Shown here: one piece after another, positions 1 to 56,130 of the stretch
How positions within the stretch are numbered: the stretch's first letter is position 1
Layout of the letters: each line of letters opens with the position of its first letter
IMG/VR virus record: IMGVR_UViG_3300019377_000001
Coordinates: 1 to 56,130 of that record
Source of the DNA: a virus
Length of the DNA: 56,130 nucleotides
Reading direction: 5' to 3' (one strand)
The notes under the pieces: model-generated
Told to the model about the DNA's origin: nothing
Databases searched by the model: none
Seen by the model: the letters and a program-made list of their open reading frames with translations, nothing else
Made by a program: the position numbers and the translations under genes

Positions 1-123
1 TGCCGATCCGGCACAAGGAGCAGGGCGCCACGTTCGGCAACCCGTACGAGCGGCACGTGCGCCACTGGCACTACGAGGAGCTGCAGGAGCTGATGGGCCC
101 GTGCCCGTCGGTGAAGGGCAACA
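1..123. repeat. Left copy of a 123-bp exact direct repeat (identical to 56008..56130). It is either a circular-assembly overlap or a terminal redundancy.
   Basis: The first 123 nt (tgccgatccggcacaaggag...gtgaagggcaaca) recur verbatim as the last 123 nt of the window. Confidence 0.95.
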
Positions 124-212
124 CGCTCGCGCGGTTCTGGTGGACGCGGCCGGGGACGACGGCGCCGCCGCGCATCCGGGCGAACCGTCGGGTGAGCCCG
201 GTGCGAGGGTGA
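1..212 (+). CDS. Class I SAM-dependent methyltransferase, C-terminal part. The gene starts at 55656 and crosses the junction.
   Basis: The reading frame from the ATG at 55656 runs through the overlap to the TGA at 210-212 (...NTLARFWWTRPGTTAPPRIRANRRVSPVRG). A terminator follows. Confidence 0.8.
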   Translation, partial: PIRHKEQGATFGNPYERHVRHWHYEELQELMGPCPSVKGNTLARFWWTRPGTTAPPRIRANRRVSPVRG

Positions 213-290
213 ACTTCCGGACGACGGCGAGCAGCGGGCAGGGCTGACCGCTATCGTCCGGCCTGGGGGTCTAAGCCCCTGAACGTCGGT

Positions 291-330
291 AAGGTCCGGG
301 ATCGCTGGGGGATCCCGGACCTTCCCTTTT
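291..330 (+). terminator. Rho-independent terminator of the methyltransferase gene
   Basis: Perfect 13-bp stem AAGGTCCGGGATC / GATCCCGGACCTT (291-323) followed by CCCTTTT. Confidence 0.75.
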
Positions 331-433
331 GCCTCTGACGGTTCGCCCGACGTGCCCTGATTCTGGGTAGGTGCTCACCAGGTGCTCACTGCCCGCTTAC
401 TGGAACGCGCGTCCACAGGGCATCGGTGCAGGT

Positions 434-560
434 CAGGGCCTTAATCCGCTCGCCTACGCACCCGCTCTACAAAAGCGGGTGTCTAGTTTGTGGGGCCCTG
501 GTATCGACAGATGTCGATACGTTGGACCGCTGGTAGCGTCGTCGCCACGTCCAGGTGAGT
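434..560 (+). ncRNA. Cluster of stable hairpins; possible structured RNA of unknown class
   Basis: CAGGGCC (434-440) pairs with GGCCCTG (494-500) and encloses a 7-bp hairpin (460-480, loop CTACAAA). A perfect 8-bp hairpin GTATCGAC/GTCGATAC lies at 501-520. Only compositionally biased ORFs overlap this stretch. Confidence 0.25.
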
Positions 561-600
561 CCCGGCTCAGTTGCGGCCTAACCAGCCGAGGGAGGAGCGG

Positions 601-666
601 CCGGGCGTCTACGGGATGGCGTGGCCCCACCCAGGGGCAGCGGTTCGAATCCGTCACCCGGACCCA
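601..666 (+). ncRNA. Compact tRNA-like element with an encoded CCA (Gly-CCC-like); atypical or degenerate
   Basis: Canonical T-arm GCGG-TTCGAAT-CCGT (640-654). Acceptor CCGGGCG/CACCCGG, then A and CCCA. D-arm TACG-GGATGG-CGTG. Hairpin GCCCC-ACCCA-GGGGC. It is only about 62 nt, has no variable loop, and has A where U33 is expected. Confidence 0.3.
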
Positions 667-672
667 ACGACG

Positions 673-702
673 CAGGCCCCGCACCGTGAGGTGCGGGGCC
701 TG
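673..702. terminator. Strong bidirectional hairpin between convergent RNA-like elements
   Basis: Perfect 13-bp stem CAGGCCCCGCACC / GGTGCGGGGCCTG with loop GTGA. Confidence 0.65.
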
Positions 703-717
703 TCGCGTAGCTCGGTA

Positions 718-855
718 CGGCAGGGCCCGGATTCGAACCGGAGTCGCCGTGCCCGGGGCCACTGCCCACGAGGGGCTTTACCCCGGTGCGCGCGCCGGGG
801 AGGGGACTCGAACCCTCGGGACCACGGTGTCTTAGGCCGCTGGACTACTCCTGCC
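718..855 (-). ncRNA. tRNA-Glu-like gene whose anticodon stem closes a 71-nt insert that contains a second T-arm-like hairpin
   Basis: Read on the minus strand. Acceptor GGCAGGA (855-849) / CCCTGCC (725-719), 6 of 7 bp. D-arm GTCC-AGCGGCCTA-AGAC. Anticodon stem CCGTG (827-823) / CACGG (751-747). Variable loop CGAC. T-arm TCCGG-TTCGAAT-CCGGG (742-726). The insert carries GAGGG-TTCGAGT-CCCCT (817-801). Confidence 0.3.
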
Positions 856-864
856 GCGCCACCA

Positions 865-1053
865 CTACACCACGCGCACGGCCCAGGCGACGAGCGCGAG
901 AACCGCGACGACGGCGACCAGGGCCAGGGCCAGGTCGAGCACGCGGAACGCCACGGCGAAGGCGAACCGCAGGATGCTGACCACCACGAGCAGCGCGCCC
1001 ATGCCGACGAACTGCAGCCAATAGATCAGCTCGTCACGGGCGGACCACGTCAC
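865..1053 (-). CDS. Small membrane protein (2 TM)
   Basis: The GTG at 1053 overlaps the upstream TGA (GTGA). Hydrophobic segments GALLVVVSILRFAFAVAF and LALVAVVAVLALVAW. TAG stop. Confidence 0.6.
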   Translation of the reverse strand: MTWSARDELIYWLQFVGMGALLVVVSILRFAFAVAFRVLDLALALVAVVAVLALVAWAVRVV

Positions 1054-1253
1054 GCGCGCTGCCGTAGCTGCTGCCGCGTGTACGCGACCAGCGCCGCGTC
1101 CTGCGGGATCAGGCCGTCGGCCTCGTCGCGCGCCCACTGTGCGCCGTTGAGCCACCACTGCACCCCCGTCCCGAGCGTGACCAGGTCCCCGTCGCGCGAC
1201 GCGACCCCACCGTGCGCCAGCTCCTCGCGGCGTTCACGGTCGGCGGTGGTCAC
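1050..1253 (-). CDS. Hypothetical protein
   Basis: 67-aa ORF with balanced composition and a GTGA overlap with the upstream gene. Confidence 0.65.
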   Translation of the reverse strand: MTTADRERREELAHGGVASRDGDLVTLGTGVQWWLNGAQWARDEADGLIPQDAALVAYTRQQLRQRA

Positions 1254-1612
1254 GAGTCTGCCCAGTCGGTCACCAGGCGCCGGCGCAGCTTCCAGCCAAG
1301 AGCCCGGAACTCGTCAGCGGTGAGCGTGAACGGGGGACACACCATGTCGCCGTCGTGTAGCTCGAACTGCGGCAACGGTGCGGCGTCGTGTCCCATCTCC
1401 CAGCCCTCTTCGACCCGGAGCCCGGTGAGCGGCGCGGTCTCGATGGCGTGGTAGTCCCACTGGTCATGCCCGTGCTCCTCGTCCAGCTCCTTGGCACGAG
1501 CCCACGCCGCGTCCCGGGTACCGAGCAGCACCTCCAGGACCTCGGTGCTCTGGAAGTCCTGGTCCTTGGTGATGTGCACGATCACGTGCGCCTGGTCGGC
1601 CGCGTCGCTCAT
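1250..1612 (-). CDS. Hypothetical acidic protein
   Basis: 120-aa ORF (MSDAADQAHVIVHITKDQDF...) with protein-like composition and an upstream GGAGGGA Shine-Dalgarno sequence (SD). Confidence 0.75.
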   Translation of the reverse strand: MSDAADQAHVIVHITKDQDFQSTEVLEVLLGTRDAAWARAKELDEEHGHDQWDYHAIETAPLTGLRVEEGWEMGHDAAPLPQFELHDGDMVCPPFTLTADEFRALGWKLRRRLVTDWADS

Positions 1613-1625
1613 GGTTCGTTCCCTC

Positions 1626-1889
1626 CTAGTCGCTCGGGTTGGGGCGCCCGAACAGCTCCTTGTGGAGGTTCTGGCAGTACCCCCACACGTCGAACGTACC
1701 GGCGTCCGCGCCGGCCTCCTGCGTCACCAGGCGGTGGCACCGGGTCAGGTCACCCTCGGTGCCCCAGCGGATCCGGGCGGCGCCCTCGCCGGTCTTCCAG
1801 TACGCCTTGAGCTGCTGGGTCGCCGCGGTGTTGGGCTCCTCGAGCGCGAGTAGCTCGCGGAGCCGGTCCCAGGTGGTGTCGTCGGTCAT
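1626..1889 (-). CDS. Hypothetical protein
   Basis: I trimmed the ORF 1626..2192 to the ATG at 1889 (MTDDTTWDRLRELL...), which follows a GGGAGGAAGC SD. The longer N-terminal extension is Arg-rich artefact. Confidence 0.7.
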   Translation of the reverse strand: MTDDTTWDRLRELLALEEPNTAATQQLKAYWKTGEGAARIRWGTEGDLTRCHRLVTQEAGADAGTFDVWGYCQNLHKELFGRPNPSD

Positions 1890-2233
1890 GGCTTCCTCCC
1901 GAACACGTGCCACACCAGGCCGGCCGCGGATTCGACGTCCAAGGGGTGGCGGCTCTGCCCAGTCTCGTGGACGACGAACGCGGGAACAATCGCGGTGCCG
2001 ATGTACCAGGCGGGGCTGGGTGCGGGGTGGCCGGTACCGATCACGGTCACGGGCCGCATCGCGAGGTCGGCCGTGCTGCCGTCGCCGGCGTAGTCCACCT
2101 CGAGTGTCCAGACCTCGACCAGGTCCCCGGGCCGCTTCCGGTAGCTGCGGGCCGCGACGTGCACGACGCGGCCGGCGCCGATGTCGTGCCACTCGTCATC
2201 GACGGGGACTTCCCAACGTAGGACTCGCTCCAC
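1886..2233 (-). CDS. Hypothetical protein
   Basis: 115-aa ORF with a GTG start after a GGAGAG SD and an ATGA overlap with the next gene. Confidence 0.7.
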   Translation of the reverse strand: MERVLRWEVPVDDEWHDIGAGRVVHVAARSYRKRPGDLVEVWTLEVDYAGDGSTADLAMRPVTVIGTGHPAPSPAWYIGTAIVPAFVVHETGQSRHPLDVESAAGLVWHVFGRKP

Positions 2234-2255
2234 GGGTGCTCTCCGGTGTGGTCGG

Positions 2256-2283
2256 GTATTACCGTTAATAACCGTTATGTCAG
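2256..2283 (-). promoter_or_regulatory. Putative sigma-70-type promoter for the 2233-to-865 operon
   Basis: AT-rich island. The minus-strand sense reads CTGACA-16 nt-TAATAC. It also contains the direct repeat ACCGTTAA/ACCGTTAT. Confidence 0.4.
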
Positions 2284-2291
2284 AATGTGGC

Positions 2292-2323
2292 GGTGGCTCC
2301 CACCCCGTGGGGTGAGAGCCACC
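2292..2323 (-). terminator. Hairpin downstream of the holin-like gene
   Basis: About a 14-bp stem GGTGGCTCCCACCC / GGGTGAGAGCCACC with one mismatch. Confidence 0.5.
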
Positions 2324-2330
2324 GAACGAG

Positions 2331-2792
2331 CTACGGCGCCGACGGCGTCCGCGGCGCCACCACGAACCCGGGGCTCTCCCCCGCCGGCAGCAACGTCTGC
2401 TGCGTGACGGCCACCGACGCCTCCTCCTTGGTCCACCCGTTCGCCATCAGGGTCGCGACGGTCTGCGCCTGCGTGGCCTGCGCCTGCGCGACCTCGTACG
2501 GCCCCGGCTCCATCGGGGGCAGCAGCCCGTAGTTCGGCTGGGTCGGCGTGTACGCGGTGCCGAGCACACCGATCACGAACAGCACCCACGGCAGGATCTC
2601 CGCGACGGTCGCATCGACCTGCTCCCGGTACTCGGGCCACCAGATCGCGACGACGCGCTGCGCCGCGAGCGCCGCGACCGCGAGGCACACGGCGAGGATG
2701 TACAGCACGAACCGCATGCGCTGCGGGATGAGCTCGACCACGTCTGCGATCGCTCCACGTACTTGCATGCCGAACTCCTGTGTCGTCGTCAC
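2331..2792 (-). CDS. Holin-like membrane protein
   Basis: 153 aa with two hydrophobic helices (FVLYILAVCLAVAALAA and ILPWVLFVIGVLGTAY), sitting immediately downstream of the endolysin. Confidence 0.55.
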   Translation of the reverse strand: MTTTQEFGMQVRGAIADVVELIPQRMRFVLYILAVCLAVAALAAQRVVAIWWPEYREQVDATVAEILPWVLFVIGVLGTAYTPTQPNYGLLPPMEPGPYEVAQAQATQAQTVATLMANGWTKEEASVAVTQQTLLPAGESPGFVVAPRTPSAP

Positions 2793-2793
2793 G

Positions 2794-3744
2794 TCAGATC
2801 CTCCCCTCGTTGAGTCGGCGCTGCAGGGCGCGGACCGTGTCCGAGGGGTTCCAGATCTCCCCGTCTACCACGTCCATGCGGAGGTCGCGCTGCAGGGCGC
2901 GGAAGTACTGCGGGCCGGCGAGGCCGTCGATGTCGCCGGTGTAGCGCTTGCGGCCGGCGAGCAGCCGCTGGTGGGCGACGATGAACCGTGACCCGCGGGC
3001 GTCGCCCGGGGACACCCACTGCCAGCCCGTGGTCAGGCCAGGGTTGGGGCCGTTCCACGCACGGGACTGCGACGACACGAGGCCGTCCACCGTGGTTCCG
3101 ATGACCTTCTGCGCCTTGCGGGTCGTCGCGGAGCCCCAGCGGCCGTCCACGGCGAGCCTCGTCGGGACCGACGGCGACGACGGCGGCGTGATCGGGTTGT
3201 CCACGAACACGGGCCCGTCGGCGTGGTACGCCCCGCGGTTCAGGTCGTCCAGCAGCGCGTACGCGTGACGGCCCGGGCACGCCGTCGCGGAGTTGGGTGC
3301 GTCGCGGTGTCCGCCGGCCACCCGTGGCGATCGCCACCAGCCCTTCGTGACGCCGTGGTGCAGCAGCCAGTCGGTCGCCTCGAGCATGGGGCGCGGGGGC
3401 TTGTTCACGTCGTAGTTCCCGACCCAGACGATGTTCGCCGTCGGGGTGTTGTACTTCGAGATCGCGGCGCCGACGCGGTCGACGGACACGCCCTCGAAGA
3501 CCAGCCCGGCGGGCGTGATCGGGAACTGGTAGCTGATGCCCTTCCCGAACCGGCTCTCACCGATGGCCTCCAGCGTGCGCACCGCGGCGTAGTCGTCGGT
3601 GAACGGCGGGATCAGGTCCGGGGCGATCGTCACGCTGTGGTGCACGTACACCTGCAGGGCGCCGACGGGCCGGGGGCCGAACCCGTCTTCGTGTCGTGCA
3701 CCCCACTCGGGGCGCTGGATGATGCGTTGCTGCTGTTGGGCCAT
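2794..3744 (-). CDS. Endolysin: N-acetylmuramoyl-L-alanine amidase (PGRP/amidase_2-like) with C-terminal peptidoglycan-binding repeats
   Basis: N-terminal VYVHHSV...GHRDAPNSATACPG amidase_2-like motifs. Two C-terminal VDGxxG...T...Q repeats of PG_binding_1 type. Confidence 0.8.
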   Translation of the reverse strand: MAQQQQRIIQRPEWGARHEDGFGPRPVGALQVYVHHSVTIAPDLIPPFTDDYAAVRTLEAIGESRFGKGISYQFPITPAGLVFEGVSVDRVGAAISKYNTPTANIVWVGNYDVNKPPRPMLEATDWLLHHGVTKGWWRSPRVAGGHRDAPNSATACPGRHAYALLDDLNRGAYHADGPVFVDNPITPPSSPSVPTRLAVDGRWGSATTRKAQKVIGTTVDGLVSSQSRAWNGPNPGLTTGWQWVSPGDARGSRFIVAHQRLLAGRKRYTGDIDGLAGPQYFRALQRDLRMDVVDGEIWNPSDTVRALQRRLNEGRI

Positions 3745-3780
3745 GAGGTCCTCCAGGGTCGGGGGGTGTTTCCACCGGCG

Positions 3781-3975
3781 TCACAGCGCCGGTAGTCGTC
3801 GCCCGGCCAGGTCATGGTCCGGGGTGGGGATGGTGCCGCGGCCGGTGCACCCTTCGCACCGCTGCTGGGCGCGCACGGACACCTTCCGGTGTGGCCGGCG
3901 GCGGGTCACCACGCCGGCGCGCATCGCCCAGTGCCACCCGTGGCCGCCGCACAGCCCGCACACGGCGTTATGCAT
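3781..3975 (-). CDS. Small DnaJ-type zinc-finger protein
   Basis: Two CxxCxGxG motifs (CGLCGGHG and CEGCTGRG). The start overlaps the stop of the upstream gene. Confidence 0.5.
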   Translation of the reverse strand: MHNAVCGLCGGHGWHWAMRAGVVTRRRPHRKVSVRAQQRCEGCTGRGTIPTPDHDLAGRRLPAL

Positions 3976-4210
3976 GGGCGGCCTGCAGGTGGCCGTGGGC
4001 GCTGAACACGCGGCGGCCGTCGAGGAAGTCCTCGCGGCGCACGGTGAGCGTGAGCGTGATCTCCGGAGCCGCGGTCTCGTGCAGGATCTCCTCGAGCACG
4101 ACGAACGCGACGTGCCGCAGCGCGCCGTACGCGATGTACCGGCCGGCGTCGTGCGCGAGCTCGGCTCTCCGGACTATCTCTGTGCAGGTGTGTACTGGTG
4201 CTGTCGCCAT
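3968..4210 (-). CDS. Hypothetical protein
   Basis: I trimmed the ORF 3968..4309 to the ATG at 4210 (MATAPVHTCTEIVRRAELAHD...). The RBS is weak. Confidence 0.55.
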   Translation of the reverse strand: MATAPVHTCTEIVRRAELAHDAGRYIAYGALRHVAFVVLEEILHETAAPEITLTLTVRREDFLDGRRVFSAHGHLQAAHA

Positions 4211-4295
4211 TGCAGGAGTATGACGCCCTGACCAGGGGTGATGGAAGGGCCGTGCCCGCGTCCCACCGACGCTGGCACGGCCCCTGTCCACGAGG

Positions 4296-5225
4296 CTAGT
4301 CCCGGGCACCCAGGGCTTCGACCTCGGCCACGAACGCGGCCTGGTCGGCTGCGTAGCTCACGGCGTCGCCGCGCTCCTGGACGTCACGCGAGGCGCGGGA
4401 CCACGACGCGCGGTCGTCCATGAGCCGGGTCACGGTCCGCACCCAGGCCGTGTGGTTCTCGCGGTCGAGGAAGATCCCGTGCCCGCCCATCGCCTCCCGG
4501 ATGCCGGGGTCCTTCGACGCGACGAGCGGGATGCCGGACACGGCACCCTCGACACCGACGCGCCCGTACGTCTCGGACCGTGACGGGAAGAGCTGCACCC
4601 TGGTCTGGGCGTAGAAGTCGCGGGGCTCGAGGAAGTCCACGAGCTCGACGTTGCGCAGCCCGTTGAACAGGTGCACGCCGTTGCCGCGGCCGTCCTTCAC
4701 GACGAGGAACCGGTACGCCGGCATCGCGCGGGCCATGGTCGAGACGAGCGAGCCGCCCTTCCACGGCGACGACAGCGACAGGCTGATGCGCGTCCCGGGC
4801 GTCGTGCGGTACCGGTCCGGGTCGATCGGCGGGGGCACCACGAACCGGTGCGCGGCGAGCCGCCGGTGGCGGTCCATCGCGACCCGGGAGGGGAACCACA
4901 CGGCGTCAGCGAACCGCAGGCCCGGGTCGTCGGCCTGGTAGCTGTGCTGGCACATCAGCTTCCGGGTGCCGACGCGGCGCACGGTGTCGAGGGCGTTGCC
5001 GGGCAGCCCGGAGTTGTAGATCGCGAGGTCGTACCGCGTGCGGGGGTCGAGCTCACGGAACCGCCGGACCTTCACGCCGTCGAGGACGGCGTCCTGCGGC
5101 GCGACCGCGGTAACGAACACGTCCACGGTGTGCCCGACGGCGGCGAGGGGCTTGACGAGCTCGACCATCGTTGTTGCCCGCCCGCGGCCGTACCCGAAAC
5201 CCTGGACGACGACGGCGAGCTTCAC
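4296..5225 (-). CDS. Glycosyltransferase, GT-B fold (family 4/1-like)
   Basis: C-terminal FPSRSETYGRVGVEGAVSGIPLVAS...GIREAMGGHG, an E-x7-E type motif. The GTG at 5225 overlaps the upstream TGA. Confidence 0.8.
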   Translation of the reverse strand: MKLAVVVQGFGYGRGRATTMVELVKPLAAVGHTVDVFVTAVAPQDAVLDGVKVRRFRELDPRTRYDLAIYNSGLPGNALDTVRRVGTRKLMCQHSYQADDPGLRFADAVWFPSRVAMDRHRRLAAHRFVVPPPIDPDRYRTTPGTRISLSLSSPWKGGSLVSTMARAMPAYRFLVVKDGRGNGVHLFNGLRNVELVDFLEPRDFYAQTRVQLFPSRSETYGRVGVEGAVSGIPLVASKDPGIREAMGGHGIFLDRENHTAWVRTVTRLMDDRASWSRASRDVQERGDAVSYAADQAAFVAEVEALGARD

Positions 5226-5476
5226 TCGTCTACGACCGGGGCCTGCTCCGCCACGGAGAAGTGCATCCACATGGCCGCGGTCTGCAGCATCGTGAACGCG
5301 TACGCCTTGCCGCGGCCGTGCGGCAGCAGCGCGTCGAGCTGCACCGCGAGCTCCACGAACAGCCGGCGGATGTCGCGGTGCACGGCGGTGGTCGCGTTCG
5401 GCCCCTCGATCGTGGCCTTGTGGAACCCGAACCGGTTCTCGATCTCCTCGCGACCGATGCTGGTGTTGTCTTCCAT
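5222..5476 (-). CDS. Acb2/Tad1-hairpin-like small protein (putative cyclic-oligonucleotide sponge)
   Basis: 84 aa. RFGFHKAT...HRDIRRLFVELAVQLDALLPHGRGKAYAFTMLQTAAMWMHFSVAE fits the F-x-YH...IR...P-x-x-REK-x-x-A-x-T-x-LEEA-x-MWAN pattern of that family. AGGAG SD. Confidence 0.45.
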   Translation of the reverse strand: MEDNTSIGREEIENRFGFHKATIEGPNATTAVHRDIRRLFVELAVQLDALLPHGRGKAYAFTMLQTAAMWMHFSVAEQAPVVDE

Positions 5477-5487
5477 GTTGCTCCTTG

Positions 5488-6231
5488 TCACACGACGGGC
5501 CATGCCGGATCGACCACCAGGTGGGCGGCCGTCAGGGTGTTTCGTCCCCCAGTCTCCATGGTGGGCCACTGCTCGATCGACACCGGCGCGCCCGCCACCT
5601 TCCCCAGCACGGTGTCAGGCAGCCCGGGCACGACCGACCCGGACACGGCCAGGCGCCCGCGGGCGTCCTCCCACGCGATCACGCGAGCTACGACCGTGGA
5701 CGTGTCCTCGTGGTACGCACGGGCCGCCTGCAGGGGCTGGCGGACATCGGCGTGCAGGGCCTGCGCGGTGAGCGCACCGGTGCGGATCACGCGGCCGTCG
5801 TCCAGCGTCGTCGTCCACGTGTGGAAGTTGCGCAGCTTCGGGTCCGGGTCGGGCGTGTACCGCTTGCACGACGTCATGTCGCCGTTCTTGTAGCAGCCCG
5901 ACCCGGCAACGTGACCGTAGATCCGGCCGTCCGGCGCGAACGTGAGCGGCGTCTGCTCCTTGGTGTCCGCGTCCCACTTCTCGAAGTGGTCCGACGGGTA
6001 CACGATCGCGGACCGGACCATCGTCGCCGCCGCGGTGATCGGTTCGTCGGCCACCGCGCGATCGGGCGAGACCAGGACCTCGGCCTCGTCCTCGCACTCC
6101 GCACACGGCTCCGTCGTCGGCTCGATCGTGACCGCTCCCCCGGCCGACGACGGGGCCGCGGTCACGGCGGCACGCTGCTCCTGCACACGCTCGATGAGCT
6201 TCGCGGCACGGATACGGGCAACGGCGTCCAT
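5488..6231 (-). CDS. Putative capsid maturation protease
   Basis: It directly follows the portal-MuF gene. The motif GHVAGSGCY...C...P...FH...DG...GALT...HA...YHEDT...V is typical of the actinophage protease family. Confidence 0.5.
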   Translation of the reverse strand: MDAVARIRAAKLIERVQEQRAAVTAAPSSAGGAVTIEPTTEPCAECEDEAEVLVSPDRAVADEPITAAATMVRSAIVYPSDHFEKWDADTKEQTPLTFAPDGRIYGHVAGSGCYKNGDMTSCKRYTPDPDPKLRNFHTWTTTLDDGRVIRTGALTAQALHADVRQPLQAARAYHEDTSTVVARVIAWEDARGRLAVSGSVVPGLPDTVLGKVAGAPVSIEQWPTMETGGRNTLTAAHLVVDPAWPVV

Positions 6232-6241
6232 TGGTCTCTCC

Positions 6242-8233
6242 TCAGGTCTGTGCGGTCACGGCGGGCTGTAGCTGGGACCACCCGGTACGTACGTTGATCA
6301 GCCGGGCGGGCACGGCGATGCACTGGCAGCCGGCGTGGTCACCCGGGAAGGCGACGAACCCGCCGGCGAACACGCTCACCCCGTCGAACAGCGCATCCTT
6401 GAGCGACAGGTGCACGGGGTGCGGGTCGGGGCCCTGGTAGAGGTGGAGCCACCGGTGGGAGTTGGGGCCGACCGGGGCGGCGAGCCCGTAGTCGCGTCGG
6501 ATGATCGCCATCGTGGCAGCCGCTAGCGCGATCCCGCTAGCGGCCTGCGTAAAATCCGACGCCTCACCCCCGCCGGCGATCGTCGCGACCTCGCGGGCCG
6601 CCTGCCACGCCTCCGAGATCCCGGTGCCGCCTTCCTGCTGGACGGCGACGGTCGCAGCTACGGCGGTCACGAACGCGGCCTGCGCGGCGGTGAGGCCCTC
6701 CTCCTCCGGCTCGGGCGGGACCTCGATGCCCATGGCGCGTAGACGCCCGTGGGCCCGCTGGATCACGCGGGTCACCTTCTCGATAGCGGCCTGCGCGACG
6801 CCCGCGATCGTGGCGTCCATGTTCGGGATGTCGCCCGTGTACAGGCGTGCGAGGTCGGCGTTCGGGACGTCGGCCGGCAGGTCGAAGTTGCGGCCCTGGG
6901 CGATGCTGCGGATCTTCGCGCCGAGCTTCTCCAGGGCCCGCTCCGCGACGTCGAGGATCAGGTCCTCCAGCGACGTGTACGCCTGCTCGTCGATGTCGGC
7001 CAGGCGCGCGCCGTCGATCGTCGGTGTCGCGGCGGCCTGCGGCTGGGACGGCTCCGCGGCGATCTGCCGGGTGTCGTCGGCCTCGACCGGTTCCGGCTCG
7101 GCGTCGCCCTCGGCCGGCACGTCGGCGCCTTCGGTGGGCTGCTGGATGCCGTCGCCCCACGCGTCCTCCGGTGCGCCGAGCTGCTCGGCGGCCCACCACG
7201 TCTGCACGATGCCGGCGACCGCGGCCTGGATGACGTCGGAGGTTGGCGGACGACGGCGCAGCAGCGGCCCGGGGTCCGGAACTACCTCGACGCGGTCCCG
7301 GTCGATCCTGGCCGCCTTGGTGATGCCCTCCGCGTACCCCTGGCCGACCGGGGCGGCGAGCGGTTCGACGTGTCCGAGCCAGTTGTCCTCGAGCGACGCG
7401 TACGCCGACCACTGGTTGGAGTCCTCGAGGCCGAGGAGCACGGACGGCGCCATGTCGAGGCCGATCGCGAGCTGCCGGATCAGGCGATCGATCCGGTCGT
7501 GCAGCTTCTCGTCCAGCGGGCCGGTGAGGTCGAGGGTCTTCCAGTGCTGGATGTACTCGGCGGGCCACCCCACCATGTTCGGCACGGCAACCGACTCGGC
7601 CTTCTCGTCCGCGAGCGGCGCGGTGACGACCTTCGCGAAGTCGTCCTCGAACTTCTTCGGGTTGGGGCCGGCGCCCTCCTTCGGGTACAGCAGCAGCATC
7701 GTCTGCGCGGTCCGGGAGCGGGCCGTAGCTCGCGCCTGTGCCCGGGTCAGGATCAGCTCGGTCGCGATGTCACGCACCGAGGCCACCGCGGAGTCAGCAC
7801 GACCCGGGATCGCCGGGTCCTCGATCATGACCTCCACGAGCACGTCGGCGGCGATCGCCTCGTCGCGCTGCACGGTGCTGATCGGGGAGTTGAGGATCTT
7901 CCACTTGCCGCCCGTGCGGACCAGGAAGTACCGGCCGACCACCTGCAGGTGGATCGCGGCCATGACGGACAGGGAGCGTAGGTCGGCGCCGAACGCCTGG
8001 CGCATCAGCTCGTCGCCCTCGGGCAGCTCTTCGCCGTCGCCCTCCACCCGCCAGTCGAGCCGGCCGACGAGCCGGGCCTGCTGGTTGACCGCGTAGTGCA
8101 CCTCGGGCACGCACCGGTAGATCCGCCAGAGGTCACCTTCGCGCAAGGCGTCCATCACGGGCCGGTCAGGGATGCGGTCGAACGATCGGACGGTCGCAGC
8201 CGTCAGTGGCTCATCCTTCGAGAACAGTCCCAT
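6242..8233 (-). CDS. Portal protein fused to a MuF/SPP1 gp7-like head morphogenesis domain
   Basis: 663 aa, downstream of the terminase. The C-terminus ...FPGDHAGCQCIAVP matches the MuF-type HxxCxC motif. Confidence 0.7.
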   Translation of the reverse strand: MGLFSKDEPLTAATVRSFDRIPDRPVMDALREGDLWRIYRCVPEVHYAVNQQARLVGRLDWRVEGDGEELPEGDELMRQAFGADLRSLSVMAAIHLQVVGRYFLVRTGGKWKILNSPISTVQRDEAIAADVLVEVMIEDPAIPGRADSAVASVRDIATELILTRAQARATARSRTAQTMLLLYPKEGAGPNPKKFEDDFAKVVTAPLADEKAESVAVPNMVGWPAEYIQHWKTLDLTGPLDEKLHDRIDRLIRQLAIGLDMAPSVLLGLEDSNQWSAYASLEDNWLGHVEPLAAPVGQGYAEGITKAARIDRDRVEVVPDPGPLLRRRPPTSDVIQAAVAGIVQTWWAAEQLGAPEDAWGDGIQQPTEGADVPAEGDAEPEPVEADDTRQIAAEPSQPQAAATPTIDGARLADIDEQAYTSLEDLILDVAERALEKLGAKIRSIAQGRNFDLPADVPNADLARLYTGDIPNMDATIAGVAQAAIEKVTRVIQRAHGRLRAMGIEVPPEPEEEGLTAAQAAFVTAVAATVAVQQEGGTGISEAWQAAREVATIAGGGEASDFTQAASGIALAAATMAIIRRDYGLAAPVGPNSHRWLHLYQGPDPHPVHLSLKDALFDGVSVFAGGFVAFPGDHAGCQCIAVPARLINVRTGWSQLQPAVTAQT

Positions 8234-8242
8234 GGGCGAATC

Positions 8243-8644
8243 CTAGGCTTCCGGGGTTCCGTCACCGATGGCCACGATCTGCGCTGTGGTGTGCCGTCCC
8301 CACTGGTTCGCGCACCCACACCCGGACCAGGAGAAGGGCCCCCACGAGCCGCGCTTCGCACCGGACTGGACCCGGTCCCCCGTCGGCAGCGGGTACTTCG
8401 TGACGCTGGTGACCGTCCGGCCGCGGTCGGTGGACCGGGCGACGTACAGGGCGTCCGCGGTGATGATCAGCCGCGACCACCGCCACAGGTCGCCGCCCCG
8501 GCGCCCGCCGCCGTCGTACCGGACGTCTACCGGGTAGAGGTCGGCGGGGCCGTTCACGGGCTTGTTCCCGGTGCGTGCACGGGTCCGTGATCGGTCGGCC
8601 GACGGGGTGAGGGTGGACTTGGTACCTATCGGGCGTGAGCGCAT
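8243..8644 (-). CDS. Hypothetical protein
   Basis: 133-aa ORF between the pyruvyl-transferase-like gene and the portal. TAG stop. Same frame as both neighbours. Confidence 0.55.
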   Translation of the reverse strand: MRSRPIGTKSTLTPSADRSRTRARTGNKPVNGPADLYPVDVRYDGGGRRGGDLWRWSRLIITADALYVARSTDRGRTVTSVTKYPLPTGDRVQSGAKRGSWGPFSWSGCGCANQWGRHTTAQIVAIGDGTPEA

Positions 8645-8653
8645 ATCGGGATG

Positions 8654-9361
8654 CTACGTCGGCAGAGATGTTGCAGCCCGCTTGAGCTGGTCGCACAGGT
8701 GGCGCCACGTGTCGCGGTCCAGCGGGGGCACCGGCCCCGGGGTCAGACACGGCCGGCCGGTGCCGAGGAAGTGGTCCTGGAACTTCAGGTTCGCGGACAC
8801 CAGGCCGTCGGTGTACGACCCGTGCCACGTCACGGGGATCCCGTACGCGTCCGCCGCGATCACCCCGTGCAGCGACGTCGTGATGATGCGTTCGCATGCT
8901 TTCATCTGGCGGACCACGCGACGCCACCCGCCGAGCACGTCGATGAACAACGCATCCGGGTACCTCGAGCGCGCCGGCGTGACGTCCACGAAGTGCGGCA
9001 TGATCCCGACCCGGTGCGTGCGCTCCACCGGCGGGTCGTACACCTCGGGCAGCAGCAGAGCCGGGTCGCCGTACACCTGCGGGACCGTAGCTCCGTCGAT
9101 GCACGACCTGGTGAGCGGGCCCCGCACGGCGAGGAACGTCGTGCCCTTCGTCGCGAACCGCCGATCGTGCTGCACCCCTGTCCCCCACACGACGTCGCCC
9201 GGGCGTAGCGCGTTCATCACCGACCCGACGGCGAGCACCTTGCCCCGCTCGTCGCGGGACACGCGCTCGAGGTCGAACCCGAGGTGCCGGAGGATCACGG
9301 GCGTCAGCGTGTCGCCGAAGTTCTTGGTGGTGGGGTCCCAGTAGGTGCGCATGGGCCCCAT
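8654..9361 (-). CDS. Polysaccharide pyruvyl transferase-like protein
   Basis: N-terminal NFGDTLTP, then ...AVRGPLTR...GDPALLLP...IITTSLHGVIAADAYGIP, the pattern of the CsaB/WcaK family. Confidence 0.6.
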   Translation of the reverse strand: MGPMRTYWDPTTKNFGDTLTPVILRHLGFDLERVSRDERGKVLAVGSVMNALRPGDVVWGTGVQHDRRFATKGTTFLAVRGPLTRSCIDGATVPQVYGDPALLLPEVYDPPVERTHRVGIMPHFVDVTPARSRYPDALFIDVLGGWRRVVRQMKACERIITTSLHGVIAADAYGIPVTWHGSYTDGLVSANLKFQDHFLGTGRPCLTPGPVPPLDRDTWRHLCDQLKRAATSLPT

Positions 9362-9499
9362 GATCGCGGACAGGGCTGGGGGCCCCGCGCTGCTGCGCGG
9401 GGCCCCACGACGGGCCGCGTAGACGAACCCGCCCTGTCGTGGTTTGGGGTGTCCGGTAAGCCACGAAATCCGGAGGCCGCTAGGCCGTGACCATCGACG

Positions 9500-11047
9500 C
9501 TACCAGTGTCCCGGCAGCGGGCGCGTAGCTCGCTCGGTGTCCACGTTCGTCTCCCCGACGTCGGAGCGCCGCATACGGCGCAGGGCGTGCGCGAGCGTGT
9601 CCGGGATGTCGTCGTGCGGCGCCGTCGGGAACGCCGTGCACTCCACGAGGAAGTCGTCCAGCCACGCCCGCCCGGACGGCAGGTGCACCTGGTGCGCCTC
9701 CACGAGCGGCGACACGGACTGCACCCGGATCAGCTTCGACCCGGTCGGCGGGACGGGCACGATCCCGTCGAGCTCCTTCTGCAACGTCTCGATCGCCGCG
9801 GCGCCGTTCGCGGCCTGCTCCACGACGTGCGCGATCGCCTGCGGGTACCGGCCGATGAACGTCCGCATCTGCGCGAGCTGCACGGTGAACGTGCCACGGA
9901 ACCGGATCTGGTCGAGCAGGTAGTACTGATTCCCGGACCGCTGCCACGCCTGCCCCACGCAGTAGTCGCCCGTCGGTGAGCCGGGCCGTTGCGCGCTCGT
10001 CGTGGACCGGGATCCCGTCGTCGTGCCGGTCCCGAAGGTGAGGTCCCACGCGGTGATGACCTGGTCGGCCGGCGGCAGCTCGGCGTCGGTGTAGAACCGC
10101 CACCAGTCGAGCTTGAACACCGACCCGTCGAGCTCGCCGGGGTGCTGCTGGTACAGCGCGTTGAAGATCGCCGTGCCGACGCTGACCTTGATCGCGTCCC
10201 ACCGGGCGAGGGCTTCCTCGAGCGACTCCTCCTGCTGCACGGACAGCAGCGGTTCCCCGAGGTCGCGGCCGAGCTGGTCGTCGGCCTCCGCGATCGCGGG
10301 GATGACGATCTGCTCCCAGTCGTCCTCGGCCAGCAGCCGGCCGTTGAGGTCGTCGTCGTGCCACCTGGTCGCGATCGACAGGATGATCGACCCGGGCCGC
10401 ATGCGGGGCTTGATGACGGACTGCCACACGGACCACGCGGTGTCGCGGATCTTCTGGCTGTAGGCGTCCTCCATGTTGCGGATCGGGTCATCGATGATCG
10501 CGACGCGTAGGCGCCGGCCGGACATGGAGCCCTTGATGCCGCGGGCGATGATCCCGCCGCGCTCGGGTCCGTCGATCGTCCAGTCGGTGACGCCGCCGCG
10601 GCGCGGGCGCGTAGCTCGGCCGTCGTACTCGCGCTGCACGTCGCCGGAGAACTACGTGGCGAGCGACGCCTCCGCGGACACGAGGCCGATCTGCCAGTCG
10701 GGGCGGTTGAGCAGCAGCCACAGCGGGAACACGACGGACGCCGTCATCGACTTACCCGAGCCCGGGGGCATGCTGATGATCAGCTTCGTGTCCTCGCCGC
10801 GGTCGGCCCGCTCGACGGCGCGCGTGAGCGCGTCCATGAGGACGTCGGTGTGTCGCCGTGCGATGTACTCCGGGCCCACGACGTCGCGCGCTAGCTCGGG
10901 CAGGCTCATGCGCGGTCCGTTGCCGCTACGGCTGACGGCCTCCCCCAGGGGCCGGATCGCGCTGTCGGGTAGGGAGTGGACGAGGGCGGCGACCTCGTCA
11001 TCGGACATGCCGCGCAGCAGGCCGGCGATGTCCCCGAGGCTCGTCAT
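9500..11047 (-). CDS. Terminase large subunit, reading frame interrupted by one in-frame TAG at 10652-10654
   Basis: Walker A PPGSGKS lies in 10652..11047. IIDDP, TRWHDDDL and the nuclease half lie in 9500..10639. Both parts are in the same frame: ...SAEASLAT-TAG-FSGDVQREYDG... Confidence 0.8.
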
Positions 11048-12351
11048 TCCGCCAGGAGGACGGGTGTCTCACGTGTCTCGGCGGCGAGGCGTTCCAGGGA
11101 CGCTGCGACGTACCCCGGCTCCCACTCGCACCCGACGCCGATGCGGCCGGCCCGGTGCGCGGCGACGAGCGTCGACGCGGACCCGGCGAACGGGTCCAGG
11201 ACGATGTCGCCCGGGTCGCTCGAGTTGAGGACGGCGCGGGTCACGAGCTCGACGGGCTTCGACGTCGGGTGGATGTCGCTGTCCTTCGGCCGCGGGATCT
11301 CCCACACGCTGGACTGGGTGCGGTCGGTGACCGGGTGGTGCGGGCCGCCGGTCCACCACCCATACACGATCGGTTCGTGCCGCTGGTGGTAGTCCGCGCG
11401 GCCGAACGTCGCGGTGTCCTTCACCCACACGAGCATCCACCGGTACAGGCCCCTGCTGGCGAGCACGGTCGCCATGGGCGGGAACACGTCACCCTGCCCC
11501 AGGGACACGTACAGGGACGCTCCTGGGCGCACAGCGTGCTCCCCGAGGGTGTCGAGCACGTCACCGAGTAGCTGCGTGGCCTCCTCGATGCTGCCGTCGC
11601 CCTCCAGGACCTCCCGCTCGACGCCGGCGCCGCCGCTGTAGTCGATGCCGTACGGCGGGTCCGCGAAGACCAGGTCGGCCGTACGGCCGCCGAGCATCCG
11701 CTGCCACACGTCGGGGTCGCGGGAGTCGCCGCACGCGAGCAGGTGGTCACCGACGCGCCAGATCTGCCCGTGCTCGACGTCGCCGCCGGCGGGCCGGTCC
11801 TGGAAGTTGCGGTCCGACCACGGGTCGCCGCCGTCGTCGTCCGCGCCCTGCAGGAGGGCGCGCAGCTCGTCCATGTCGTCCTTGCCGTACCCGACGCCGG
11901 CGAGCGCCGCCATGTCGTTCCCGCGGTCGGAGAGCCCGTCGAGCAGCTCCAGGAGGGACTCGTCCACCCACCCGCCGAGCTCGGTGGTGCGGTTGAGGCC
12001 GATCAGCGCCGCGGTGGCCTCCGCGTCGTCGCGGGACGCCCACCCGACCTGCACGGGCACGAGCCAGCGGCCCTGGTCGTCCACCCGCACGCCCTCGGGG
12101 GGGGCCTCGCCGCGGTCCCGCTTCGCGCGGAGGGTCTTGGTGCGGCCGTGCCCGGACACGATGTACCCGGTGCGTTCATCGATCACGGCGCCGTCGATGT
12201 ACCCGAACCGCTCCATGGACGCGTCGATCACGTCGACGGCGTGGTCCTTCGGGTTGGCGGGGTTCGCCGTGAGGTCGTCCAGCAGCCGGTACTCGATGCG
12301 GCGCTCCACGCCGTCGTCGGGCGTGGTGGTGGGGGTCGCCTTCTTCGCCAT
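11044..12351 (-). CDS. ParB-like nuclease domain fused to an N6-adenine-type DNA methyltransferase
   Basis: N-terminal NPANPKDH... ParB-like box. The methylase half has FADPPYG (DPPY) and ...LDPFAGSAST. Confidence 0.75.
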   Translation of the reverse strand: MAKKATPTTTPDDGVERRIEYRLLDDLTANPANPKDHAVDVIDASMERFGYIDGAVIDERTGYIVSGHGRTKTLRAKRDRGEAPPEGVRVDDQGRWLVPVQVGWASRDDAEATAALIGLNRTTELGGWVDESLLELLDGLSDRGNDMAALAGVGYGKDDMDELRALLQGADDDGGDPWSDRNFQDRPAGGDVEHGQIWRVGDHLLACGDSRDPDVWQRMLGGRTADLVFADPPYGIDYSGGAGVEREVLEGDGSIEEATQLLGDVLDTLGEHAVRPGASLYVSLGQGDVFPPMATVLASRGLYRWMLVWVKDTATFGRADYHQRHEPIVYGWWTGGPHHPVTDRTQSSVWEIPRPKDSDIHPTSKPVELVTRAVLNSSDPGDIVLDPFAGSASTLVAAHRAGRIGVGCEWEPGYVAASLERLAAETRETPVLLAE

Positions 12352-12716
12352 CAGATCTCCTCGTCGGGGTTGTCGCGGTACGCGATGAGCTTCTCGATCA
12401 GGACCGACCGCGCGTCGTCCACGGTGACCTGGGCGCCCTTCGGGAGCCCGCCGCGGTCGAGGATGCTGTCGGCGGCCTTGAGGCGCAGGGCCTCGTTGTC
12501 GCTGGTCGCCATGATGCGCGCCAGCGTCGCGATCGCGGGGTCCACGAGCTCGAGGAGTCGGAGCTTCGCGGCGCGCTTGACCTGGGGCGCGGACCCGCCG
12601 TGCAGCCGGCAGACCGTGCCCCCCTTGATCGGGGACTTCTGGCAGGGGGTGCCGGCCCGGGTCTTCTTCCCGCAGATGGCCTTCTTGCCGCGGTTGCTCT
12701 GGTTGTGGTCGTTCAT
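12351..12716 (-). CDS. Putative terminase small subunit / zinc-ribbon DNA-binding protein
   Basis: 121 aa with CGKKTRAGTPC...CRLHGG. It sits at the head of the packaging operon. Confidence 0.4.
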   Translation of the reverse strand: MNDHNQSNRGKKAICGKKTRAGTPCQKSPIKGGTVCRLHGGSAPQVKRAAKLRLLELVDPAIATLARIMATSDNEALRLKAADSILDRGGLPKGAQVTVDDARSVLIEKLIAYRDNPDEEI

Positions 12717-12737
12717 GGGGTGCGGCCCTTCATGGGG

Positions 12738-13040
12738 TCACGCGTGCAGCCGCTGGTCGACGGACGCTGTCACACCGCACACGGTCGAGGCGGCGAGCGC
12801 GATCGCGACGGCCTCGCGGCGTGTGCAGCGGCCGGCGCGCCAGAGCGCGAAGGTCAGGGCGACGGACGCCCAGAACCCGATGCACCACGGGCACCCGACG
12901 AGCTCGGACACCCACTGAGCTACGGGGTGGTTCGAGGCGTTCAGGCGCCCGTGGATCGGTTCGGTGATGGAGTCCACGCCCGCGATCCGGTAGATCCGGA
13001 ACGCTGCGAGGCCGATCACTACTGCCCACACGAGAGGCAT
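12738..13040 (-). CDS. DUF1360-like membrane protein
   Basis: Hydrophobic 100-aa ORF with a GCPWCIGFW motif. Confidence 0.55.
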
Positions 13041-13993
13041 TTTGTCTTCGCCTTTCTGGCTTGTTGGACGTGCGCCGCGGTGGCCGCGATGCGCTGTTGC
13101 TGGGGTGTCGTGCCGGGCACGCGCTGCAGCGACGTCTCGGGGACGACGCGGTTACCGTTCTCGGTCTTGAGCACCCGGTACCGTGCGCGGCGCTTCCGCT
13201 CTGCACGGGGGTTGGGCATGGCCGGCGCGGGGGCCCGCATGCCGGCGCGGTCGAGGATGCCGGGGATCTCGAACCGGCTCGGTCCGCTCAGGCCGGCGCG
13301 CAGCAGGTGCGGCTCGACGGCCTGCCGGAACGTGCCCTCCTGCGACGAGAGCCACGCCCGGGACGGCGGGCCGCCGCGGTTCGCGACGTAGATCTTCGGG
13401 TCGCGCATCTGCTTGCCGCGTAGCCCCTGCAGGTTGCCGTACAGGGTGCGGACGTGCGGCGCCGACGCGCGCATCTTCTCCGCGAGGTCGAGGGACCGGA
13501 GCATCGTGGTCTTGTGCACGGTGAGCGGCGTGTGGATGTCGTAGTTGTACAGCTTCACGCCGGGCAGGAGCTGCTGCAGGAGCTTCTCGGTCTCGCGCAG
13601 GCCGACGGCCCACTTCGACGTCCACGACGCGAACAGCGGTGTCACCTTGCTCGACTCGCCGCGGTGGATCGCGGGTAGCTCGTGCACGGGCTGCAGGCAG
13701 TAGAAGTCGTCATTCCACAGCACCCACGGATCGGACACGTCCGGGGACTCGCACGCCCAGCGGTAGTGCGCCCTGGTGGTGGCGTATTTCATCATGAGGG
13801 TGGGGCGCTGCACGGTGGTGAGGTGCGGGTGTTCGGTGTTCACCCACCGCGGCCAGGACCCGACGATCCACACGTGCCGGTAGTCGAAATTTCGTTCGAT
13901 CGAGCGCAGCGCGAACCGTAGCTCGCGGTTGTCTCCGGCACGGCAGGGGATCACGACATCGGGAGCATCCTGACGGTGCGGCATACCGCGCAT
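13019..13993 (-). CDS. Stealth (CR2)-like sugar-phosphotransferase / glycosyltransferase
   Basis: [24 protein letters not shown]...VWIVG..PRWV...WNDDFY resembles the conserved regions of Stealth proteins. Confidence 0.45.
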
Positions 13994-13994
13994 G

Positions 13995-14267
13995 CTACCC
14001 AGCAGGGTCCTCGTCCTCGCTGGTGGACTCGGTAAACGTGACCCCTGGCTGGGACGCCACGGGGCCGCGTGCGGACGCTGGTAGCCCGGCGCCGCGGCCG
14101 GCCGTTGCGGCGACGACGGCGCCGATGTCGGCCGCCGGCCGGCCGCGCGGTGTCGGCGGTGGTGTGTGGCCGCGTCCTGTGGTGGTGGTGACGCCGTCGA
14201 GCAGGGTGCGCAGCAGCAGCCGGTCGGTGTCGTTCAGGGGCAGCGTGGTGTCGATGGTGAGGATCAC
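13995..14267 (-). CDS. Hypothetical protein
   Basis: I trimmed the ORF to the GTG at 14267 ([19 protein letters not shown]...). GC3-rich codons. No clear SD. Confidence 0.45.
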
Positions 14268-14285
14268 GGCGCCACGGTGACACGC

Positions 14286-14320
14286 CAACGCCCCACACGC
14301 TTGTCGCGTGCGGGGCGTTG
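14286..14320 (-). terminator. Hairpin after gene 14335..14664
   Basis: 15-bp stem CAACGCCCCACACGC / GCGTGCGGGGCGTTG with one mismatch. Confidence 0.5.
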
Positions 14321-14334
14321 ATGCGCTTGTCAGG

Positions 14335-14664
14335 CTAGAACAGCATGCCCTCCGGCTCGGCGGCGGTCCACCGCTGAAGCATCGCCTCGATCCGGTTGCC
14401 CGCGTCCTGCGCGAACAGAGACCCGAGCAGGATCGCCGCGGTGTCCGGCGCCGGCTCGACCACCGGGGCGCGTAGCTCGTCGTCGTCCAGGGTGTCGTCG
14501 CCTGCAGCGAGCGCCATCCAGTCGGGCGTGTTCGGGTCGATCGTGGGCCGGCGGGCTTCGGTGCGGCGGCACATCGGGCACAGCGGCCGGCCATCGGTCG
14601 TGGTGCGGTCGGTGCGCTCGCCGTGGGGGCAGGGCGCGAGGGGCGCGTACTGGGTGGTCCGCAT
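14335..14664 (-). CDS. Hypothetical zinc-ribbon protein
   Basis: 109 aa with CPHG...CPMC and an AGGAGG SD. An AT-rich region lies upstream at 14665-14785. Confidence 0.7.
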   Translation of the reverse strand: MRTTQYAPLAPCPHGERTDRTTTDGRPLCPMCRRTEARRPTIDPNTPDWMALAAGDDTLDDDELRAPVVEPAPDTAAILLGSLFAQDAGNRIEAMLQRWTAAEPEGMLF

Positions 14665-14785
14665 CGTCGTTGCCTCCTATCGCTGTCTAGTCGTCCGGGT
14701 GCTCCCATTATCGAACGGAAACGCCCCAATCGCTAGTACGAATCGAAATGCATCGATACGTGCGTTGCGGCAGGTCAGTGCGGGG

Positions 14786-15043
14786 TCACCCGAGCAGCTT
14801 CCCGCAGCGCCGGCACCGCACCACCCACCCGGCGGGAAACAACACCGGCTCGTGCAGGCCCTTGTCCCACACGGTGATCCGCAGGTGCCGCCCGAACACG
14901 CACCGCAGAGGGCGTTGCGCGTAGGGCAGCGGCGGCCGCGGTATCGACTTCGCCCAGTCGGCCGAGAGGGTGCCGTCGTCGGCAGCGTGCACCTCGACCA
15001 CGACCTCGTGACGTGCACGACGGCGCATGATGCGGCGCTTCAC
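14786..15043 (-). CDS. Hypothetical protein
   Basis: I trimmed the ORF to the GTG at 15043, which overlaps the upstream TGA. C-terminal CRRC. Confidence 0.5.
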   Translation of the reverse strand: MKRRIMRRRARHEVVVEVHAADDGTLSADWAKSIPRPPLPYAQRPLRCVFGRHLRITVWDKGLHEPVLFPAGWVVRCRRCGKLLG

Positions 15044-15501
15044 GCGTTCGCCTCCTTCTCGTCGGCGGCGAGCTTCGCGGCGAACGTCGCGAGGTGCTGC
15101 TCGTCGGCCTTGCCCCAGATCCGGTACAGGCGCCGGAGCTCGCTCCGGGTCAGCAGCACGGCGCGATCCAGGACGGCGACGACGCGGGCGGCCGGCGCGG
15201 TCCACGTCTCGACGGTGTCTTCCGTGGAGCGCTGCAGCTCCCCCACCGGCTCGACGCGGTACAGGTCGCCGCGCCCGTACAGCGACGCGTAGTGGAGGGC
15301 GTACAGGCGTTCGGGGGTGAGGTAGACGGCGCCGGCGAGCAGCGGCAGGCCGTCCTCCCCGGGCGGCAGCTCGGCGCGTGCGGCGCACCAGTCACAGCCC
15401 TCGTGCACCTTCCGTTCGTGACCCGGCTCGATCAGGTCGCCCGGCCGCAGCCCGGGAAATCCGCCGTGGAACAGGCGCGTCACTCGCTCCATAGCCGCCA
15501 C
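15040..15501 (-). CDS. Arr-like (rifampin ADP-ribosyltransferase family) protein
   Basis: LFHGGFPGLRPGDLIEPG ... AVYLTPERLYALHYA..GRGDLYRVEPVGEL parallels the Arr motifs FYHGTKA.L..GDLL and GRGYIYIVEPTGP. Confidence 0.5.
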   Translation of the reverse strand: MAAMERVTRLFHGGFPGLRPGDLIEPGHERKVHEGCDWCAARAELPPGEDGLPLLAGAVYLTPERLYALHYASLYGRGDLYRVEPVGELQRSTEDTVETWTAPAARVVAVLDRAVLLTRSELRRLYRIWGKADEQHLATFAAKLAADEKEANA

Positions 15502-15959
15502 TCCTGCTGGTAGTCGGGGTGCGTGTCGTACAGGTGTGCCAGGTGCCGCAGCGTCCGCGATACCAGGTGGAGGATCGTGACCCGGGCATCAGGTTCGACC
15601 TGCCAGGCGTGGTCGATCGCGGTCCGCATGTTCGCGACGATGCGGCGCTTGGCCTTGATGTCACGGTCCGCCGCGGCGGGGTCGTGCGCGGCGATGAAGT
15701 GGCCGTTCGCGTCGGCCTCGTGCACCGGCAGCAGGCGCACGATGCTGCCGTCGTTCTCGGTCGGTGTCTCGTAGTGCATGTGCGCGATCGACCGGTCCGG
15801 GTCGTACAGCGCACCGCCGGGGATGGAGTCCACGTCGGAGTACCGCCACGGTGCTGGACTAGTCCCCTGCTGCAGGGCGTGCGTTTCGTCCAGGCGGTAC
15901 GTGAGGAAGTGGCACAGCTCGAGCAGGGCGTACTCGGCCTTCGGGTCGTACGAGCTCAC
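15480..15959 (-). CDS. Hypothetical protein (DUF6221-like)
   Basis: 159-aa ORF ...FIAAHDPAAADRDIKAKRRIV...LYDTHPDYQQEW. Confidence 0.7.
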   Translation of the reverse strand: MSSYDPKAEYALLELCHFLTYRLDETHALQQGTSPAPWRYSDVDSIPGGALYDPDRSIAHMHYETPTENDGSIVRLLPVHEADANGHFIAAHDPAAADRDIKAKRRIVANMRTAIDHAWQVEPDARVTILHLVSRTLRHLAHLYDTHPDYQQEWRLWSE

Positions 15960-16654
15960 TGCTTCTCCCCCGCTTGGATCGGTCCGAGCGCCACGTAGAG
16001 CCGGCCGACGATGCTCTGGACGACGTCGGCCACCCCCGCGGGGTGCGACTCCAGCATCAGGTCAGCCGTGACGCCACGGACCCGGGCCTCGCGGGCGGCA
16101 TACTCGCGGACGACGGCGGGCCACCCGGCCGAGATCTCGTCCACGTCGTAGACGGGGCCGGCCGCACGTAGCTGGGCGGCGTCGGCGGCGAAGTTGCGCA
16201 GGATCTGCGCGGTGAACGGCGCCTCGCGCTCGAGGTCGGCAGCGAGCGCCTCCAGGCGTTCCTCGAGCGGCCGGTCCGGGTAGTGCTCGGGTGGTGTGGG
16301 GGTGGACCGTTCGTGCCGGCCGAGGTGGTGGCGCTCGATCGACGCGATGCCGGCGTCGGGCATGACGTACCCGTTCACGAGCGGTACCCCGGCCTGGTCG
16401 ATGCGGACGTGCGGCGGGTACCCGAGCCTCTGGTCCACCTCCACGCGGGTGAGGTCGAACGGCTTCTTCAGCATGCCTGCCTCCGCGAGCGCCTCGGCCT
16501 GGTGGCGGGCGTGGGAGGGGCTGTTGGGGCCGGCGATGACGACGTCGGGGCAGGCGGGGCACCGGTAGCTCGTCGGCGTCGAGTCGGCCGGGTAGGCGGG
16601 GATGCTGGGGTGCTGGACGAGCAGCGCGGCGGCGTTGGTGACGGGTGCGGTCAT
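15956..16654 (-). CDS. Hypothetical protein
   Basis: I trimmed the ORF to the ATG at 16654 (ATGA overlap). 232 aa with normal composition. Confidence 0.65.
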   Translation of the reverse strand: MTAPVTNAAALLVQHPSIPAYPADSTPTSYRCPACPDVVIAGPNSPSHARHQAEALAEAGMLKKPFDLTRVEVDQRLGYPPHVRIDQAGVPLVNGYVMPDAGIASIERHHLGRHERSTPTPPEHYPDRPLEERLEALAADLEREAPFTAQILRNFAADAAQLRAAGPVYDVDEISAGWPAVVREYAAREARVRGVTADLMLESHPAGVADVVQSIVGRLYVALGPIQAGEKQ

Positions 16655-17019
16655 GGTCGGTCCTTCTGGGGTGTCCAGGGCAACGGCAGGCCGTCGCCCA
16701 TGTGGCGGGGTACGAGGTGTACGTGGAGGTGGAGCACGGTCTGGGTCGCGGCCTCGCCGCGGGACGTGATCAGGTTCATCGCGTCGCCGTACTCGGCGGC
16801 GACCTGCGCGGCGTACGCCATGGTGATCGCGGTGACGTGCGGCTCGGCGGCGAAGTCGGGGACGTGCTTGCTCGGGATGACGAGGAGGTGCCCCGCGACG
16901 ACGGGCTCGAGCGGACGGATCACGAGCATCGGGTAGCTGCCGCCGAGCGACGACTTGAAGATGTCGGCGGGCGCGCGGCCGGCGAAGATCTCGCAGAACG
17001 GGCACGGGTCGGTGGTCAC
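16651..17019 (-). CDS. HIT-family (histidine triad) nucleotide hydrolase/transferase
   Basis: HLHVHLVPR histidine triad and N-terminal CPFCEI. The GTG at 17019 overlaps the upstream TGA. Confidence 0.75.
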   Translation of the reverse strand: MTTDPCPFCEIFAGRAPADIFKSSLGGSYPMLVIRPLEPVVAGHLLVIPSKHVPDFAAEPHVTAITMAYAAQVAAEYGDAMNLITSRGEAATQTVLHLHVHLVPRHMGDGLPLPWTPQKDRP

Positions 17020-17537
17020 ATCACTCCGAACGGGAAGGTCCGCTCGCGCGTGACGGCGACCAGGACGCGGGCCCGGACACGGAGCATCTGGGCGAGGGTC
17101 GTGTTCAGGAGGCGCTCGATGCCTTGGTCGGCCAGGTTCTGGGCCTCGTCCGCGAGGTTGAGGAGCAGCTCGGCGCCGTACGTCTGCTGGGGGCCGGGCG
17201 GGGCGCACGGGCCGCGGTGCGCGTACCGCAGGGGGCACGACATGTTGCTGCAGGGCTTCTCCCCCGGGCGTCGCGGCTCGGTGTCCGCGAGCTCGGCGGG
17301 CGTCAGGCCCGACGTCGGCACATCGTCGCACCCGCACGTGGACGTGTGGCGGTCGCTGTGCTTCCCGTCCACGCCGAGCGGGCGGTGGCGGTCGCACTCG
17401 TTGATCAGGCGCTGCAGGCGGTCGCCGTGCTCGCGCTTGCGGCCGTCGTCGGGCGCCCGCAGGACGAGGCCCTGCGCGACGCACAGCGTTTCCCGAAGCA
17501 TCTTCGGGTCGTCGGGCACGGTGTAGCTCGTGGTCAC
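17016..17537 (-). CDS. Hypothetical protein
   Basis: 173-aa ORF with a GTG start, translationally coupled on both sides. Confidence 0.65.
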   Translation of the reverse strand: MTTSYTVPDDPKMLRETLCVAQGLVLRAPDDGRKREHGDRLQRLINECDRHRPLGVDGKHSDRHTSTCGCDDVPTSGLTPAELADTEPRRPGEKPCSNMSCPLRYAHRGPCAPPGPQQTYGAELLLNLADEAQNLADQGIERLLNTTLAQMLRVRARVLVAVTRERTFPFGVM

Positions 17538-17761
17538 TGGTCAGTTCCTCCGTCGTCGGGCACGGCGGGCGGGAACCAGCCGTGCAGGTCACAGTCGGGG
17601 CAGCGCCGGTTGCTCCACCCGGTGGCGAGCCGGTGCTGCGCGACGTCGGACGCGTCAACGTACCCATCGGGCAGCGGGTGGTCGTGCGCGACGTTCGGGC
17701 AGTCGGTGCCGCGAGCGCCGGGCCTGGTGTCGCCGCCGCAGATGAAGGTGGGGCGCTTCAC
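17534..17761 (-). CDS. Hypothetical Cys-containing protein
   Basis: 75-aa ORF with ...CPDCDLHGW. Confidence 0.6.
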   Translation of the reverse strand: MKRPTFICGGDTRPGARGTDCPNVAHDHPLPDGYVDASDVAQHRLATGWSNRRCPDCDLHGWFPPAVPDDGGTDQ

Positions 17762-18384
17762 GTGTCGTCGCCCTCCGTGTCAGCGAGGCGTGCCCGCACG
17801 ACGGCGCCCTGGCGGGTCCTGGTCTGCCCGTCAGGGTGGAGCCAGGGGTGGTTCGCGCGGATCCCGTCGACGGGTGACCAGTACGCCTGGAAGTGGACCT
17901 CGTTGCCGGTCATGACGTGGTAGCGGGCGCCGACACGCAGCGTGGTCGGGATGCCGGGGCGGTGCTCGGTCAGGGTCCAGTCGTCGGGGCCGGTGCCGAC
18001 GAGGTAGGGCAGGCCGCGGCCGTACAGGTACAGGTGCGTGCCGCGAGCGCCGAGCTCGACGCCGGTCACGCGCCCGCTGATGATGCCTCCGTGGCGGGTC
18101 AGGGTGACGTCGTCGTGCGGCTCGACGCGCCAGATCTCGGGGGGCACGGCTGGTTCGTTCATGGGCTCCTCGGAGGTCGGGTCAGGGGACGGCACCAGGG
18201 CGTAGCTCGCCTTGGCGGTGTTCCGGGACGCCTCCGCCACGCGGGCGAACACTGCCGTGAGCTCGCGGAACGCGTACGTGCCGGCGCGGGTGACGTTGTG
18301 CCAGGCGCGGTGCAGGTCGGTGGACTGCTGCGTGACGGGCCACAGGGGGCCGATGAAGTCGCAGTCGGGGCACGGGTCATCCAC
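17758..18384 (-). CDS. Hypothetical protein
   Basis: 208-aa ORF with N-terminal CPDCDF. Confidence 0.65.
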   Translation of the reverse strand: MDDPCPDCDFIGPLWPVTQQSTDLHRAWHNVTRAGTYAFRELTAVFARVAEASRNTAKASYALVPSPDPTSEEPMNEPAVPPEIWRVEPHDDVTLTRHGGIISGRVTGVELGARGTHLYLYGRGLPYLVGTGPDDWTLTEHRPGIPTTLRVGARYHVMTGNEVHFQAYWSPVDGIRANHPWLHPDGQTRTRQGAVVRARLADTEGDDT

Positions 18385-18646
18385 CGGGCAGCTCCTCCAC
18401 CTCGAGCTCGATGGTGTGGACGGTGATGTACCCCCACCACCGGCCGCAGGTCGCGCAGTGGTACGTGCCGCCGACGACGTCGGCCGTGTCGCGGCAGTCC
18501 GTGCAGGGGCACTCGTTCATGGTGGTGGTGGTGCCGCAGTGCCAGCAGTCCTCCGGCGCCGGCGCCGCGGGCGGTGGGCCGGCGGGCGCGGACGCGTCCT
18601 CGACGTGACACCCCCAGAAGTGGGGCGGTGGGTACTTGTCGGGCAT
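18377..18646 (-). CDS. Cys-rich zinc-binding protein
   Basis: I trimmed the ORF to the ATG at 18646 (MPDKYPPPHFWGCH...CWHCG...CPCTDC...CATCG). Confidence 0.55.
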   Translation of the reverse strand: MPDKYPPPHFWGCHVEDASAPAGPPPAAPAPEDCWHCGTTTTMNECPCTDCRDTADVVGGTYHCATCGRWWGYITVHTIELEVEELPGG

Positions 18647-18813
18647 CAGTGTCCTTTCCAGTTTGTGGGGTCCAGGGTGCCGCCGACGAGGAACACGAGC
18701 ACGACGGACAGGAACATCGTTGCGAGCAGGCACGCGGTCCAGATCGCGAGCTGCAGGAGCAGCCAGAGCACGGCGACCAGGAGGCCGCCGTGCAGTGGTG
18801 TGCGACTACCCAT
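18646..18813 (-). CDS. Small membrane protein (55 aa); below the ORF-track size cutoff
   Basis: MGSRTPLHGGLLVAVLWLLLQLAIWTACLLATMFLSVVLVFLVGG..., with an ATGA overlap with the next gene. Confidence 0.5.
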   Translation of the reverse strand: MGSRTPLHGGLLVAVLWLLLQLAIWTACLLATMFLSVVLVFLVGGTLDPTNWKGH

Positions 18814-18982
18814 CGACGGTCTTTCGGTAGTCGTCGGGGCTGAGGTAGGTGACGCAGACCTCCCCCGGTACCGACCAGTCCACGTCCACGATCTGCTGGT
18901 TGTCGTCCAGCATGAACGCGCCCGAGTACGCGCCGACGTACTCCGGGTCCTCCTCCGCGTTGTAGTCCGTGCTCACCCACAT
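18806..18982 (-). CDS. Hypothetical protein
   Basis: I trimmed the ORF to the ATG at 18982 (MWVSTDYNAEEDPEYVG...). Confidence 0.55.
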   Translation of the reverse strand: MWVSTDYNAEEDPEYVGAYSGAFMLDDNQQIVDVDWSVPGEVCVTYLSPDDYRKTVDG

Positions 18983-19008
18983 GCGGTGCAGCCGGACCCG
19001 ACGACGGG

Positions 19009-19158
19009 TCACAGGACGTCCGCCGTGAACGCCCAGACGACGAACTCCCCCGCGGTGCTGACGGCGGCCACCACGACCTGCTCGTGCCCCGTCGCGATCA
19101 GCGTCGCGACGGCCGCCGACCCGATCGTGAGCACCCAGCTCCTCCAGCTCGTGTCCAT
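19009..19158 (-). CDS. Small membrane protein
   Basis: I trimmed the ORF to the ATG at 19158 (MDTSWRSWVLTIGSAAVATLIATG...). Confidence 0.45.
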   Translation of the reverse strand: MDTSWRSWVLTIGSAAVATLIATGHEQVVVAAVSTAGEFVVWAFTADVL

Positions 19159-19270
19159 GCGCGTTGCCCTCCTGTGGTCGTGTGCGTGCGAACACCCCAC
19201 AGTTTGCCACATCCACGTGTGTTGTGCGAACATGGGCTTGGAAATGAACCACTAGCGAGAGGGGTGCGTC

Positions 19271-19510
19271 ATGGACCACCTAGCGGAGGTCAACCGCCTG
19301 GCCCGGAAGTTCGAGGAGGCGAAGGCAGATATGGAAGAGGCCATGGAGGAGCGCAACATGGCGATCCGGGTAGCTCGTGCGAACAGGTACGGGCCCGGGG
19401 ATATCGGGGAGCGGGCTGGCCTGACTCCCGAGCAGGTCCGGCGCATCGTGCAGACGCAGCGCGGGCAGTCCACGGCGCAGAAGCGTCGCCCGAAGAGCCC
19501 CACGAGCTGA
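19271..19510 (+). CDS. Helix-turn-helix DNA-binding protein
   Basis: 79 aa with ...GPGDIGERAGLTPEQVRRIV... (HTH-like). It is the first gene of the plus-strand island. Confidence 0.55.
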   Translation: MDHLAEVNRLARKFEEAKADMEEAMEERNMAIRVARANRYGPGDIGERAGLTPEQVRRIVQTQRGQSTAQKRRPKSPTS

Positions 19511-19616
19511 ACAAAGGCGCGGCCCCCACGGACTGACATCGCATGGGGGCCACTGCCTGATGGCGACAGGCGTCTACCACTGTAGGCGCCACCGATCTGA
19601 CACGAGAGGTGGAACG

Positions 19617-19982
19617 ATGCTCTACGACATTACGGCCGTAGCGACGTGCATAGTCGCGCTGGTCTTCATCCTGTGGGACGGCCACATCAGCAAGATCGAG
19701 TCCTACATCCTGGCGGTCTGCTGCCTGATCCTCGGCGCAACGTCCTGGGTCGTGAACTTCCTGCAGGGGACCGTGTTCGCCCAGGACTGGAACGCGTACG
19801 TCGTCGCCGGTGTGCTCGGCGCCCTGGTGATCTGGCGCGGTCCCGCCGGCAAGGTCAAGGGGTTCATCCTCATGGCCTGCGCCCTGGTCCTCGGCTCGAC
19901 GGCCCTCGTCACGGGCATCCTGCCCCCGCTGGTCAACGGCATCTTCACCGCGATCGGCGTGTTCTTCACCGAGGGCCTCTGA
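19617..19982 (+). CDS. Integral membrane protein (about 4 TM)
   Basis: I trimmed the ORF to the ATG at 19617, after a GAGAGGTGGA SD. It is hydrophobic throughout. Confidence 0.7.
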   Translation: MLYDITAVATCIVALVFILWDGHISKIESYILAVCCLILGATSWVVNFLQGTVFAQDWNAYVVAGVLGALVIWRGPAGKVKGFILMACALVLGSTALVTGILPPLVNGIFTAIGVFFTEGL

Positions 19983-20006
19983 CGCCCCAGCATCACCCGC
20001 GAAGAC

Positions 20007-20062
20007 CAGAGCCCCGGACGGGGCGTGTACCCGGCAGGTGGCACGCAACGTCCGGGGCTCTG
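20007..20062 (+). promoter_or_regulatory. Long stem-loop between the membrane-protein gene and the translocase gene (attenuator or terminator candidate)
   Basis: Perfect 14-bp stem CAGAGCCCCGGACG / CGTCCGGGGCTCTG closing a 28-nt loop. Confidence 0.45.
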
Positions 20063-20118
20063 CCCCTTCGGAAAGAGACCACCACCCGCACGCACAGCGA
20101 GAAAGGAAAAGTCCCCAG

Positions 20119-22323
20119 ATGGCTAACGATGAGGTGCCGAACGACGGCACGCAAGATGGGGCCGAGACCACCGAGCGCGACGAGCTGCTGCAGATCGCGG
20201 ACGCGCTCGCAGAGGCCCAGGGCGACCTGTACATGGGGCCCGACGGGTCGATTTCCGCCGTGGACGCGATCGGCACCGAGCACATCGGCACGCTCACCGA
20301 CGCGGGCACCTGGGAGTGGGAGGACGCCTGCCCCGACGACGACACCACGGCCACCGGCAGCGAGCTCGTCGTCACGCAGGCGGTGCCCGACACGGACACC
20401 ACCCCCACGGGCACGCTGGAGCCCCGTGCACGCGTGATCCCGCCGTGGGTGGCCGACCGTCGGGTACTTCTCCCCTGGGTCGGTTCACGGGCCGTAGACG
20501 GCCTCGCGACCGCGACGTTCCACGTCGTGCGATCCCCCTGGTACACCCTCCGCGGCCTGGCCGGCGTCGTGCGCGGCACCGGCCGCTGGATCGCGCAGCA
20601 CGACGACGACGAGCAGCACAAGGCCGACCTCGCCGCGGCCGGGTCCGTCCGCGGCCGTTCCCGCCTGCGCGCGGCCCGCACCCGCGGCCGTGCCGTACGG
20701 CTCGGCGCGGCCATCGTGCCCGCCGGCGCCGTAGCTGCCTGGATCGAGTGGGGGCAGTGGGGCCTGGTCCCCGCCGTCGCGTGCTCGAGCGCGTACCTCG
20801 CCCTCGCGATCGCCGGGTGGCGTGCCGCCCGCGCCCGCACCCCGCGCGAGGCCGCGGCACAGCGTCGCAAGCTCCCCGCGCTGTCGCGTCCGTTCGTGAC
20901 CGAGGCGCTCGCCATCGTCGGGTGCGGTCCGGTGCAGCTCCCGTCCGGGGCGATGGCCGGCCCCGTGATCGTGTCGTCGTCCCCGACGCGTGGTGGTGAC
21001 GTGATGGTGGTGGACCTCCCGCCAGGCGCCGTCGTGTCGCGGCTGCTGAAGAAGCACGAGGAGTTTGCGCAGGCGCTCGGCCGGCCGGCGGAGTGCGTCG
21101 TGATCGAGCCCCTCCCCCGGGTGTCGCCGGGCCGGTTCGAGCTGTTCGTCGCGGCCAAGCGCCTGGACGAGAAGGGCGCGCCGGAGTGGGCCTGGGCCGG
21201 CGGGAAGGCGCGGTCGTTCTTCGACGGCGTGCCCGTCGGGTACGACGCGCGCGGCCGTGAGGTGGTGGTGCCGCTGTTCGAGGCGAACGGCCTCATCGCC
21301 GGCGCGTCCGGCATGGGCAAGTCGTACACGGCGCGGCTGCTGCTGATGGGCGCAGCGCTCGACCCGGGCGTGACGATCCTGATCCACAACCTCAAGGGAG
21401 GCCCGGACTACAAGGCGTTCGGACCCGTAGCTCACACGCTGCGGGCCGGGGCGTCGCCGGCCGACCTCGAGCAGCTCGTCGCGGACCTCGCGTGGATGCA
21501 GTCGGAGATCGGGCGTCGCGCGGCCGTGCTCGAGCGGCTGCCCGCGTCCGAGGTGCCGGAGGCGAAGCTGACGCCCACGGTCGCCGCGAGCGCCGGCATG
21601 GCGCCGGTGGTGCTGCTGGTGGACGAGGCGCAGCGGGCGTTCACGTCGCGGGAGGGGAAGCGGATCGCGGCGATGCTGGAGGACGTGGTTCGCACGGGCC
21701 GCGCCGTCGGGATGCACGTGCACCTGGTGACGCAGGGCACGAAGGAGGGCGCGATCCCGTCGGGCATCCTGGACCAGCTCGTGCACCGTGTGGGGCACGG
21801 CGTGACGACTATCTCGGACGCGAACCTGATCCTCGGGTCGGACGCGCACGGGCGTACGTACCGCGCGGTGGACATCGATACCCCGGGCATCGCGTACGTC
21901 GGTACGGCGGGCGGTCACATGGTGAAGGCGGCCATGGCGAAGGTGGACCTGCCCGACGTCGAGCGGGTCGTAGCTCGTGCGCTCGGGCTGCGGACGACGG
22001 CCGGCACCCTGTCGGGGATGGCGGCGGGCGAGCAGGACGCGGACACGAACGACGGCGGCCCGTCGTCGTTCCTGGCCGACGTGCTCGAGGTGTGGCCGGC
22101 GGTCGGCGGGTCGCCGCGGCGGAACGCGAGCTCGAAGGAGCTCGCGGAGCTGCTCGTGATGGCGGACCCCGCGGAGTACGACGGCCTGCAGGGCGACGAG
22201 GTGTCGCGGCGGATGTCGGACGCCGGCGTGAAGGTGTCCACGCAGCGGCTCCCTGACGGCAACGCACGGGGCGTGAAGCGGTCGGACGTCGTCCAGGCCG
22301 CCCGGGGCCTGGACGGGGCCTAG
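20119..22323 (+). CDS. FtsK/SpoIIIE-family dsDNA translocase, TraB-like
   Basis: Walker A GASGMGKS, Walker B VVLLVDEAQ, two N-terminal hydrophobic helices and a C-terminal winged-helix-like tail. The ATG at 20119 follows GAAAGGAAAA. Confidence 0.8.
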   Translation: MANDEVPNDGTQDGAETTERDELLQIADALAEAQGDLYMGPDGSISAVDAIGTEHIGTLTDAGTWEWEDACPDDDTTATGSELVVTQAVPDTDTTPTGTLEPRARVIPPWVADRRVLLPWVGSRAVDGLATATFHVVRSPWYTLRGLAGVVRGTGRWIAQHDDDEQHKADLAAAGSVRGRSRLRAARTRGRAVRLGAAIVPAGAVAAWIEWGQWGLVPAVACSSAYLALAIAGWRAARARTPREAAAQRRKLPALSRPFVTEALAIVGCGPVQLPSGAMAGPVIVSSSPTRGGDVMVVDLPPGAVVSRLLKKHEEFAQALGRPAECVVIEPLPRVSPGRFELFVAAKRLDEKGAPEWAWAGGKARSFFDGVPVGYDARGREVVVPLFEANGLIAGASGMGKSYTARLLLMGAALDPGVTILIHNLKGGPDYKAFGPVAHTLRAGASPADLEQLVADLAWMQSEIGRRAAVLERLPASEVPEAKLTPTVAASAGMAPVVLLVDEAQRAFTSREGKRIAAMLEDVVRTGRAVGMHVHLVTQGTKEGAIPSGILDQLVHRVGHGVTTISDANLILGSDAHGRTYRAVDIDTPGIAYVGTAGGHMVKAAMAKVDLPDVERVVARALGLRTTAGTLSGMAAGEQDADTNDGGPSSFLADVLEVWPAVGGSPRRNASSKELAELLVMADPAEYDGLQGDEVSRRMSDAGVKVSTQRLPDGNARGVKRSDVVQAARGLDGA

Positions 22324-22360
22324 GATCGCCGCAGGGACGTTCTGAGCCGACGCCCGCCTG

Positions 22361-22405
22361 AACAGCGAACCCCCCACGCACCAGGTGCGTGGGGGGTTCG
22401 CTGTT
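22361..22405. terminator. Bidirectional terminator between convergent genes
   Basis: Perfect 21-bp stem AACAGCGAACCCCCCACGCAC / GTGCGTGGGGGGTTCGCTGTT with a 3-nt loop. Confidence 0.75.
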
Positions 22406-22415
22406 GCCGGGGGTG

Positions 22416-22559
22416 TCAGTCGGTGACCTCGACGCGTTCGATCGCGGGGTCGGTGTCCTCGTATCCCTTGTACCGGGCGATCACCTTCGGGTCGTACGTC
22501 TCGAACGACGGGGCGCTGGTGCCGTCCTTGTAGTGGATCTGGACCGTTGCCACGGTCAC
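22416..22559 (-). CDS. Hypothetical small protein
   Basis: I trimmed the ORF to the GTG at 22559 (GTGA overlap). 47 aa, VTVATVQIHYKDGTSAPSFETYDPK... Confidence 0.5.
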   Translation of the reverse strand: MTVATVQIHYKDGTSAPSFETYDPKVIARYKGYEDTDPAIERVEVTD

Positions 22560-22780
22560 TCCTCTCGGATCGGGATCGTGATGCTGCTCTTGGCGGGCAT
22601 CACGTCCAGGTGGATGTGGTCGAGCCGGGCGAGGTCGATCGTCGTCGTGATCTCCCACTGGTGGATGCCGCCCTTGAGGCCGCCGTAGACGAGCTCGCAC
22701 GGGACGCGCTCGCCGTCGAGGTACACGATGGTCGTTCCCTGGGGGCCCACGATGACGTCGGCCTGGATGTCGTCGGTCAC
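22556..22780 (-). CDS. Hypothetical protein
   Basis: 74-aa ORF with normal composition, translationally coupled. Confidence 0.65.
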   Translation of the reverse strand: MTDDIQADVIVGPQGTTIVYLDGERVPCELVYGGLKGGIHQWEITTTIDLARLDHIHLDVMPAKSSITIPIREE

Positions 22781-23019
22781 GCGTTCACCTGTTCCCGGTA
22801 GGTGCGGATGTTCTCGCGCAGGGTGTACCCGGCGCGGAGCGCGTCGACGGTCGCGATCATGCTGCCGTCGTGCGCGAGCCGAGCGTTCGCGGTGTCCCAG
22901 TCGATCGCGGCGTTCAGGACGTTCGCCAGGACGTGGTCGCCGTCGGCGCCGGGGACCTCTACGGGTGCCCGGGTAGCTGACGCGGTCTGCTCGTCCTCGG
23001 TCTCGGGGCTGGTGGTCAT
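22777..23019 (-). CDS. Hypothetical protein
   Basis: I trimmed the ORF to the ATG at 23019, after a GGGAGG SD. 80 aa. Confidence 0.65.
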   Translation of the reverse strand: MTTSPETEDEQTASATRAPVEVPGADGDHVLANVLNAAIDWDTANARLAHDGSMIATVDALRAGYTLRENIRTYREQVNA

Positions 23020-23102
23020 GCTGCCTCCCTGGTGTGTAGGTGGTGGGTGCAGGAACGCCGCGAGCGCCGGGCTGGTGGGCCCGACGCTCGCGGCGCGGTG
23101 GG

Positions 23103-23357
23103 TCAGAGCGTGATCTTGTAGAGCCGCAGGGCTGCCGCGAGGTGCGGGTTGCTGCTCTTGCGGGCCTGGGCGGTGAACTGGTCGCGCAGACGGGCGGCCT
23201 GCGCGCCGTTCTTCCGTGACAGGTCGGCCAGACCCGGCAGGCCCGCCTTGGTGTAGATGCCGACGTGCTCGGCGGCGGAGGCCGCGAGGTCGGTGTTGTG
23301 GCGGAGGCCCGCGGCGATGTCGAACGCGGCCTGGCGGGTGTGGGTGGTGGTGGTCAT
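23103..23357 (-). CDS. Hypothetical protein
   Basis: I trimmed the ORF to the ATG at 23357, after AGGAGGCCACC. It is the first gene behind cassette A. Confidence 0.65.
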   Translation of the reverse strand: MTTTTHTRQAAFDIAAGLRHNTDLAASAAEHVGIYTKAGLPGLADLSRKNGAQAARLRDQFTAQARKSSNPHLAAALRLYKITL

Positions 23358-23378
23358 GGTGGCCTCCTGGCCTAGTCG

Positions 23379-23439
23379 GTCGGGACGGGTTCCCGGACCT
23401 CGTGACAGAACGGTACCACATGCATGTGGGATGAGTGAA
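23379..23439 (-). promoter_or_regulatory. Conserved promoter-operator-leader cassette, copy A
   Basis: Sense strand reads TTCACT-18 nt-TACCGT. Palindrome CCACATGCATGTGG at 23416-23429. Bulged hairpin at 23379-23398. Confidence 0.6.
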
Positions 23440-23469
23440 GCGGCACCCCGGGGTGTACCGGGGTGCCGC
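23440..23469 (-). terminator. Hairpin terminating the unit upstream of cassette A
   Basis: Perfect 12-bp stem GCGGCACCCCGG / CCGGGGTGCCGC. Confidence 0.55.
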
Positions 23470-23479
23470 CGTGGTCGTG

Positions 23480-23785
23480 TCAGCGCAGGCGCAGGGTGCG
23501 GGGCTTGTAGGCGTCCTCGGCCACGCGGTGGACCCGCAGGGCCGCGAGCGCCTCCTTCTTCGCGGCGCGGAGGCCGTCGGCGTTGCCGCTGCCGACGATG
23601 TCGCCGTCGTCGTTCATCGCGGCCCAGCCGCGCACGTTGCTCGCGAGCTGCCAGGACGTCTGGCGGACCTTGGCGCTGATCTCCACGATGCGAGCCCCGG
23701 CGTCGTTGTACCCGTAGGTCTCGCCCTCGAACGTCTCCCACTCGGTGACGGGGGCCTCGGCGGGGGTGGCGGTCTGGGTGGTCAT
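23480..23785 (-). CDS. Hypothetical protein (single-gene unit)
   Basis: 101-aa ORF with its ATG after GGGAGACACC, bracketed by cassette B and a terminator. Confidence 0.7.
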   Translation of the reverse strand: MTTQTATPAEAPVTEWETFEGETYGYNDAGARIVEISAKVRQTSWQLASNVRGWAAMNDDGDIVGSGNADGLRAAKKEALAALRVHRVAEDAYKPRTLRLR

Positions 23786-23805
23786 GGTGTCTCCCGTGGG
23801 ACTGG

Positions 23806-23865
23806 GCCGGGACTGGTTCCCTGGCCGTGTGACTCAACCGTACCACATGCATGTGGGGTTGTGGA
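23806..23865 (-). promoter_or_regulatory. Conserved promoter-operator-leader cassette, copy B
   Basis: Sense strand reads TCCACA-17 nt-TACGGT. Palindrome at 23843-23856. Bulged hairpin at 23806-23825. Confidence 0.6.
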
Positions 23866-23867
23866 GC

Positions 23868-23900
23868 GGGCCCCGATTCCGGATTCCGGAATCGGGGCCC
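23868..23900 (-). terminator. Hairpin terminator
   Basis: Perfect 15-bp stem GGGCCCCGATTCCGG / CCGGAATCGGGGCCC. Confidence 0.55.
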
Positions 23901-23908
23901 GTAGCTCG

Positions 23909-24049
23909 TCAGGGCTGGCTGGCGACTAGGAGGCCGAGCAGCACCAGCACGACGAGCGCGATCGTGAGGCCGGCGCGGAACGACTTCGCCCGCTTGAACA
24001 GGATCATGGCGCCAGCGATGACGGCGATGAACACGAAGAGCTCGTTCAC
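23909..24049 (-). CDS. Small membrane protein (46 aa)
   Basis: The GTG at 24049 overlaps the upstream TGA. VNELFVFIAVIAGAMILF...LTIALVVLVLLGLLVA. Confidence 0.5.
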   Translation of the reverse strand: MNELFVFIAVIAGAMILFKRAKSFRAGLTIALVVLVLLGLLVASQP

Positions 24050-24534
24050 GAGGCGCCCACCAGGGAAGCGAGGATCGTCGTGGCGGCCTTGCGGCGCCGG
24101 TAGGTGTCTACGGCCACCAGGGCGGCGTCGTGGTCGTCCAGGTGCTCGTCCCACACGGCCTGCTCGTCGGCGGGCCAGTCGCGCACGTACTGCGACGCGC
24201 GGACGTCGGGGATCAGCAGCGTGAGCTTCTCGACGTCGAGGCCGGCCAGGATCGCGCTGAACGCCATCCACATCGTGGAGACCGACGCGGCGTCGGGCGT
24301 GAAGTGGCTGCAGTCGCAGTCGGGCTGCCCGACGTACGACATGCACCGGACCTCGTCGGTGCCGGAGTGGCGGGTGTGGCCGTGGGTGCACACGCACGTG
24401 AGCGGGGACGGGTACCCGTCGACGCGGCACACGACGCCGGCCTCGTCGTCGCCGTCGAGCAGGAACTGCTCACGCAGGGCTTCGAGCCGTTCGGTCAGCT
24501 CGTCGGTGGTGGTGCTGGTGGTGGTGTCGCTCAT
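24046..24534 (-). CDS. Hypothetical Cys/His-rich protein
   Basis: 162-aa ORF (MSDTTTSTTTDELTERLEAL...CVCTHGHTRH...CDCSHF). Confidence 0.7.
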   Translation of the reverse strand: MSDTTTSTTTDELTERLEALREQFLLDGDDEAGVVCRVDGYPSPLTCVCTHGHTRHSGTDEVRCMSYVGQPDCDCSHFTPDAASVSTMWMAFSAILAGLDVEKLTLLIPDVRASQYVRDWPADEQAVWDEHLDDHDAALVAVDTYRRRKAATTILASLVGAS

Positions 24535-24559
24535 CGTTCCTCCGTGGTGCTGGTGGTGG

Positions 24560-24721
24560 TCAGGGAAGGGTTCGTGCGAGCAGGTAAAGACCGAGTATCG
24601 CCAGGATCAGGTAGCCGCTGCGCGGCGTGCGCGCCGACCACCAGGCGATCTGGTGGCACACAGCGATCAGGCCGTACAGCACGGCGAACAGCGCCAGGCC
24701 GACGGACAGCGGCTCGATCAC
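24560..24721 (-). CDS. Small membrane protein
   Basis: I trimmed the ORF to the GTG at 24721 (GTGA overlap). VIEPLSVGLALFAVLYGLIAV... Confidence 0.45.
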   Translation of the reverse strand: MIEPLSVGLALFAVLYGLIAVCHQIAWWSARTPRSGYLILAILGLYLLARTLP

Positions 24722-24843
24722 CGGTCCGGGCCCCAGGTGCGGCCACAGGTGCACTGCCACCGCCAGGGGAGGTCGGTGGGGGTGGTCACGACGGCGCGGT
24801 ACGGCTGGATGAGGTGGCCGCGGAGCCGGTGCCACCAGATCAC
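24718..24843 (-). CDS. Hypothetical small protein (41 aa)
   Basis: I trimmed the ORF to the GTG at 24843 (GTGA overlap). VIWWHRLRGHLIQPY...CTCGRTW. Confidence 0.4.
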   Translation of the reverse strand: MIWWHRLRGHLIQPYRAVVTTPTDLPWRWQCTCGRTWGPDR

Positions 24844-25133
24844 TTGAGCCTCCGGAGTGCTTCGACCACGGCCTCCAGCAGCTCGTACTGCTCCTGGTCG
24901 GTGGTGCCGGTTTCCTGCTGGGCGGTGGTGGTCACGGGCGTGTGCCTCTCTCGTGTGGTGGTGGTCGTGGGTAGAGCCTGCAGTAGCTGGGCGGCGGCCA
25001 CCTGGTCGATCTCCAGGTGGAAGTCGTCCGAGCCGGGGTGTCGGTTCGTCCAGAGGCGCCCTTCGGGCGCGTGCGCGGCGAGCGCGTTGCGGAGCAAGAT
25101 CGCGGCCTCGTGGCTGGCCTGCACGCGGAACAT
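24840..25133 (-). CDS. Hypothetical protein
   Basis: The ATG at 25133 follows GGAGGCCCGC. An upstream extension (IDYNDPQLRERLEAR) is possible from a non-canonical start. Confidence 0.5.
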   Translation of the reverse strand: MFRVQASHEAAILLRNALAAHAPEGRLWTNRHPGSDDFHLEIDQVAAAQLLQALPTTTTTRERHTPVTTTAQQETGTTDQEQYELLEAVVEALRRLK

Positions 25134-25214
25134 GCGGGCCTCCAGGCGTTCGCGTAGCTGCGGGTCGTTGTAGTCGATGCGTCCTCCCGTGGTGGGTCCT
25201 GCCGTGCACCCCCG

Positions 25215-25243
25215 CCCGGGAACCGCGGTGTGCGGGTCCCGGG
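25215..25243 (-). terminator. Hairpin after gene 25256..25702
   Basis: CCCGGGA...TCCCGGG outer stem with an inner CCGC/GCGG stem. Confidence 0.4.
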
Positions 25244-25255
25244 CCGGTGAACGCG

Positions 25256-25702
25256 TCAGGCGCGGTAGTACGCACGGATCAGGTCGAACATCTCGGCGGG
25301 GGACGCCGGGCCGACGTGCTCCTCGTCGGGGTCGTCGCTCTCGATGTAGACGCCGACCTCGGCGGTGGCGGCGAAGAAGAACAGGCCGATCTGGTCGACG
25401 CCGTCCTGGTGGAGGAACACGCCGCGGGTGCCGCGGTTGCCGAGGGTGTACTCCTCGATGTGGACGTCGGCGGGCACCAGGCGCTCGATGACACCGGCGG
25501 CGACGATGCCGCGCTCGATGCCGGATGCGAGCGCCGGGTCGTTGAGGACGGCGAGGGCGTCGGGGGAGGGGACCTGGAGGCCGAGCAGGTCGGCCAGGTG
25601 GTCGCCGTCGCGCACGGTGGTGAAGTCGTCCGACGCCTCGAGCGCGAGGATCAGGTCGATGTCGGTGGTGGCCGGGGCGGTGGTGGTCGTGGTGGTGGTC
25701 AC
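25256..25702 (-). CDS. Hypothetical protein
   Basis: I trimmed the ORF to the GTG at 25702, after GGGAGCCACC. 148 aa. It is the first gene behind cassette C. Confidence 0.65.
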   Translation of the reverse strand: MTTTTTTTAPATTDIDLILALEASDDFTTVRDGDHLADLLGLQVPSPDALAVLNDPALASGIERGIVAAGVIERLVPADVHIEEYTLGNRGTRGVFLHQDGVDQIGLFFFAATAEVGVYIESDDPDEEHVGPASPAEMFDLIRAYYRA

Positions 25703-25724
25703 GGTGGCTCCCTGGGGGCTGCGG

Positions 25725-25785
25725 GTCGGGACGTTTTCCCTGACCTCGTGACACGAATCTACCACACGCATGTGGGGGGTACAAA
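25725..25785 (-). promoter_or_regulatory. Conserved promoter-operator-leader cassette, copy C
   Basis: The -10 is TAGATT. Variant palindrome CCACATGCGTGTGG (sense strand) at 25762-25775. Bulged hairpin at 25725-25744. Confidence 0.55.
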
Positions 25786-25841
25786 CGTGCGCGTGGCGCC
25801 CGCGGAGGTTCCGCGGACGCCACGCGCTGGGGCGGTGCTGG

Positions 25842-26507
25842 TCAGGGGTGCAGGGCGGCGAACCTGTTCCGTAGCTCGAGCGCGTGCCGCATGACCTGGT
25901 CCGGGTCGCCAGCCCGGAAGTCGCTGAGGCGCTCGACCTCCACGGACAGGGCCTGGAAGATCCGGGCGACGTCGGTCGGGGTCAACTCGACGCTGACGTT
26001 CGCCTCGGGGCGGCGAAGGTCCGCGACCTCGGCCGTGTGGAACATCTCCCCCACGCGCAGGACGGCGACGCCGGGCTCCATCAGGTGCTGGTAGCGGGCG
26101 ACGCCGGGCACCAGGCCGCCGCGGGTACGGGGGCCGACGTACTCCACGACCTCGCCGTGCCGGTAGGGGTGGGTGACCGGGTGGAGGGGCTCGTGGCGGC
26201 CGACGACGGCGGCGGGCTCGGGCGCGGGGTCGGTTCCCGGCTCGATGAGGCGGACGCGGATCACGACGGGCGAACCGGTGGACGGCGCGAACCGCCACAT
26301 GCCGCCGTTCACGTCGTCGCCGCTGCCGGTCGTGCGGACCACGGCCCACTCGGTGCGGGTCATGGTGGCCTGGGCGGCGTACTCGGCCGCCTGGCGGGCC
26401 GTGCTGGTCTCGTAGCGGCGGACGGGGGCTCCCTCGATGGGCATTCCCTCCCAGTCCACGGCAACGGTCTCGTAGTAGCTCTTGGCGGCCGGGGCGGTGG
26501 TGTTCAC
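25842..26507 (-). CDS. Hypothetical protein (single-gene unit)
   Basis: I trimmed the ORF to the GTG at 26507, after AAGGAGACACC. 221 aa. Confidence 0.65.
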   Translation of the reverse strand: MNTTAPAAKSYYETVAVDWEGMPIEGAPVRRYETSTARQAAEYAAQATMTRTEWAVVRTTGSGDDVNGGMWRFAPSTGSPVVIRVRLIEPGTDPAPEPAAVVGRHEPLHPVTHPYRHGEVVEYVGPRTRGGLVPGVARYQHLMEPGVAVLRVGEMFHTAEVADLRRPEANVSVELTPTDVARIFQALSVEVERLSDFRAGDPDQVMRHALELRNRFAALHP

Positions 26508-26527
26508 GGTGTCTCCTTCGGGTGCGG

Positions 26528-26588
26528 GTCGGGGCGTTTCCCCTGACCTCGTGTTACTACAGTACCACATGCATGTGGGGCGAGTGGA
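26528..26588 (-). promoter_or_regulatory. Conserved promoter-operator-leader cassette, copy D
   Basis: Sense strand reads TCCACT-18 nt-TACTGT. Palindrome at 26565-26578. Bulged hairpin at 26528-26547. Confidence 0.6.
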
Positions 26589-26593
26589 GCGGG

Positions 26594-26619
26594 GCCCGGC
26601 CCCGGGGTGGGGGCCGGGC
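26594..26619 (-). terminator. Hairpin terminator
   Basis: 10-bp stem GCCCGGCCCC / GGGGCCGGGC. Confidence 0.5.
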
Positions 26620-26627
26620 CGGGCGGG

Positions 26628-27047
26628 TCACTTCGCGACGCGGATGTTCCGGCCGACGTTGAGGGTGAACACCTGGGTCACGCCGTCGGAGTCGCGCGTG
26701 AACGCGGTGCGGCGGGTCGGGTCGAGGCGCAGGGTGCGCGGGTCCACGCGGGTGCTGACCGACGTGACGCGGAACCGGCGGCCGTCCTTGTTCACCAGGA
26801 CGTGCCCGGGGCGGACGAGCTCGGCCTTGACGGTCGTCACGTCGCGCTCGGTCGGGGCGGGCTTCGGGGCGTCCGTCGCGTCGGGGAGGTAGACGTTGAA
26901 CGCCTTCACCTTGCGGGCGCGGCCGTTCGCCTTCACGGTCGCCGTGCCGTCGTCGTTGAGGCGGACGAACACGCCGGGGCGCTTGCCGGTGGTGCTGTTG
27001 ACCAGGACGGCGGTACCGGCGGGGGTGGTGGCGGTGGCGTTCTGCAT
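26628..27047 (-). CDS. Hypothetical basic protein (single-gene unit)
   Basis: 139-aa ORF with its ATG after GGGAGTCACC. Confidence 0.7.
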   Translation of the reverse strand: MQNATATTPAGTAVLVNSTTGKRPGVFVRLNDDGTATVKANGRARKVKAFNVYLPDATDAPKPAPTERDVTTVKAELVRPGHVLVNKDGRRFRVTSVSTRVDPRTLRLDPTRRTAFTRDSDGVTQVFTLNVGRNIRVAK

Positions 27048-27068
27048 GGTGACTCCCGTGGTGACTGG

Positions 27069-27129
27069 GTCGGGACTCGTTCCCTGACCTCGTGACAGAA
27101 CAGTACCACATGCATGTGGGGTCTGTGGA
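27069..27129 (-). promoter_or_regulatory. Conserved promoter-operator-leader cassette, copy E
   Basis: Sense strand reads TCCACA-18 nt-TACTGT. Palindrome at 27106-27119. Bulged hairpin GTCAGGGA-ACGAG-TCCCGAC at 27069-27088. Confidence 0.6.
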
Positions 27130-27137
27130 GCGAGGAA

Positions 27138-27162
27138 CGCCCCGCCCGGGGTGGGCGGGGCG
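27138..27162 (-). terminator. Hairpin terminator
   Basis: 9-10-bp stem GCCCCGCCC / GGGCGGGGC. Confidence 0.5.
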
Positions 27163-27173
27163 CTCGGTGGTTG

Positions 27174-27461
27174 TCAGTCCTGGTCGTCGTTGTCGTCCTG
27201 GCGCCAGGTGCCGACGCGAACGTACGTGTCGGTGATCGGGTCGTACGCCTTCACGGTGCCGCTGTCGGCCACGGACGCCCGCAGGGGCTCGCTGCCGTCG
27301 GTCTCACCGGCCAGGGCCCGGGTGACCAGGGCGCGGACGCCCTCGACGCCCCAGGCGTCCACGTGCGACTCGGCGCCGTCGAGCAGCTCCTTGACGAACA
27401 CGACCGCGGCGCGGTCCGTGGCCTTGGCCGGGGTGACCTTGATGCTCGTGTGCGGGGCCAT
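27174..27461 (-). CDS. Hypothetical acidic protein (single-gene unit)
   Basis: I trimmed the ORF to the ATG at 27461, after GGGAAAGCCACC. 95 aa. Confidence 0.65.
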   Translation of the reverse strand: MAPHTSIKVTPAKATDRAAVVFVKELLDGAESHVDAWGVEGVRALVTRALAGETDGSEPLRASVADSGTVKAYDPITDTYVRVGTWRQDDNDDQD

Positions 27462-27482
27462 GGTGGCTTTCCCTTCGTCGTG

Positions 27483-27533
27483 GCCGGGACTGGTTCCCTG
27501 GCCGAACAAGAGAACAGTACCACATGCATGTGG
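27483..27533 (-). promoter_or_regulatory. Conserved promoter-operator-leader cassette, copy F
   Basis: The -10 is TACTGT. The palindrome at 27520-27533 abuts the stop codon of the exonuclease gene. Bulged hairpin at 27483-27502. Confidence 0.55.
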
Positions 27534-27535
27534 GG

Positions 27536-28123
27536 TCAGGCGAGCGAGTCGAGGTACTGCGCCATGACGCGGTTGTACCGGGCGTCCTCCAGGGCGTTGT
27601 GCTCGGTGCCCTCCTGGGCCGGCATCTCGGGGTTGCCTAGCCGGTACGACTCCTGGCGCAGGTCGTTCGTCCACATCGGCACGCCGTCGGGCAGGTCGAT
27701 CATCGGGCCCCAGAGCTGCGCGAGGGCCACGTGGTCGTACGCGCCGTACCAGGCCCACAGCTCGAGGTTCCCCTGCCCCGTGTGCGCCGCGGCCCACAGG
27801 AAGTCGCGGACCTCGTTCGCGATCGACCGGTGAGGCTTCACGGCCGTGCGCGCAGGGTCGAGCTGGATGCTCGCGAGCGCCGTTCGGGTCGCGTTCGTCT
27901 GGCTGTTCAGGTAGCTCTCCAGGGCCGGCTGTGACTCAGGCGTGAGGGGCAGGTGCGGGACGACGTTCCGAACGAGCCAGTCGTGCCGCAGGATGCGGTC
28001 CCACGGGCAGTCGCTGTTGACGGCGTAGTACGCCTGTCCGTCGTCGGTGACGAGCCCGATGGAGATCAGCTCGATGGTCTTCCCGTCCTCGAGGAATTCG
28101 GTGTCATAGAACACGCGTGTCAT
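27536..28123 (-). CDS. DEDDh 3'-5' exonuclease (Rv2179c/RNase T-like)
   Basis: YDTEFLEDG... (Exo I), ...WAWYGAYDHV... (Exo II), ...HNALEDAR (Exo III, DEDDh). Confidence 0.7.
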   Translation of the reverse strand: MTRVFYDTEFLEDGKTIELISIGLVTDDGQAYYAVNSDCPWDRILRHDWLVRNVVPHLPLTPESQPALESYLNSQTNATRTALASIQLDPARTAVKPHRSIANEVRDFLWAAAHTGQGNLELWAWYGAYDHVALAQLWGPMIDLPDGVPMWTNDLRQESYRLGNPEMPAQEGTEHNALEDARYNRVMAQYLDSLA

Positions 28124-28162
28124 GGGTCCTCCTGGTGGTGGTGTTCGGGTGGTCCATCATCG

Positions 28163-29110
28163 CTACGGCAGGTCCAGAACGCCCTGCTGGAGCCGGGTGC
28201 GCAGCGACAGGTCGAGGTACTCCTGCTTGAGCTCGATGCCGACGTACCGCCGGCCGTGGCGGGTCGCGGCGAGGCCGGTGGTGCCGGAGCCGCTGAACGG
28301 GTCCAGGACGACGTCGCCGGCGGCGGAGCCGGCCTGGATGCACCGCTCGGGTAGCTCGAGCGGGAACGTCGCGAAGTGGGACCCGGGGAACGGCGTTGTC
28401 GGGATGGCCCACACGTCGCCGGGGTTGCGTCCGCCGGGGTGCAGCGCGCGGGTGGCGTAGCCGCCCTTGCTGGGGTGGTCGTCGCGGTACCCGGAGCGGC
28501 CCTCGTGGCGGGCGCCGCGGGTGTCCTGCGGTTCGCGGATCGCGTCGAGGTCGAACTCGTAGCTCGCGCTCTTGGTGAGCAGGAACAGGTGCTCGTGGCG
28601 GCCGGAGAGCCGGTCGGTCACGGACTCGGGCATGGCGTTGGTCTTGTGCCAGATGATCTCGTTGCGCAGGATCCAGCCGTCGTCCTGCAGGGCGAACGCG
28701 ACCCGCCATGGGATGCCGAGGAGGTTCTTCTCGGGGCGGTCGAAGTCGCGCCGGCGCATCGCGGCCCGTTGCATCTTCTGCACGCGGCCCGGGTTGCTGA
28801 GCCGGGACTTGTCCCAGCCGTTGTCGCTGCCGCGCTGCTTGGTGCTGTAGCTGTCTCCGAGGTTGAGCCAGAGGGTGCCGTCGTCGGCCAGCACGCGGTG
28901 CACCTCGCGGATCACGTCCACGAGGCCGGCGACGAACGCGGCCGGGGAGTCCTCGGAGCCGAGTTGTCCGTCCACGCCGTAGTCGCGGAGCCCGTAGTAC
29001 GGCGGGGAGGTGACGACGCACTGGACGCTGGCGGGCTCGAGCTGGGCCAGGACCGTGGCGGCGTCGCCGTGGTGGAGGGTGATGTGGTCGTCGGCGTAGT
29101 AGGGGGTCAC
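28163..29110 (-). CDS. DNA methyltransferase, SPPY type (N4-cytosine or N6-adenine, beta class)
   Basis: VVTSPPYYGLRDY catalytic motif and C-terminal VLDPFSGSGTTG SAM motif. GTG start at 29110. Confidence 0.8.
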   Translation of the reverse strand: MTPYYADDHITLHHGDAATVLAQLEPASVQCVVTSPPYYGLRDYGVDGQLGSEDSPAAFVAGLVDVIREVHRVLADDGTLWLNLGDSYSTKQRGSDNGWDKSRLSNPGRVQKMQRAAMRRRDFDRPEKNLLGIPWRVAFALQDDGWILRNEIIWHKTNAMPESVTDRLSGRHEHLFLLTKSASYEFDLDAIREPQDTRGARHEGRSGYRDDHPSKGGYATRALHPGGRNPGDVWAIPTTPFPGSHFATFPLELPERCIQAGSAAGDVVLDPFSGSGTTGLAATRHGRRYVGIELKQEYLDLSLRTRLQQGVLDLP

Positions 29111-29150
29111 GGGTCGCTCCAGGGGGTGTGCGTCGGGGGTGATGCGAGCA

Positions 29151-29196
29151 CTGATACGGCCCGCTGTAGCAGCAGTGCATCAGCGGGCCGTATCAG
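29151..29196. promoter_or_regulatory. Perfect 16-bp stem-loop in the leader of the methylase gene
   Basis: CTGATACGGCCCGCTG / CAGCGGGCCGTATCAG with a 14-nt loop. Further GATAC/GTATC copies and the direct repeat GGGCTCACGGGG (29217-29230 and 29255-29266) lie nearby. Confidence 0.45.
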
Positions 29197-29317
29197 CGTC
29201 GCAGCCGCGGGATACCGGGGCTCACGGGGGTGTATCAGGGGCCCGGGGCCCGGAGGGCTCACGGGGCGCGCAGGGGGCGTTGTGGGGGTGTGGGTGGGGG
29301 TCGGTGATACGCCGGTC

Positions 29318-29343
29318 GGCGCGGCCCCCGTGGGGGCCGCGCC
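29318..29343 (-). terminator. Hairpin after gene 29351..29566
   Basis: 11-bp stem GGCGCGGCCCC / GGGGCCGCGCC. Confidence 0.55.
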
Positions 29344-29350
29344 GTCGGTG

Positions 29351-29566
29351 TCAGAGCCGCTTGGCCGCCGCGAGGCAGTGGCGGCACACGGTGTAGCGGT
29401 GGGACTTGGCGTGCTCGGTGGCGTTGAGGATCGCGTCGTGGACGTTCACGTACTCCCCCACGACCCGCATCCGGTCCCCCTTGGCGACGAGGTCCGCGCA
29501 GGGGCTCTGCGCGGCCGTCGTGCCGGTGATGTGGACCTTGGTTCCGTCGGCCTTGACCTCGAACAT
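29351..29566 (-). CDS. Hypothetical protein
   Basis: I trimmed the ORF to the ATG at 29566, after AAGGAGGCACCAC. 71 aa with C-terminal CRHC. Confidence 0.6.
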   Translation of the reverse strand: MFEVKADGTKVHITGTTAAQSPCADLVAKGDRMRVVGEYVNVHDAILNATEHAKSHRYTVCRHCLAAAKRL

Positions 29567-29587
29567 GTGGTGCCTCCTTGGCTCCGG

Positions 29588-29638
29588 GTCGGGACGGTTT
29601 CCCTGACCTCGTACCCCCAGGGTACCACATGCATGTTG
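29588..29638 (-). promoter_or_regulatory. Conserved promoter-operator-leader cassette, copy G
   Basis: The -10 is TACCCT. Variant palindrome CAACATGCATGTGG (sense strand) at 29625-29638. Bulged hairpin at 29588-29607. Confidence 0.5.
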
Positions 29639-29640
29639 GG

Positions 29641-29835
29641 TCATCCGTACGCCTTGCCGCTCTCGCGCACGACGTCGCCCGCGAACTGCGAGATCTCGCC
29701 CTCGTCGCTCGTGGTGAGCATGCCGGTCTGCAAACCGTCGGCGTTGCACACCACGAGGTGCAGCACGCCGTCGCGGTGCACGACATGCACCGTGCACGGT
29801 GCACCGCTGTTGCCGTTCGTCCAGTTCGTGGCCAT
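29641..29835 (-). CDS. Hypothetical protein
   Basis: 64-aa ORF (MATNWTNGNSGAPCTVHVVHRDG...). Confidence 0.6.
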   Translation of the reverse strand: MATNWTNGNSGAPCTVHVVHRDGVLHLVVCNADGLQTGMLTTSDEGEISQFAGDVVRESGKAYG

Positions 29836-29866
29836 GGTCGGTCCCCTTCGGTCGGTGGTGTGCAGG

Positions 29867-31072
29867 TCACGCCATGGCGGCCAGGACGGCGTCCCGGTCG
29901 TTGTACGCGGTGCGCAGCTTCACGTCGTGCCCGGCGGCGAGGAGCGCTTTGTGCACGGCGTCGCCGGTTGCAGTCCGGTTGCTCTGCAGGAAGGCCCGCA
30001 CGACATCGCGGCGCTCCGCGATGCTCGCGCGCTGTGCAGGTGCAATGTGCACGTGCGGGCGGGGCAGGTCTGCAACGATCGCGGCGGCCTCACGCTGCAC
30101 AGCCTCTGCAACCCGGGCGGCGTACGCCTCGTCCTGCACAACGTCGGGCTGTGCAGGCGGGGCCTGCACCGTTGCAACCTGGGTTGCATGTGCAACGGCC
30201 TGCACGCCGTCGTGCACGTGCACCTCGGGTGCAGGTGCAACCGGCTGCACACTGGTCTGCACGTGCACCTCGGGTGCAGGTGCAACGGGTGCTGCAAGTG
30301 CAGGTGCAGGTGCACCGGTGGTGAGGTCGGCCTGCATCCGCTGTGCAGTCCGTGCAGCGATCGTCGCGACGGACACCCGGACCTCCTCGCCGTAGCGGGC
30401 TGACTCGAGCCAGGCGCCGAGCTGGGCGTCGCGCTCGTCCTGGGGGACGTGCTTCGCGATCGCTCGGGCGGCCCGTCGTGCCCGCTGTGCGGCCAGCGGG
30501 GCGAGCCAGGTGCCGTTCGCCAGGCCCTCGGCCTCGCCCGCCTTGAAGAACGCGTACAGGAGGCCGTGACGGCGCTCCGCGGCACGGTGGGCGCGGTGCC
30601 GCCCGCCGCAGAACAGGTGGATCACCAGCTCCCACAGCCCGGCGGCGAGGAACGGGGCGAACAGGCGCCACCCGGCGGACGCCAGGGCGGCCGACAGGCT
30701 GAGGTCCCCGGACAGGTACTCCATGACCTCGAACAGGGCGCCGAACACGCCGGAGACGCCCGACAGGACCCAGGTCGCGGTGCGGAACAGGGCGGTCGGC
30801 TGCATGCGGTACGCCTCGATGAACGTCGCCGCGGCGACGACGGCGAGCGAGAGCTCGATGACGCCGCCGAACACGTAGCTCGTCACCTCGGAGAGCTGCA
30901 TGACGTTGCGGGCGAACGCGACGCCGCCGATGTACGCGGCGCCGTTCGCGACGACGGCGACGAGCAGCACGGCCGCGGTCAGGGCGATCAGGAGCCGGCG
31001 GATCACGGGCGGCTCGGGGTCGGTGGCGAGATGTGCAGGTGCAACGGGCGTGGTGGTGTGGTCGGTGTGCAC
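29867..31072 (-). CDS. Multi-pass membrane protein, DUF2637-like (as in actinomycete conjugative elements), with a repetitive Ala/Pro/Val/His/Gln C-terminal half
   Basis: 401 aa with a GTG start. About 4 N-terminal TM helices, then ...VAPAPEVHVQTSVQP VAPAPEVHVHDGVQA... encoded by the TGCA array. Confidence 0.75.
   Translation of the reverse strand: MHTDHTTTPVAPAHLATDPEPPVIRRLLIALTAAVLLVAVVANGAAYIGGVAFARNVMQLSEVTSYVFGGVIELSLAVVAAATFIEAYRMQPTALFRTATWVLSGVSGVFGALFEVMEYLSGDLSLSAALASAGWRLFAPFLAAGLWELVIHLFCGGRHRAHRAAERRHGLLYAFFKAGEAEGLANGTWLAPLAAQRARRAARAIAKHVPQDERDAQLGAWLESARYGEEVRVSVATIAARTAQRMQADLTTGAPAPALAAPVAPAPEVHVQTSVQPVAPAPEVHVHDGVQAVAHATQVATVQAPPAQPDVVQDEAYAARVAEAVQREAAAIVADLPRPHVHIAPAQRASIAERRDVVRAFLQSNRTATGDAVHKALLAAGHDVKLRTAYNDRDAVLAAMA
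29941..30370 (+). repeat. TGCA-hexamer array 1 (inside the 3' half of gene 29867..31072)
   Basis: I counted about 32 TGCA in about 420 nt by hand. GTGCAGGTGCA(A/G/C) occurs at 30034, 30229, 30274, 30298 and 30304. A 29-bp perfect direct repeat lies at 30213-30241 and 30258-30286. Confidence 0.85.
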
Positions 31073-31095
31073 GGGCTGTCCTCTCTGTGCAGGCG

Positions 31096-31156
31096 GTCGG
31101 GACTCGTTCCCTGACCTGGTGTGTGCACGCTACCACATGCATGTGGGGGTTGTGCA
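31096..31156 (-). promoter_or_regulatory. Conserved promoter-operator-leader cassette, copy H
   Basis: Sense strand reads TGCACA-18 nt-TAGCGT. Palindrome at 31133-31146. Bulged hairpin at 31096-31115. Confidence 0.55.
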
Positions 31157-31272
31157 GGGGGTGTGCAACGGCGTGTTACGGATGCACGTCTGCGACCTGC
31201 ACTTTTGCACTTGCAACTCGGGGTGCACGTGCAGGTGCACGACGGCGTGCACCCGGCGGGTTGCATGCAAGA

Positions 31273-31303
31273 GGGCCCGCTGCACGTGATGTGCAACGGG
31301 CCC
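31273..31303 (-). terminator. Hairpin after gene 31327..31569
   Basis: GGGCCCG / CGGGCCC stem followed on the sense strand by TCTTGC. Confidence 0.4.
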
Positions 31304-31326
31304 CTGGTTCTGCAGCTATGCGTGCA

Positions 31327-31569
31327 TCACGTCTCGGTGACCACGTAGACGTCAGGCCGGGCAGTGAGCACCTCGGCCTGGTGGCGGGCGAGCCGTTCGT
31401 AGATCGTCGGGTCGAGCTCCCCCAGGAAGGCGCCGCAGCCGCACGACGTGCCTCCGTTGTAGCCGGCCTGGGGCGGGTCGCTGTCCACGGGCAGGAGCTG
31501 CTCGTGATGCACGAGCAGCCGCGCCATGGCGTCGATGTTCAGGACGGGCAGCGGCTTCTCGGTCGTCAT
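31327..31569 (-). CDS. Hypothetical protein
   Basis: 80-aa ORF with an ATGA overlap with the lipoprotein gene. Confidence 0.65.
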   Translation of the reverse strand: MTTEKPLPVLNIDAMARLLVHHEQLLPVDSDPPQAGYNGGTSCGCGAFLGELDPTIYERLARHQAEVLTARPDVYVVTET

Positions 31570-32210
31570 GGCACGAGCGCCGTGGGGACCACCATCGCGT
31601 TGACGCGGTACACCCAGCAGTAGGAGGACACGTCGCCGTCCTGCACCTTGAACCAGGTGCTGTTCTTGATCTCGGTGTTGCCCGACACGGTGCTGATGGA
31701 GTCGGCGGTGAACGCGGCGACAGGGACATCGTTCTGGGTCTTGACGACGACGAGCCGCGAGCGCCCGGTGAACGCGTCCTCGACGTTGCGCTGCAGGATG
31801 TTGACCCAGGGGACGCCCGGCTCGGTGGACGTGATCGCGATCTCGATGTCCTCGCGGTCGATCAGCTCCACGCCGTCGTCGCAGATCATCGCGGACGACC
31901 CGACGAGGTCCACGACCTCCTTGCCGACGGACACGGACACCCAGGCGCCCTTCTCGGTTTTGCCCTCGGTGTCGGAGGTGTCGTGCTTCGGGTCGTGGAA
32001 CGGGTAGATCGCCTTGCCGGCGATGACGGCCGTGGTGTTCCCGCTGTTGTTGTCGTACGTGTACAGCGTGGCCTCGCGGCCCTGCCAGCGCGCCTTCGCG
32101 TCATCGATGCTGAACTCCGCGGCCTCGCAGCCGGCGAGCGCGGTGAGCGGGGCGACGACGACGGCGACGATCGCCGCGGCGGCGCGGCGGGTGCGGGGGG
32201 TGATCCTCAT
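31566..32210 (-). CDS. Secreted lipoprotein
   Basis: Signal peptide with the lipobox LTALAGC (MRITPRTRRAAAAIVAVVVAPLTALAGCEAA). Confidence 0.75.
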   Translation of the reverse strand: MRITPRTRRAAAAIVAVVVAPLTALAGCEAAEFSIDDAKARWQGREATLYTYDNNSGNTTAVIAGKAIYPFHDPKHDTSDTEGKTEKGAWVSVSVGKEVVDLVGSSAMICDDGVELIDREDIEIAITSTEPGVPWVNILQRNVEDAFTGRSRLVVVKTQNDVPVAAFTADSISTVSGNTEIKNSTWFKVQDGDVSSYCWVYRVNAMVVPTALVP

Positions 32211-32249
32211 GCGTGGTGTGGTCCTCTCGGGGTGGTGTGCGTGGTGTGG

Positions 32250-32597
32250 TCAGTGGTGGCGCTGCTCGCGGATGCGGGCCTTCTTGCCGCGTAGCTCGCG
32301 CAGGTAGTAGAGCTTCGCGCGGCGCACGACGCCGCGGCGCACGACCTCGATGGACTCGATCGACGGCGTGTGGAGCGGGAACTTCCGCTCGACGCCGGCG
32401 CCGAAGCTGATCTTGCGGACGGTGAACGTCTCACCGACGCCGCGGCCGTGCCGCGCGATGACGACGCCCTGGAACGCCTGGACGCGGGTCCGTTCGCCCT
32501 CGGTGACCTTGACGTTCACGCGGACCGTGTCGCCGGCCCGGAAGTCGGGGATGTCGGTGCGCATCGAGTCGGTGTCGATGGTGTCGAGCTTCTGCAT
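32250..32597 (-). CDS. rplS: Ribosomal protein bL19 homologue
   Basis: Full-length match to the L19 pattern: ...[18 protein letters not shown].+.[10 protein letters not shown]....[35 protein letters not shown]. Confidence 0.85.
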
Positions 32598-32628
32598 GGT
32601 GGTGCCTCTCGGGGTGGTGTGCGGGTGG

Positions 32629-32862
32629 TCAGGAGCGGGGGTGGCCGTCGGCGTGCTGCAGGACCTCCATGAACAGAACGCCGGTGGCGTCCCGGTCGCG
32701 CAGTGCCGTGGTGGTGACCTTGGCGCCGACGAGGACGACGGCCCAGTACCGGACGCGGCGGGGCAGCAGCGTAGCGGCCTTCATGTCGGCCCAGTCGGCG
32801 GTGCGCTGCAGGCGGTTGCGGAACGTCATCGCGGGGATGGTCCAGATGGTCGTCAGCTTCAC
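32629..32862 (-). CDS. Hypothetical protein
   Basis: I trimmed the ORF to the GTG at 32862 (GTGA overlap). 77 aa. Confidence 0.5.
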
Positions 32863-33287
32863 GACTTCGGCTCCGGCTCGACGGGGGCCGGCGTGGTGGC
32901 CGGCGCGGGCTCGGGAGTGTCGGTGTCGTCGTCGTACGTGGTGTCCGTGGGGGCCGCGCTGGTGAACCTGCGCAGCATCTCCTCCGGCATGCCGACGGCC
33001 CGCAGGGTGTCCAGCAGGCTGTCGGCCGCCCGTGTCATGTCCTCGAGCTTCGCGACGTCGGCGCGGGCCTGGTCGAGCCGGATGAGTGTTTGGAACGTGG
33101 TAACGGCCCACCCGGCGACGAGCCAGAACGCGACGGTCAGGAGCCACCACGGGGCACTGGTCTCGATGACACGGGCCGTCGCGGCGAACGTGACCGTCAG
33201 GCCGATGCAGTGCAACGCGAGCGCGATGCGGCGTCGCGTGCGGACCCGCTTCACCAGGTCGAGCGCGTCCTTGAAGTAGTCGATCAT
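32859..33287 (-). CDS. Membrane protein (2 TM) with an acidic tail
   Basis: I trimmed the ORF to the ATG at 33287 (MIDYFKDALDL...). Confidence 0.6.
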   Translation of the reverse strand: MIDYFKDALDLVKRVRTRRRIALALHCIGLTVTFAATARVIETSAPWWLLTVAFWLVAGWAVTTFQTLIRLDQARADVAKLEDMTRAADSLLDTLRAVGMPEEMLRRFTSAAPTDTTYDDDTDTPEPAPATTPAPVEPEPKS

Positions 33288-33300
33288 GGGGTGCCTTCCG

Positions 33301-33819
33301 TTAGGGGTTCGCGCCGGCAGCACGTCGCATGCCGGCGAAGATGTTCTTGACGTCGTCCGGGGTGAGCTCGTCGTACTCGCCCAGCACGTACCGCAGGCGG
33401 ACGTCGATCTGGGCGCCGACGGCGGCCTCGACCCAGTGGTCGGCCATCTCGCGGGCGTCCTCGGGGGTCAGGGACGCCTTCAGGCTGCCGCGGGCGATGT
33501 GCACGTACGGCTGGCCGGTGCCCGCGCCGGCGACGGCCTCGATGCGCAGCGCGACCTTGCCGGCGGCGAGTGGGCGCGCGGCCCGTACGTCGCGGAGCAT
33601 GGCGCCCACCACCTGCAGGTCGGCGCCGAGCCGGTTGCGGAGCACGCCGATCAGGGCGATGTCGGTCTCGGCGCGTGCCGCGGCGGCGTGCAGGTCGCGG
33701 GCCGTCGCGAGGGCGACGTCCGGCTCGATGAGCGCCTCGCCGCCGGGCCAGCTCAGCCGGCATGCGGCCTTCCCGGACTCCATCACCCCGGACTCGATGC
33801 TGAGCTGCTCGTCGGTCAC
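33301..33819 (-). CDS. Hypothetical protein
   Basis: I trimmed the ORF to the GTG at 33819 (GTGA overlap). 172 aa. TAA stop. Confidence 0.55.
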   Translation of the reverse strand: MTDEQLSIESGVMESGKAACRLSWPGGEALIEPDVALATARDLHAAAARAETDIALIGVLRNRLGADLQVVGAMLRDVRAARPLAAGKVALRIEAVAGAGTGQPYVHIARGSLKASLTPEDAREMADHWVEAAVGAQIDVRLRYVLGEYDELTPDDVKNIFAGMRRAAGANP

Positions 33820-34262
33820 TGGGCGGCCTGCGCGAGCTCGGCGCCGGTGGTGCGGCGGGTGCGACCAAGGCGCCGGGCGCGCACGGCGGACAGCATCGCG
33901 CCGGCGAGCCAGGCCAGGGCCATGGCGGTGCACAGCAGGGCGTGCCACGTCAGCGCCTGGGAGACGACGAGGGCAGCGCCCGTAGCTGCCACGCAGCCGG
34001 CGAACGCGGCGAGGCATGCGGCGGCGACGAGCCACCACGCCTGCGCCAGGCCCTCCAGGTAGGTCATGGCAACGAACCACGCGTGATCGGCGTCGTTCAC
34101 CAGGCGCGGGTCGGCGCCGGACGGCGGTACGGGGCGGAGCGGGACCGCGAGCTCGGCGGGGTTCGCGCCGGACGCGATCAGGTCCTCGCGCTGGGACGCG
34201 AGCTGCCGGCCGCGCTCGTGCAGGCGCTTGTACCGGCGCCACTGCCTACGGGTGGTGGTCAT
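33816..34262 (-). CDS. Membrane protein (about 3 TM)
   Basis: I trimmed the ORF to the ATG at 34262 (ATGA overlap). MTTTRRQWRRYKRLHERG... followed by hydrophobic helices. Confidence 0.6.
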   Translation of the reverse strand: MTTTRRQWRRYKRLHERGRQLASQREDLIASGANPAELAVPLRPVPPSGADPRLVNDADHAWFVAMTYLEGLAQAWWLVAAACLAAFAGCVAATGAALVVSQALTWHALLCTAMALAWLAGAMLSAVRARRLGRTRRTTGAELAQAAQ

Positions 34263-34504
34263 GGTCGTTCTCCTCGCATCGTCGCGGTCAGGCACTCGCC
34301 GCACATCTGCTCGCCGTCGCCGTTGAACCATCCCAGCGCGCGGCCGGTCACGAGCTGCAGCGGGGTGTAGTCGTAGTCATCGGCCACGGTCCGCGCACGG
34401 CCGCAGTCGGCGCACGTGATGCCCGGTGCCATCGTGGACGCCGCGCCGTGTGCGTCGAGGTCCACGGGCTGCTGGTCGGCGGCCTGCGCGGGGGTATCGC
34501 TCAC
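34259..34504 (-). CDS. Zinc-ribbon protein
   Basis: I trimmed the ORF to the GTG at 34504 (GTGA overlap). CADCG...CGEC. Confidence 0.5.
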   Translation of the reverse strand: MSDTPAQAADQQPVDLDAHGAASTMAPGITCADCGRARTVADDYDYTPLQLVTGRALGWFNGDGEQMCGECLTATMRGERP

Positions 34505-34908
34505 GAGTCGAGCCGCACGACGGCGTAGCTCGACCCGGTCAGCGCGGCGGCGCGGCGGTAGTACGGCGACTGCTGCACATCGCTCATCACGGCCCAGTCG
34601 TGGCCGTCGGCCTGCGCGAGCACCTGCGCCACCTCGGCTGTCGTGAGGTTGGACGCCTCCGGCATGTTCAGCGCCGGATCGCGCCACAGCTCGGCGCCGA
34701 TCCCGATGCGCTCCGCGACGTACCGCAGGATCCGTACCCGGGTGTCGTAGGTCTGGAGCTGCAGGATGACGAGGATCGCCTCCATGGCCTGCAGCTCGGG
34801 GTCGCCCTGCGTCACGGTGATGTTGATGGTCGTGGTGCCGTCGCTCTCAGCGATGCGCTCCCCGTGGCCCTCGACGGTGGCAGCGTCCGGTGTGGTGTTT
34901 TCCTGCAT
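34501..34908 (-). CDS. Hypothetical protein
   Basis: I trimmed the ORF to the ATG at 34908, after a CAGGAGGAAC SD. 135 aa. Confidence 0.65.
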   Translation of the reverse strand: MQENTTPDAATVEGHGERIAESDGTTTINITVTQGDPELQAMEAILVILQLQTYDTRVRILRYVAERIGIGAELWRDPALNMPEASNLTTAEVAQVLAQADGHDWAVMSDVQQSPYYRRAAALTGSSYAVVRLDS

Positions 34909-34958
34909 GGTTCCTCCTGTGAGTGGTGCGGTCCAACACGGTAGCGGGTGTGGGCTGA

Positions 34959-35339
34959 TCAGAACAGCGTTCCCTGTTCCGGCACGTCGTCGGGCCACGA
35001 CCCGGCGGCGGTGTAGTCCGTGTCCTCGAGGTCCCACACCTCGCCCGTGTCGAGGTCGGTGACCTCGTCCAGGTGGCAGCCGGGGCAGCGGCGCACGACG
35101 AGCCGGACGTGCGGGTACAGGTCCGCGACGCCGGCGCCCGGCATGAGCGTGCCGACGGCGCGTAGCTCGCTGTCGCGGATCCACCCGCACCCCGTGCAGG
35201 CCCAGTGGTCGGCCGGGACGTGGAACACGAGCGTCGTGCGGCCCGCGAGGCCGGCCTCGTCGGTCCAGTCCGACCACTGCACCGGCCGCCCGTCCCACAG
35301 CGGCGGCAGGTCGTGTGGGCGGGCGGGCGGCGTCACCAC
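34959..35339 (-). CDS. Zinc-ribbon protein
   Basis: I trimmed the ORF to the GTG at 35339, 1 nt after the upstream stop. CTGCG...CPGC. Confidence 0.5.
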   Translation of the reverse strand: MVTPPARPHDLPPLWDGRPVQWSDWTDEAGLAGRTTLVFHVPADHWACTGCGWIRDSELRAVGTLMPGAGVADLYPHVRLVVRRCPGCHLDEVTDLDTGEVWDLEDTDYTAAGSWPDDVPEQGTLF

Positions 35340-35340
35340 G

Positions 35341-35502
35341 TCAGGATGCCTCGTCCTCGCGTGCCGCGACGGCGAGCTGCCGGGCGGCGTCGTCCCAGCG
35401 GAGGTTCTGCGCCCGGGCGTGGTCGGACACGAGCGCGACGATCTCATCCCAGCCCATGGGCGCGAGCTCGCGGCGCAGCGTGGTGAAGGTCCCGGGGTTC
35501 AC
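35341..35502 (-). CDS. Hypothetical small protein (53 aa)
   Basis: The GTG at 35502 overlaps the TGA of the initiator gene. Confidence 0.45.
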   Translation of the reverse strand: MNPGTFTTLRRELAPMGWDEIVALVSDHARAQNLRWDDAARQLAVAAREDEAS

Positions 35503-36734
35503 AGGGCACCGTCCTGGGTAGCGCGCGTGGCGGCGACGTCGAGCACGGTGCCGATCGTCGTCGTGCGGCGGCCGGCACCGGCAGGCAGCGAGCGCCGGAC
35601 GGCGAGGACAGCCTCGCGGCCGGCGCCCGGCGAGCGGTCCACGGAGGACGCGGTGATCGCGATCTCCTTGGCGGCGCCGGTGCCTGACGGCGTGGTGTCG
35701 AGGTTCGGGTTGCACGCGGGGCAGCGGCGGACGTACTCGCGGCCCTCGTGGTCGTTCGCGACGGCGAGCCGAGTGTCCCGGTCGCACCCGCCGCACCACC
35801 GCGGGGTGGTGCGGCCCGGGGGAGGCCCGGGGATGGCCTGGCCGAACGTCTCGGCGGTGCGCCACTGGGCGATCCGCTCGGACAGCCGGGAGCCGGTGTG
35901 GAGCGTGAGGATCAGGCCGTCGGGGTTCGTAGCTCCGGTGGCGTCCACGAGCCAGGTGCGGAACCGTGCGGCCTCGTCGCGGTTGAGCATCATCGCCTCC
36001 AGGACCTGGTCGGGGGTGGCGCGCGTAGCGTCGCCACGAGCACCGGGATCCGCCGTCGTTGCAGCAGCGTCGCGCGCATCACCTGAGGTGATGCTGCTGC
36101 TGGAAGTCTCCACGGGGGATGCAGTAGCCGCGCTACGCGCGGCACTGCGGGGAGGGTCATGGGGAGGGTTACTGGGGAGGGTTGGGTGACTTGTAGTCAC
36201 CTCGTGCGGTGACTCGTAGTCACCCCGGCCCTGACTCGTAGTCAGCCCGTCGTCGTCCGCGGGGTGACTCGTAGTCACCCCGTCGGCGCGCGGACGCTTC
36301 ACGCCCTTGTCGACGCGCTGGTTCTTCTCGGGGGCGGGGGTGTGCTCGGGGCGGTCCTGCGGAGTCAGCGGGGGCCGGCCACGGCCGGCACGCCACACGT
36401 TGACCGACAGCTCGACGTCGTCGCCGTTGTAGCTCTTCTCGGGACGGAAGAACGAGTACGGCACCTGCAGGTCGTACACGACGGGGCGGCGGTCGACGGG
36501 GATCATCCGTGCCGAGGTCTGGTCGCCGCGGCGAAGGAGGCCGCGCTCCTCGAGCGTGGCGATCCGGCGCTGGACGGTGCGCTCGGCAAGGCGGGTGCGC
36601 TGCGAGATGGTCGTGACGCTGAGGAACGAGTTGGTCCCGTCCTGGTCGGCGGCCTCGGCCATCGCGACCAGCACGGCCCACTCGTTGACGTCCGCGACGG
36701 GGGCCGACTTCACGGCCCAGAGGATCTGCTCCAC
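35499..36734 (-). CDS. Winged-helix replication-initiator-like protein (lambda O analogue) carrying its own iterons
   Basis: N-terminal wHTH (FLSVTTISQRTRLAERTVQRRIATLEERGLL). The repeated peptide GVTTSHP/GLTTSQ/EVTTSHP is encoded by the iterons. C-terminal CGGC...CPAC. Confidence 0.6.
   Translation of the reverse strand: MEQILWAVKSAPVADVNEWAVLVAMAEAADQDGTNSFLSVTTISQRTRLAERTVQRRIATLEERGLLRRGDQTSARMIPVDRRPVVYDLQVPYSFFRPEKSYNGDDVELSVNVWRAGRGRPPLTPQDRPEHTPAPEKNQRVDKGVKRPRADGVTTSHPADDDGLTTSQGRGDYESPHEVTTSHPTLPSNPPHDPPRSAARSAATASPVETSSSSITSGDARDAAATTADPGARGDATRATPDQVLEAMMLNRDEAARFRTWLVDATGATNPDGLILTLHTGSRLSERIAQWRTAETFGQAIPGPPPGRTTPRWCGGCDRDTRLAVANDHEGREYVRRCPACNPNLDTTPSGTGAAKEIAITASSVDRSPGAGREAVLAVRRSLPAGAGRRTTTIGTVLDVAATRATQDGAL
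36149..36278. repeat. Origin-like repeat block: 3 x GGGGAGGGT plus 4 x inverted-repeat iterons GTGACT-CGT-AGTCAC
   Basis: 9-mers at 36149, 36161 and 36174. Iterons at 36186-36200, 36209-36223, 36231-36245 (CTGACT..AGTCAG) and 36264-36278. Iteron spacing is 23, 22 and 33 bp. Confidence 0.6.
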
Positions 36735-36930
36735 TGCGGGATGCTCCCTTGTTCGGGGAGTGACGTTGCCCGCGTTGTCCGGTATAGTGGTACCCGGAGT
36801 TTCGCGAGTGGTCTGGTCACTCGTGAGGCTGAGGCCGTCCCTCTGCCAGGAGGGGCGGCCTCACTTGTGTGTGGGAACCATACCTCTGCATGTACCGGTT
36901 GACGAGCAAGGCCGGGTGTGGCGCGTCCAG

Positions 36931-36991
36931 TTGCGCTGGTCCCACATGCGTGTGGTACTGTTCTATCACGAGGTCAGGGAAAAGTCCCGAC
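36931..36991 (+). promoter_or_regulatory. Conserved promoter-operator-leader cassette, copy I (plus strand)
   Basis: TTGCGC-19 nt-TACTGT. Palindrome CCACATGCGTGTGG at 36942-36955. Bulged hairpin at 36973-36991. Confidence 0.6.
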
Positions 36992-37011
36992 CCGGAGCCA
37001 CGGAGGCAAGC

Positions 37012-37536
37012 ATGCCAAGCATCATCCGTCCCACGGACTACAGCGACCACGAGTCGAGCACCCGCACCCTCGGTGCGTGGGACCCGGCCACCCTCAAGCG
37101 CCTGGTGCCGTTCCTCGCCGGGCAGCGCGTGATCGTCGTCACCGACCGCGGCAACGGCCACGCCGTCGAGGGCTACGTCGTCGGGATCCAGGAGGCCACC
37201 GCCCGCTCGGACTACCCGCACATCGTCATGGCCGACACCCCGGACGACAGCCTCAAGCGGCTGCACCGGGTGTCCGACCTCGGGGAGATCATGCTCCTCA
37301 CCGACAGCAACGCCCGCTGGAGCCTGCACACCGCGATCCACCACGAGACCGGTGCGGCGCTGAAGGCGGTCCGTCAGTTCCTCGGCACCGACTTCCCGCC
37401 CGGGGCGCCGTACAAGGGCCCGCGTCGGTGGACCACGACCCTGTCGTGGAGCGGCGTGCGGGTCGGGTGGGGCGAGTCCTACCGCGACCGCCGGTGGTTC
37501 GTGGACACCAAGGGCAACGTCCGCGAGTACGCCTGA
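37012..37536 (+). CDS. Hypothetical protein
   Basis: I trimmed the ORF to the ATG at 37012, after a CGGAGGCAAGC SD. 174 aa. Confidence 0.7.
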   Translation: MPSIIRPTDYSDHESSTRTLGAWDPATLKRLVPFLAGQRVIVVTDRGNGHAVEGYVVGIQEATARSDYPHIVMADTPDDSLKRLHRVSDLGEIMLLTDSNARWSLHTAIHHETGAALKAVRQFLGTDFPPGAPYKGPRRWTTTLSWSGVRVGWGESYRDRRWFVDTKGNVREYA

Positions 37537-37615
37537 TCTGCCGGTGCGGCCCGGCCTGGGGTCACCCCCGGGCCGCACCTGGCTACCCACCCACCACACA
37601 CGGAACGAGGACACC

Positions 37616-38245
37616 ATGCCTGACCTGCACATCACCATCGCGATCCCCGGCTCCTGGGACGCGCACGTGTGCGACGCGAACTGCGACTGCCCCCGGGCCC
37701 TCGCCCGGACCCAGACCGCGATCGACGCCGCCCGTGTCGAGGACGGCCGCGAGCCGCGCCCGCTGAGCAAGCGCCTGCACGCCATGCGGCACGCGACCCC
37801 CGACCCCGAGTGGTTCGACGTCGTGTCGTTCCAGGCGCAGCAGCTCGAAGACCTCGCCGCCCTGCAGCACCGCGACACCACCGCCGGGACACAGGCCGCC
37901 GACTGGGCCGCGACGCAGGACGCCGCCGACGCCGCGACACCGACCCAGCGTCGGGACATGCTGCGCGACGCGATCGCCGCCACCGTCCGCGACCTCGAGC
38001 GCGCCGAGCTGCTGCCCGTCACGCACGAGTACGTTCACGACCCCCGCGCGGAGATCTCCCGCGTCTACGCCGGGACCCAGGTGTTCGCCGCGGAGATGAC
38101 CGGCAAGCTCGACACCCCGGCCGCGCACTACGTCGTCACGACGTCCGACGAGGTGGACGACGACGCCGCGACCGAGCGGTTCACGACCGACCTGAACGCG
38201 GTACGCGCCTGGCTCCTCGCCTGGGCGTGCGCACCGCGCCACTAG
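37616..38245 (+). CDS. Hypothetical protein
   Basis: I trimmed the ORF to the ATG at 37616 (MPDLHITIAIPGSWDAHVCDANCDCP...). 209 aa. Confidence 0.65.
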   Translation: MPDLHITIAIPGSWDAHVCDANCDCPRALARTQTAIDAARVEDGREPRPLSKRLHAMRHATPDPEWFDVVSFQAQQLEDLAALQHRDTTAGTQAADWAATQDAADAATPTQRRDMLRDAIAATVRDLERAELLPVTHEYVHDPRAEISRVYAGTQVFAAEMTGKLDTPAAHYVVTTSDEVDDDAATERFTTDLNAVRAWLLAWACAPRH

Positions 38246-38296
38246 CTGCACCACCCGCACCACCCACATAACCCACCACCAGGAAGGAAACCCGCC

Positions 38297-38449
38297 ATGT
38301 CCGGATGGGGACAGCGAGACGAGACGACCCGCGAGGAGCGCGCGAGCTGGAAGAAGCGCGCCGAGGAGCAGATGGCCGAGCAGAACGGCGAGGGCGACGA
38401 GCAGGAGCAGCCCGAGCAGAAGCACCGCCGCGCACGACGACCCCAGTAG
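38297..38449 (+). CDS. Small charged protein (50 aa); below the ORF-track size cutoff
   Basis: AGGAAGGAAA SD, then MSGWGQRDETTREERASWKKRAEEQMAEQNGEGDEQEQPEQKHRRARRPQ. A hairpin follows. Confidence 0.5.
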   Translation: MSGWGQRDETTREERASWKKRAEEQMAEQNGEGDEQEQPEQKHRRARRPQ

Positions 38450-38469
38450 GTTCCTGACGCAGTCTCTCG

Positions 38470-38500
38470 CCCACCAGCCGCACCCCGTGCGGCTGGTGGG
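38470..38500 (+). terminator. Hairpin after the 50-aa ORF
   Basis: Perfect 14-bp stem CCCACCAGCCGCAC / GTGCGGCTGGTGGG. Confidence 0.5.
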
Positions 38501-38548
38501 CGGGGGAGTCCAGCAGGTACCCCACACGCCCAGAAAGGCACCCACCTG

Positions 38549-39064
38549 ATGACCGACACCACCACTCCGACCACCGGCGCCGAGCCCGAAGAGGTCACCG
38601 CGGGCTGGCTGTTCATGACCGCGAACGCCCTCGGCCTGTCCGACGCGGACCTCGCGTACGTCCTCGACGTGCGACCCGACACCCTGCGCAAGCACTGGAA
38701 GTTCGGCACACAGCCCGTGCCCGACGGCGTCCGCGCCGACCTGCAGCAGTTCATCGAATTCACCGACGCGTGCGTGGACGTCCTCGTGTCCCGCGCCGAG
38801 GACATGGACGAGCCCGCGATCATCGTCTACGGCAACCTCCGCGACGTGCCCGAGGGCCACATGGCCGCGACGTACGGCATCACCTGGTGGGACCACGTCG
38901 CCTTCTCCACGAAGAAGCTCGTCCCCGAGGTGTACATCGGGTACGTCGCGGAGGTCGCGATGGCGTACGACTACTCCGCCGGCGTGATCGACGCCGTGCA
39001 CGAGGACCCCTCCGTACTCGCGCTGCACGCCCGCAGCACCGAACGCCAGCGCACCCGCTCGTGA
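38549..39064 (+). CDS. Hypothetical protein
   Basis: 171-aa ORF with normal composition. Confidence 0.7.
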   Translation: MTDTTTPTTGAEPEEVTAGWLFMTANALGLSDADLAYVLDVRPDTLRKHWKFGTQPVPDGVRADLQQFIEFTDACVDVLVSRAEDMDEPAIIVYGNLRDVPEGHMAATYGITWWDHVAFSTKKLVPEVYIGYVAEVAMAYDYSAGVIDAVHEDPSVLALHARSTERQRTRS

Positions 39065-39198
39065 CACAACGAGGCCCCCAGCACGGTGATGCTGGGGGCC
39101 TCACTGATGGCCCGAGGGGGATCCAAGGGTTCGACGGTGTCGAGGCGTCGACACGGCCAGCATAGAGCCGGCCACCGACGCGCGCGCCCGGTCGTAGC

Positions 39199-39471
39199 TC
39201 ACCCGCTCCGGCGGGACTGCTGCACCAGGTACGTGGACGCCTCGAACCCTAGGATCTCCGCGTTGTCCCCGGGGAACTCCGCCAGCCGCGCCAGCGCCCG
39301 CATCATCCGCACCCACTGCGACGGGTGCCGTGTGCGGGCCGCCGGCGGCAGCCGGGGGAACGAGTCCACTGGGCCACCGTCGGCCGGCCGGTGGGTGTCC
39401 CCGAACGGCGTTGCCTTCACGTAGCGCGCGAGGGCCTCGGCCAGCTCGTCGTGTTCGGTCACGGTACCCAC
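39199..39471 (-). CDS. Hypothetical protein, divergent from 39545..39898
   Basis: 90-aa ORF with a GTG start and a TGA stop. It is the only minus-strand gene in the plus-strand block. Confidence 0.6.
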   Translation of the reverse strand: MGTVTEHDELAEALARYVKATPFGDTHRPADGGPVDSFPRLPPAARTRHPSQWVRMMRALARLAEFPGDNAEILGFEASTYLVQQSRRSG

Positions 39472-39544
39472 CCCGTTTCGCGTTATCGCATTCCAGGAAA
39501 AGCCAGCATAATTCTCAAACCATTACACAATAACGGTGAGGTAA
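39472..39544. promoter_or_regulatory. AT-rich divergent control region
   Basis: This is the most AT-rich 73 nt of the window (...cgttatcgcattccaggaaaagccagcataattctcaaaccattacacaataacggtgaggtaa). It contains the inverted pair CGTTAT/ATAACG. Confidence 0.5.
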
Positions 39545-39898
39545 ATGCATATCGAAGGACCTGGCCCGATCCTTTCCTGCGATCACGCCACCCACACAGA
39601 CGAGCAGCTACTCGAATGCCTGGCCCGGCAATGGAACGTGACCGTCCCCCAGCTCGTCGCGATGCTCGCCGCCCTCGTGTTCGCCCACACCGAACGCACC
39701 GCGACGGCAGAGGCCGCACGCGCCGGCACCAGCACCCTCCTGCCGGCCCTGCCCGTCAGGTCCTGCGACTGGTGCCACCGACCCCTACCCGCACGCACCC
39801 ACCACAGCCGCCGCTACTGCCCGGACGCCGACTGCAAACGGCTGGCGTACAACGCCTGGCAGCGCGACGGCCGACCACCCCGAAAGGTCCACCAGTGA
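39545..39898 (+). CDS. Hypothetical protein with a C-terminal Cys4-type motif (possible DNA-binding regulator)
   Basis: 117 aa with ...CDWCHRPLP...RRYCPDADCKRLAYNAWQR. Confidence 0.6.
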   Translation: MHIEGPGPILSCDHATHTDEQLLECLARQWNVTVPQLVAMLAALVFAHTERTATAEAARAGTSTLLPALPVRSCDWCHRPLPARTHHSRRYCPDADCKRLAYNAWQRDGRPPRKVHQ

Positions 39899-40140
39899 AC
39901 CTGCACCCGCTCGCCGTCCTGATCGTCATCCTGTTCGTGTTCCTCGCCGTCGTCGCGGCACGGTTCGCGATCCTCGACGCCCGCGCCGACCGAGCCCACC
40001 AGCGCTGGCTGCGCCGCAACGAGCTACACCGACGCCGCACCCAGGTAGCGGTCAAGGGCATCCGGTACGGGTACCGCGGCGCCGGCCTCGACGGCCAGGC
40101 TGACCACCCCGACGCACTGCGGAAGAACACGCGCCCGTAG
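39895..40140 (+). CDS. Single-pass membrane protein
   Basis: The GTG at 39895 overlaps the upstream TGA. VNLHPLAVLIVILFVFLAVVAARF... Confidence 0.5.
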   Translation: MNLHPLAVLIVILFVFLAVVAARFAILDARADRAHQRWLRRNELHRRRTQVAVKGIRYGYRGAGLDGQADHPDALRKNTRP

Positions 40141-40261
40141 CTGCACGCAGAAGAGCCCCCACCCTCCGGCACGCGAGGGTGGGGGCTCACCCCTGTGGAA
40201 CGCACGTTTGCGACAACGCACCACCGATCCTACCCACCCCCGCCGGGGCCCCATGCCCGTG

Positions 40262-40322
40262 TTGAGCCGTCCCACATGCGTGTGGTACTGTTGTCTTGTT
40301 CGGCCAGGGAACCAGTCCCGGC
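40262..40322 (+). promoter_or_regulatory. Conserved promoter-operator-leader cassette, copy J (plus strand)
   Basis: TTGAGC-18 nt-TACTGT. Palindrome CCACATGCGTGTGG at 40272-40285. Bulged hairpin at 40303-40322. Confidence 0.6.
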
Positions 40323-40343
40323 CCAGTCACCCAGGGAGACACC

Positions 40344-40559
40344 ATGACCACCACCCCGCCCGCACCGCAGCCGGACATCTTCATCGGCCAGGTCTGGGTC
40401 CCGAACAGCGGCCCCGCGATCGACATCGCGATCGTGGACTTCGAGGGCCCCGGGTACTACATCGTCCGCAACGCGAACGGCAGCGGCGGCACCCGCTCGA
40501 TGCGCGGTGACCAGATCACCTCGCGCTACACCTACGACCCGGACCGCTACGCGTACTGA
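40344..40559 (+). CDS. Hypothetical protein
   Basis: I trimmed the ORF to the ATG at 40344, after GGGAGACACC. 71 aa. Confidence 0.65.
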   Translation: MTTTPPAPQPDIFIGQVWVPNSGPAIDIAIVDFEGPGYYIVRNANGSGGTRSMRGDQITSRYTYDPDRYAY

Positions 40560-40622
40560 CCACCACGCCCCGGCGCCGCACCTGGCGCCGGGGCACAGCA
40601 CACCCCCCGGAAGGGACACCCG

Positions 40623-41411
40623 ATGACTATCCACTACGGCATGACCGAGGCCGACTACAACGCGCTGCCCGGCCTGCGCGCCTCGACCGTCCGCGCCGTC
40701 ATGAAGAACGCCGCCCGCTACAAGCACGACCGCGACAACCCCTCGACGGCGAAGCACTTCACGATCGGGTCCGCGGTGCACGACCTCGTCCTCGGTGACG
40801 GCAGCATGGTCGTGCACGTCGAGGTGAACGACTGGAAGACCAAGGCGGCCCAGCAGAAGCGCGACGCCGCCCTGGCCGAGGGGAAGTACCCCCTCAACAA
40901 CGCCGAGCACGCCCAGGCCCAGGCCATGGCCGAGTCGCTGCGCACCCACCCGACGGTCGCGAAGCACCTCGCCGCGGGGAACACCGAGGTCGCGATCGAG
41001 GGCGTGGACCCGGACACGTGGACACCCATGAAGGCCCGGCTCGACATCCTCGACATCGAGGCCCGCGTGATCATGGACCCGAAGACCAGCGCCACCCTGG
41101 AGCCCGAGGACTTCGGCACCCACGCCTGGCGCCACGGGTACCACATGGCCGCCGCGCACTACATCGAGATGGCCGCCCAGGCGACCGACACCGACCCCAA
41201 CGAGTGGACGTTCCTGTTCGCCGTCGTGGAGAAGACCGCGCCGTACCTCGCGTTCGTCACCGAGCTCGACGCCGACAGCCTCGAGCTCGGCCGCCGCGAC
41301 CGCGCCGCGGGCATCAAGAAGTACCTCGAGTGCGAGCGCACCGACAAGTGGCCCGGGTACACCACGGACGTCATCACGACGCGCCTGCCCAAGTGGGTCC
41401 TGCCCGCCTGA
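40623..41411 (+). CDS. PD-(D/E)XK exonuclease (RecE / exonuclease VIII-like)
   Basis: 262 aa with ...RLDILDIE...IMDPKTS... (D...D/E-x-K core). It sits upstream of the annealase. Confidence 0.65.
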   Translation: MTIHYGMTEADYNALPGLRASTVRAVMKNAARYKHDRDNPSTAKHFTIGSAVHDLVLGDGSMVVHVEVNDWKTKAAQQKRDAALAEGKYPLNNAEHAQAQAMAESLRTHPTVAKHLAAGNTEVAIEGVDPDTWTPMKARLDILDIEARVIMDPKTSATLEPEDFGTHAWRHGYHMAAAHYIEMAAQATDTDPNEWTFLFAVVEKTAPYLAFVTELDADSLELGRRDRAAGIKKYLECERTDKWPGYTTDVITTRLPKWVLPA

Positions 41412-42091
41412 TGACCACCACCGACCAGACCCCGGCCACCGATCGCACCACGGGAGAGACCATGAACGACCGCATCGCCGCCATCACCCGCAACGCCGAG
41501 CTGTACAAGGCCCTCCTGAAGGCCAAGCAGAAGCTGCCCGTGATCGCGAAGACCAAGACCGCGAACATCCAGCACAACGGCGGCGGGTCCCACCGCTACA
41601 GCTACGCCGACCTGGCCGACGTCGACTCGCAGGCGACGCCCGTCCTCGCGGACGAGGGCCTGCTCGTGGACTTCGAGATGCACAAGTCCGACGACGGCAC
41701 CCAGATCCTCACGGGGATGCTGATCCACCCGGAGTCCGGCGGTTTCAAGACCTCGGAGTGGGAGGTCACCGGCCGTATCCCGCAGGACCAGGGCAGCTCG
41801 ATCACCTACGGCCGCCGGTACCTGATCGGGATCCTCACGGGCATCATCACTGACGACGACACCGACGGCCGCCAGGCCCAGCCCGGCGCCCGCCCCGCGG
41901 CCAAGCGCCAGGAGCGCCCCGCCGACCGCGCCACCCAGCAGCAGCTCGGCCGCCTGCAGGAGCTCGCCCGCGGCGGCGTCCGCATGAGCGACGTCATGCA
42001 GCAGGTCCTCGGCCGTGTCGCCACCCCCGCCGACCTCACCGGCAAGGAGGCCGCGGACGTCCTCGCCGCGGTCGAGCAGCCCGCCGCGTGA
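41411..42091 (+). CDS. Erf-family single-strand annealing protein
   Basis: I trimmed the ORF to the ATG at 41411 (ATGA overlap). ...HRYSYADLADV...PVLADEGL... fits the Erf pattern. Confidence 0.6.
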   Translation: MTTTDQTPATDRTTGETMNDRIAAITRNAELYKALLKAKQKLPVIAKTKTANIQHNGGGSHRYSYADLADVDSQATPVLADEGLLVDFEMHKSDDGTQILTGMLIHPESGGFKTSEWEVTGRIPQDQGSSITYGRRYLIGILTGIITDDDTDGRQAQPGARPAAKRQERPADRATQQQLGRLQELARGGVRMSDVMQQVLGRVATPADLTGKEAADVLAAVEQPAA

Positions 42092-42182
42092 CCTGAAAGA
42101 GTCGAGGCCGGGCGCGTCCACCACGAACGCGCCCGGCCTCTGCTGCACACCATGCCCCGACCACAGAAGGAGCACCGCCATC

Positions 42183-42533
42183 ATGACAGACCTACCGCCC
42201 AACGAGGCCGCCCAGCAGGAGCTGCACGCCAGGCTCACCGCCCTGATGGGCGCCGCCGGCGACGTCATCGACAACCTGGGCACGCCGGGCGCCAGCGTCC
42301 GCGTGAACACCCTGCGCGAGTCCCTGAGCGCCCTCACCGCGCACGACCCCGTCAGCGCCGTCACAGTGGCCGCTGCGCTGTGGCTGGACCGCTACGGGTC
42401 CGCGGGTGCCCCCGTGCGGCTGATGGACCTCCAGGACGCCGTAGACGCCCTCGCCGCGCAGGAGAAGGAGGAGGCCGGCCTCGAGGTCCTGTTCGCCGCC
42501 GTCGAGCGGCCGTTCGACAACCCGGCCACCTGA
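42183..42533 (+). CDS. Hypothetical protein
   Basis: I trimmed the ORF to the ATG at 42183, after an AGAAGGAGCA SD. 116 aa. Confidence 0.65.
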   Translation: MTDLPPNEAAQQELHARLTALMGAAGDVIDNLGTPGASVRVNTLRESLSALTAHDPVSAVTVAAALWLDRYGSAGAPVRLMDLQDAVDALAAQEKEEAGLEVLFAAVERPFDNPAT

Positions 42534-42547
42534 CGCCCGTAGCTCCA

Positions 42548-42590
42548 ACGACGAACGCCACCCCCTGGTGCGGGGGGTGGCGTTCGTCGT
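42548..42590. terminator. Bidirectional terminator between the plus-strand block and the tail genes
   Basis: Perfect 18-bp stem ACGACGAACGCCACCCCC / GGGGGTGGCGTTCGTCGT. Confidence 0.75.
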
Positions 42591-42724
42591 GAAGGGGATT
42601 TCAGAGTGCGTTCCCCGCGGTCTGGGCGGGGGACCGGTTCCAGTGGATCAGGGTGGATACCGCTGCTGTACCGACTGGAACCGTGACCGATCCCGCACAC
42701 CGTATCACCGGAAAACGGGCGGCG

Positions 42725-42994
42725 TCAGGGGGACGCGTCAACCTCCACCGTCGGCGTGACCGTGGTGGACGTGTTCTGCGCCTTGCGGGCACTGACGAAC
42801 TCGAACAGCGGCGAGTTGCTCACCAGGTCCACCAGCTCCTGGAACAGACCATCTAGGGCAGCGCCCGTCCAGTCACCCTCGCCTACGTTCATCACCACCT
42901 CGACCGTAGCTGCGGCGTCGGGCACCAAAGCATCGGTCTGGAAAAGAGCCGTGTACCGGCCACCCTCGTTTACCACTGGTTCCTCGAAAGGCAT
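42725..42994 (-). CDS. Hypothetical protein (last gene of the tail module)
   Basis: 89-aa acidic ORF. Confidence 0.65.
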   Translation of the reverse strand: MPFEEPVVNEGGRYTALFQTDALVPDAAATVEVVMNVGEGDWTGAALDGLFQELVDLVSNSPLFEFVSARKAQNTSTTVTPTVEVDASP

Positions 42995-43017
42995 TCGCGT
43001 GTCTCCTTGTAGGTGGA

Positions 43018-43578
43018 CTAGCCGCCGATCCGGACGGCCCAGAACTGCGGGGAGTACTCCGTGGTGGCGAGCACGTTGCGCGCCGCGGCGGCCGTGTTCG
43101 TTTGGTGGATCTCCAGTTCGAGGTAGTCGCCGGCCACGAGCGGGTACGTCGTGTTCAGCGCGTACCGCTGCGCGACGTTCTGAATAGTGCCCGGCGTTGC
43201 GTTGAACGCAATACGGCTGGAACCGTTGACGACTATCGACATGATGATCCGGCTGTAGTCACTACCCGACTGCATCTCGATATTGCCGCCGATCTGGTAA
43301 ATACCGGGGACATTGATCGTGATTCGCGTCGGGTTGGTGACGTTCGAATGCATGACGTTGTTGTCGAAAACCTCCGCGTTGAACGACACCGGTACGAACG
43401 TCGTGTGCGCGATCGACTGCACGGCGTTCCTCGTCAACCGGCAGCCCTGCGTGGCCGTGAACTCCGGCGTCAGGTACGCCATGTTCCGGATCTGGCGCTC
43501 GAGGAACGCGATGCGTCGCTCGTAGTCATCGATGATCCGCGCGAGGTCGTAGTCGCGCGGCAGGGTGTTCACGGCCAT
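43018..43578 (-). CDS. Tail fibre / receptor-binding protein candidate
   Basis: The ATG at 43578 makes an ATGA overlap. N-terminal coiled segment, then a beta-rich domain. By eye the GC content is visibly lower than in the neighbouring genes. Confidence 0.5.
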   Translation of the reverse strand: MAVNTLPRDYDLARIIDDYERRIAFLERQIRNMAYLTPEFTATQGCRLTRNAVQSIAHTTFVPVSFNAEVFDNNVMHSNVTNPTRITINVPGIYQIGGNIEMQSGSDYSRIIMSIVVNGSSRIAFNATPGTIQNVAQRYALNTTYPLVAGDYLELEIHQTNTAAAARNVLATTEYSPQFWAVRIGG

Positions 43579-44831
43579 CAGCAGTCCACGCAATCGCTCG
43601 GCGGGGCGGAGAGCATGTTCCCCGGGAAGCTGTCCACGGTGAGCTGCACCGTGACCTGCTCGGCGCCCTCCTGCCCGACGGCGAGCGACACCCGTCCGAT
43701 CGTCGGGATGTGAGTACCGGAGTCCGGCATGTCCGGGCCGCCGTCGAACCGCCAGTGCGGGGAGTCAACGTCCACGTTCACGTGCCGCCCGGGCAGGAGG
43801 TCATCGATGTTCAGCGTCGGGTCGCCGGCCGCCTGCCCGTAGTCCAGGCCCGTGAAGTTCATCTGCAGGTTCAGCGACGCGAACATGTGATCGTCCTGGT
43901 AACCGGACGCGTTCTGCCCGAGGCTGATCAGGTTGGTCACGCCCGAGAACGCCGGCGCGGCGTCGAACCGGGGCTCGAACGGAACCGGCGAGTCGGCCGT
44001 CGCGATGCGAGGTGTGCCGTCCTCCTCGGCGTCCCCGAACGCGTCGATCTGGTTCGCGATGCCGTTGCTGTCCAGCCCGAGCTTGAAGTCCGTCAGGTGG
44101 TGCCACGTGATGAACTTCGCCGGCGACGGCTGCGTGAGCGCGTCGAAGAACCCGAGCTCGCTGTACCAGTTGTCCGTCAGGCCAGGGATGCCGCTCGTGC
44201 GGTAGTGGAACATCTCGTACACGGGGCCGTTCTCGACGCCGACGAGCTGCTTGATCATGTCCCCGATCACCTGCCGGTCCTTCGCAAGGTACGTCCGGTC
44301 CCGGGTGATCGCGGACGCGCCGAGACCGCCGATGAGCGGGATGCCGAGCGACGGCGACGGGTCCACGCTGCCACCGTTGATGTTCTCGCCGCGCGCGTAC
44401 ATCACCAGGTCGCGCCCGAGGAACGTCTGCGAGAGTCCCGTGAAGACCAGGTCCGACCGGATCAGCCGGTGGTCGAGGTACTTCTGCATCTCCGTGAACC
44501 CAAGCGTTACCGTGCCGTCGCTGTTGCCCTCGAACGTCTCGACGTACCCGCCGAACATGTTCACCGGGTTGTTCGGCGTAGCTGTGCCGCCCCGGAGCCG
44601 CTGGAAGAAGATCCCCGTCGTCGCCGGCATGGAGTCGTTCACGGACACATACCCGGCGTCCAGGCCCGGCGAGTTGCCACGCCGGTTGAACGTGATCGTC
44701 CCGCGGCCGGCCTCCATGAACGAGGTCTCGAACTCGAACGACACCGGCACGATCGCGCTCGTGACCGCACCCGTGAGGAGGTCCGTGAGCTCGACGCGCC
44801 AGTTCGCCGCGCACTCGCACACCTGTGCCAT
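43578..44831 (-). CDS. Minor tail protein
   Basis: 417 aa with an ATGA overlap, in the position after the distal tail protein. Confidence 0.6.
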   Translation of the reverse strand: MAQVCECAANWRVELTDLLTGAVTSAIVPVSFEFETSFMEAGRGTITFNRRGNSPGLDAGYVSVNDSMPATTGIFFQRLRGGTATPNNPVNMFGGYVETFEGNSDGTVTLGFTEMQKYLDHRLIRSDLVFTGLSQTFLGRDLVMYARGENINGGSVDPSPSLGIPLIGGLGASAITRDRTYLAKDRQVIGDMIKQLVGVENGPVYEMFHYRTSGIPGLTDNWYSELGFFDALTQPSPAKFITWHHLTDFKLGLDSNGIANQIDAFGDAEEDGTPRIATADSPVPFEPRFDAAPAFSGVTNLISLGQNASGYQDDHMFASLNLQMNFTGLDYGQAAGDPTLNIDDLLPGRHVNVDVDSPHWRFDGGPDMPDSGTHIPTIGRVSLAVGQEGAEQVTVQLTVDSFPGNMLSAPPSDCVDC

Positions 44832-46255
44832 CAGCCGCTCACCACAGCGTTTTCCCACTGGATATTGACGAACCCCGTATCGGCCGGGTCGCCGGTCTGC
44901 ACCGTGACCTCGTGCACGCCCGGCGCGAGCGGCGACACGAAGTCGCCCTCCAGGTTCTCCGTCACGTCAACGAACCCATCAGCCGCACGACCCCACCGGG
45001 TGTCGATCTCGATAACGCCCGTGACGTCCTCTGTGTAGGTGAACTCGTGGCCGCCGTACGTGACGACGATCGGCGCCGTGAGCTCGGGAAACAGCGTGAT
45101 CACTGGGTAGGCGCACAGGGTGCCGCCGATCTCGACCGTTTCCGGCTCCGTCGCGACAGCACCCTCGTTGATCCATGCCTGCGCGACATCGAGGCGCTGT
45201 TCCGCGACGGCAATGCCGGACCACGCCAGGCGTGGGGACAGGAACGCCGCACCGACCGGTGCGACCTGTGTCTGTGACTTACGCGCCCAGTCAGCGGTCG
45301 CGCTCTGCCCAGTTCCGGCGGGGCTGCTGACGAGCGCGCCCCCAGCGTCGTACCAGAAGAAGTCCCCGCGGGTCACCGGGCCGCCCCCGGGGTCCTTCCG
45401 CGCCCACCAGGACAGCGTGTAAGCCTGCCCCGCGACGACAGGGATACCTCCCGTGCCAGTCGGCGCGAGAAGCATGGTCATCGGTGACGTCGTGTTGGGC
45501 GCGACGATGTTGCGGTTGAAGTACGGGCCTCCGTCGCCGCCCAGGGGACCTCCCGACGAGGGGTGGAAGTCGTCCACCGTGGCGCCGTTCACCGTCATCG
45601 TCAGCCCGGACAGGTCAGCATCCGGTGCCAGGTTCTGTTCGTCGGCGTCGAGCGTCTGCGTGTGCGTGCTGTCCCAGACGAATTCCGGGCCCAGCGCGTC
45701 GAGCAGCACCAGGCGCGCGTCTGCGGCGTCGAACCGCAGGGTCACCCGAGCTACGCCGCGGTTCGAGCGTTCCCACACCACGTCAGCTACGCGCGGCCGG
45801 CCATGCACCGCGTACGGGCCCCGCCAGATCTTCTCCTCGTCGCTGGCGTTCGGGTCGTGGCAGTCGGTGAACAGGACGAGCGTCGCGCCCGTGCAGTTCC
45901 TTGACCACTCCTGCGTCAGCCGCGCGACCTTCTGCCGGGCGCTCATCTCCGTGGAGCAGCCCGGGCACCCGTCGTTCTGCACCAGGACCTGGAACGTGAG
46001 CATCCGCGGCTCGTAGTAGTCCGCGAACTGCACGACGCCGTCCCGCTGCGCGAACGCGACATCGCCCGACCGCACCGCGGGAACGCCGAGGCCCGCCGGC
46101 GGTACGAGCAGCGACCCGACTGGGACCGTGGGCAGGAACGGCAGGACCGGGTCGCCGCCCTCGAGGCTGATGCCCTGCTGCTGCACGTGCAAGGGGCTCT
46201 GGCTGTACCCGTCCTTGTAGAGCACTACGCCCCACGCACCGCTGTTCCCGCTCAC
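44831..46255 (-). CDS. Minor tail protein (distal-tail position)
   Basis: The GTG at 46255 overlaps the TGA of the tape measure gene. 474 aa. Confidence 0.6.
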   Translation of the reverse strand: MSGNSGAWGVVLYKDGYSQSPLHVQQQGISLEGGDPVLPFLPTVPVGSLLVPPAGLGVPAVRSGDVAFAQRDGVVQFADYYEPRMLTFQVLVQNDGCPGCSTEMSARQKVARLTQEWSRNCTGATLVLFTDCHDPNASDEEKIWRGPYAVHGRPRVADVVWERSNRGVARVTLRFDAADARLVLLDALGPEFVWDSTHTQTLDADEQNLAPDADLSGLTMTVNGATVDDFHPSSGGPLGGDGGPYFNRNIVAPNTTSPMTMLLAPTGTGGIPVVAGQAYTLSWWARKDPGGGPVTRGDFFWYDAGGALVSSPAGTGQSATADWARKSQTQVAPVGAAFLSPRLAWSGIAVAEQRLDVAQAWINEGAVATEPETVEIGGTLCAYPVITLFPELTAPIVVTYGGHEFTYTEDVTGVIEIDTRWGRAADGFVDVTENLEGDFVSPLAPGVHEVTVQTGDPADTGFVNIQWENAVVSG

Positions 46256-48912
46256 GTCGTCGGCACCCCCTCGATAACCTCTCGGCGCGCCTGGGTGGCG
46301 TACCGGATGTTCCACGTCATTTCGTTGAGCCGGCCGCCGGACGTCGTCGGCCCCGTGAAGATCTGCGTCAGGTTCACGCCGTCGTTCACCGCGGCGTCCC
46401 CGGAAACGGGCCGTGCTGCCCGCTGACGGGCCGTGGACTGCGTCACGGCCCCCGTGGGCGCCAGCGGCGCCAGCGCGTTCGACAGGGCCCGTCCCGGTAG
46501 GTTGACGTTCGCCTGGATGCCGTCCGCGATCATCTGCGCGATCACCTCACCCGAGATCTCGGGGGAGCCCTGCCCGGACAGCGGCCCGACCTTCGCCGGC
46601 GAGAACGGCAGGTAGCTCCGGATCGTCCCGGCGAGGTTGGACGCGGCCGACGCGACCCTGCCGATCATCGCGTTGATGCCGTTGATCAGGCCCTGCACGA
46701 CGTTCACGCCCGCCTGGTACAGCAGCGACCCCAGGTTGCCGATCGCGCGTGTGATGCGGCCCGGCAGCGCGCTGAAGAACCCGACGACCCGCCCGATCCC
46801 GGTACCCGCGATGCTCCCGAGCCGGGACACCCCGAGCGAGAACAGGGCGCGCGCCGTCGACCACAGACCGGTGACGGTGCTGATGACCCGGGTACGGAGG
46901 TTGAGGAACCTGTTCACCAGGCCCACGATCCAAACCGCGATGTTCGTGATGATCCGGGCCTGAAACTGCGTGAACGACGTGGTTACGCCGGTCCACCAGT
47001 TCCGTACCGCGGTGAGCACCTGCTGCCCGCCGTTGCGGAAGTAGTTCTGCACCGTGCGCCACAGGAACTGCACGATCCCGGTCAGGACAGACACGACCCC
47101 GTCCGCGACCTGCACCAGCCCGTCCCACGCCTTGTCCCAGTCACCAGTGAACACCCCGGTGAGGAACGTGAGCAGCCCGCCGAGGATGTCGAACACGCCG
47201 CCGATGACGTCCACCACGAGGTTGATCGCGTTCACGACCTGCGCACCGAAGATGTCCAGCAGGATCCCGAGCAGCGGCTGCAGCAGCTCGAAGATGCCCG
47301 TCAGCGCGGGTGCGAGGTTCGTCGTGAACAGGGCACCGATCTCCGCGATCGCCGGGCCGAGGGCCCCCACGATCAGCGACACCACCGGCGCGAGGGCCTG
47401 CACGAGCCCGACGATGAGCTGCGCGACCAGGCTGATCACCGGCGCGAGGCCGGTCAGCGCGGTACCGAGCGCCTCACCGAGCACGGTCGCGACCGGCAGC
47501 AGCGCGTCGCGTAGCAGGTTGACCTGCGGGATCAGAACACCGATCACGGAGAACAGCCCGGAGAAGATCGGGCCTATCACCGCGCCGAGCTCGCTGATCG
47601 CCGCGCCGGTCTGGGAGACGAGGTCGAAGAACTGGGCAAGGCCGGCCTGCGCGCCCGCGGTCTGTACGAACGCCGCGAGCTGCGCGGTCGCGCCCTCGAA
47701 CACGGAGAGCAGCGTCGCGCCGACGGACGCCCCGGCACCGAACACGGACACCAGGATCGAGCCGACGTTCCCGACGATGCCGAGCAGGGTGCCCAGTACG
47801 GCGTTCGACTGCTCGAGGAACGCGGTGAGCTGCCCCGACTGCTGGATGCCGGCCGCCCACTCCCCGAACCGGATACCGACGTCGGAGATAGCCGCGGCCA
47901 TGTCGGTCGCCGGGCCCGCCGCGCCGACGAAGATCGACAGCAGCCCCTGCCCGAACCCGGCAAGCCCGGGCAGCAGCGCGGCGAGCGTGTTGTTCAGCCC
48001 GGCGAGGATCGCGTCGAGCTGCCCCACGAACTGGTCGGACTGCGCGAACTGCGCGAACCCGATCGCGGCCTCGTTCAGGATGCCGGCCGTGCCGGTGAGC
48101 TGCTGCTGCAGCACGGGCAGCACGGCACCCGAGAGGCCCTCCAGCTCGCGGGCCACGCCCTGGAACACGGTCTGCTGGATGCTGCCCTGGAACGCGGACC
48201 ACGCCGGCGCGAGCGCCGTCACCTCGGACACGACACGCTGCGCGGCCGGCGCGAGGCCGTCCATCGCCGCGGTGAGCTGCTCCTGGGTGGCCGCGGAGAT
48301 AGCACCCGTGGCCGCTAGCTCCTCCTGCGCGGCGGACTGCGCCGCGAACGCGTCGGACAGGCCCGCGGTCGCTACCTGCGTCGTGACGGCCGCGAGCCCG
48401 AGGGACGCGAGCACACCGCCCGCACTGATCGCCGCGCCGGCGGCCTGCCCGACGGCGCCGGCCACCGCGACCGCGCCTGCAGCTACGCCACCCAGCGCAC
48501 CACCCACGGGCGTGATCGCGCCGAGCAGCCCGGTGAACGAGACGCCGAGCCGCGCGATGGAGAACTCGAGCGCGCCGAACGACTGGATGCCACCCCCGCC
48601 ACCACCACCGAACCCGCGGGTGAGCCCGGACCCGAACCCCCGCCCGGCGTCCTCGCCAGCCGTGACGAACCGGCCGCGCGTGTCACGCAGGCGCCCGTTC
48701 ACGTCCCGCGTGAACCCGTCCAGGCCCTCCGTGCCGCCCTGCTGGAACCCCTGCTGGATCCCCGACGAGATGCCCTCACCGATCGCGTTACCGATCAGGT
48801 TCCCGGCCCGGCCCGACCGGGCCCGCCGAGCTCCCTGATCGACCTCGTCCTCGATGGACTCCGCGATGTCGTTGTCGGTGACGTCGAGGTTCACCGGTAC
48901 CCGGATCACCAC
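46252..48912 (-). CDS. Tape measure protein
   Basis: 886 aa, Gly/Ala/Ile/Leu-rich with hydrophobic blocks, directly after the G/GT chaperones. Confidence 0.85.
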   Translation of the reverse strand: MVIRVPVNLDVTDNDIAESIEDEVDQGARRARSGRAGNLIGNAIGEGISSGIQQGFQQGGTEGLDGFTRDVNGRLRDTRGRFVTAGEDAGRGFGSGLTRGFGGGGGGGIQSFGALEFSIARLGVSFTGLLGAITPVGGALGGVAAGAVAVAGAVGQAAGAAISAGGVLASLGLAAVTTQVATAGLSDAFAAQSAAQEELAATGAISAATQEQLTAAMDGLAPAAQRVVSEVTALAPAWSAFQGSIQQTVFQGVARELEGLSGAVLPVLQQQLTGTAGILNEAAIGFAQFAQSDQFVGQLDAILAGLNNTLAALLPGLAGFGQGLLSIFVGAAGPATDMAAAISDVGIRFGEWAAGIQQSGQLTAFLEQSNAVLGTLLGIVGNVGSILVSVFGAGASVGATLLSVFEGATAQLAAFVQTAGAQAGLAQFFDLVSQTGAAISELGAVIGPIFSGLFSVIGVLIPQVNLLRDALLPVATVLGEALGTALTGLAPVISLVAQLIVGLVQALAPVVSLIVGALGPAIAEIGALFTTNLAPALTGIFELLQPLLGILLDIFGAQVVNAINLVVDVIGGVFDILGGLLTFLTGVFTGDWDKAWDGLVQVADGVVSVLTGIVQFLWRTVQNYFRNGGQQVLTAVRNWWTGVTTSFTQFQARIITNIAVWIVGLVNRFLNLRTRVISTVTGLWSTARALFSLGVSRLGSIAGTGIGRVVGFFSALPGRITRAIGNLGSLLYQAGVNVVQGLINGINAMIGRVASAASNLAGTIRSYLPFSPAKVGPLSGQGSPEISGEVIAQMIADGIQANVNLPGRALSNALAPLAPTGAVTQSTARQRAARPVSGDAAVNDGVNLTQIFTGPTTSGGRLNEMTWNIRYATQARREVIEGVPTT

Positions 48913-48913
48913 G

Positions 48914-49554
48914 TCACTTCACCGCCCCGGCCTGCACGGTCGTGGGCGTGCTGAAGTACGCGTCGTTCATCGAGTCGGTGTCCCAGGACGTCCCCTGCAG
49001 GGACCCGCGGTAACCCTTGGGCGGGACCTCGAACACGCCGCGATCCTTCATGGCCTGGGCCTCGTCCTTCCCGTCGGTGATCCAGTAGAAGATCAGGTCA
49101 CACAGCTCGCGGGCGTCTAGTTCTCCGAGACGGATGCCAGCGGAGAGGGCGCGGCCGTTCGCGTGTTCTTCCAGGGCTGCCGCGAGACACCGCTGGAAGA
49201 TGTAGTAGGGCGGCTGGTCGCACGGGGACCGTTCAGGAGCTGGAAGAGCTTCACCAGGTGCTCCTCGTCCAGGACGTCGTCCTCGTCCGCCAGGCGGCCG
49301 TCGATGTGCGCCCACGCGTCCGGGCCGAACCCGGCGGCGAGCCACTGCAGCATCCCGTCGATCTCCTCGACGGCGGCCTCCGCGAGGTTGAGGCCCTTGA
49401 GCCGACGTTGCATCCGCAGCAGCTTCCCGATGCGGGGGAACGTGAAATCGAACGGCCCCTCCAGGTCGTCCGTCGCGGCGAACCCGGGCAGGAACACCTC
49501 CTCGTCACCCGCGCCCTGGGTGACGCCGTCATCCGCCTGAATCGAAATGGCCAT
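48914..49554 (-). CDS. Tail assembly chaperone, -1 frameshift product (GT-like)
   Basis: The frame of ORF 48914..49345 is -1 relative to 49117..49554 and ends 1 nt before the tape measure start. I could not pin down the slip site (candidate GGTCCCC). Confidence 0.5.
49117..49554 (-). CDS. Tail assembly chaperone (G-like)
   Basis: 145-aa acidic ORF upstream of the tape measure, overlapped by a -1 frame ORF that is open to 48914. Confidence 0.7.
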   Translation of the reverse strand: MAISIQADDGVTQGAGDEEVFLPGFAATDDLEGPFDFTFPRIGKLLRMQRRLKGLNLAEAAVEEIDGMLQWLAAGFGPDAWAHIDGRLADEDDVLDEEHLVKLFQLLNGPRATSRPTTSSSGVSRQPWKNTRTAAPSPLASVSEN

Positions 49555-49567
49555 GTTTGTCGCTCCT

Positions 49568-49975
49568 CTACCTGATGGTTACGTCGATGTCGCCCAGGTC
49601 GCGCTGGTCCACGCGCGACATCTCGGCCTCGAGCAAGGGCCGCAGCCCCTTGTAGTTCCGCACCCACCGCACGGGGTGCCGCGCACCGGGCCACCACATG
49701 AACCGCTTCCCCCAGCGGGAGTAGCCCTGCGAGTCGCGGTAGGCGGGGATCACCCCGGGGTTACCCATCGGGGATACGACCGTGGCCATGCCTGCGCCGG
49801 CCTCGACGCTCATCGCGTTCGCGGCCAGGCGCCCCGACGGGTGGTCCTGCAGGCGCGTGGAGGCACGCCGAATGGTCGCCTCGCCTACTTCGCGGGCGAC
49901 CTCTTGGCGGATCTGTCGTACGGCGTCACCGATGCCGGTGACGGTGCCGCTACCGCGTACCCGGATCCTCGTCAT
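49568..49975 (-). CDS. HK97 gp10-like head-tail joining / neck protein
   Basis: I trimmed the ORF to the ATG at 49975 (MTRIRVRGSGTVTGIGDAVRQIRQEVAREV...). Confidence 0.5.
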   Translation of the reverse strand: MTRIRVRGSGTVTGIGDAVRQIRQEVAREVGEATIRRASTRLQDHPSGRLAANAMSVEAGAGMATVVSPMGNPGVIPAYRDSQGYSRWGKRFMWWPGARHPVRWVRNYKGLRPLLEAEMSRVDQRDLGDIDVTIR

Positions 49976-50600
49976 CGGCAACCGTCTCCACGGTTGCCGG
50001 CTCGTCCTCCGGCGTATCCAGTCGTCCACCCGTGAGGGCAGGCTGGGGCAAACGGGCAAGGGACTGCAGCCGCTCCTGCGCGGCGTCGCGGATCTGGTTG
50101 CGCGTCATGTCGCTGGTGACCTCGATGCCGAGGTGCTCCTGCGCGTAGTCGGCCCAGTCCTTCCGGCCCGCGTTCCCGCGGGGCGGTTCCGGTAGCTCGA
50201 CGGCCTCGACCGTCGGCACGTCGCCGTCCGGGGCGTCAGACACCGGCTCCAGCGTCGGGTACGTGATGGGGCCGCGCTCGGCCTGCCACTCGCCGGGCTT
50301 GAGCCCGGCTGCACGACGGCGCTCCTCGAGCTCCGGGTCGTACTCGTCGGGCGGCGTGGGGGTGTCGTTCGCGTCGCCGTCGTCCAGGTCCGCGGCCGAA
50401 TCCTGCGCACGCTGTGGGGCCGTGGGCGGGCTGTCAGGCGTCGCGGGCACCGTGGGCGCCTCGACGCCCTGCACGGGCGCCTGGGGGCCACGCTCGACCT
50501 GGGCGCGGCCGGCGGCGATCAGGCCGAGGGCCTGGCGCCGCGGGAGGCTCCTGTACGCCCCGCCCGTGGTGCGAACCACCATGCGGTCAGCAGCAGACAT
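49950..50600 (-). CDS. Pro/Asp/Glu-rich virion-module protein
   Basis: I trimmed the ORF to the ATG at 50600. The central region is low-complexity. Confidence 0.5.
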   Translation of the reverse strand: MSAADRMVVRTTGGAYRSLPRRQALGLIAAGRAQVERGPQAPVQGVEAPTVPATPDSPPTAPQRAQDSAADLDDGDANDTPTPPDEYDPELEERRRAAGLKPGEWQAERGPITYPTLEPVSDAPDGDVPTVEAVELPEPPRGNAGRKDWADYAQEHLGIEVTSDMTRNQIRDAAQERLQSLARLPQPALTGGRLDTPEDEPATVETVADDEDPGTR

Positions 50601-51192
50601 CGAACCTCCCCGAGATCGTCCAGGCCCCACCTACACAGTCAGCCGACGCCAGCGGCGCCCAGCTCTCCAGCACGATACCTGCCTCCTTCAGACGTTGCGG
50701 CCGGGTCGGGCAACACTGCAGCGCGTACCGGATCCCGTCGGCGTCGATCGCCTGCCGGATCGCGTCGTTCTGGATCGCGTCGACCGGCGGAAACGGGTTG
50801 AGGTCGTCGTCCGTCATCGGCGCCGCGCACCGCACCGCACCGATCTGCGCCGTGAACTGGTACGCGACGCACCCACCGTTGCCCGCGTTGCTCCCGCCAC
50901 CGATCCGCGAGATGGGCTGCATCGCCGCCCAGAGCTGCCCGTCGCACCCACCGCACGAACCACCGCTCGTGCACGAGTCCCACGGGACGTCCGGCCCCGG
51001 GTACAGCACGACCCGGCAGAAGCACGGCAGCGCGCACGACCCTTCCGACTCGTCGTCGGTGAGCAGTTCCAGGATGTCGGACAGCAGCTCGAGCGCGTAC
51101 AGCACCGGCCCCGGGTTGGGGACGTCCGACGGGAAGTCGTCCTCGGCCGGGACCTGCAGCGCGACCGCGTCCGCGGACTTCGGGCGCGTCAC
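50587..51192 (-). CDS. Cys-rich virion-module protein
   Basis: 201 aa with a GTG start and a GTGA overlap. ...CALPCFC...CTSGGSCGGCDG...CC... Confidence 0.65.
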   Translation of the reverse strand: MTRPKSADAVALQVPAEDDFPSDVPNPGPVLYALELLSDILELLTDDESEGSCALPCFCRVVLYPGPDVPWDSCTSGGSCGGCDGQLWAAMQPISRIGGGSNAGNGGCVAYQFTAQIGAVRCAAPMTDDDLNPFPPVDAIQNDAIRQAIDADGIRYALQCCPTRPQRLKEAGIVLESWAPLASADCVGGAWTISGRFDVCC

Positions 51193-52070
51193 GAGCTACC
51201 ACCCGGGCAGTCACCCAGCCGCGGCCACGTGAGCTCGCTGTGCCGCGGGAGCTCCGGCGAGATGATCGACGGCGTGGCCGCGCCGACGTACCGCGACTCC
51301 TCGATCCACGCGTCGATCTCCCAGATGCCCGTGCGCATGATCGCGAGGTTCTCGAAGCGGTCGTTGAACCCGAGCGTCACGTTGTTACGCGTGATCGTCT
51401 GCAGGCGCCGCGGTAGCTGGCAGTCCGATCGCTTCAGGCACGACTTGAGGAATTCGCACATCAGCGTGCCCGTGGCCCAGTCGCCGCCGTCGGGCACACA
51501 CAGGCCCTGCAGGACCTCGATCGACCACGTGCCCGGCCCGTCGGTCTTCCCGAGCTCCTGGCACACCGGCCACGAACCGCCGTCGGTCCGCACGATCCGG
51601 GACCGGTCGTACACCGCGACCATCGAGCACGGGTCGTAGTCCACGCCATCGATGCGGACGTTCAGGACCTGGTCCACGTCGGACAGGTACACCTCCGACA
51701 CCGCGGAGCACTGGCACCCCTTCAGGCACGTCCCGCACGACACGTTCACCCAGTCAAGGGAGCCCGGTGCACGCCACGGCACGGACCGCACCGACGGGCC
51801 CGCGTACCCGCCGCAGCAGTTCAGGGCCGGACCGCACCCCTCACGGCAGGGCCGGTAGGTCCGCGGGCAGCCGCCGTACTGCCGGCCCGTCGCGGCCCAC
51901 AGGAACCCAGCGGCCCACCGTGCCGCACGCTCGCGCAACACCGGATCGACCTCCTGCAGGTCCAGGGAGCAGCACTCTTCACACACGTACGGCTGCACCC
52001 AGCAGAACGACCCGCACGCGAGCAGCTCCCCGGGGGAGCCCGGCGACGCCTCGGGAGACTCGACCGTCAT
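51189..52070 (-). CDS. Very Cys-rich virion-module protein (connector position)
   Basis: 293 aa with ACGSFCWVQPYVCEECCS, GGCPRTYRPCREGCGPALNCCGG and SCGTCLKGCQCS. Confidence 0.7.
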   Translation of the reverse strand: MTVESPEASPGSPGELLACGSFCWVQPYVCEECCSLDLQEVDPVLRERAARWAAGFLWAATGRQYGGCPRTYRPCREGCGPALNCCGGYAGPSVRSVPWRAPGSLDWVNVSCGTCLKGCQCSAVSEVYLSDVDQVLNVRIDGVDYDPCSMVAVYDRSRIVRTDGGSWPVCQELGKTDGPGTWSIEVLQGLCVPDGGDWATGTLMCEFLKSCLKRSDCQLPRRLQTITRNNVTLGFNDRFENLAIMRTGIWEIDAWIEESRYVGAATPSIISPELPRHSELTWPRLGDCPGGSS

Positions 52071-52138
52071 CCGTCCTCCTCAGATCACGCCACGCGGGCG
52101 CCAGGCATGGCCTGACGCCCGCGAGCTACGACGACCGT

Positions 52139-52918
52139 TCAGGCCGGCACCAGGCACGGGTCCACCGGCGACTCGAGCGAGATGCCGCCGTACCCGAACT
52201 CCGCCGTCGGCGGCAGGCAGTCCACACACGAGGCGATGTACGCCGGCGGGGGAACGTCCGTCGCCATGAGGCGCATGATCGAGCCCTGCTGCATGGGGTC
52301 CACCAGGCGCCCGTCGAACGAGCCCTGCACGTCCGTGTACGGGCCGCGGCCCCACGCGTGATTGCCCTGCGCGAAGCCCTGCAGCGTGATCGAGAAGAGC
52401 GTGTCGGACCCGGCCCACTCCAGCGACCCGGAGAGCTGCCAGTTCGTGACGCGCGGGAACACGGCGTACCCGTAGCGGGCGCCAGCGCCGCAGTCGATGC
52501 CGGCGACCCCGGACCACAGCTCCAGGGCGTTCTCGGTCGTGTTGATGCCGTCCATGATGTCGAACCCGACGGCGTTGCAGTCCTGGTCCATCACGACGGG
52601 CCAGCCCGTGAGCTTGCTGATGAACCAGGGCGTCACCTGGCACAGCGTGACCGCGACGTTGAGGCCGGTGAGCACGTCGGGGTCACGCTCGTTGATGCAG
52701 ATGTCGCCGTTCGCCTTGCGTTCGAGGATGTCCTCGCCCTCGTCCACCTCGGCCTCACCCGTCACGCTGGTGAAGCTGTCGGTCACGGCGATCGAGCACG
52801 CGGCCCCGGGCGACTCCCCGGGCGAGTCGTCGGCGGGGTCCGGCGGGATGCCGCAGTCCCCGAGCTCGGTGACACGGAGCGACTGGGCGCGGAATGGCTT
52901 GAAACACTGCTGAGGCAT
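52139..52918 (-). CDS. Virion structural protein (major tail or capsid accessory candidate)
   Basis: 259-aa ORF, beta-rich, with many Cys. Confidence 0.6.
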   Translation of the reverse strand: MPQQCFKPFRAQSLRVTELGDCGIPPDPADDSPGESPGAACSIAVTDSFTSVTGEAEVDEGEDILERKANGDICINERDPDVLTGLNVAVTLCQVTPWFISKLTGWPVVMDQDCNAVGFDIMDGINTTENALELWSGVAGIDCGAGARYGYAVFPRVTNWQLSGSLEWAGSDTLFSITLQGFAQGNHAWGRGPYTDVQGSFDGRLVDPMQQGSIMRLMATDVPPPAYIASCVDCLPPTAEFGYGGISLESPVDPCLVPA

Positions 52919-52931
52919 CGTCAGTTCCCTT

Positions 52932-53810
52932 CTAGCAAGCCTTGGTGACGCCGCTACCAGCAGCGAACGTGGAGCACGGGGTGAACACGGGAAGGGCGAC
53001 GCGCTCCTCGCGAGCCGCCGCGGTGTTGTTGGCGCGGTTGATGTCGGACCGCATCAGCCCGACACCGACCCCGGCCCACACGGACGCCGTGCCGTAGATG
53101 TACAGCTCGTCCCCCTGCTCGGGGGCACCAGTGCTGTTCCACGGCTCGCACGGGTCGGCGGGCGACTCGTCGCCGGGGGAGTCGATCGGCCCGCGGCCGT
53201 CGAACCCACCGGTCTGGATCACGCGCGTTCCCGTGGTGGTGACCAGCCGGCCGCCCTCGCGGAGCAGCACGCCGGCCTCACCGAGCGCGAGCGCGATCTC
53301 CGGGCCGATGAGGATGTACCCGTTGCGGCCGCCGGTGGCGTCCGCGATCGCCTGCTCGACGCACCCGAGCGCAGCTACGGGGCCGGCGTCCCCGGTACCG
53401 AGGTCGATGGCCGTGCGCTGCAGGGACGGGTTGCCGCCAGGCTCGGCGGCGTTCGGGTTGGCGTCACGCAGGGACGCCTGGCCGGTGAGCATCTCCCGGG
53501 CCAGGGCGTAGTCCGCGGTCTCGTCCAGGTTCGCCTGGGCGACGGCCTGCACGTCGATCCCGCCGAACGTGGAGCACCGAAACGCGGTGATGAGGCTGAC
53601 CGGTCGGAACGTGACCGTGTCGGCCTGCTGTGTTGGCTTCAGGTCCGAGCAGGTAGGGCACTCACCCATCACGGTAGGCAGGAGGCACGCGGTGTCCTGG
53701 AAGCTGATGCCGCGTTCCCACCCGGGCGGTAGCGGGCAACCTCCCTGGAGGAGGCCGCCCGCTACCGCCGGAGTGCACCTATCCAGCTCGACCGGGATAG
53801 GGCTGACCAT
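52932..53810 (-). CDS. HK97-fold capsid-like protein
   Basis: 292 aa with ...GYILIGPEIALAL...LYIYGTASVWAGVG...NTAAAREERVALPVF, resembling C-terminal halves of major capsid proteins. Confidence 0.5.
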   Translation of the reverse strand: MVSPIPVELDRCTPAVAGGLLQGGCPLPPGWERGISFQDTACLLPTVMGECPTCSDLKPTQQADTVTFRPVSLITAFRCSTFGGIDVQAVAQANLDETADYALAREMLTGQASLRDANPNAAEPGGNPSLQRTAIDLGTGDAGPVAALGCVEQAIADATGGRNGYILIGPEIALALGEAGVLLREGGRLVTTTGTRVIQTGGFDGRGPIDSPGDESPADPCEPWNSTGAPEQGDELYIYGTASVWAGVGVGLMRSDINRANNTAAAREERVALPVFTPCSTFAAGSGVTKAC

Positions 53811-53818
53811 GTGCTACC

Positions 53819-55519
53819 TCAGCTCGGCGACGCGTCGGAGGTGCAGGCCACGCTGCCGCAGCCGCAGCCCGAGTGAACCGGGATGTCGAAGAAGTAGGCG
53901 GAGCACCCGCGGAAGCAGGTCTTCTCGAAGGTCTCCGCGAACGCCTGGCGGTCGTTCGTGGCGTTGAGCATCGAGTCGTGGATGTCGGTGCCGAGGTCGA
54001 GCGTGCCGCCGTCGAGGAACACGAACGCGTCCTCGGGCTGCACGTACACGCCGGCCGTCGTTGGGACCTCGCCCGGGAGCAGGATGCGGTGCTCCTGGCC
54101 GTCGTCGCCGGCGCCGAAGGTGCCGTCGTACGTCCAGACCACCGACGCGTTGATGTCGGACAGCCACCCGTTGATCGTGGTGTCCGCGAGCTGCAGGGCC
54201 TCGATGTTGTTGGCGACGCCGAGGTTCGCGATGACCTGGTTGCGCATGTAGTCGCGGATGTACGCGTCCGCGATGATCCGGTACCGGCGGGTCATGTTGC
54301 GCTGCGCGGACCGGTCGGCCGCGATCACGCTGTTGATGCCCATGAGGAACGAGTTGAGGGTGTTGCACTCGTCCACGGTGCCGAGGTCGTTCGACGCGGC
54401 GTGGATCTCCTCGATGATCTTCTGCTCGGCCACGCGGTCGAACTCGGCCAGGAGCAGCGCGAGGCGCGAGGCCCAGAACTCCGGGGAGAACTGCGCCTGG
54501 AAGTTGCCGACGGTGATGCACCGAACGACGGCGTCCGTCGCGCAGGTCAGCTCCTCCGGGCACGAGATCGGCGGGCAGGGCTTCGTCGGGGTGTCACCCG
54601 GGGAACCGGGGGAGCCGGCAGCACACGCGGCGATGTCCATCGCCTCGGTCCAGATCGACACGTTGCCCGACAGGTCACCGATCGACGCGGCCGGCGCGAA
54701 CGTGATCTTGCCGCGCGTCGCCTGGAACTGCGGCAGCGCGTCACGGATGGGGCGCCCGGCCTGCGAGCAGATCGGGTGGGTGTGGTCCACGTCGCCGGGA
54801 CCACACATGCCACACGCGGCGGCGACGGGGCTCTCGAAGTTCTGGCCGACGCCGAACACGCCCATCATGCGCTGGTTGTTCAGGTCCACGTTGAACCCGA
54901 GCTGGCGGTCCTCCTCGAAGTCCCGCGAGAGGCGGAACATGTGCCCGCGCTGGCCGGGGTTGGTGACGGCCTTCGCGTGCGTGGAGAACAGCGACCCGAG
55001 GTCGTTGAAGTCGCCGTTGTCGAGCTCGTACCCGGACGCGACACCGATCGCGCGGGAGCGGACGCCGTTCGCGGTCTTCGGCTGCGGCATCTCGGGCGCC
55101 TTCTGCTGGGCGAAGGCGGTCAGGCGCTCCACGATCGATGCGCCGCTGGACGCCGCGACAGGCTCCTCGACCTTGGCCGGGTCGGCGGGCGCGGGGTCGG
55201 CCGGCGCTGCCGGCTCCTTGGCGTCCTTCGGGTCGGCGGCGGGCTTCGCCGGCTCCTTGTCGTCGAACAGGCCCTCGCGGAGCTTCTTGAGCTCCTCGCG
55301 CTCGGCGGCCTCGGCCGTCGCGCGCTCCTCGAGCACGGTGTGGAACTTCGAGACGCCGGCGTGCAGCTCCTTCGCCAGACCGAGGTCGGGCTTGTCTGCC
55401 TTGGTGGCGGCGTCGAGCGCTTCCTTCAGCTCGTCGTGCGCGGCCTGGATGTCCTCGGTGCTGATCGGCGTTTCGCCGTCGAGGTCCTTCAGGATCTTGA
55501 GCGGGTCGATCTTGCCCAT
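53819..55519 (-). CDS. Large capsid protein with an N-terminal scaffold-like coiled-coil/acidic domain
   Basis: 566 aa. The first roughly 130 aa are charged and helical, with a Pro/Ala/Lys linker. It is the first gene of the virion operon. Confidence 0.55.
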   Translation of the reverse strand: MGKIDPLKILKDLDGETPISTEDIQAAHDELKEALDAATKADKPDLGLAKELHAGVSKFHTVLEERATAEAAEREELKKLREGLFDDKEPAKPAADPKDAKEPAAPADPAPADPAKVEEPVAASSGASIVERLTAFAQQKAPEMPQPKTANGVRSRAIGVASGYELDNGDFNDLGSLFSTHAKAVTNPGQRGHMFRLSRDFEEDRQLGFNVDLNNQRMMGVFGVGQNFESPVAAACGMCGPGDVDHTHPICSQAGRPIRDALPQFQATRGKITFAPAASIGDLSGNVSIWTEAMDIAACAAGSPGSPGDTPTKPCPPISCPEELTCATDAVVRCITVGNFQAQFSPEFWASRLALLLAEFDRVAEQKIIEEIHAASNDLGTVDECNTLNSFLMGINSVIAADRSAQRNMTRRYRIIADAYIRDYMRNQVIANLGVANNIEALQLADTTINGWLSDINASVVWTYDGTFGAGDDGQEHRILLPGEVPTTAGVYVQPEDAFVFLDGGTLDLGTDIHDSMLNATNDRQAFAETFEKTCFRGCSAYFFDIPVHSGCGCGSVACTSDASPS

Positions 55520-55655
55520 GTCTGTGTCCTATCTGTCCGGACTCGTGAGGGGAGAGACCGTGCCTTACAGACATGGTGAATGGTCGTAGCATAACTACGG
55601 CCGTTCACGAGTGGCACGACGCGCCACGCCGGAAGGCGGGCGGTACGTTCCGCCT

Positions 55656-56130
55656 ATGCCGTTCTCAGCCCGCGAAAACCGAACCTGGGCCCGCCAGCAG
55701 GTCGTCCAGGCCCGGCCCCGCCTGATCCTCGATATCGGCCCGGGAGAGGGCGCCTACGCGACGCTGCTCCGGCCGCAGCTACCAGGCACCGCGTTCCACG
55801 GGATCGAGGTCTGGGAGCCGTACGTCGAGAAGTACGACCTCCTCGCGAAGTACGACGCGATCACCGTGGGGGACGTGCGCACGTTCGACTTCCCGCGCGG
55901 CGACTACACCGTGATCATGGGCGACGTGCTCGAGCACATGCCGGAGGACGACGGCCGCGAGCTCGTCGCCACGATCAAGGAGCGCGCCGGCCGGCTGCTG
56001 CTGTCCATGCCGATCCGGCACAAGGAGCAGGGCGCCACGTTCGGCAACCCGTACGAGCGGCACGTGCGCCACTGGCACTACGAGGAGCTGCAGGAGCTGA
56101 TGGGCCCGTGCCCGTCGGTGAAGGGCAACA
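55656..56130 (+). CDS. Class I SAM-dependent methyltransferase, N-terminal part (continues at position 124 after the overlap)
   Basis: ATG at 55656. Motif I is LILDIGPGEGAY. There is no stop before the window end. The last 123 nt duplicate positions 1-123. Confidence 0.8.
   Translation, partial: MPFSARENRTWARQQVVQARPRLILDIGPGEGAYATLLRPQLPGTAFHGIEVWEPYVEKYDLLAKYDAITVGDVRTFDFPRGDYTVIMGDVLEHMPEDDGRELVATIKERAGRLLLSMPIRHKEQGATFGNPYERHVRHWHYEELQELMGPCPSVKGN
56008..56130. repeat. Right copy of the 123-bp exact direct repeat
   Basis: Identical to 1..123. Confidence 0.95.

Follow-up and report, generated by a model that had tools for sequence, protein, structure and literature searches.

The DNA analysed here, IMGVR_UViG_3300019377_000001 from position 1 to 56,130 (the window, 56,130 nt in all), comes from a high-GC uncultured soil phage, an actinophage. 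It encodes a replication initiator with iterons inside its gene, an FtsK/SpoIIIE-like translocase, a ParB-like domain fused to a DNA methyltransferase and a phage recombination module (Table 1). The iterons form the right boundary of a domain in which the heptamer GTAGCTC is strongly polar, and they adjoin a change of sign in the GC skew. They suggest an origin near 36.8 kb; the GC skew, read by bacterial rules, would make this position terminus-like. A word scan found 33 copies of GTAGCTC on the + strand and 7 on the − strand. The first-pass annotation of this DNA had located all 33 plus-strand copies exactly but counted only 6 on the minus strand; it overlooked the copy at 40021, so that its tally of 4 versus 3 to the right of 36.5 kb becomes 4 versus 4. 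Judging from gene layouts rather than alignment, the reverse copy at 51193..51199 appears to correspond in position to a reverse copy at L146:15446.

Table 1. Features of the window and positions of GTAGCTC; reverse copies read GAGCTAC on the + strand.
Feature	Position	Strand
Polar domain, 29 GTAGCTC on + versus 3 on − (from word counts, occupancy, spacing)	707..36435	+
ParB-like domain fused to beta-class N6/N4 DNA methyltransferase	11044..12351	−
FtsK/SpoIIIE-like translocase, candidate motif reader (disfavored)	20119..22323	+
Replication initiator, lambda O-like, winged-helix N-terminus	35499..36734	−
Four 22-nt iterons (GGGTGACTCGTAGTCACCCCGT) inside Rep initiator gene	36184..36283	.
Recombination module: PDDEXK / exo VIII-like exonuclease and Erf-like annealing protein	40623..42091	+
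GTAGCTC, intergenic	707..713	+
GTAGCTC, in gene, GAG CTA C	1357..1363	+
GTAGCTC, in gene, GAG CTA C	1850..1856	+
GTAGCTC, AGC TAC, glycosyltransferase gene	4353..4359	+
GTAGCTC, CGA GCT ACG, portal gene; relatives CGG GCT / CGC GCC	7725..7731	+
GTAGCTC, GGA GCT ACG; relative GGG GCC	9087..9093	+
GTAGCTC, CGA GCT ACG, TerL	9525..9531	+
GTAGCTC, CGA GCT ACG, TerL	10611..10617	+
GTAGCTC, GAG CTA C; relatives CTG	13675..13681	+
GTAGCTC, GAG CTA CGG; relatives GAG CTG / CTT	13918..13924	+
GTAGCTC, common to window and L142	14472..14478	+
GTAGCTC, common to window and L142	16565..16571	+
GTAGCTC, AGC TAC	17523..17529	+
GTAGCTC, AGC TAC	18202..18208	+
GTAGCTC, GTA GCT C in + strand gene	19370..19376	+
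GTAGCTC, GTA GCT C, + strand FtsK-like gene; also in L142	21427..21433	+
GTAGCTC, GTA GCT C, + strand FtsK-like gene; also in L142	21970..21976	+
GTAGCTC, intergenic, 1 nt past a stop codon	23901..23907	+
GTAGCTC	25871..25877	+
GTAGCTC	26475..26481	+
GTAGCTC, Rv2179c-like exonuclease gene	27911..27917	+
GTAGCTC, methyltransferase gene	28351..28357	+
GTAGCTC, methyltransferase gene	28559..28565	+
GTAGCTC	30875..30881	+
GTAGCTC	32291..32297	+
GTAGCTC	34525..34531	+
GTAGCTC	35162..35168	+
GTAGCTC, Rep initiator gene	35929..35935	+
GTAGCTC, Rep initiator gene; right edge of polar domain	36429..36435	+
GTAGCTC, overlaps stop codon of − strand gene 39199-39471	39194..39200	+
GTAGCTC, convergent intergenic region	42539..42545	+
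GTAGCTC, tape-measure gene	46612..46618	+
GTAGCTC, connector gene	50192..50198	+
Reverse copy, intergenic	2328..2334	−
Reverse copy, GTA GCT C in − strand gene	5685..5691	−
Reverse copy	12917..12923	−
Reverse copy, overlooked earlier	40021..40027	−
Reverse copy	45748..45754	−
Reverse copy, gene junction	51193..51199	−
Reverse copy, intergenic	52123..52129	−

Enrichment and strand polarity of GTAGCTC

A zero-order model predicts 2.9 copies on the + strand and 2.65 on the − strand, and the tenfold excess first described is correct relative to base composition (33 versus 2.9). Shuffling synonymous codons within genes gave an expectation of 8.84 ± 1.88 on the + strand and 3.26 on the − strand, and a dinucleotide-preserving synonymous shuffle gave 11.96 ± 2.01 (200 shuffles, highest count 17). 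Measured against these nulls, the excess comes to approximately 3- to 4-fold (Poisson P = 4e-10 for the codon shuffle and 4e-7 for the dinucleotide shuffle). The enrichment thus persists under proper codon-aware and dinucleotide-aware backgrounds, bearing out the earlier claim of a signal at the DNA level. In the codon shuffle, the top over-represented words were GTAGCT (k = 6), GTAGCTC (k = 7) and GTAGCTCG (k = 8). The flanks favor C at −1 (21/33 sites) and G at +1 (23/33), and the 9-mer CGTAGCTCG occurs 15 times on + versus 4 times on −. The core is exact: among its 21 one-mismatch neighbors, GTAGCTG alone is enriched, and weakly, and none is depleted, which argues for selection for GTAGCTC rather than escape from restriction. 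The first-pass dismissal of a Type III restriction explanation stands.

On the + strand of the first 36.8 kb, approximately half of the amino-acid contexts able to encode the word carry it (27/52). The reading frames and codons assigned previously were all correct, including GAG CTA CGN at 13918, 14472 and 32291 and AGC TAC (Ser-Tyr) at 4353, 16565, 17523 and 18202; in every frame the word is built from rare codons, with CTA, GCT, CGA and GTA each making up ~3–4% of codons. Twenty-nine of the 33 plus-orientation sites lie inside genes, and no association of sites with gene boundaries was found. The inverted + strand operon at 19.3–22.3 kb shows that polarity follows the DNA strand and not the gene strand, as had been proposed. 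Sense GTA GCT C is used there at 3 of 4 possible places, which puts the word on the + strand, versus 3 of 37 in − strand genes, where it would fall on the − strand (P = 0.007).

The previous count of 29 of the 33 plus copies at 707–36435 stands. Orientation differs between the domains, at 29:3 to the left of 36.8 kb versus 4:4 to the right (Fisher P = 0.02) and 44:6 versus 8:8 when pooled over three genomes (P = 0.003). Sites in the polar domain are evenly spaced (mean 1276 bp), with a coefficient of variation of 0.68 versus 0.95 for random placement (P about 0.02–0.035). Skew alone is not special, since most genes lie on the − strand and many TA-containing words are equally skewed; CGTAGTC, for example, was observed at 14:0 versus 12.2 and 0.5 expected. 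In either orientation, GTAGCTC is 10- to 25-fold above codon expectation beyond 36.8 kb and within a related genome's capsid-tail module, and reverse copies are themselves enriched (15 in the enriched genomes versus 0 in relatives). Confinement to one side of the iterons, as originally described, thus holds for the polarity but not for the enrichment, which continues rightward in both orientations.

One role for such sites would resemble that of the stoperators of Cluster A mycobacteriophages. They would be polar roadblocks, at which a phage protein binds an asymmetric site and halts RNA polymerase, or some other machine, moving leftward through the early, packaging and lysis genes. Stoperators are ~13 bp long and lie mostly between genes, whereas the core here is only 7–9 bp and the sites are mostly intragenic. 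Although 31/40 sites in our site table are "sense" relative to local transcription, orientation at the three sites of the + strand operon stays with the DNA strand instead of flipping with transcription, the capsid-tail genes lack polarity despite the same transcription direction, and the phage proteins scanned included neither an integrase nor a repressor. We consider this role improbable, even though stoperators are numerous, asymmetric, mostly in one orientation relative to transcription, lineage-specific and co-evolving with the repressor, with similar systems in other actinophages (PMC6550527, PMC9283540).

Distribution among relatives and candidate readers

Enrichment of GTAGCTC is found in the window phage and three related contigs (L142 and L228 counted as one). 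The window together with L142, L146 and L228 holds 53 copies on + and 15 on − in 108 kb, versus 6 and 0 in 121 kb of the relatives L143, L094, L144, L001, L229, L006 and L092. The non-enriched relatives are 80–88% identical and have common codons at the orthologous positions, and relatives of the same codon usage have 0–3 copies per 20 kb. The enrichment is thus specific to a sub-lineage; the first-pass annotation had named an equally frequent, unskewed motif in closely related genomes as refuting, and these relatives do not show it. The motif status does not track portal or FtsK phylogeny, and a search of the relatives found no polar word comparable to GTAGCTC. Orthologous comparisons show that sites were created by both synonymous and non-synonymous changes, from diverse precursor words (transitions, transversions and double changes). 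Some sites are shared between the window and L142 and others are private, indicating that turnover is continuing. On our best reading, positive selection in one sub-lineage has driven GTAGCTC, a strand-specific word recognized at the DNA level, towards saturation.

These comparisons also bear on a reading in which the enrichment has no function and results from restriction-site escape, codon-context bias or a mutational hotspot. Avoidance of CAGCTG is complete in the phage (0 versus ~20 expected), the related word TAGCTG is raised in most CAGCTG-avoiding genomes, and 2-fold codon-context effects are common in this genome. Yet L143/L094 avoids CAGCTG and lacks GTAGCTC, and relatives sharing the codon usage lack the excess. 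The undepleted neighbors, the diverse precursors and the excess over the dinucleotide null largely refute this reading, to which we give very little credence.

Among the phage's proteins is a membrane-anchored FtsK/SpoIIIE-type ATPase whose C-terminal domain of ~90 residues is conserved, and the first-pass annotation had listed the orienting of this motor among the possible roles of the motif. As a KOPS/SRS/TRS-like word, GTAGCTC would set whether the FtsK/TraB-like translocase (20119–22323) pumps DNA towards the 36.5 kb region or away from it, which would suit a polar, evenly spread motif with reverse copies mostly across 36.5 kb. We nonetheless find this role very unlikely, because the window, L142 (enriched) and L143 (non-enriched) have almost the same translocase C-terminal domain. 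The translocase is conserved family-wide, the relatives examined have no comparable polar word, translocase and motif do not co-vary, and Pfam and PDB sequence searches detected no FtsK gamma domain in it.

A somewhat less doubtful candidate, although still an unlikely one, is a phage-encoded, strand-specific enzyme restricted to the sub-lineage that nicks virion DNA or modifies one strand at GTAGCTC, by analogy with T5, the phiKMV-like phages and Pseudomonas phage tf. A single strand of tf carries all 14 of its nick sites (TACTRTGMC) and every related site, and the nicks of such phages are distributed unevenly along the genome (PMC3517423). A motif status off the portal and FtsK phylogeny is expected for the trait of an exchangeable gene, and one candidate is the ParB-like nuclease domain–methyltransferase fusion (11044–12351), whose methyltransferase module tracks the motif in part. 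The window, L146 and L147, all enriched, have one type of this module; in the non-enriched L094/L143 it is swapped for another type, and the non-enriched L144 lacks it. The correlation is imperfect, however; L148 carries the window's type (83% identity) and no motif in 5 kb. In addition, reverse copies are enriched here, whereas tf has none on the other strand, and there is no known reason for nick or modification sites to reach ~50% occupancy via rare codons.

A possible Chi-like role and comparison with known systems

The enrichment pattern is what a Chi-like mark that protects DNA from degradation would leave. We tentatively read GTAGCTC as such a signal for a processive end-processing helicase-nuclease, resembling Chi in Chi-rich lambdoid phages, and regard this as possible rather than probable. 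The reading rests on the rank-one word, the 27/52 occupancy, the strand polarity, the exactness, the lineage-specific gain, the even spacing and the precedent of phages LLS and MD8. Of the roles proposed by the first-pass annotation, the Chi-like one would fit best, while a replication or priming signal finds no specific support. Under the Chi-like reading, a host helicase-nuclease, presumably of the AdnAB or RecBCD class, would act on DNA ends and enter the phage DNA at an end probably located to the right of ~36.5 kb. This end might come from a rolling-circle tail at the iteron origin, or from packaging or injection. The enzyme would track leftward on the 3'-ended + strand, meet 5'-GTAGCTC-3' from its 3' side and there give up degradation for a mode that is harmless or promotes recombination. 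If recognition at each site were less than certain, many evenly spread sites in the same orientation would be favored. The fewer reverse sites, mostly in the capsid-tail and lysis part, may serve the other end.

Several observations argue against a Chi-like role. Lambdoid phages with a high Chi density tend to lack a recombination module of their own (PMC12315714), whereas this phage has its own exonuclease and Erf-like annealing protein, as does the non-enriched L229. With more AT than the genome and a need for rare codons, the word is unlikely to be frequent in a 70% GC host chromosome. In ~160 kb of Streptomyces loci it occurs only at the base-composition level, although Streptomyces may not be the host. 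The motif-less L143/L094 shares the avoidance profile of the window (CAGCTG avoided, CTCGAG not). We know of no Chi for AdnAB, which has been suggested to be Chi-independent (PMC5314763). If GTAGCTC is Chi-like, it would be such a signal in a bacterial group without any known one.

Each known system shares some features with GTAGCTC. The orienting or loading sequences KOPS (FtsK), SRS (SpoIIIE) and TRS/clt (Streptomyces TraB) are likewise polar 7–8 bp words with an FtsK/TraB-like motor in the same genome. However, KOPS-type polarity is mirrored around one point, whereas the second domain here is mixed, and the putative DNA-reading end of the motor is invariant with motif presence and has no detected gamma domain. 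The nick sites of T5, phiKMV-like phages and tf are also 7–9 nt words, nearly confined to one physical strand irrespective of gene direction, lineage-specific, unevenly placed and present in tens of copies or fewer. In contrast, GTAGCTC (33 + 7 copies) is also enriched on the other strand and is clearly selected for ever more copies. Like GTAGCTC, Cluster A stoperators form many asymmetric sites over an actinophage genome with one dominant orientation, and their motif differs among close relatives (PMC6550527, PMC9283540). Unlike GTAGCTC, which is mostly intragenic and follows the DNA strand across the inverted operon, they are longer than a 7–9 bp core, follow transcription and are part of repressor-based immunity.

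Chi has accumulated in E. coli phage LLS, P1 and Pseudomonas phage MD8 (Bobay 2013; Zheng et al. 2025, PMC12315714). In phage LLS, Chi is the most frequent octamer; its 23 copies average one per 1.86 kb and cluster in a section of the genome, whereas lambda has no Chi (PMC12315714). GTAGCTC differs in that it is not a known Chi, requires rare codons where known Chi words use common ones, and comes from a phage whose host is presumably an actinobacterium and which, like its motif-less relatives, retains an exonuclease plus Erf module. It shares with Chi in these phages that it is a short asymmetric word, the most over-represented of its length, at about one copy per 1.2–1.9 kb, uneven along the genome, lacking in close relatives, not explained by codon usage, and biased in orientation (33:7 here, 20:3 in LLS and 32:0 in MD8; PMC12315714).

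Excess of GTAGCTC over codon expectation

The heptamer GTAGCTC occurs 33 times on the plus strand of the window and 7 times on the minus strand, against 8.8-12 and 3.3-3.6 copies expected. The hand counts of the first-pass annotation were nearly exact: all 33 plus-strand positions and every frame and codon assignment were confirmed, and its six GAGCTAC copies stand, although the minus-strand total rises to seven with an overlooked copy at 40021. Base composition predicts 2.9 copies, but this null is too weak, as about 85% of genes lie on one strand. Words containing TA are mostly strand-skewed for coding reasons alone (GTAG, 196:82 vs. 190:80 expected), and dozens of words in the window match GTAGCTC in skew. 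Synonymous codon shuffling within genes gave 8.84 ± 1.88 plus-strand copies (maximum 17 in 2000 shuffles), and a synonymous shuffle that preserved all dinucleotides gave 11.96 ± 2.01 (maximum 17 in 200 shuffles). When all 6-8-mers were ranked against the codon shuffle, GTAGCT (51 observed vs. 15.4 expected), GTAGCTC (33 vs. 8.9), and GTAGCTCG (23 vs. 4.0) came first at their respective lengths. Other high-ranking words, CGAGCTCG and CGCGAGC among them, shrank toward expectation under the dinucleotide-preserving null, and their excess is a codon-context effect.

The 56,130-bp window (70.5% GC) is the entire phage genome in circularly closed form, with an arbitrary start, because a methyltransferase-like ORF runs across its ends and L096 and L097, each an independent assembly of this phage, contain the same junction. 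A megablast search of cultured phages with positions 6000-12500 gave no match. In tblastn searches against cultured actinophages, the capsid and FtsK-like proteins reached only ~25-31% identity, the capsid mainly with Gordonia phages (~30% identical) and the FtsK-like protein mainly with Streptomyces phage Gilgamesh. Judged by sequence similarity, the phage has no cultured relative; dozens of metagenomic relatives were found.

Features of the window, from our own GC3/codon-based gene calls combined with PHROG and Pfam annotation
Feature	Position	Strand	Remark
Methyltransferase-like ORF	55656-56130, on into 3-212	+	Methyltransf_23/25, weak matches; crosses window ends
tRNA-Leu, anticodon AAG	792-868	-	only tRNA (ARAGORN); between lysis-side genes and capsid module
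Endolysin	2794-3744	-	
GT4 glycosyltransferase	4296-5225	-	
Acb2-like	5222-5476	-	Acb2/Tad1-like anti-CBASS sponge gene
MuF-like	5488-6231	-	
Portal	6242-8233	-	
TerL	9500-11047	-	in-frame TAG at 10652-10654
ParB-like domain fused to N6/N4 methyltransferase	11044-12351	-	
Stealth-like phosphotransferase	13019-13954	-	
Numerous small early genes	about 13-19 kb	-	
173-residue protein	17016-17537		
Three-gene operon	19271-22323	+	includes FtsK/SpoIIIE-like ATPase
Second methyltransferase	28163-29110		
Further early genes	up to 36734	-	last is lambda O-like initiator
GGGGAGGGT(N3), three tandem copies	36150-36183		directly adjoin the iterons
Four 22-nt iterons	36184-36283		inside initiator gene
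Block with PDDEXK exonuclease and Erf-like annealing protein	37012-42533	+	
Tail, connector, and capsid genes	42725-55519	-	

Several features of the map deserve mention in their own right. The TAG codon in TerL (...EASLAT*FSGDV...) leaves two ORFs in the same frame, and the resulting split into 131 and 379 residues was also called in the independent assembly L096, whereas TerL is intact in relatives (494-499 residues). Possible explanations are an amber codon that is suppressed or tolerated, read-through, and a defective population. GTAGCTC resembles a tRNA D-arm, but the only tRNA holds no site, and this origin was rejected; the tRNA does not decode the CTA codons that the word creates. Each of the 22-nt iterons forms a small palindrome (GTGACT CGT AGTCAC), and the 14:0 distribution of its half-site CGTAGTC is fully accounted for by codon usage (12.2 vs. 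0.5 expected). Carbohydrate-type enzymes that could modify cell wall or DNA are encoded, along with the Acb2-like gene, at 4296-5476, 8654-9361, and 13019-13954 (GT4 glycosyltransferase, polysaccharide pyruvyl transferase, and Stealth-like phosphotransferase), and the sugar genes are clustered differently in the genome of the relative L142.

Polarity and domain architecture

We next expressed site usage as occupancy, the number of sites used among all places where the protein sequence permits the word by synonymous codon choice. From 1 to 36.8 kb, occupancy was 27/52 for the plus-strand word and 2/36 for the minus-strand word (P = 2e-6); from 36.8 to 55.6 kb, it was 2/15 and 3/20. The plus-strand word in the first region was used in every frame (GAG CTA C, 9/21; xGA GCT ACx, 5/8; xxG AGC TAC, 10/17), even though CTA, GCT, and CGA each make up only about 3-4% of their codon families. 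The configuration requiring two rare codons was adopted at 5 of 8 places where it yields the plus-strand word and at 2 of 25 where it yields the minus-strand word (P = 0.004), and GTA GCT C was adopted at 3 of 4 places in the plus-strand operon but at 3 of 37 in minus-strand genes (P = 0.007). Codon cost therefore does not explain the polarity. Because use of the same configuration depends on the resulting strand, polarity follows the DNA strand, as the first-pass annotation had proposed.

Sites in the polar domain are more evenly spaced than chance would give (coefficient of variation 0.68 vs. 0.95), with 4, 4, 5, 5, 5, and 5 copies per successive 6 kb (dispersion tests, P = 0.002-0.01). They show no association with gene starts or stops (10 of 29 within 45 bp vs. 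7.2 expected; P = 0.16). A stoperator-like role, in which a bound protein would act as a roadblock, is very unlikely given that the three sites in the plus-strand operon (19.3-22.3 kb) keep the plus orientation, with the occupancy difference of P = 0.007; among the proteins scanned, which leave out many small ORFs, none matched an integrase or repressor family.

The enrichment had been described as confined to one side of the iterons. This holds for polarity but not for enrichment, which is present on both sides. Between 36.8 and 55.6 kb, and in the capsid-tail modules of L228 (part of the L142 genome) and L146, both orientations occur at 10- to 25-fold over codon expectation and in about equal numbers; in L228, codon shuffling predicts 0.42 plus and 0.12 minus copies where 4 and 3 are found. 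In 22.6 kb of the non-enriched relative L229, even the 6-mer core is missing. Of the seven reverse copies in the window, six fall between 40.0 kb and, across the junction, 5.7 kb. The architecture consists of a long polar domain (0.7-36.4 kb) and a mixed, sparser one, and it appears to recur in L146 and the L142 genome.

The boundary near 36.8 kb coincides with the iterons, with divergent transcription, and with a sharp change in the sign of GC skew. The plus strand passes from G-rich over 12-37 kb (skew +0.05 to +0.14) to C-rich over 37-52 kb (-0.10 to -0.14 within 37-43 kb). On the coding strands, early genes are C-rich on both sides of 36.8 kb, and tail genes are G-rich as usual. Cumulative skew reaches its maximum at the iteron region, which by bacterial rules would mark a terminus, not an origin.

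Selection on the word among relatives

The strongest control is the comparison with metagenomic relatives, because these share codon usage and context biases with the window phage. Locus-by-locus codon shuffles confirmed the counts.

GTAGCTC copies in relatives, in window orientation (plus:minus)
Locus	Relation to the window phage	Copies	Length
L142	FtsK-like 85% identical	10:2	18 kb
L228	capsid-tail part of L142's contig	4:3	17 kb
L146	portal 81%	6:3	16 kb
L147	methyltransferase module 93%	2:0	5 kb
L143 and L094, one contig	FtsK 84%, portal 81%	2:0 and 3:0	22 and 20 kb
L144, L001, and L229, one phage type		1:0, 0:0, and 0:0	
L006		0:0	
L092	portal 88%, closest portal	1:0	13 kb

Pooled, the enriched genomes carry 53 plus and 15 minus copies in 108 kb and the others 6 and 0 in 121 kb, and GTAGCTC is the top differential word between the two groups at k = 5, 6, and 7. 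Among 112 actinophage and prophage loci, the three highest densities (0.55-0.64 per kb; median 0.05) belong to the window phage and L142. The presence of the same motif in unrelated phages was rejected, as L050, L012, and L055 gave P values of only about 0.03-0.07. At orthologous positions, the window has CTA, GCT, CGA, or GGA where non-enriched relatives have ordinary codons (GAG CTG, CGC GCC, GGG GCC), and the inferred changes that created the word include transitions, transversions, and double changes. The window and L142 have four sites in common, and each has private ones. In its FtsK-like gene, L142 carries an inverted pair (L142:11849-11870; GTAGCTC and GAGCTAC 8 nt apart) of which the window has only the first copy. 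The trait does not follow the phylogeny of the genes compared, since the window, L142, and the non-enriched L143 are roughly equidistant (81-86% nucleotide identity) and the closest portal comes from a non-enriched genome, L092. The original observation is real and statistically robust, and the comparative data sharpen it into lineage-specific positive selection on a DNA word; overall, the sequences show ongoing positive selection for this one exact heptamer in a small group of genomes.

In a rival reading, GTAGCTC would be a site that a phage enzyme nicks or modifies on one strand, with phage tf as the precedent. Localized nick sites of the T5, tf, or phiKMV type lie on one strand only, whereas the window has 33 plus but 7 minus copies, and the minus copies are themselves enriched relative to relatives (15 vs. 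0). We consider this reading unlikely; it and the stoperator-like roadblock are the main rivals to the Chi-like reading favored below.

The data also speak against a by-product of restriction. Strand bias imposed by Type III enzymes, as for T7 and EcoP15I, predicts no excess, in contrast to the 3- to 11-fold excess found here, with sites gained through rare codons. Nor is GTAGCTC the escape product of an avoided site, because none of its 21 one-mismatch neighbors is depleted in enriched relative to non-enriched genomes. Restriction avoidance is evident in this phage family. CAGCTG is wholly avoided in the window (0 vs. about 20 expected), with the related TAGCTG modestly raised; it is also absent from L142 and L146 but present 19 times in L144/L001 (23 expected). 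AGGCCT is lacking or almost lacking throughout (a single copy in L142 and L146 together), CTCGAG has normal numbers in the window and is missing from L144/L001 and L006, and GAGCTC is missing from L006. These differing profiles suggest that members of a single phage family differ in host or in exposure to restriction-modification, yet the L143/L094 contig has the window's profile without the motif.

Unbiased scans of L094, L001, L006, L143, and L144 for a different private motif returned weak candidates only. GCTCGCG/CGCGAGC was rejected as largely codon context and not significant across 16,384 words. In window orientation, CGCGAGC is found 20:1 in L094 and 41:19 in the window, and it looks like codon-pair context (CTC GCG), not a signal, because most of the excess vanishes under the dinucleotide-preserving shuffle. 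TGGTTCG, 10:0 in ~35 kb of the L143/L094 contig, was likewise not significant across 16,384 words and no denser there than elsewhere.

Candidate readers and comparison with known systems

Which protein might read the word? The FtsK-like motor, for which a KOPS role had been suggested, is conserved in the whole family. Its only plausible DNA-reading part, the C-terminal domain (~90 residues), is virtually identical in the window, the enriched L142, and the non-enriched L143; Pfam detected no FtsK_gamma domain, and the C-terminal 130 residues had no PDB sequence match. A virtually identical C-terminal domain regardless of the motif, with no gamma domain detected in these sequence searches, argues against the KOPS idea, as the co-variation of reader domain and motif expected among relatives is absent.

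The ParB-methyltransferase fusion is a partial correlate, in a comparison that excludes L142, whose version was not recovered. The window, L146, and L147 share one type of methyltransferase module, L094/L143 carries an unrelated type, and L144/L001 has none; yet L148 has a module of the window type (83% identity) and no GTAGCTC in 5 kb. The ParB-like N-terminal domain (~170 residues, ~80% identical) is joined to these unrelated modules in the window, at L094:5454-7256, and at L146:844-2127, and the whole fusion is missing from L144/L001. The swap lies directly upstream of the terminase gene, the usual place of the small terminase subunit.

Two other determinants were rejected: the second methyltransferase, which is absent from that locus in the enriched L142, and a Rec-module difference, since the window and the non-enriched L229 are syntenic across the segment designated region d. 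No functional lead came from the genes common only to the window and L142 (the 173-residue protein and an Rv2179c-like exonuclease). A search of viral contigs with an exonuclease query gave no close relative. A host factor is a possible reader, and there is an appreciable if rather small chance that the reader or mechanism lies beyond those considered here.

GTAGCTC is an exact, asymmetric, over-represented word, evenly spread at about one per 1.3 kb, in one orientation throughout a long domain and with reverse copies toward the other side, gained by point mutation against codon preference, and present or absent among close relatives. As this combination is best matched by Chi in phages that rely on the host helicase-nuclease or have to survive it, we tentatively favor a Chi-like signal. 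Our confidence is less than even because the phage has its own exonuclease and Erf-like protein (40623-42091, also present in the non-enriched L229), GTAGCTC is unlikely to be a frequent word in a 70% GC chromosome, and AdnAB has no known Chi (PMC5314763). Across Streptomyces loci (L082-L091, ~160 kb), GTAGCTC was at base-composition level, although these are prophage regions and the species may be irrelevant.

RecBCD, AddAB, and similar enzymes recognize Chi on the 3'-ended strand, upon which their nuclease is attenuated. By the established RecBCD/AddAB rule, an enzyme that starts at an end to the right of 36.4 kb and travels leftward would read plus-strand 5'-GTAGCTC-3'. The end in question might be the tail of a rolling circle at the iteron origin, or one used for packaging or injection within 36.5-42.7 kb. 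A more doubtful proposition makes GTAGCTC the first equivalent of Chi for an end-processing helicase-nuclease of actinobacteria, either AdnAB or their RecBCD, revealed through a phage lineage selected for near-saturating density in the protective orientation. In a variant of this proposition, the phage would encode both reader and word, and GTAGCTC would be a private "self" mark steering a phage-borne nuclease or motor.

AdnAB-type enzymes serve as the principal helicase-nucleases for recombination in Actinobacteria, mycobacteria and Streptomyces among them. They are not known to respond to any Chi-like sequence (PMC5314763). Selected to fill about half of the encodable positions in one orientation, the exact heptamer GTAGCTC provides a concrete candidate, directly testable on purified enzymes and in vivo. 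Even if the reader is a phage protein, such as a nickase, modifying enzyme, or roadblock protein, the case is useful as a natural and unusually clear instance in which positive selection for a DNA word outweighs codon preference, with close relatives with and without the word at hand for comparison.

Chi itself is absent from lambda and distributed 32:0 in phage MD8, and in LLS it is the most frequent octamer, with 23 copies (one per 1.86 kb; 20:3) clustered toward the entry end (PMC12315714). As recounted there, the classical lambda red gam Chi+ mutants show that a single base substitution, under selection, can give rise to such a site. High Chi density in phages goes with the lack of both an own Rec module and a nuclease inhibitor, a rule from which the GTAGCTC phage departs through its exonuclease and Erf-like protein. 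GTAGCTC belongs to a known kind, the polar recognition words spread across whole genomes, but neither for its clade nor for its sequence has such a system been described.

Follow-up and report, generated by a model that had tools for sequence, protein, structure and literature searches.

A repeated promoter, operator and RNA-hairpin module precedes ten transcription units of a soil actinophage, with an Aca2-like protein as candidate binder

In IMGVR_UViG_3300019377_000001 (56,130 nt, the whole of which was analysed and is called the window here), an ~85-base control module precedes ten transcription units. Its parts are, in order, a promoter, a 14-bp palindromic operator, a 5′ RNA hairpin and a ribosome site. 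A sequence-only reading had claimed ten repeated cassettes and proposed to align them and build a covariance model. The whole-cassette model, run across the window, finds exactly ten full copies at 80-102 bits, and the next match scores 13.6 bits. The phage is an uncultivated soil actinophage with a 56-kb, siphovirus-like genome, and all ten copies lie in its non-structural region. Every cassette points the same way as the gene it precedes and stands at a fixed distance from the start codon. The palindrome, CCACATGCRTGTGG, is present at each of the ten places reported. The positions given earlier mark different parts of the module: the low ends of the hairpins on the minus strand and the -35-like positions on the plus strand (36931, 40262).

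Cassettes A to H are on the minus strand. Cassette A (23355..23440, 90.6 bits) has a -35-like element at 23435-23440, the palindrome at 23416-23429, the -10 TACCGT at 23410-23415, a predicted +1 at 23403 and a hairpin with a bulged C at 23378-23399, followed by the ATG (23355-23357) of an 84-aa gene (23103-23357). Cassette B (23783..23867, 93 bits) has its palindrome at 23843-23856, the -10 TACGGT, a predicted +1 at 23830, a GGCC/GGCC variant of the hairpin at 23805-23826 and the ATG (23783-23785) of a 101-aa gene (23480-23785). The palindrome of cassette C (25700..25786, 86.1 bits), at 25762-25775, is CCACATGCGTGTGG; the -10 TAGATT, a predicted +1 at 25749, the hairpin at 25724-25745 and a GTG at 25700-25702 follow, and the operon runs from 25702 down to ~23909. 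Cassette D (26505..26589, 90.6 bits) comprises the palindrome (26565-26578), the -10 TACTGT, a predicted +1 at 26552, a GGGG/CCCC variant of the hairpin (26527-26548) and a GTG (26505-26507), then a 221-aa gene. The same -10 serves cassette E (27045..27130, 102.4 bits; palindrome 27106-27119, predicted +1 27093, hairpin 27068-27089, ATG 27045-27047), which precedes a 139-aa gene, and cassette F (27459..27544, 90.5 bits; palindrome 27520-27533, predicted +1 27507, hairpin 27482-27503, ATG 27459-27461), with a 95-aa gene next.

Cassette G (29564..29649, 80.8 bits) has the palindrome at 29625-29638, the -10 TACCCT, a predicted +1 at 29612, the hairpin at 29587-29608 and an ATG at 29564-29566. Its operon holds a 71-aa gene, an N6/N4 DNA methylase (28163-29110) and an Rv2179c-like exoribonuclease (27536-28123). 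Cassette H (31070..31157, 81.4 bits; palindrome 31133-31146, -10 TAGCGT, predicted +1 31120, hairpin 31095-31116, GTG 31070-31072) precedes a 401-aa gene (29867-31072) that bears a cassette in six related contigs too. On the plus strand, cassette I (36931..37014, 82 bits) begins with a -35-like TTGCGC (36931-36936), continues with the palindrome (36942-36955), the -10 TACTGT (36956-36961), a predicted +1 at 36968, the hairpin (36972-36992) and an ATG (37012-37014), and heads a rightward arm (37012-39064). Cassette J (40261..40346, 93.5 bits), with the palindrome at 40272-40285, the -10 TACTGT, a predicted +1 at 40298, the hairpin at 40302-40323 and an ATG at 40344-40346, leads an operon of a 71-aa gene, an exonuclease (40623-41411) and an Erf-like annealing protein (41411-42091).

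The single-gene units described at 23480-23785, 25842-26507, 26628-27047 and 27174-27461 each close, as had been seen, with a strong hairpin that directly precedes the next cassette. The hairpin at 23441..23471 (minus strand) ends unit B before cassette A (fold of 23435-23504, -34.7 kcal/mol). Terminator-like hairpins also precede cassettes B (within 23862-23931, -42.0 kcal/mol), C (25781-25850, -41.8 kcal/mol), D (26584-26653, -38.8 kcal/mol) and E (27125-27194, -32.4 kcal/mol). A simple terminator scan misses the A-E hairpins because none has a U-tract. Upstream of cassettes F and G there is no hairpin; there the preceding gene's stop codon adjoins the palindrome (TGACC-palindrome), the TGA being that of the exoribonuclease-like gene for F and of gene H for G.

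Related metagenomic phages, where a search had been suggested, yielded 45 distinct cassette copies; column conservation was counted over 34 copies and gene families over 43 cassettes. The -10 assignments hold as listed (TACTGT five times; TACCGT, TACGGT, TAGATT, TACCCT and TAGCGT once each). Across the 34 copies, T40, A41 and T45 of the TANNNT element are invariant and the middle three bases vary freely, TG stands just upstream, and the base 7 nt downstream of the -10 (column 52, the predicted +1) is always a purine, which together bear out a promoter layer. The weakness ascribed to the -35 stands; as for its place, conservation is highest in a -35-like hexamer 19 nt before the -10, which is TTGCAC-like in relatives. 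The initially transcribed sequence CAC(G/C)AGG is conserved. The GGGAG-N-CACC Shine-Dalgarno (SD) block proposed for every copy is found in only about four, with GGAGG, AAGGAG, GGGAAAG or AGAGAGG elsewhere.

The palindrome is perfectly symmetric over 14 bp, of the form CCAC-N6-GTGG, and abuts the -10, for which it provides the TG. It is exact in nine of the ten copies, copy G being CAACATGCATGTGG; CCACATGCRTGTGG has 23 strand-matches at ≤2 mismatches against 1.23 expected. A perfectly symmetric site that fills the spacer is as expected for a dimeric protein. The more distant relative L026, whose Aca2-like protein has diverged, retains the -10, hairpin and SD and swaps only the inverted repeat, with GCATnACC-N6/7-GGTRTGC in place of CCAC-N6-GTGG. 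Both points favour the dimer-operator layer suggested earlier. Co-variation of operator and helix-turn-helix (HTH) is based on two lineages only.

The hairpin occupies +5 to +26 in all ten minimum-energy folds, leaves the SD largely free, and is the sole structure that RNAalifold predicts. Its stem has 8 bp (GGYC/GRCC plus GGGR/YCCC), one pair more than first written. The bulged A, thought to occur in all ten, is present in nine, copy A having C (GGTC-C-GGGA), and in 32 of 34 copies family-wide; the loop begins with A in 30/34 and ends with G in 34/34. Over the 45 copies, stem pairing holds in 99.7% of 360 cells (97.8% on an independent MAFFT alignment), with 22 compensatory cells in three of the eight pairs and eight U-G cells. 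The eight U-G pairs fit only the sense RNA. Compensatory and U-G changes lend weight to the proposed second layer of control on the hairpin. Its sequence bears no likeness to the operator half-site.

As a sign of selection on the cassette, its core retains 82-98% identity between phages that share 63-90% in the adjacent coding sequence. At least 24 protein families sit behind the 43 cassettes; between relatives, inter-cassette genes are replaced and cassettes retained. None of the cassette-driven genes was recognised as a known anti-CRISPR or anti-defence gene. Altogether, comparative evidence supports reading the cassette as a putative promoter, operator and RNA hairpin.

Which protein might bind it? 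The sequence-only reading saw none evident among the annotated genes. We find a candidate operator-binding, possibly hairpin-binding, protein of 171 aa (38549..39064, plus strand) with an Aca2/YdiL-like HTH and a dimerisation domain. Its gene is the last on the strand downstream of cassette I, is followed by a terminator hairpin (~39070-39103), and has a counterpart in every long relative with cassettes. Foldseek matches its AF2 model (pLDDT 79) best to Aca2 (7ezy, 7vjp, 7b5j, 7vjq; probability 1.0, TM 0.64-0.68), with a best E-value of only 1.6e-3. The protein itself falls below every Pfam threshold and has no PDB sequence or profile match; its family profile finds remote relatives, 50 of 60 of which carry PF08965 Aca2_YdiL, and hhalign gives 99.7% probability (E 3e-25). 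Through these intermediates and the predicted model, the protein most likely belongs to the Aca2 family. Residues 15-60, the HTH segment, are nearly invariant across 24 homologues, alongside an invariant operator.

The three candidates named before are not favoured on module, fold and motif evidence: 19271-19510 lies in a separate HTH / membrane protein / FtsK-like module, a block conserved in L015; 39545-39898, conserved and with invariant Cys/His residues grouped in two clusters that may be zinc sites, gives a model without a fold match; and 39199-39471 has no detectable DNA-binding motif.

No cassette lies directly upstream of the Aca2-like gene. A very strong GC hairpin does (38462..38510, plus strand; fold of 38446-38550, -61 kcal/mol), ~40 nt before the gene, and six relatives have hairpins of -40 to -61 kcal/mol at the same position. 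It may act as a leaky terminator or attenuator through which repressor is made in small amounts or late. Autoregulation would therefore require read-through.

From the anatomy, conservation pattern, RNA covariation, and protein family and fold, we infer start sites, binding partners, direction of regulation and early timing as follows. The cassettes are probably early modules, with the Aca2-like protein the most likely binder, shutting the set down. Each would be a self-contained expression unit read by host housekeeping-sigma RNA polymerase, the extended -10 (TGG-TANNNT) doing most of the promoter work beside a weak -35, and transcription starting at the purine 7 nt downstream. The mRNA would then begin with four free bases and an 8-bp hairpin that carries the bulged A and has a loop closed by A...G; some 20 bases without structure would lead from it to a strong SD and the start codon. 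A dimer on CCAC-N6-GTGG, at -26 to -13, would exclude polymerase. The ten promoters would fire on phage entry, and repressor made at a low level, by read-through from cassette I past the strong hairpin, would accumulate and silence together ~24 interchangeable small-gene families, the DNA methylase, the exoribonuclease-like gene and the exo/Erf recombination genes. The hairpin would add a post-transcriptional layer, bound by the same protein (compare Aca2 and Aca1 on 5′-UTR hairpins) or stabilising the 5′ end. Its lack of likeness to the operator half-site and its constancy in L026, where the operator differs, would suit another partner, or one from the host, no less well than the same HTH. 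A MerR-like, activating mode would also be compatible with the 19-nt spacer and weak -35.

An alternative with the same anatomy, unlikely though worth serious weight, has another factor on the palindrome (the Cys/His-cluster protein 39545-39898, a CxxC protein at 34959-35339, or a host regulator) and a protein-free hairpin as 5′-terminal stabiliser against RNase E or RNase J. Both phage proteins are also family-conserved (72-74% and 87% identity), the hairpin is unchanged under the L026 operator swap, and it begins 4 nt from the predicted 5′ end, the protective geometry known from ompA, ermC and other 5′ stem-loop stabilisers. But the 39545-39898 model matches no DNA-binding fold, a host factor would not explain an operator that differs between related phages while the rest is kept, and a passive stabiliser needs no invariant bulged A, loop G or GGG/CCC; the Aca2-like protein already suits the role in fold, dimer geometry and conservation pattern. 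It is improbable that the cassettes are instead recombination boundaries or selfish mobile elements shuffling gene modules with no dedicated regulatory role, to an even greater degree than for the readings below. Genes are swapped between retained cassettes and the phage has exo/Erf recombination genes, but TA...T, the +1 purine and compensatory stem changes indicate selection on function, not just identity, and orientation is matched to the downstream gene with start-codon distance fixed. The exchange of modules is more likely a by-product of the repeats than the reason for them.

Antiterminator loading at the promoter is very doubtful: a Q-like factor would bind the spacer DNA, as the lambda Q-binding element sits between the -35 and -10 of PR′, or the nascent hairpin would act as nut/boxB or put, letting polymerase pass the strong hairpins between units. 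Each unit ends in such a hairpin with the next cassette immediately after, and the initially transcribed sequence is conserved. Yet units with ten promoters of their own need no read-through, boxB has a GNRA-like pentaloop that this loop is not, put has two hairpins and the cassette one, a Q-, N- or similar protein was looked for in the phage and not found, and the protein evidence favours an Aca2-type repressor. Somewhat less doubtful, though still improbable, is that the cassette is no promoter but a start-associated translation or processing element inside long read-through transcripts, its palindrome and hairpin being RNA-processing or ribosome-loading signals. The model would be SAS/ESAS of Cluster K mycobacteriophages (PMC3203893) and also Cluster EF phages (PMC7302621), whose genomic placement is similar. 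The fixed position relative to start codons, an SD-containing block conserved beyond SD need, and cassettes F and G standing directly after a stop codon without a terminator agree with this. However, the invariant T, A and T around a free NNN, the upstream TG and the +7 purine form a sigma region 2 pattern that an RNA site would not require, RNAalifold predicts no structure for the palindrome, which also lacks covariation, five cassettes come right after terminator-like hairpins of -32 to -42 kcal/mol, and the cassette departs from the SAS consensus GGGATAGGAGCCC.

The preferred reading, an Aca2-like repressor acting on ten early modules, has its paradigm in the Aca2 family, in which a DNA operator is combined with 5′-UTR hairpin control, the targets being a 14-bp promoter inverted repeat and 5′-UTR hairpins (PMC6765145, PMC13551039). 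Aca2 binds a TTCG-N6-CGAA inverted repeat overlapping its own promoter (PMC6765145); CCAC-N6-GTGG has the same 4-N6-4 geometry. In the architecture of PMC13551039, the DNA motif overlaps the promoter, the transcription start lies 10-15 nt downstream of it, the RNA motif follows directly and the start codon has a fixed position; here the start is predicted 12 nt after the palindrome. Aca2 binds two hairpins, whereas this phage's cassette has one. The layout resembles the anti-CRISPR regulator circuit extended to genome scale, with one probable switch over ten promoters.

The 14-bp palindrome CCACATGCRTGTGG, the proposed operator, gives 23 strand-matches in the window against about 1.2 expected, at the ten cassettes (A–H on the minus strand, I and J on the plus strand) and essentially nowhere else. 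The 130-nt segments around all ten copies align without difficulty. A covariance model of the cassette, built from 34 distinct copies, gives these ten 80–102 bits, against 13.6 bits for the best of all other sites; given this gap the cassette is all-or-none, neither the hairpin nor the palindrome being found alone. A weak match of the model at 19157–19245 was rejected as a cassette. In every copy a start codon in the same orientation follows downstream, 70–74 nt away when counted from the palindrome's first base. Cassettes A–E are preceded by hairpins of −32 to −42 kcal/mol; cassettes F and G abut the stop codon of the preceding gene.

Palindrome search and covariance model both return the ten cassettes placed by a sequence-only reading of this DNA. 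The alignment and model it had proposed recover these copies and reveal covariation in the hairpin, which, together with the conservation pattern of the −10 element, bears out the essence of its interpretation. Some details are amended. The hairpin is present and pairs, but its stem is one pair longer than written, and copy A carries C at the bulge, where A had been assigned to all ten. The Shine-Dalgarno (SD) block, described as GGGAG(N)CACC, has the agreeing consensus GGGAGaCACC, but varies among copies. The −35-like element is weak, as described, and lies 19 nt from the −10, where a spacer of 17–19 nt had been given.

The T, A and T of the −10 element TANNNT are kept in 34 of 34 copies, and the three middle bases take many values. 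TGG stands directly upstream of it in every one of these copies, and a purine always lies about 6–7 positions past its final T. This pattern indicates a housekeeping-sigma −10, with the TG of the palindrome as extended −10 and a purine start, and is unlike what an RNA processing site would require. With A−11, T−7 and an extended TGn, the element has the form expected of a sigma-A/HrdB-type actinobacterial promoter. No TTGACA-like −35 is found at 16–18 nt: the region is weakly T-rich, one column having T in 23 of 34 copies, and the best −35-like hexamer is TTGCAC-like and spaced 19 nt. The extended −10 could compensate for this weak −35. A generic promoter scan of the window called no cassette. 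Promoters of a phage RNA polymerase, T7-like or of the N4 hairpin type, were rejected, as no RNA polymerase gene was found and the conservation is that of a sigma −10.

The leader hairpin starts four bases past the predicted transcription start (+5) and is the sole structure predicted by RNAalifold. It forms in all ten minimum-energy folds, with the SD largely unpaired. In a MAFFT alignment 97.8% of the stem cells pair, the six unpaired cells being due to two misaligned rows; in a model-guided alignment of 45 copies the figure is 99.7%. Compensatory changes are seen in three of the eight pairs (22 cells: G–C to A–U, U–A to C–G, A–U to C–G or G–C). Eight U–G cells in the stem would be A–C mismatches on the other strand, and in slid controls pairing falls to 19–69%. 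The hairpin thus belongs to the sense transcript, as an RNA structure. The unpaired bases are kept as well: the bulged A in 32 of 34 copies, A as first loop base in 30 and G as last loop base in all 34, which argues for recognition by a partner over mere stability. In all ten copies the start codon lies 19–22 nt past the hairpin, and the +1, placed by prediction, 12 nt past the palindrome. A search of Rfam 15 with cassette E gave no match at the gathering score or at E ≤ 10, and Rfam holds no family for the element.

The composite pattern was absent from 185,579 species-representative genomes, with no prophage or host copies, and present in one 55.7-kb IMG/VR contig and 17 soil metagenome contigs. 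Additional loci were gathered through homologues of one window protein, for a total of 45 distinct cassettes; searches for related loci with Rep alone or with the 79-aa HTH protein alone gave no confirmed loci. Beside orthologous cassettes the coding DNA is 63–90% identical to the window, and the cassette core 82–98%. Between relatives genes get replaced and cassettes stay, with at least 24 unrelated protein families downstream of 43 cassettes. Column by column the palindrome is almost invariant: its right half TGTGG is fully so, and its left half tolerates CCACA to CAACA. A shortened palindrome in the related locus L019 was discarded, this being a noisy long-read assembly with frameshifts in its Aca2-like gene. 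The literal palindrome sequence was not found in the literature searched.

The sequence-only reading had seen no evident binding protein, and our scans of the small early proteins for known families gave nothing. A candidate has nonetheless emerged in the Aca2/YdiL-like product of 38549–39064 (plus strand, 171 aa). Its HTH-like segment is almost identical in the related contig L002, the whole proteins being only 65% identical. All 44 homologues found come from the same metagenomic phage family, and residues 15–60 are nearly invariant in 24 of them; INPHARED contains no homologue. An AlphaFold2 model of the protein (pLDDT 79, pTM 0.71) has Aca2 as its best Foldseek matches (7ezy, 7vjp, 7b5j and the Aca2–DNA complex 7vjq), over 121 of 124 target columns with a TM of 0.64–0.68 and a probability of 1.0, followed by the YdiL-type structures 2ox6 and 1s4k. 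A profile search of 1.8 billion representatives returned 107 relatives. Pfam PF08965 (Aca2/YdiL-like) is found in 50 of 60 remote relatives, with which a profile–profile comparison by hhalign gives 99.7% probability over 128 columns. The window protein alone falls below the Pfam threshold and has no match in a PDB sequence search, so that family membership rests on the fold and on intermediates. From model and profiles, the protein is predicted to have an Aca2_YdiL domain, with an N-terminal HTH and Aca2-type dimerisation. The cassette-driven genes show no match to known Acr or anti-defence families in Pfam, PHROGs and NCBIfam; one cassette operon carries a DNA methylase, and most of these genes are ORFans.

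A related locus, L026, encodes P0074, a more diverged member of this 170-aa Aca2-like family. Its recognition helix reads HPDTIRRRWEYG, versus RPDTLRKHWKFG in the window protein and a family consensus of RPDTIRKNWKYG. L026 has four cassettes at 2290–4588 (plus strand), in which TANNNT, the CAC(G/C)AGG start region, the hairpin and the SD are all kept. The spacer holds GCATnACC-N6/7-GGTRTGC in place of the palindrome, and the −35 is better (TTGCAT, 18-nt spacer). The spacer element is thus the lineage-specific part, changing together with the candidate protein. This speaks against a host factor, and against a need of the polymerase, as the reason for the element, and indirectly supports the Aca2-like protein as its binder. 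The hairpin is the constant part; its partner could be the Aca2-like protein itself, through a conserved surface, a second conserved protein of the phage, or host machinery.

The Aca2-like gene is without a cassette of its own. It is the last gene on its strand downstream of cassette I (palindrome 36942–36955), and a terminator hairpin follows it. Between cassette I and the gene stands a very strong GC hairpin without a U-tract (38462–38510, plus strand), about 40 nt upstream of the gene, in a region that folds at −61 kcal/mol. Hairpins of −40 to −61 kcal/mol occupy the matching position in all six relatives examined (L002, L020, L022, L023, L024 and L026). The 38462–38510 hairpin may be an attenuator setting the repressor level. 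The Aca2-like protein would then be made at a low level, by read-through past this hairpin, and shut-off would be delayed.

A further element, at 36760–36875 (plus strand), lies where the Rep-like gene and cassette I diverge, and recurs in the related contigs L002 (843–980) and L022 (7331–7398). It consists of a promoter-like GTGACG-17-TATAGT and a segment of about 80 nt with two strong hairpins (−50.7 kcal/mol), is 90–96% conserved in relatives and shows a compensatory change in the second stem. It may represent a small RNA or a transcript that primes an origin. The conserved small transcript of about 36795–36875 was rejected as an antisense partner of the cassette leaders, to which it has no complementarity: its duplex energies do not exceed those of shuffled controls (z about 0). 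Adjoining the Rep-like gene, 34959–35339 (minus strand) encodes a 126-aa protein with two CxxC pairs, at 87–88% identity to relatives among the most conserved early proteins, for which no family or structural assignment was obtained.

Around cassette H, motifs of the TGCAC/GTGCA type cluster at 29745–31340, mainly on the minus strand, with 17 of the 31 TGCACA matches of the window. They lie upstream of the cassette, in its leader and within the 401-aa gene behind it (29867–31072, minus strand), a pattern repeated in relatives; in L001 the H operator is preceded, at 4 bp, by a second near-palindrome, ACACATGCATGTGC. These motifs could serve as iterons or as additional binding sites. Just upstream of cassette J, 39199–39898 is a second, non-cassette control point: a divergent gene pair around an unusually AT-rich intergenic region (39472–39544) that is conserved in L019, L016 and L022. 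The pair encodes a 90-aa protein (minus strand) and a protein of 117 aa in which two Cys/His clusters are invariant (C12, H14, H17, C25 and C74, C77, C92, C97).

The window has a G+C content of about 70%. Genes for the large terminase, portal, major capsid protein, tape measure and minor tail proteins lie on the minus strand and span the window ends; this structural gene set and its run across the ends indicate a complete or nearly complete siphovirus-like phage genome. The non-structural genes form a leftward arm, from 36734 down to about 22416, and a rightward arm at 36916–42533. A separate plus-strand module (19271–22323), conserved in L015 (3741–6789), sits between oppositely oriented genes and is similar to the conjugative Tra modules of actinomycetes; it encodes a small coiled-coil/HTH protein of 79 aa, a membrane protein with four TM segments and an FtsK/SpoIIIE-HerA-like ATPase of 734 aa. 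Other genes encode tRNA-Leu(AAG) (792–868, minus strand), two N6/N4 DNA methylases and a SAM-methyltransferase-like protein (11044–12351, 28163–29110, 55656–56129), a HIT-family hydrolase (16651–17019) and a protein with a sub-threshold match to Pfam Stealth_CR2 (13019–13954; 35.9 bits against a cutoff of 39.4). A full-length gene for ribosomal protein bL19 is found in the early region (32250–32597, minus strand; Pfam PF01245, E 1.9e-49), and is a recent insertion since its syntenic position is empty in the relatives L017 and L003. As a partner of the leader hairpin bL19 was rejected, the gene being missing syntenically in cassette-bearing relatives and the Rfam search giving no L19-leader match. 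In the window proteins scanned we detected no integrase, CI-like repressor, sigma factor or RNA polymerase. There is no close cultured phage: megablast gives short Gordonia phage fragments only, and for the major capsid protein the identity to capsids of Gordonia, Microbacterium and Arthrobacter phages is about 30%.

Could the operator be bound by a different protein, with the hairpin as a passive stabiliser of the 5′ end? We consider this possible, though less probable. The product of 39545–39898, with its two Cys/His clusters, had been listed as a candidate binder by the sequence-only reading, and was rejected because its structure model gave no informative fold match; a pure stabiliser would leave the invariant unpaired bases of the hairpin unexplained. 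A translation element without promoter function would have its model in the SAS and ESAS repeats of Cluster K mycobacteriophages (PMC3203893) and Cluster EF Microbacterium phages (PMC7302621). SAS is the 13-bp asymmetric GGGATAGGAGCCC, 3–7 bp before the start codon, and ESAS are inverted repeats without RNA pairing (PMC3203893). Like the cassettes, they are intergenic, present in 10–19 copies in the non-structural half only, with an upstream inverted repeat; they share one orientation, end a few bases before start codons with an over-conserved SD, and are conserved across subclusters ahead of differing gene families. Unlike them, the cassettes have a covarying hairpin and a canonical −10 with TG between palindrome and hairpin; their consensus is GGGAGaCACC, their upstream repeat pairs as RNA, and sequence similarity is lacking. 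This reading is unlikely because of the −10 pattern and the terminator-like hairpins upstream (PMC3203893).

We give antitermination loading a minor place. The hairpin lacks the features of a terminator, boxB or put element: it is followed by CCAGTCACC-type sequence and not by a U-tract, its loop is A-N-N-N-G with a variable middle and not a GNRA-like pentaloop, and it is single, where put has two. A purely recombinational role of the repeats is likewise a minor possibility.

A bolder reading, of rather low probability, would make the Aca2-like protein the master switch for almost all accessory early genes of this phage lineage, acting twice on each of the ten units: on the palindrome as DNA and on the lineage-wide constant hairpin as RNA. 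The finding itself is real, and the functional steps are predicted from sequence. Repeated intergenic motifs occur in many actinophage clusters, mostly without a mechanism. What distinguishes the present case is that −10, operator, +1, RNA hairpin and SD can all be read off, and that the named candidate regulator comes from a family shown elsewhere to bind promoter DNA and 5′-UTR RNA. If the bolder reading is true, about 24 interchangeable ORFan families behind the cassettes would make a ready-marked catalogue of actinophage anti-defence and host-takeover genes. Confirmation of the candidate regulator would widen the reach of Aca-type control: seen in one or a few anti-CRISPR operons, it would then extend to an early regulon of ten promoters in high-GC phages. 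Metagenomic actinophages could be searched for early or anti-defence genes by a simple sequence tag, and actinobacterial engineering would gain a compact insulated cassette (terminator, promoter, operator, 5′ hairpin and RBS).

Phage phiC31 reportedly has early promoters and conserved inverted repeats bound by its c repressor. Its promoters and inverted repeats are reported to be separate elements, with promoters that are not sigma-HrdB-like. What the two have in common is a large number of near-identical promoters in the early region of an actinophage, and a repressor, here a candidate, for a conserved inverted repeat at many sites; unlike in phiC31, operator, −10, hairpin and SD are joined here in a unit of fixed layout, and neither an integrase nor a c-like repressor was found in the window. 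Cluster A stoperators, the sites of L5 gp71, are 13-bp asymmetric sequences that halt elongation and have no fixed link with a −10 (PMC3203893). They too are many short sites across a genome for one phage repressor, the binder here being a candidate; unlike them, the present site is symmetric and placed at −26 to −13 of each promoter.

Aca2 and Aca1 are anti-CRISPR-associated HTH autoregulators with paired DNA and 5′-UTR RNA motifs, as stated in PMC6765145 and in PMC13551039, which cites Birkholz et al., Nature 2024. In phage ZF40 (acrIF8-aca2), dimeric Aca2 represses its own strong promoter via TTCG-N6-CGAA, which overlaps it (PMC6765145); our palindrome is likewise a 14-bp inverted repeat of 4-N6-4 layout (CCAC-N6-GTGG) overlapping a strong promoter. 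Aca operons have a DNA motif that overlaps the promoter, a TSS 10–15 nt downstream and a conserved start-codon position (PMC13551039), comparable to the predicted TSS 12 nt past our DNA motif, the hairpin at +5 and the fixed distance to the start codon. The RNA target of Aca1 is described as a single hairpin that comes directly past the TSS and stops about 20 nt short of the start codon; its lower stem is conserved, its upper stem covaries, and one or two of its bases are unpaired (PMC13551039). The leader hairpin shares the kept lower stem, unpaired base, covarying upper stem and spacing of about 20 nt, and the regulated genes are again small, diverse, early ORFans. Unlike acr-aca2 loci, the window has no known acr gene. 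Among known systems, Aca-type dual control of DNA and RNA comes closest, the RNA motif being matched by its published description. Ours appears to be a variant in four respects. Ten motif pairs in one genome, where up to three are reported near one Aca regulator (PMC13551039), would control most of the accessory early genes; in place of the two hairpins of Aca2 there is one, which is unrelated to the operator and does not resemble its half-site; the candidate regulator gene, unlike in acr-aca2, where it directly follows an acr gene, is distal, 1.6 kb downstream of the promoter and behind a strong, attenuator-like hairpin; and the operator seems exchangeable between lineages.

Follow-up and report, generated by a model that had tools for sequence, protein, structure and literature searches.

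TGCA arrays in and around the gene of an SpdB2-like membrane protein in an uncultivated actinobacterial phage: candidate docking sites for the protein's own HTH-like domain

The genome of an uncultivated actinobacterial phage carries about 65 copies of the tetranucleotide TGCA in and around a membrane-protein gene, where they form a three-part array. The DNA analysed, hereafter the window, is the whole 56,130-nucleotide stretch of IMG/VR record IMGVR_UViG_3300019377_000001. The TGCA word is selected at the DNA level and the layout of the array recurs at related metagenomic loci, while in integrative conjugative elements (AICEs) that encode related proteins other short words fill the linker-coding DNA of the corresponding gene. 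Because the words in the related genes change with the DNA-binding tail of the encoded protein, we infer binding, tethering, and a biological role for the arrays: they may be cis-acting multivalent docking sites for the C-terminal HTH domain of the protein encoded by the same gene and would thereby tether the phage DNA at the membrane. We put the probability of this reading at about 0.45.

The array and its gene

The in-gene array occupies positions 29952..30356 (no strand assigned), in the DNA that encodes a disordered linker and the flanking helices of a 401-aa protein. An earlier note on this DNA, made from the letters alone, had counted by hand about 32 copies of TGCA at 29941-30370; there are exactly 32, between 29952 and 30353, often in the form TGCA-NN-TGCA. 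With 213 copies in the 54.4 kb of the window outside the arrays, 1.68 copies are expected per 430 nt, and the Poisson probability of at least 32 copies in 29941-30370 is 1.3e-29. The note missed the two other parts of the array. One is the upstream array at 31034..31326 (no strand assigned; 24 copies, mostly intergenic), which starts at the upstream gene's terminator hairpin, passes through the promoter/leader module, and reaches the first codons of the membrane-protein gene. The other is a downstream mini-array at 29729..29864 (no strand assigned; 8 copies), which overlaps a 64-aa ORF (29641..29835, minus strand) and the gap past the stop codon. The 650 nt that encode the membrane domain, with 43 Ala codons, contain only 2 copies. 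In a k-mer enrichment analysis, TGCA ranked first among all 4-mers, with 16.8-fold enrichment in the window and 12.7-fold enrichment in its relatives; elsewhere in the genome it is neither avoided nor enriched (213 copies vs 170 expected).

The finer structure of the in-gene array is also as first described. Distances between nearest TGCA neighbours are mostly 6 and 10-12 nt, and among non-coding copies the 6-nt spacing is over-represented (25 of 151 nearest-neighbour gaps), with only 1-2 gaps each of 5 and 7 nt. The 12-mer GTGCAGGTGCA[ACG] is found at 30034, 30229, 30274, 30298, and 30304, as claimed, and at two further sites, 31033 and 31229; all 7 copies are on the plus strand and none on the minus strand. 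The perfect 29-bp repeat (30213-30241 and 30258-30286) is part of a 45-bp unit repeated 2.5 times in tandem at 30177-30288, and a TGCAGG tandem of 3.7 units is present as well. Generic G+C-rich words aside, the only locally clustered 8-mers of the window are units of the GTGCAGGT type.

The gene (29867..31072, minus strand; defined from ORF and GC3 data, homologues, and structure models) encodes an SpdB2-like membrane protein of 401 aa. Its membrane part, residues 1-251 (DNA 30320-31072, minus strand), comprises four predicted transmembrane helices and long cytoplasmic helices, with AlphaFold helices at residues 22-56, 62-88, 94-120, and 126-185. Residues 252-348 (DNA 30029-30319, minus strand) are, judging from the alignment and the model, a hypervariable disordered linker with one short helix inside; the pLDDT is <50 for residues 253-313. 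Residues 349-401 (DNA 29870-30028, minus strand) are modelled as a three-helix HTH-like domain with a pLDDT of 91.6, and the residues that open its third helix (R387, T388, and A389) do not vary in the homologue alignment. A total of 57 homologues were found. The assignment of this domain in the window protein as HTH-like is structural and positional: distant relatives have Pfam HTH_23/HTH_18 at the matching C-terminal position, and the best low-rmsd folds are those of the HTH proteins FapR, AhrC/ArgR, FurB, and StbA, none of them significant (Foldseek E>1). Foldseek searches of PDB with the full model and with the C-terminal domain gave nothing below E=0.3, and a PDB sequence profile search with the window protein gave no significant match.

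The earlier designation of the protein as “DUF2637-like” stands only as a remote relationship. Pfam has no family for the whole protein (E<=0.01) and none for its N-terminal 250 aa even at E<=10, and PF10935 is also missing in ten distant relatives. However, hhalign detects a remote match to the SpdB2/DUF2637 family: alignment A3 (36 sequences) matches alignment A4 (20 SpdB2 homologues) along 119 membrane-domain columns, with a probability of 58% and E 9.7e-5, whereas the probability for alignment A1 against a single SpdB2 sequence is 0.5%. SpdB2 of pSVH1 itself fails the Pfam PF10935 model, though many of its homologues carry PF10935.

Upstream of the gene, the promoter/leader module (31089..31146, minus strand) consists of the palindrome CCACATGCATGTGG, an extended -10 element (TGG-TAGCGT), and then the hairpin GGTCAGGGAACGAGTCCCGACC. 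There are at least 10 copies of this module in the window, and the next one along is at 29638. This layout has a bearing on the possibility that the array is purely an operator for transcriptional (auto)regulation, with no tethering or transport, and that it is bound either by the protein's own HTH or by a different regulator of the phage or its host. The upstream array does span the promoter/leader module, the in-gene and downstream arrays both lie ahead of the module at 29638, and membrane-anchored transcription factors, such as ToxR and CadC, are an established kind. On the other hand, an operator would hardly need 30 or more sites deep inside a gene, nine further modules of this type lack an array, and the arrays of the AICE relatives are confined to linker-coding DNA and absent at the promoter. 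We regard a pure operator as quite unlikely.

A second replication origin had also been suggested. Such an origin, or a cis-acting replication enhancer built of iterons, similar to P4 ori/crr or to the lambda ori in gene O, now looks highly improbable, because a lambda-like iteron set lies elsewhere, at 36184-36283. Four 22-bp palindromic iterons of the lambda O type, with an 11-12-bp repeat, are found at 36149-36283, inside the HTH_36 initiator-like gene, and make up a classical candidate origin. It is true that TGCA sites in linker-coding DNA recall the lambda arrangement and that the locus belongs to an early/replication gene block (HTH_36 protein, exonuclease, DUF3799). Still, GC content across the arrays is 62-69%, with no AT-rich stretch of the kind needed for unwinding, the GC skew and GC profile show no origin-like signal there, the product of the array gene is a predicted membrane protein rather than an initiator, and the AICE relatives carry their own Prim-Pol replication genes. 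An Rfam search of the whole window returned no family.

Selection on the DNA word

The peptide to which the earlier note drew attention corresponds to residues 254-303 of the 401-aa ORF (DNA 30164-30313), and its codons are as unusual as claimed. In the linker, 20 of 39 Ala codons (51%) are GCA, compared with 32 of 801 (4%) in a reference set of 16 other window genes, in which 3.6% of codons end in T. The TGCA word is written in two frames in the window linker (19 NNT-GCA and 13 NTG-CAN) and, when nine loci are pooled, is distributed over the frames as 111 NNT-GCA, 100 NTG-CAN, and 12 TGC-ANN. The linker of locus L012 retains TGCA in a different reading frame.

At eight related metagenomic loci, whose proteins are 37 to 73% identical to that of the window, the bipartite or tripartite layout of the array is kept and the linker peptide is unalignable; linker length varies as well. 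The position of the upstream array is the same in the window and in L001, L003, L007, L008, L010, L011, and L012, and the downstream cluster (+1200..+1340) is seen also in L001, L008, and L011. What these relatives share is the palindromic TGCA core alone: the flanking positions are nearly uninformative, and the top 8-mers differ from phage to phage (among others, ACCTGCAC, CGTGCACG, TGCAACTG, and TGCACGCA). The earlier note had named relatives that encode the peptide without TGCA as a refutation of selection on the DNA; when this was checked, the opposite was seen, with TGCA kept and the peptide lost. Because it is found in two frames, is written with rare codons, has intergenic copies, and persists in relatives with an unalignable linker peptide, the TGCA word is selected at the DNA level and not through the peptide, in line with the codon argument of the earlier note.

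Searches with blastn and tblastn of the locus and the protein against 50,697 phage records gave no match, and the capsid protein encoded in the window is only about 30% identical to capsid proteins of Gordonia, Microbacterium, and Arthrobacter phages. A scan of IMG/VR for four consecutive TGCA-NN units produced more than 120 matches, all unrelated and none recognisably like the window system; these are mostly low-GC contigs with simple hexamer repeats, and none exceeds 19 TGCA per 400 nt.

Two readings at the level of RNA or translation were considered and rejected. A translational pause caused by rare codons is contradicted by the intergenic copies and by the choice of codons, as the enriched rare codons are only those that create TGCA and half of the TGCA copies are written with common codons (GTG-CAC/CAG). 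An RNA-level motif is unlikely for the upstream array because that array sits between a terminator hairpin and a promoter.

The repeats of the array raise the question of whether it is a non-functional by-product, i.e., a low-complexity linker that grew by replication slippage of TGCA-containing hexamers. Such growth would be in line with the recent tandem duplications (the 45-bp unit, the perfect 29-bp repeat, and the TGCAGG tandem) and with the variable length of the linker among relatives. As an account of the array, slippage is scarcely credible: relatives with 37% protein identity still have the core, which is also found in intergenic DNA, occupies 2-3 frames, and is separated by diverged NN spacers, and the membrane-domain half of the gene has no array despite its 43 Ala codons. 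In addition, sister arrays are found in both orientations, which slippage cannot generate, and the presence of an array correlates with the type of HTH.

Array motifs in related elements and the candidate reader

In the AICE relatives, the linker-coding DNA carries arrays of CGGACA, CCGGTC, GTGACA, GTCCAC, or GAGCGCTCA. Individual members of the superfamily have 38 copies of GTGACA (L264), 37 copies of GAGCGC (L265), 31 copies of CGGACA (L266), and 32 copies of GAGCGC (L263); these four arrays are written in both orientations and in several frames, at about 20 motifs per kb vs 0-4 per kb outside. A TraB-like gene is located immediately upstream of the array-bearing gene at every such AICE locus. 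The distance from the traB-like stop codon to the array, inside the next gene, is 0.7-1.2 kb.

The motif co-varies with the recognition helix of the protein's own HTH. Among 77 genomic loci, all 19 whose protein has the helix VTDRTARR carry a CGGACA array, and arrays are present at only 3 of the other 58, where each has a motif of its own (Fisher p=3e-15, a value that ignores phylogeny and is inflated by shared ancestry). In the pair L283 and L308, the membrane domains are 83% identical and the C-terminal 100 aa of TraB are 89% identical; L283 combines the helix VSDGYARKLL with a CCGGTC array, whereas L308 combines VTDRTARRLL with a CGGACA array. Conversely, within the CGGACA class the identity of the TraB C termini ranges from 39 to 97% and the motif is unchanged. 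These sequence comparisons suggest that the array motif tracks the protein's own recognition helix and not the C terminus of the adjacent TraB, with the decisive contrast being indirect and provided by a single pair.

The phage itself encodes a TraB/FtsK-like DNA translocase (20038..22323, plus strand; Pfam FtsK_SpoIIIE; start codon uncertain). It is 30.6% identical (tblastn, E 1e-21) to TraB of Streptomyces plasmids, including pSVH1, and 33-36% identical to the TraB-like proteins whose genes directly precede the array-bearing AICE genes. It is a probable functional partner of the membrane protein. The earlier note had proposed the translocase as the reader of the array, which would then be a clt/TRS-like loading site recognised by the C-terminal winged helix of the translocase. 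The link holds at the level of gene families, through TraB homology and the adjacency in AICEs. There are also precedents in plasmids, where TraB binds clt loci made up of clustered short direct repeats (PMC4447253) and where the clt of pWTY27 lies partly inside traA, with four copies of TGACACC (PMC3583192). The clustering of GTGCAGGT-type 8-mers and the shared orientation of the seven 12-mer copies would fit an asymmetric unit of this sort. That unit is not conserved, however, as the relatives keep the 4-bp palindromic core alone, with different top 8-mers and nearly uninformative flanks. The translocase as reader is further contradicted by L283 and L308, whose motifs differ at 89% identity of the TraB C termini, and by the constancy of CGGACA down to 39%. 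Furthermore, the phage array is about 7.5 kb away from the translocase gene, on the opposite strand, instead of beside the 3' end of traB, and has 30-65 copies vs about 4-9 in known clt loci. The TRS of pSVH1, GACCCGGA, which is present in five copies just after traB in that plasmid, has 14 scattered copies and no cluster in the window. Altogether, a loading site for the translocase appears unlikely.

The sister motifs also bear on the idea of a methylation-site cluster, in which a methyltransferase of the phage or its host would modify TGCA and the modified sites would have an epigenetic readout. Clusters of GATC at oriC or P1 pac are methylation sites read in this way. In its short palindromic form (4 bp) and its uninformative flanks, TGCA looks like a typical methylase site, and the phage encodes two N6_N4 methyltransferases, one of them only 760 bp downstream. 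This candidate of the earlier note is nevertheless very unlikely, as the sister arrays use non-palindromic 6-mers (CGGACA, GTGACA, GTCCAC) in both orientations and four relatives with arrays (L007, L008, L010, and L012) lack the neighbouring methylase at the syntenic position. Moreover, neither methylase was found in a search of a related 55.7-kb viral contig, which is weak evidence because the search was pattern-limited, TGCA is neither avoided nor enriched in the rest of the genome, and a methylase would not require the non-random spacing, with 6 nt favoured and 5 and 7 nt avoided.

The best reading of the array thus appears to be the multi-site protein-binding locus that the earlier note listed among its candidates, with the HTH of the same-gene protein as the putative ligand. 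Under this docking-site reading, four helices would anchor the protein in the cytoplasmic membrane, and its small HTH would be carried at the end of a long disordered tether. Like SpdB2, the protein probably forms oligomers. The sequence recognised by each HTH would be just the short core TGCA, and dozens of sites in about 1.7 kb, together with several tethered HTHs, could produce tight, element-specific binding by avidity. Phage DNA might then be held at the membrane beside the TraB-type DNA pump, possibly for DNA translocation or spreading between hyphal compartments, for segregation, or for both. Sites over the gene's own promoter would also make autoregulation possible, while sites in linker-coding DNA would carry no cost in genome length and would bias the action of the protein towards its own coding DNA.

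Several observations count against docking by the protein's own HTH. A 4-bp palindrome is unusually short for an HTH site, and the 6-bp spacing places neighbouring sites on nearly opposite faces of the helix. P0117 and P0127, small soluble proteins with a very similar HTH, are encoded on short contigs that contain no TGCA arrays, which does not support a link between HTH and TGCA. L263, the locus of a parallel system, and P0068 share arrays of GTGAGCGCTCAC, yet their HTHs look different. The 7.5 kb between the phage array and the TraB-like gene on the other strand, the hhalign probability of only 58% for homology to SpdB2, and the lack of such an array in pSVH1 spdB2 count against this reading as well.

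A broader proposal is that SpdB2-like proteins of actinobacterial mobile elements generally write dozens of sites for their own HTH into the DNA of their own disordered linker, as a “self-addressed handle” by which the DNA of the element would be fastened to the membrane-bound TraB-type dsDNA pump. It would cover the soil-phage clade and many AICEs of Promicromonospora, Myceligenerans, Isoptericola, and Nocardioides, and we consider it doubtful. Literature searches on TGCA arrays or iterons in phages and on DUF2637 retrieved nothing relevant, and no description of such a design was found. If it is true, phage genomes could pass from one hyphal compartment to another, or be partitioned among them, by a route that resembles conjugation and does not depend on virions.

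Docking by the protein's own HTH, if true, would give SpdB2-type spread proteins, whose binding has so far been called non-specific, a sequence-specific cis site. Many natural specificity variants (TGCA, CGGACA, CCGGTC, GTGACA, GTCCAC, and GAGCGCTCA) would be ready for direct testing, the recognition code of a small HTH family could be learned from the compact natural set of motif and HTH pairs, and the old suggestion that the DNA of some actinophages spreads through the mycelium via plasmid-like TraB/Spd machinery would become testable. The arrays also show clearly how a function of the DNA itself can dictate the sequence of a coding segment, whatever the frame or orientation, which is relevant to gene annotation, to codon-usage analyses, and to the reading of “low-complexity linkers”.

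Comparison with known systems

One of the closest known counterparts of the window protein is SpdB2, a spread protein of Streptomyces conjugative plasmids such as pSVH1. It forms oligomers, has four membrane helices, binds dsDNA, and interacts with TraB, and its homologues in actinophages have been proposed to help in spreading phage DNA (PMC4447253). The two have in common a length of about 400 aa, four membrane helices followed by a cytoplasmic region with an HTH-like end, a remote profile match of the membrane domains (the hhalign result given above), and the association of the gene with a TraB/FtsK-like pump, which is encoded in the same genome in the window and by the adjacent gene in the AICE relatives. 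They differ in that the window protein has no PF10935 match, that DNA binding by SpdB2 is reported to be non-specific, and that pSVH1 spdB2 has no motif array, whereas the window gene has 30-65 copies of a short motif.

The plasmid pIJ101 encodes SpdA2, which has an effect on plasmid stability and whose palindromic binding sites lie within the SpdA2 gene itself (PMC4170104). The SpdA2/sps system is similar to the phage locus in having sites in its own gene, conservation at the DNA level, a constrained peptide (the SRDD/E motif), and a link to segregational stability (PMC4170104). However, sps is a 12-bp palindrome, CGTCACGTGACG, in 1-3 copies (PMC4170104), as opposed to dozens of 4-6-bp cores in the window, and SpdA, for which no sequence relationship with the window protein was established, is small and soluble and has its DNA-binding domain at the N terminus.

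The clt/TRS loci resemble the arrays in being clusters of short repeats; they act in cis for dsDNA transfer of the TraB type (PMC4447253, PMC3583192). The TRS units (GACCCGGA in pSVH1, TGACACC in pWTY27) are asymmetric 7-8-bp direct repeats, in about 4-9 copies, at or near the end of traB. The arrays described here, in contrast, consist of a 4-bp palindrome, or of 6-mers in both orientations in the relatives, in 30-65 copies, and their motif follows the Spd-like HTH.

Centromeres built of very short boxes include the ACTC tetramers of TP228 parH, bound by ParG, the omega heptads of pSM19035, parC of R1, and stbS of R388, bound by StbA. Their contiguous sites are bound cooperatively, flank or overlap a promoter, and serve both segregation and autoregulation. 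The phage locus resembles them in combining many short sites with a small putative DNA-binding domain and in having arrays at a promoter; in addition, the relative L265 has a gene for an AAA_31/CbiA ParA-like ATPase nearby, two genes upstream. It differs in that the putative binding domain is fused to a membrane anchor, that the sites lie inside a coding sequence, and that a Pfam scan of 40 window ORFs detected no NTPase of the ParA/ParM type. No integrase was found in the scanned ORFs either.

The lambda ori consists of four 19-bp iterons for the replication initiator, located in the linker-coding DNA of gene O. The product of the phage gene differs from O in being a predicted membrane protein, and the window has a separate set of lambda-like iterons in the HTH_36 gene. 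The two genes are alike in their design, in that the DNA for the flexible linker of a two-domain protein contains that protein's own cognate sites, putative ones in the phage.

TGCA arrays and selection on the DNA

The window (56,130 bp, G+C content of 70.5%) contains 278 TGCA tetranucleotides, 65 of which are found within 29600-31340. The earlier note had described an ultradense TGCA cluster in one coding interval, and that interval indeed holds exactly 32 copies versus ~1.7 expected from the remaining window (Poisson P = 1e-29). However, the feature is larger than claimed and consists of three parts: an upstream intergenic array (31034-31326; 24 TGCA), an in-gene array (29952-30356; 32 TGCA), and a small downstream array (29729-29864; 8 TGCA). 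The 650 nt separating the first two encode the membrane domain of a 401-aa protein (29867..31072, minus strand) and include only 2 TGCA. In an unbiased k-mer comparison, TGCA is the top 4-mer (16.8-fold), and all enriched 5-mers and 6-mers include it. The 12-mer noticed at 30034, 30229, 30274, 30298, and 30304 has two more copies, at 31033 and 31229, all seven being on the plus strand; the perfect 29-bp repeat (30213-30241 and 30258-30286) and the peptide quoted for this region are also correct.

The in-gene array coincides with a linker of unusual codon usage, as had been suggested: GCA accounts for 20 of its 39 Ala codons versus 32 of 801 in 16 other genes, and for only 4 of the 43 Ala codons in the membrane-domain DNA. 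T-ending codons, which make up 3.6% in the 16 reference genes, are employed in the linker where TGCA results. The proposal that selection acts on the DNA could have been contradicted by relatives that retain the peptide and lose TGCA; the opposite was found. The window and 8 related loci (37-73% protein identity) have their maxima of TGCA density in the same three places, whereas the linker peptide is unalignable, although it invariably abounds in V-H, V-Q, L-Q, M-Q, and x-A pairs, the translations of TGCA. The frames used are NNT-GCA (111 cases), NTG-CAN (100), and TGC-ANN (12). The last is nearly confined to the metagenomic locus L012, where the linker is in another frame and the array is kept; the respective Cys/Thr/Ser-rich, TGC-ANN-encoded linker of protein P0053 (encoded at 7587-8759 of L012) reflects either a genuine frameshift or an artifact of assembly. 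Thus, conserved array places, several frames, rare codons, and an unalignable peptide uphold the claim of DNA-level selection.

In the noncoding upstream arrays, nearest-neighbor spacing is 6 nt in 25 of 151 cases, 5 nt in 1, and 7 nt in 2, and the bases flanking TGCA carry little information. Since the NN spacers are unlike between neighboring units, the 6-nt spacing does not come from recent slippage. Slippage alone could produce neither conservation at saturating divergence nor intergenic copies, multiple frames, and both orientations. A role of the upstream array at the RNA level is unlikely, as this array lies between a terminator hairpin and the promoter.

The phage genome and its putative origin

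The window covers all or most of a phage genome, including genes for an HK97-type capsid protein (~30% identical to those of Gordonia, Microbacterium, and Arthrobacter phages), a terminase, and an amidase, as well as an early block that encodes an HTH_36 initiator-like protein, a DUF3799 nuclease, and an Rv2179c-like exonuclease. Among 50,697 deposited phages, none matches the array locus at the DNA or protein level.

The HTH_36 gene (35499..36734, minus strand) bears on the suggestion that the TGCA arrays form a second origin. Right after the part encoding its N-terminal winged helix, at 36149-36283, it contains four 22-bp palindromic iterons (GGTGACTnnnAGTCACC / GGGTGACTCGTAGTCACCCCGT; gene-sense GGTGACTACGAGTCACC) adjoined by three copies of an 11- to 12-bp repeat, ACCCTCCCC. 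In its sequence, this segment looks like a lambda-O-type replication origin, matching the iteron placement inside the initiator gene O of lambda. With these iterons located elsewhere and no AT-rich element in the TGCA arrays, a second origin at the arrays is unlikely.

Several other features of this genome were observed. A promoter/leader module is present in at least 10 copies, at 23429, 23856, 25775, 26578, 27119, 27533, 29638, and 31146 on the minus strand and at 36942 and 40272 on the plus strand. It comprises a palindrome, CCACATGC(A/G)TGTGG, with an extended -10 (TGG-TAnnnT) and, ~14 nt further on, a hairpin, GGTCAGGGAAC.AGTCCCGACC, for which compensatory GGCC..GGCC variants exist; a Shine-Dalgarno site and the start codon come next, and a GC-rich terminator hairpin precedes most copies. 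This is probably a phage-specific early/middle promoter that has an operator and whose 5' leader is structured. Outside 29600-31340, some 6-bp palindromes are strongly avoided, namely AGGCCT and CAGCTG (0 versus 19 expected for each), GTCGAC (14 versus 40), TGGCCA (3 versus 10.7), and AGCGCT (5 versus 15.6), which suggests restriction avoidance in an actinomycete host; TGCA is not avoided there. The early region encodes a full-length ribosomal protein L19 homologue (32250-32597, minus strand; Pfam E = 2e-49) that also matches a PHROG of unknown function. Homologues of glycosyltransferase GT4, polysaccharide pyruvyl transferase, and Stealth CR2 (4296-5270, 8654-9361, and 13019-13993, all on the minus strand), a cell-surface modification set unusual for a phage, are interspersed with the genes for terminase (9500-10639) and for a 435-aa N6_N4 methylase that carries an additional N-terminal domain (11044-12351). 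The sole tRNA is tRNA-Leu (anticodon AAG; 792-868, minus strand).

The membrane protein, its family, and sister arrays

AlphaFold modeling of the 401-aa protein with its family alignment places four long helices within residues 22-185, as would fit four membrane spans, and predicts two more helices that would be cytoplasmic, a disordered stretch (residues 253-313, pLDDT < 50) that coincides with the densest TGCA, and, with confidence, a three-helix bundle at the C terminus (pLDDT 91.6 in a model of this part alone). Fold and sequence searches with this protein gave no significant match; the best low-rmsd fold matches, themselves nonsignificant, were helix-turn-helix (HTH) DNA-binding domains. 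When 1.84 billion representatives were scanned in full with HMMER, 73 relatives emerged, and several distant ones have Pfam HTH_23 or HTH_18 at the same C-terminal position. Homologues lie on metagenome contigs of soil type that, at 52-56 kb, are as long as a complete phage genome. There is no Pfam match to DUF2637; the broad family profile aligns in the membrane domain with the SpdB2 family (58% probability, E = 1e-4), whose members in Streptomyces plasmids are annotated as DUF2637/PF10935, so that kinship to SpdB2 is plausible but not established.

Arrays with other motifs accompany further members of this superfamily. On an unrelated metagenomic contig (L263, 930-2700), GTGAGCGCTCAC-type units crowd the upstream region, linker-coding DNA, and downstream gene of a 389-aa member (hhalign, 91.8%) in a parallel system; the product of the next gene there is a small coiled-coil protein whose HTH has a third helix (SLRTAYND) nearly identical to that of the window HTH. 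Three other loci contain GTGACA (L264; 38 copies in the region, 0 outside), GAGCGC (L265; 37 and 2), and CGGACA (L266; 31 and 2), the last inside an actinomycete-type integrative conjugative element that also encodes GntR, a TraB-like protein, Prim-Pol, a methylase, and an Xis-type HTH_17 protein. All of these motifs occur in both orientations and several reading frames. The relative in L265 (535-3343), with its GAGCGCTCA arrays, is encoded directly 3' of a gene for a ParA-like ATPase (AAA_31/CbiA) and a 154-aa ORF, a neighborhood suggestive of a role in partition for some members of the family. The sister motifs being nonpalindromic, the TGCA spacing nonrandom, and the neighboring methylase absent from the same position in 4 relatives, the suggestion of a methylation-site cluster is not favored, although it may still apply to TGCA itself.

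Among 185,579 species genomes, 80 loci were found, mainly in Promicromonospora, Myceligenerans, Isoptericola, Cellulosimicrobium, and Nocardioides. An automatic test of 77 of these, which required the top linker-DNA 6-mer to reach 25 or more per kb and 10-fold or more over background, detected arrays in all 19 loci with the helix VTDRTARR, always of CGGACA, and in only 3 of the 58 others, each with its own motif: CCGGTC (L283), GTGACA (L286), and GTCCAC (L328) (Fisher p = 3e-15, without phylogenetic correction). L286 has both its motif and its RT(V/I)xRD helix in common with protein P0089. The window HTH, GHDVKLRTAYNDRD, is of the same type as the CGGACA-class HTH, GHHVTDRTARRLL, and is unlike it in the residues after the invariant R-T-A. 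Many chromosomal paralogues of the membrane domain (L268, L273, L277, L290, L296, and others, in the first four of the above genera) have HTH_23-like C termini, such as GRTYREIAEEVGVSxSTVxKRMREF, and very long low-complexity linkers. They lack a motif array, their retrieved flanks contain no TraB-like gene, and they may be a cellular, nonmobile branch of the family.

The reader of the arrays and comparison with known systems

In every array-bearing genomic locus, a gene for a TraB/FtsK-like protein, 33-36% identical to the FtsK-like protein of the window (20038..22323, plus strand), ends just before the Spd-like gene; the other scanned loci have no such gene within 2.5 kb on either side. This makes the translocase a serious alternative reader, as in the clt-type recognition proposed earlier. 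However, in L283 and L308, the TraB C-terminal 100 residues are 89% identical and the Spd-like membrane domains 83% identical, whereas both the HTH helices and the array motifs differ. Conversely, CGGACA is constant over TraB C-terminal identities of 39-97%, with VTDRTARR always kept. The motif thus appears to follow the protein's own HTH, a likely reading that draws on one pair and is indirect, while reading by TraB keeps some weight. Accordingly, the idea of a multisite binding locus in a TraB/Spd context stands, with the gene's own HTH rather than the translocase as the likely reader. The original observation is confirmed and extended, and its interpretation partly supported.

The protein would be membrane anchored, with its HTH on a disordered tether of ~60-100 residues; given four spans and an Arg-rich N terminus, both ends should be cytoplasmic. 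SpdB2 oligomerizes (PMC4447253). If the phage protein does likewise, several HTHs with weak, short sites could bind a dense array strongly by avidity, fixing the element DNA at the membrane beside a TraB-type pump. With sites in its own gene, the first target of the protein would be the molecule that encodes it, and sites over the promoter would add autoregulation. Candidate purposes are DNA spreading through septa, hyphal segregation, and organization of replication at the membrane.

We classify these arrays with the cis-acting site arrays of conjugation/partition-type systems. No description of such a design was found in the open-access literature, and there is a real chance that it represents a general principle. 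The closest known systems include the lambda ori, located within gene O, and centromeres made up of tetramer or heptad boxes. They also include SpdB2 with TraB and clt (PMC4447253), SpdA2/sps, where the spread protein binds palindromes within its own gene and affects stability (PMC4170104), and the clt of pWTY27, partly within traA (PMC3583192). None of these has all four traits together: a membrane-anchored reader, 30-65 copies of a 4- to 6-bp core, sites in multiple frames within the DNA for the reader's own linker, and presence in a phage.
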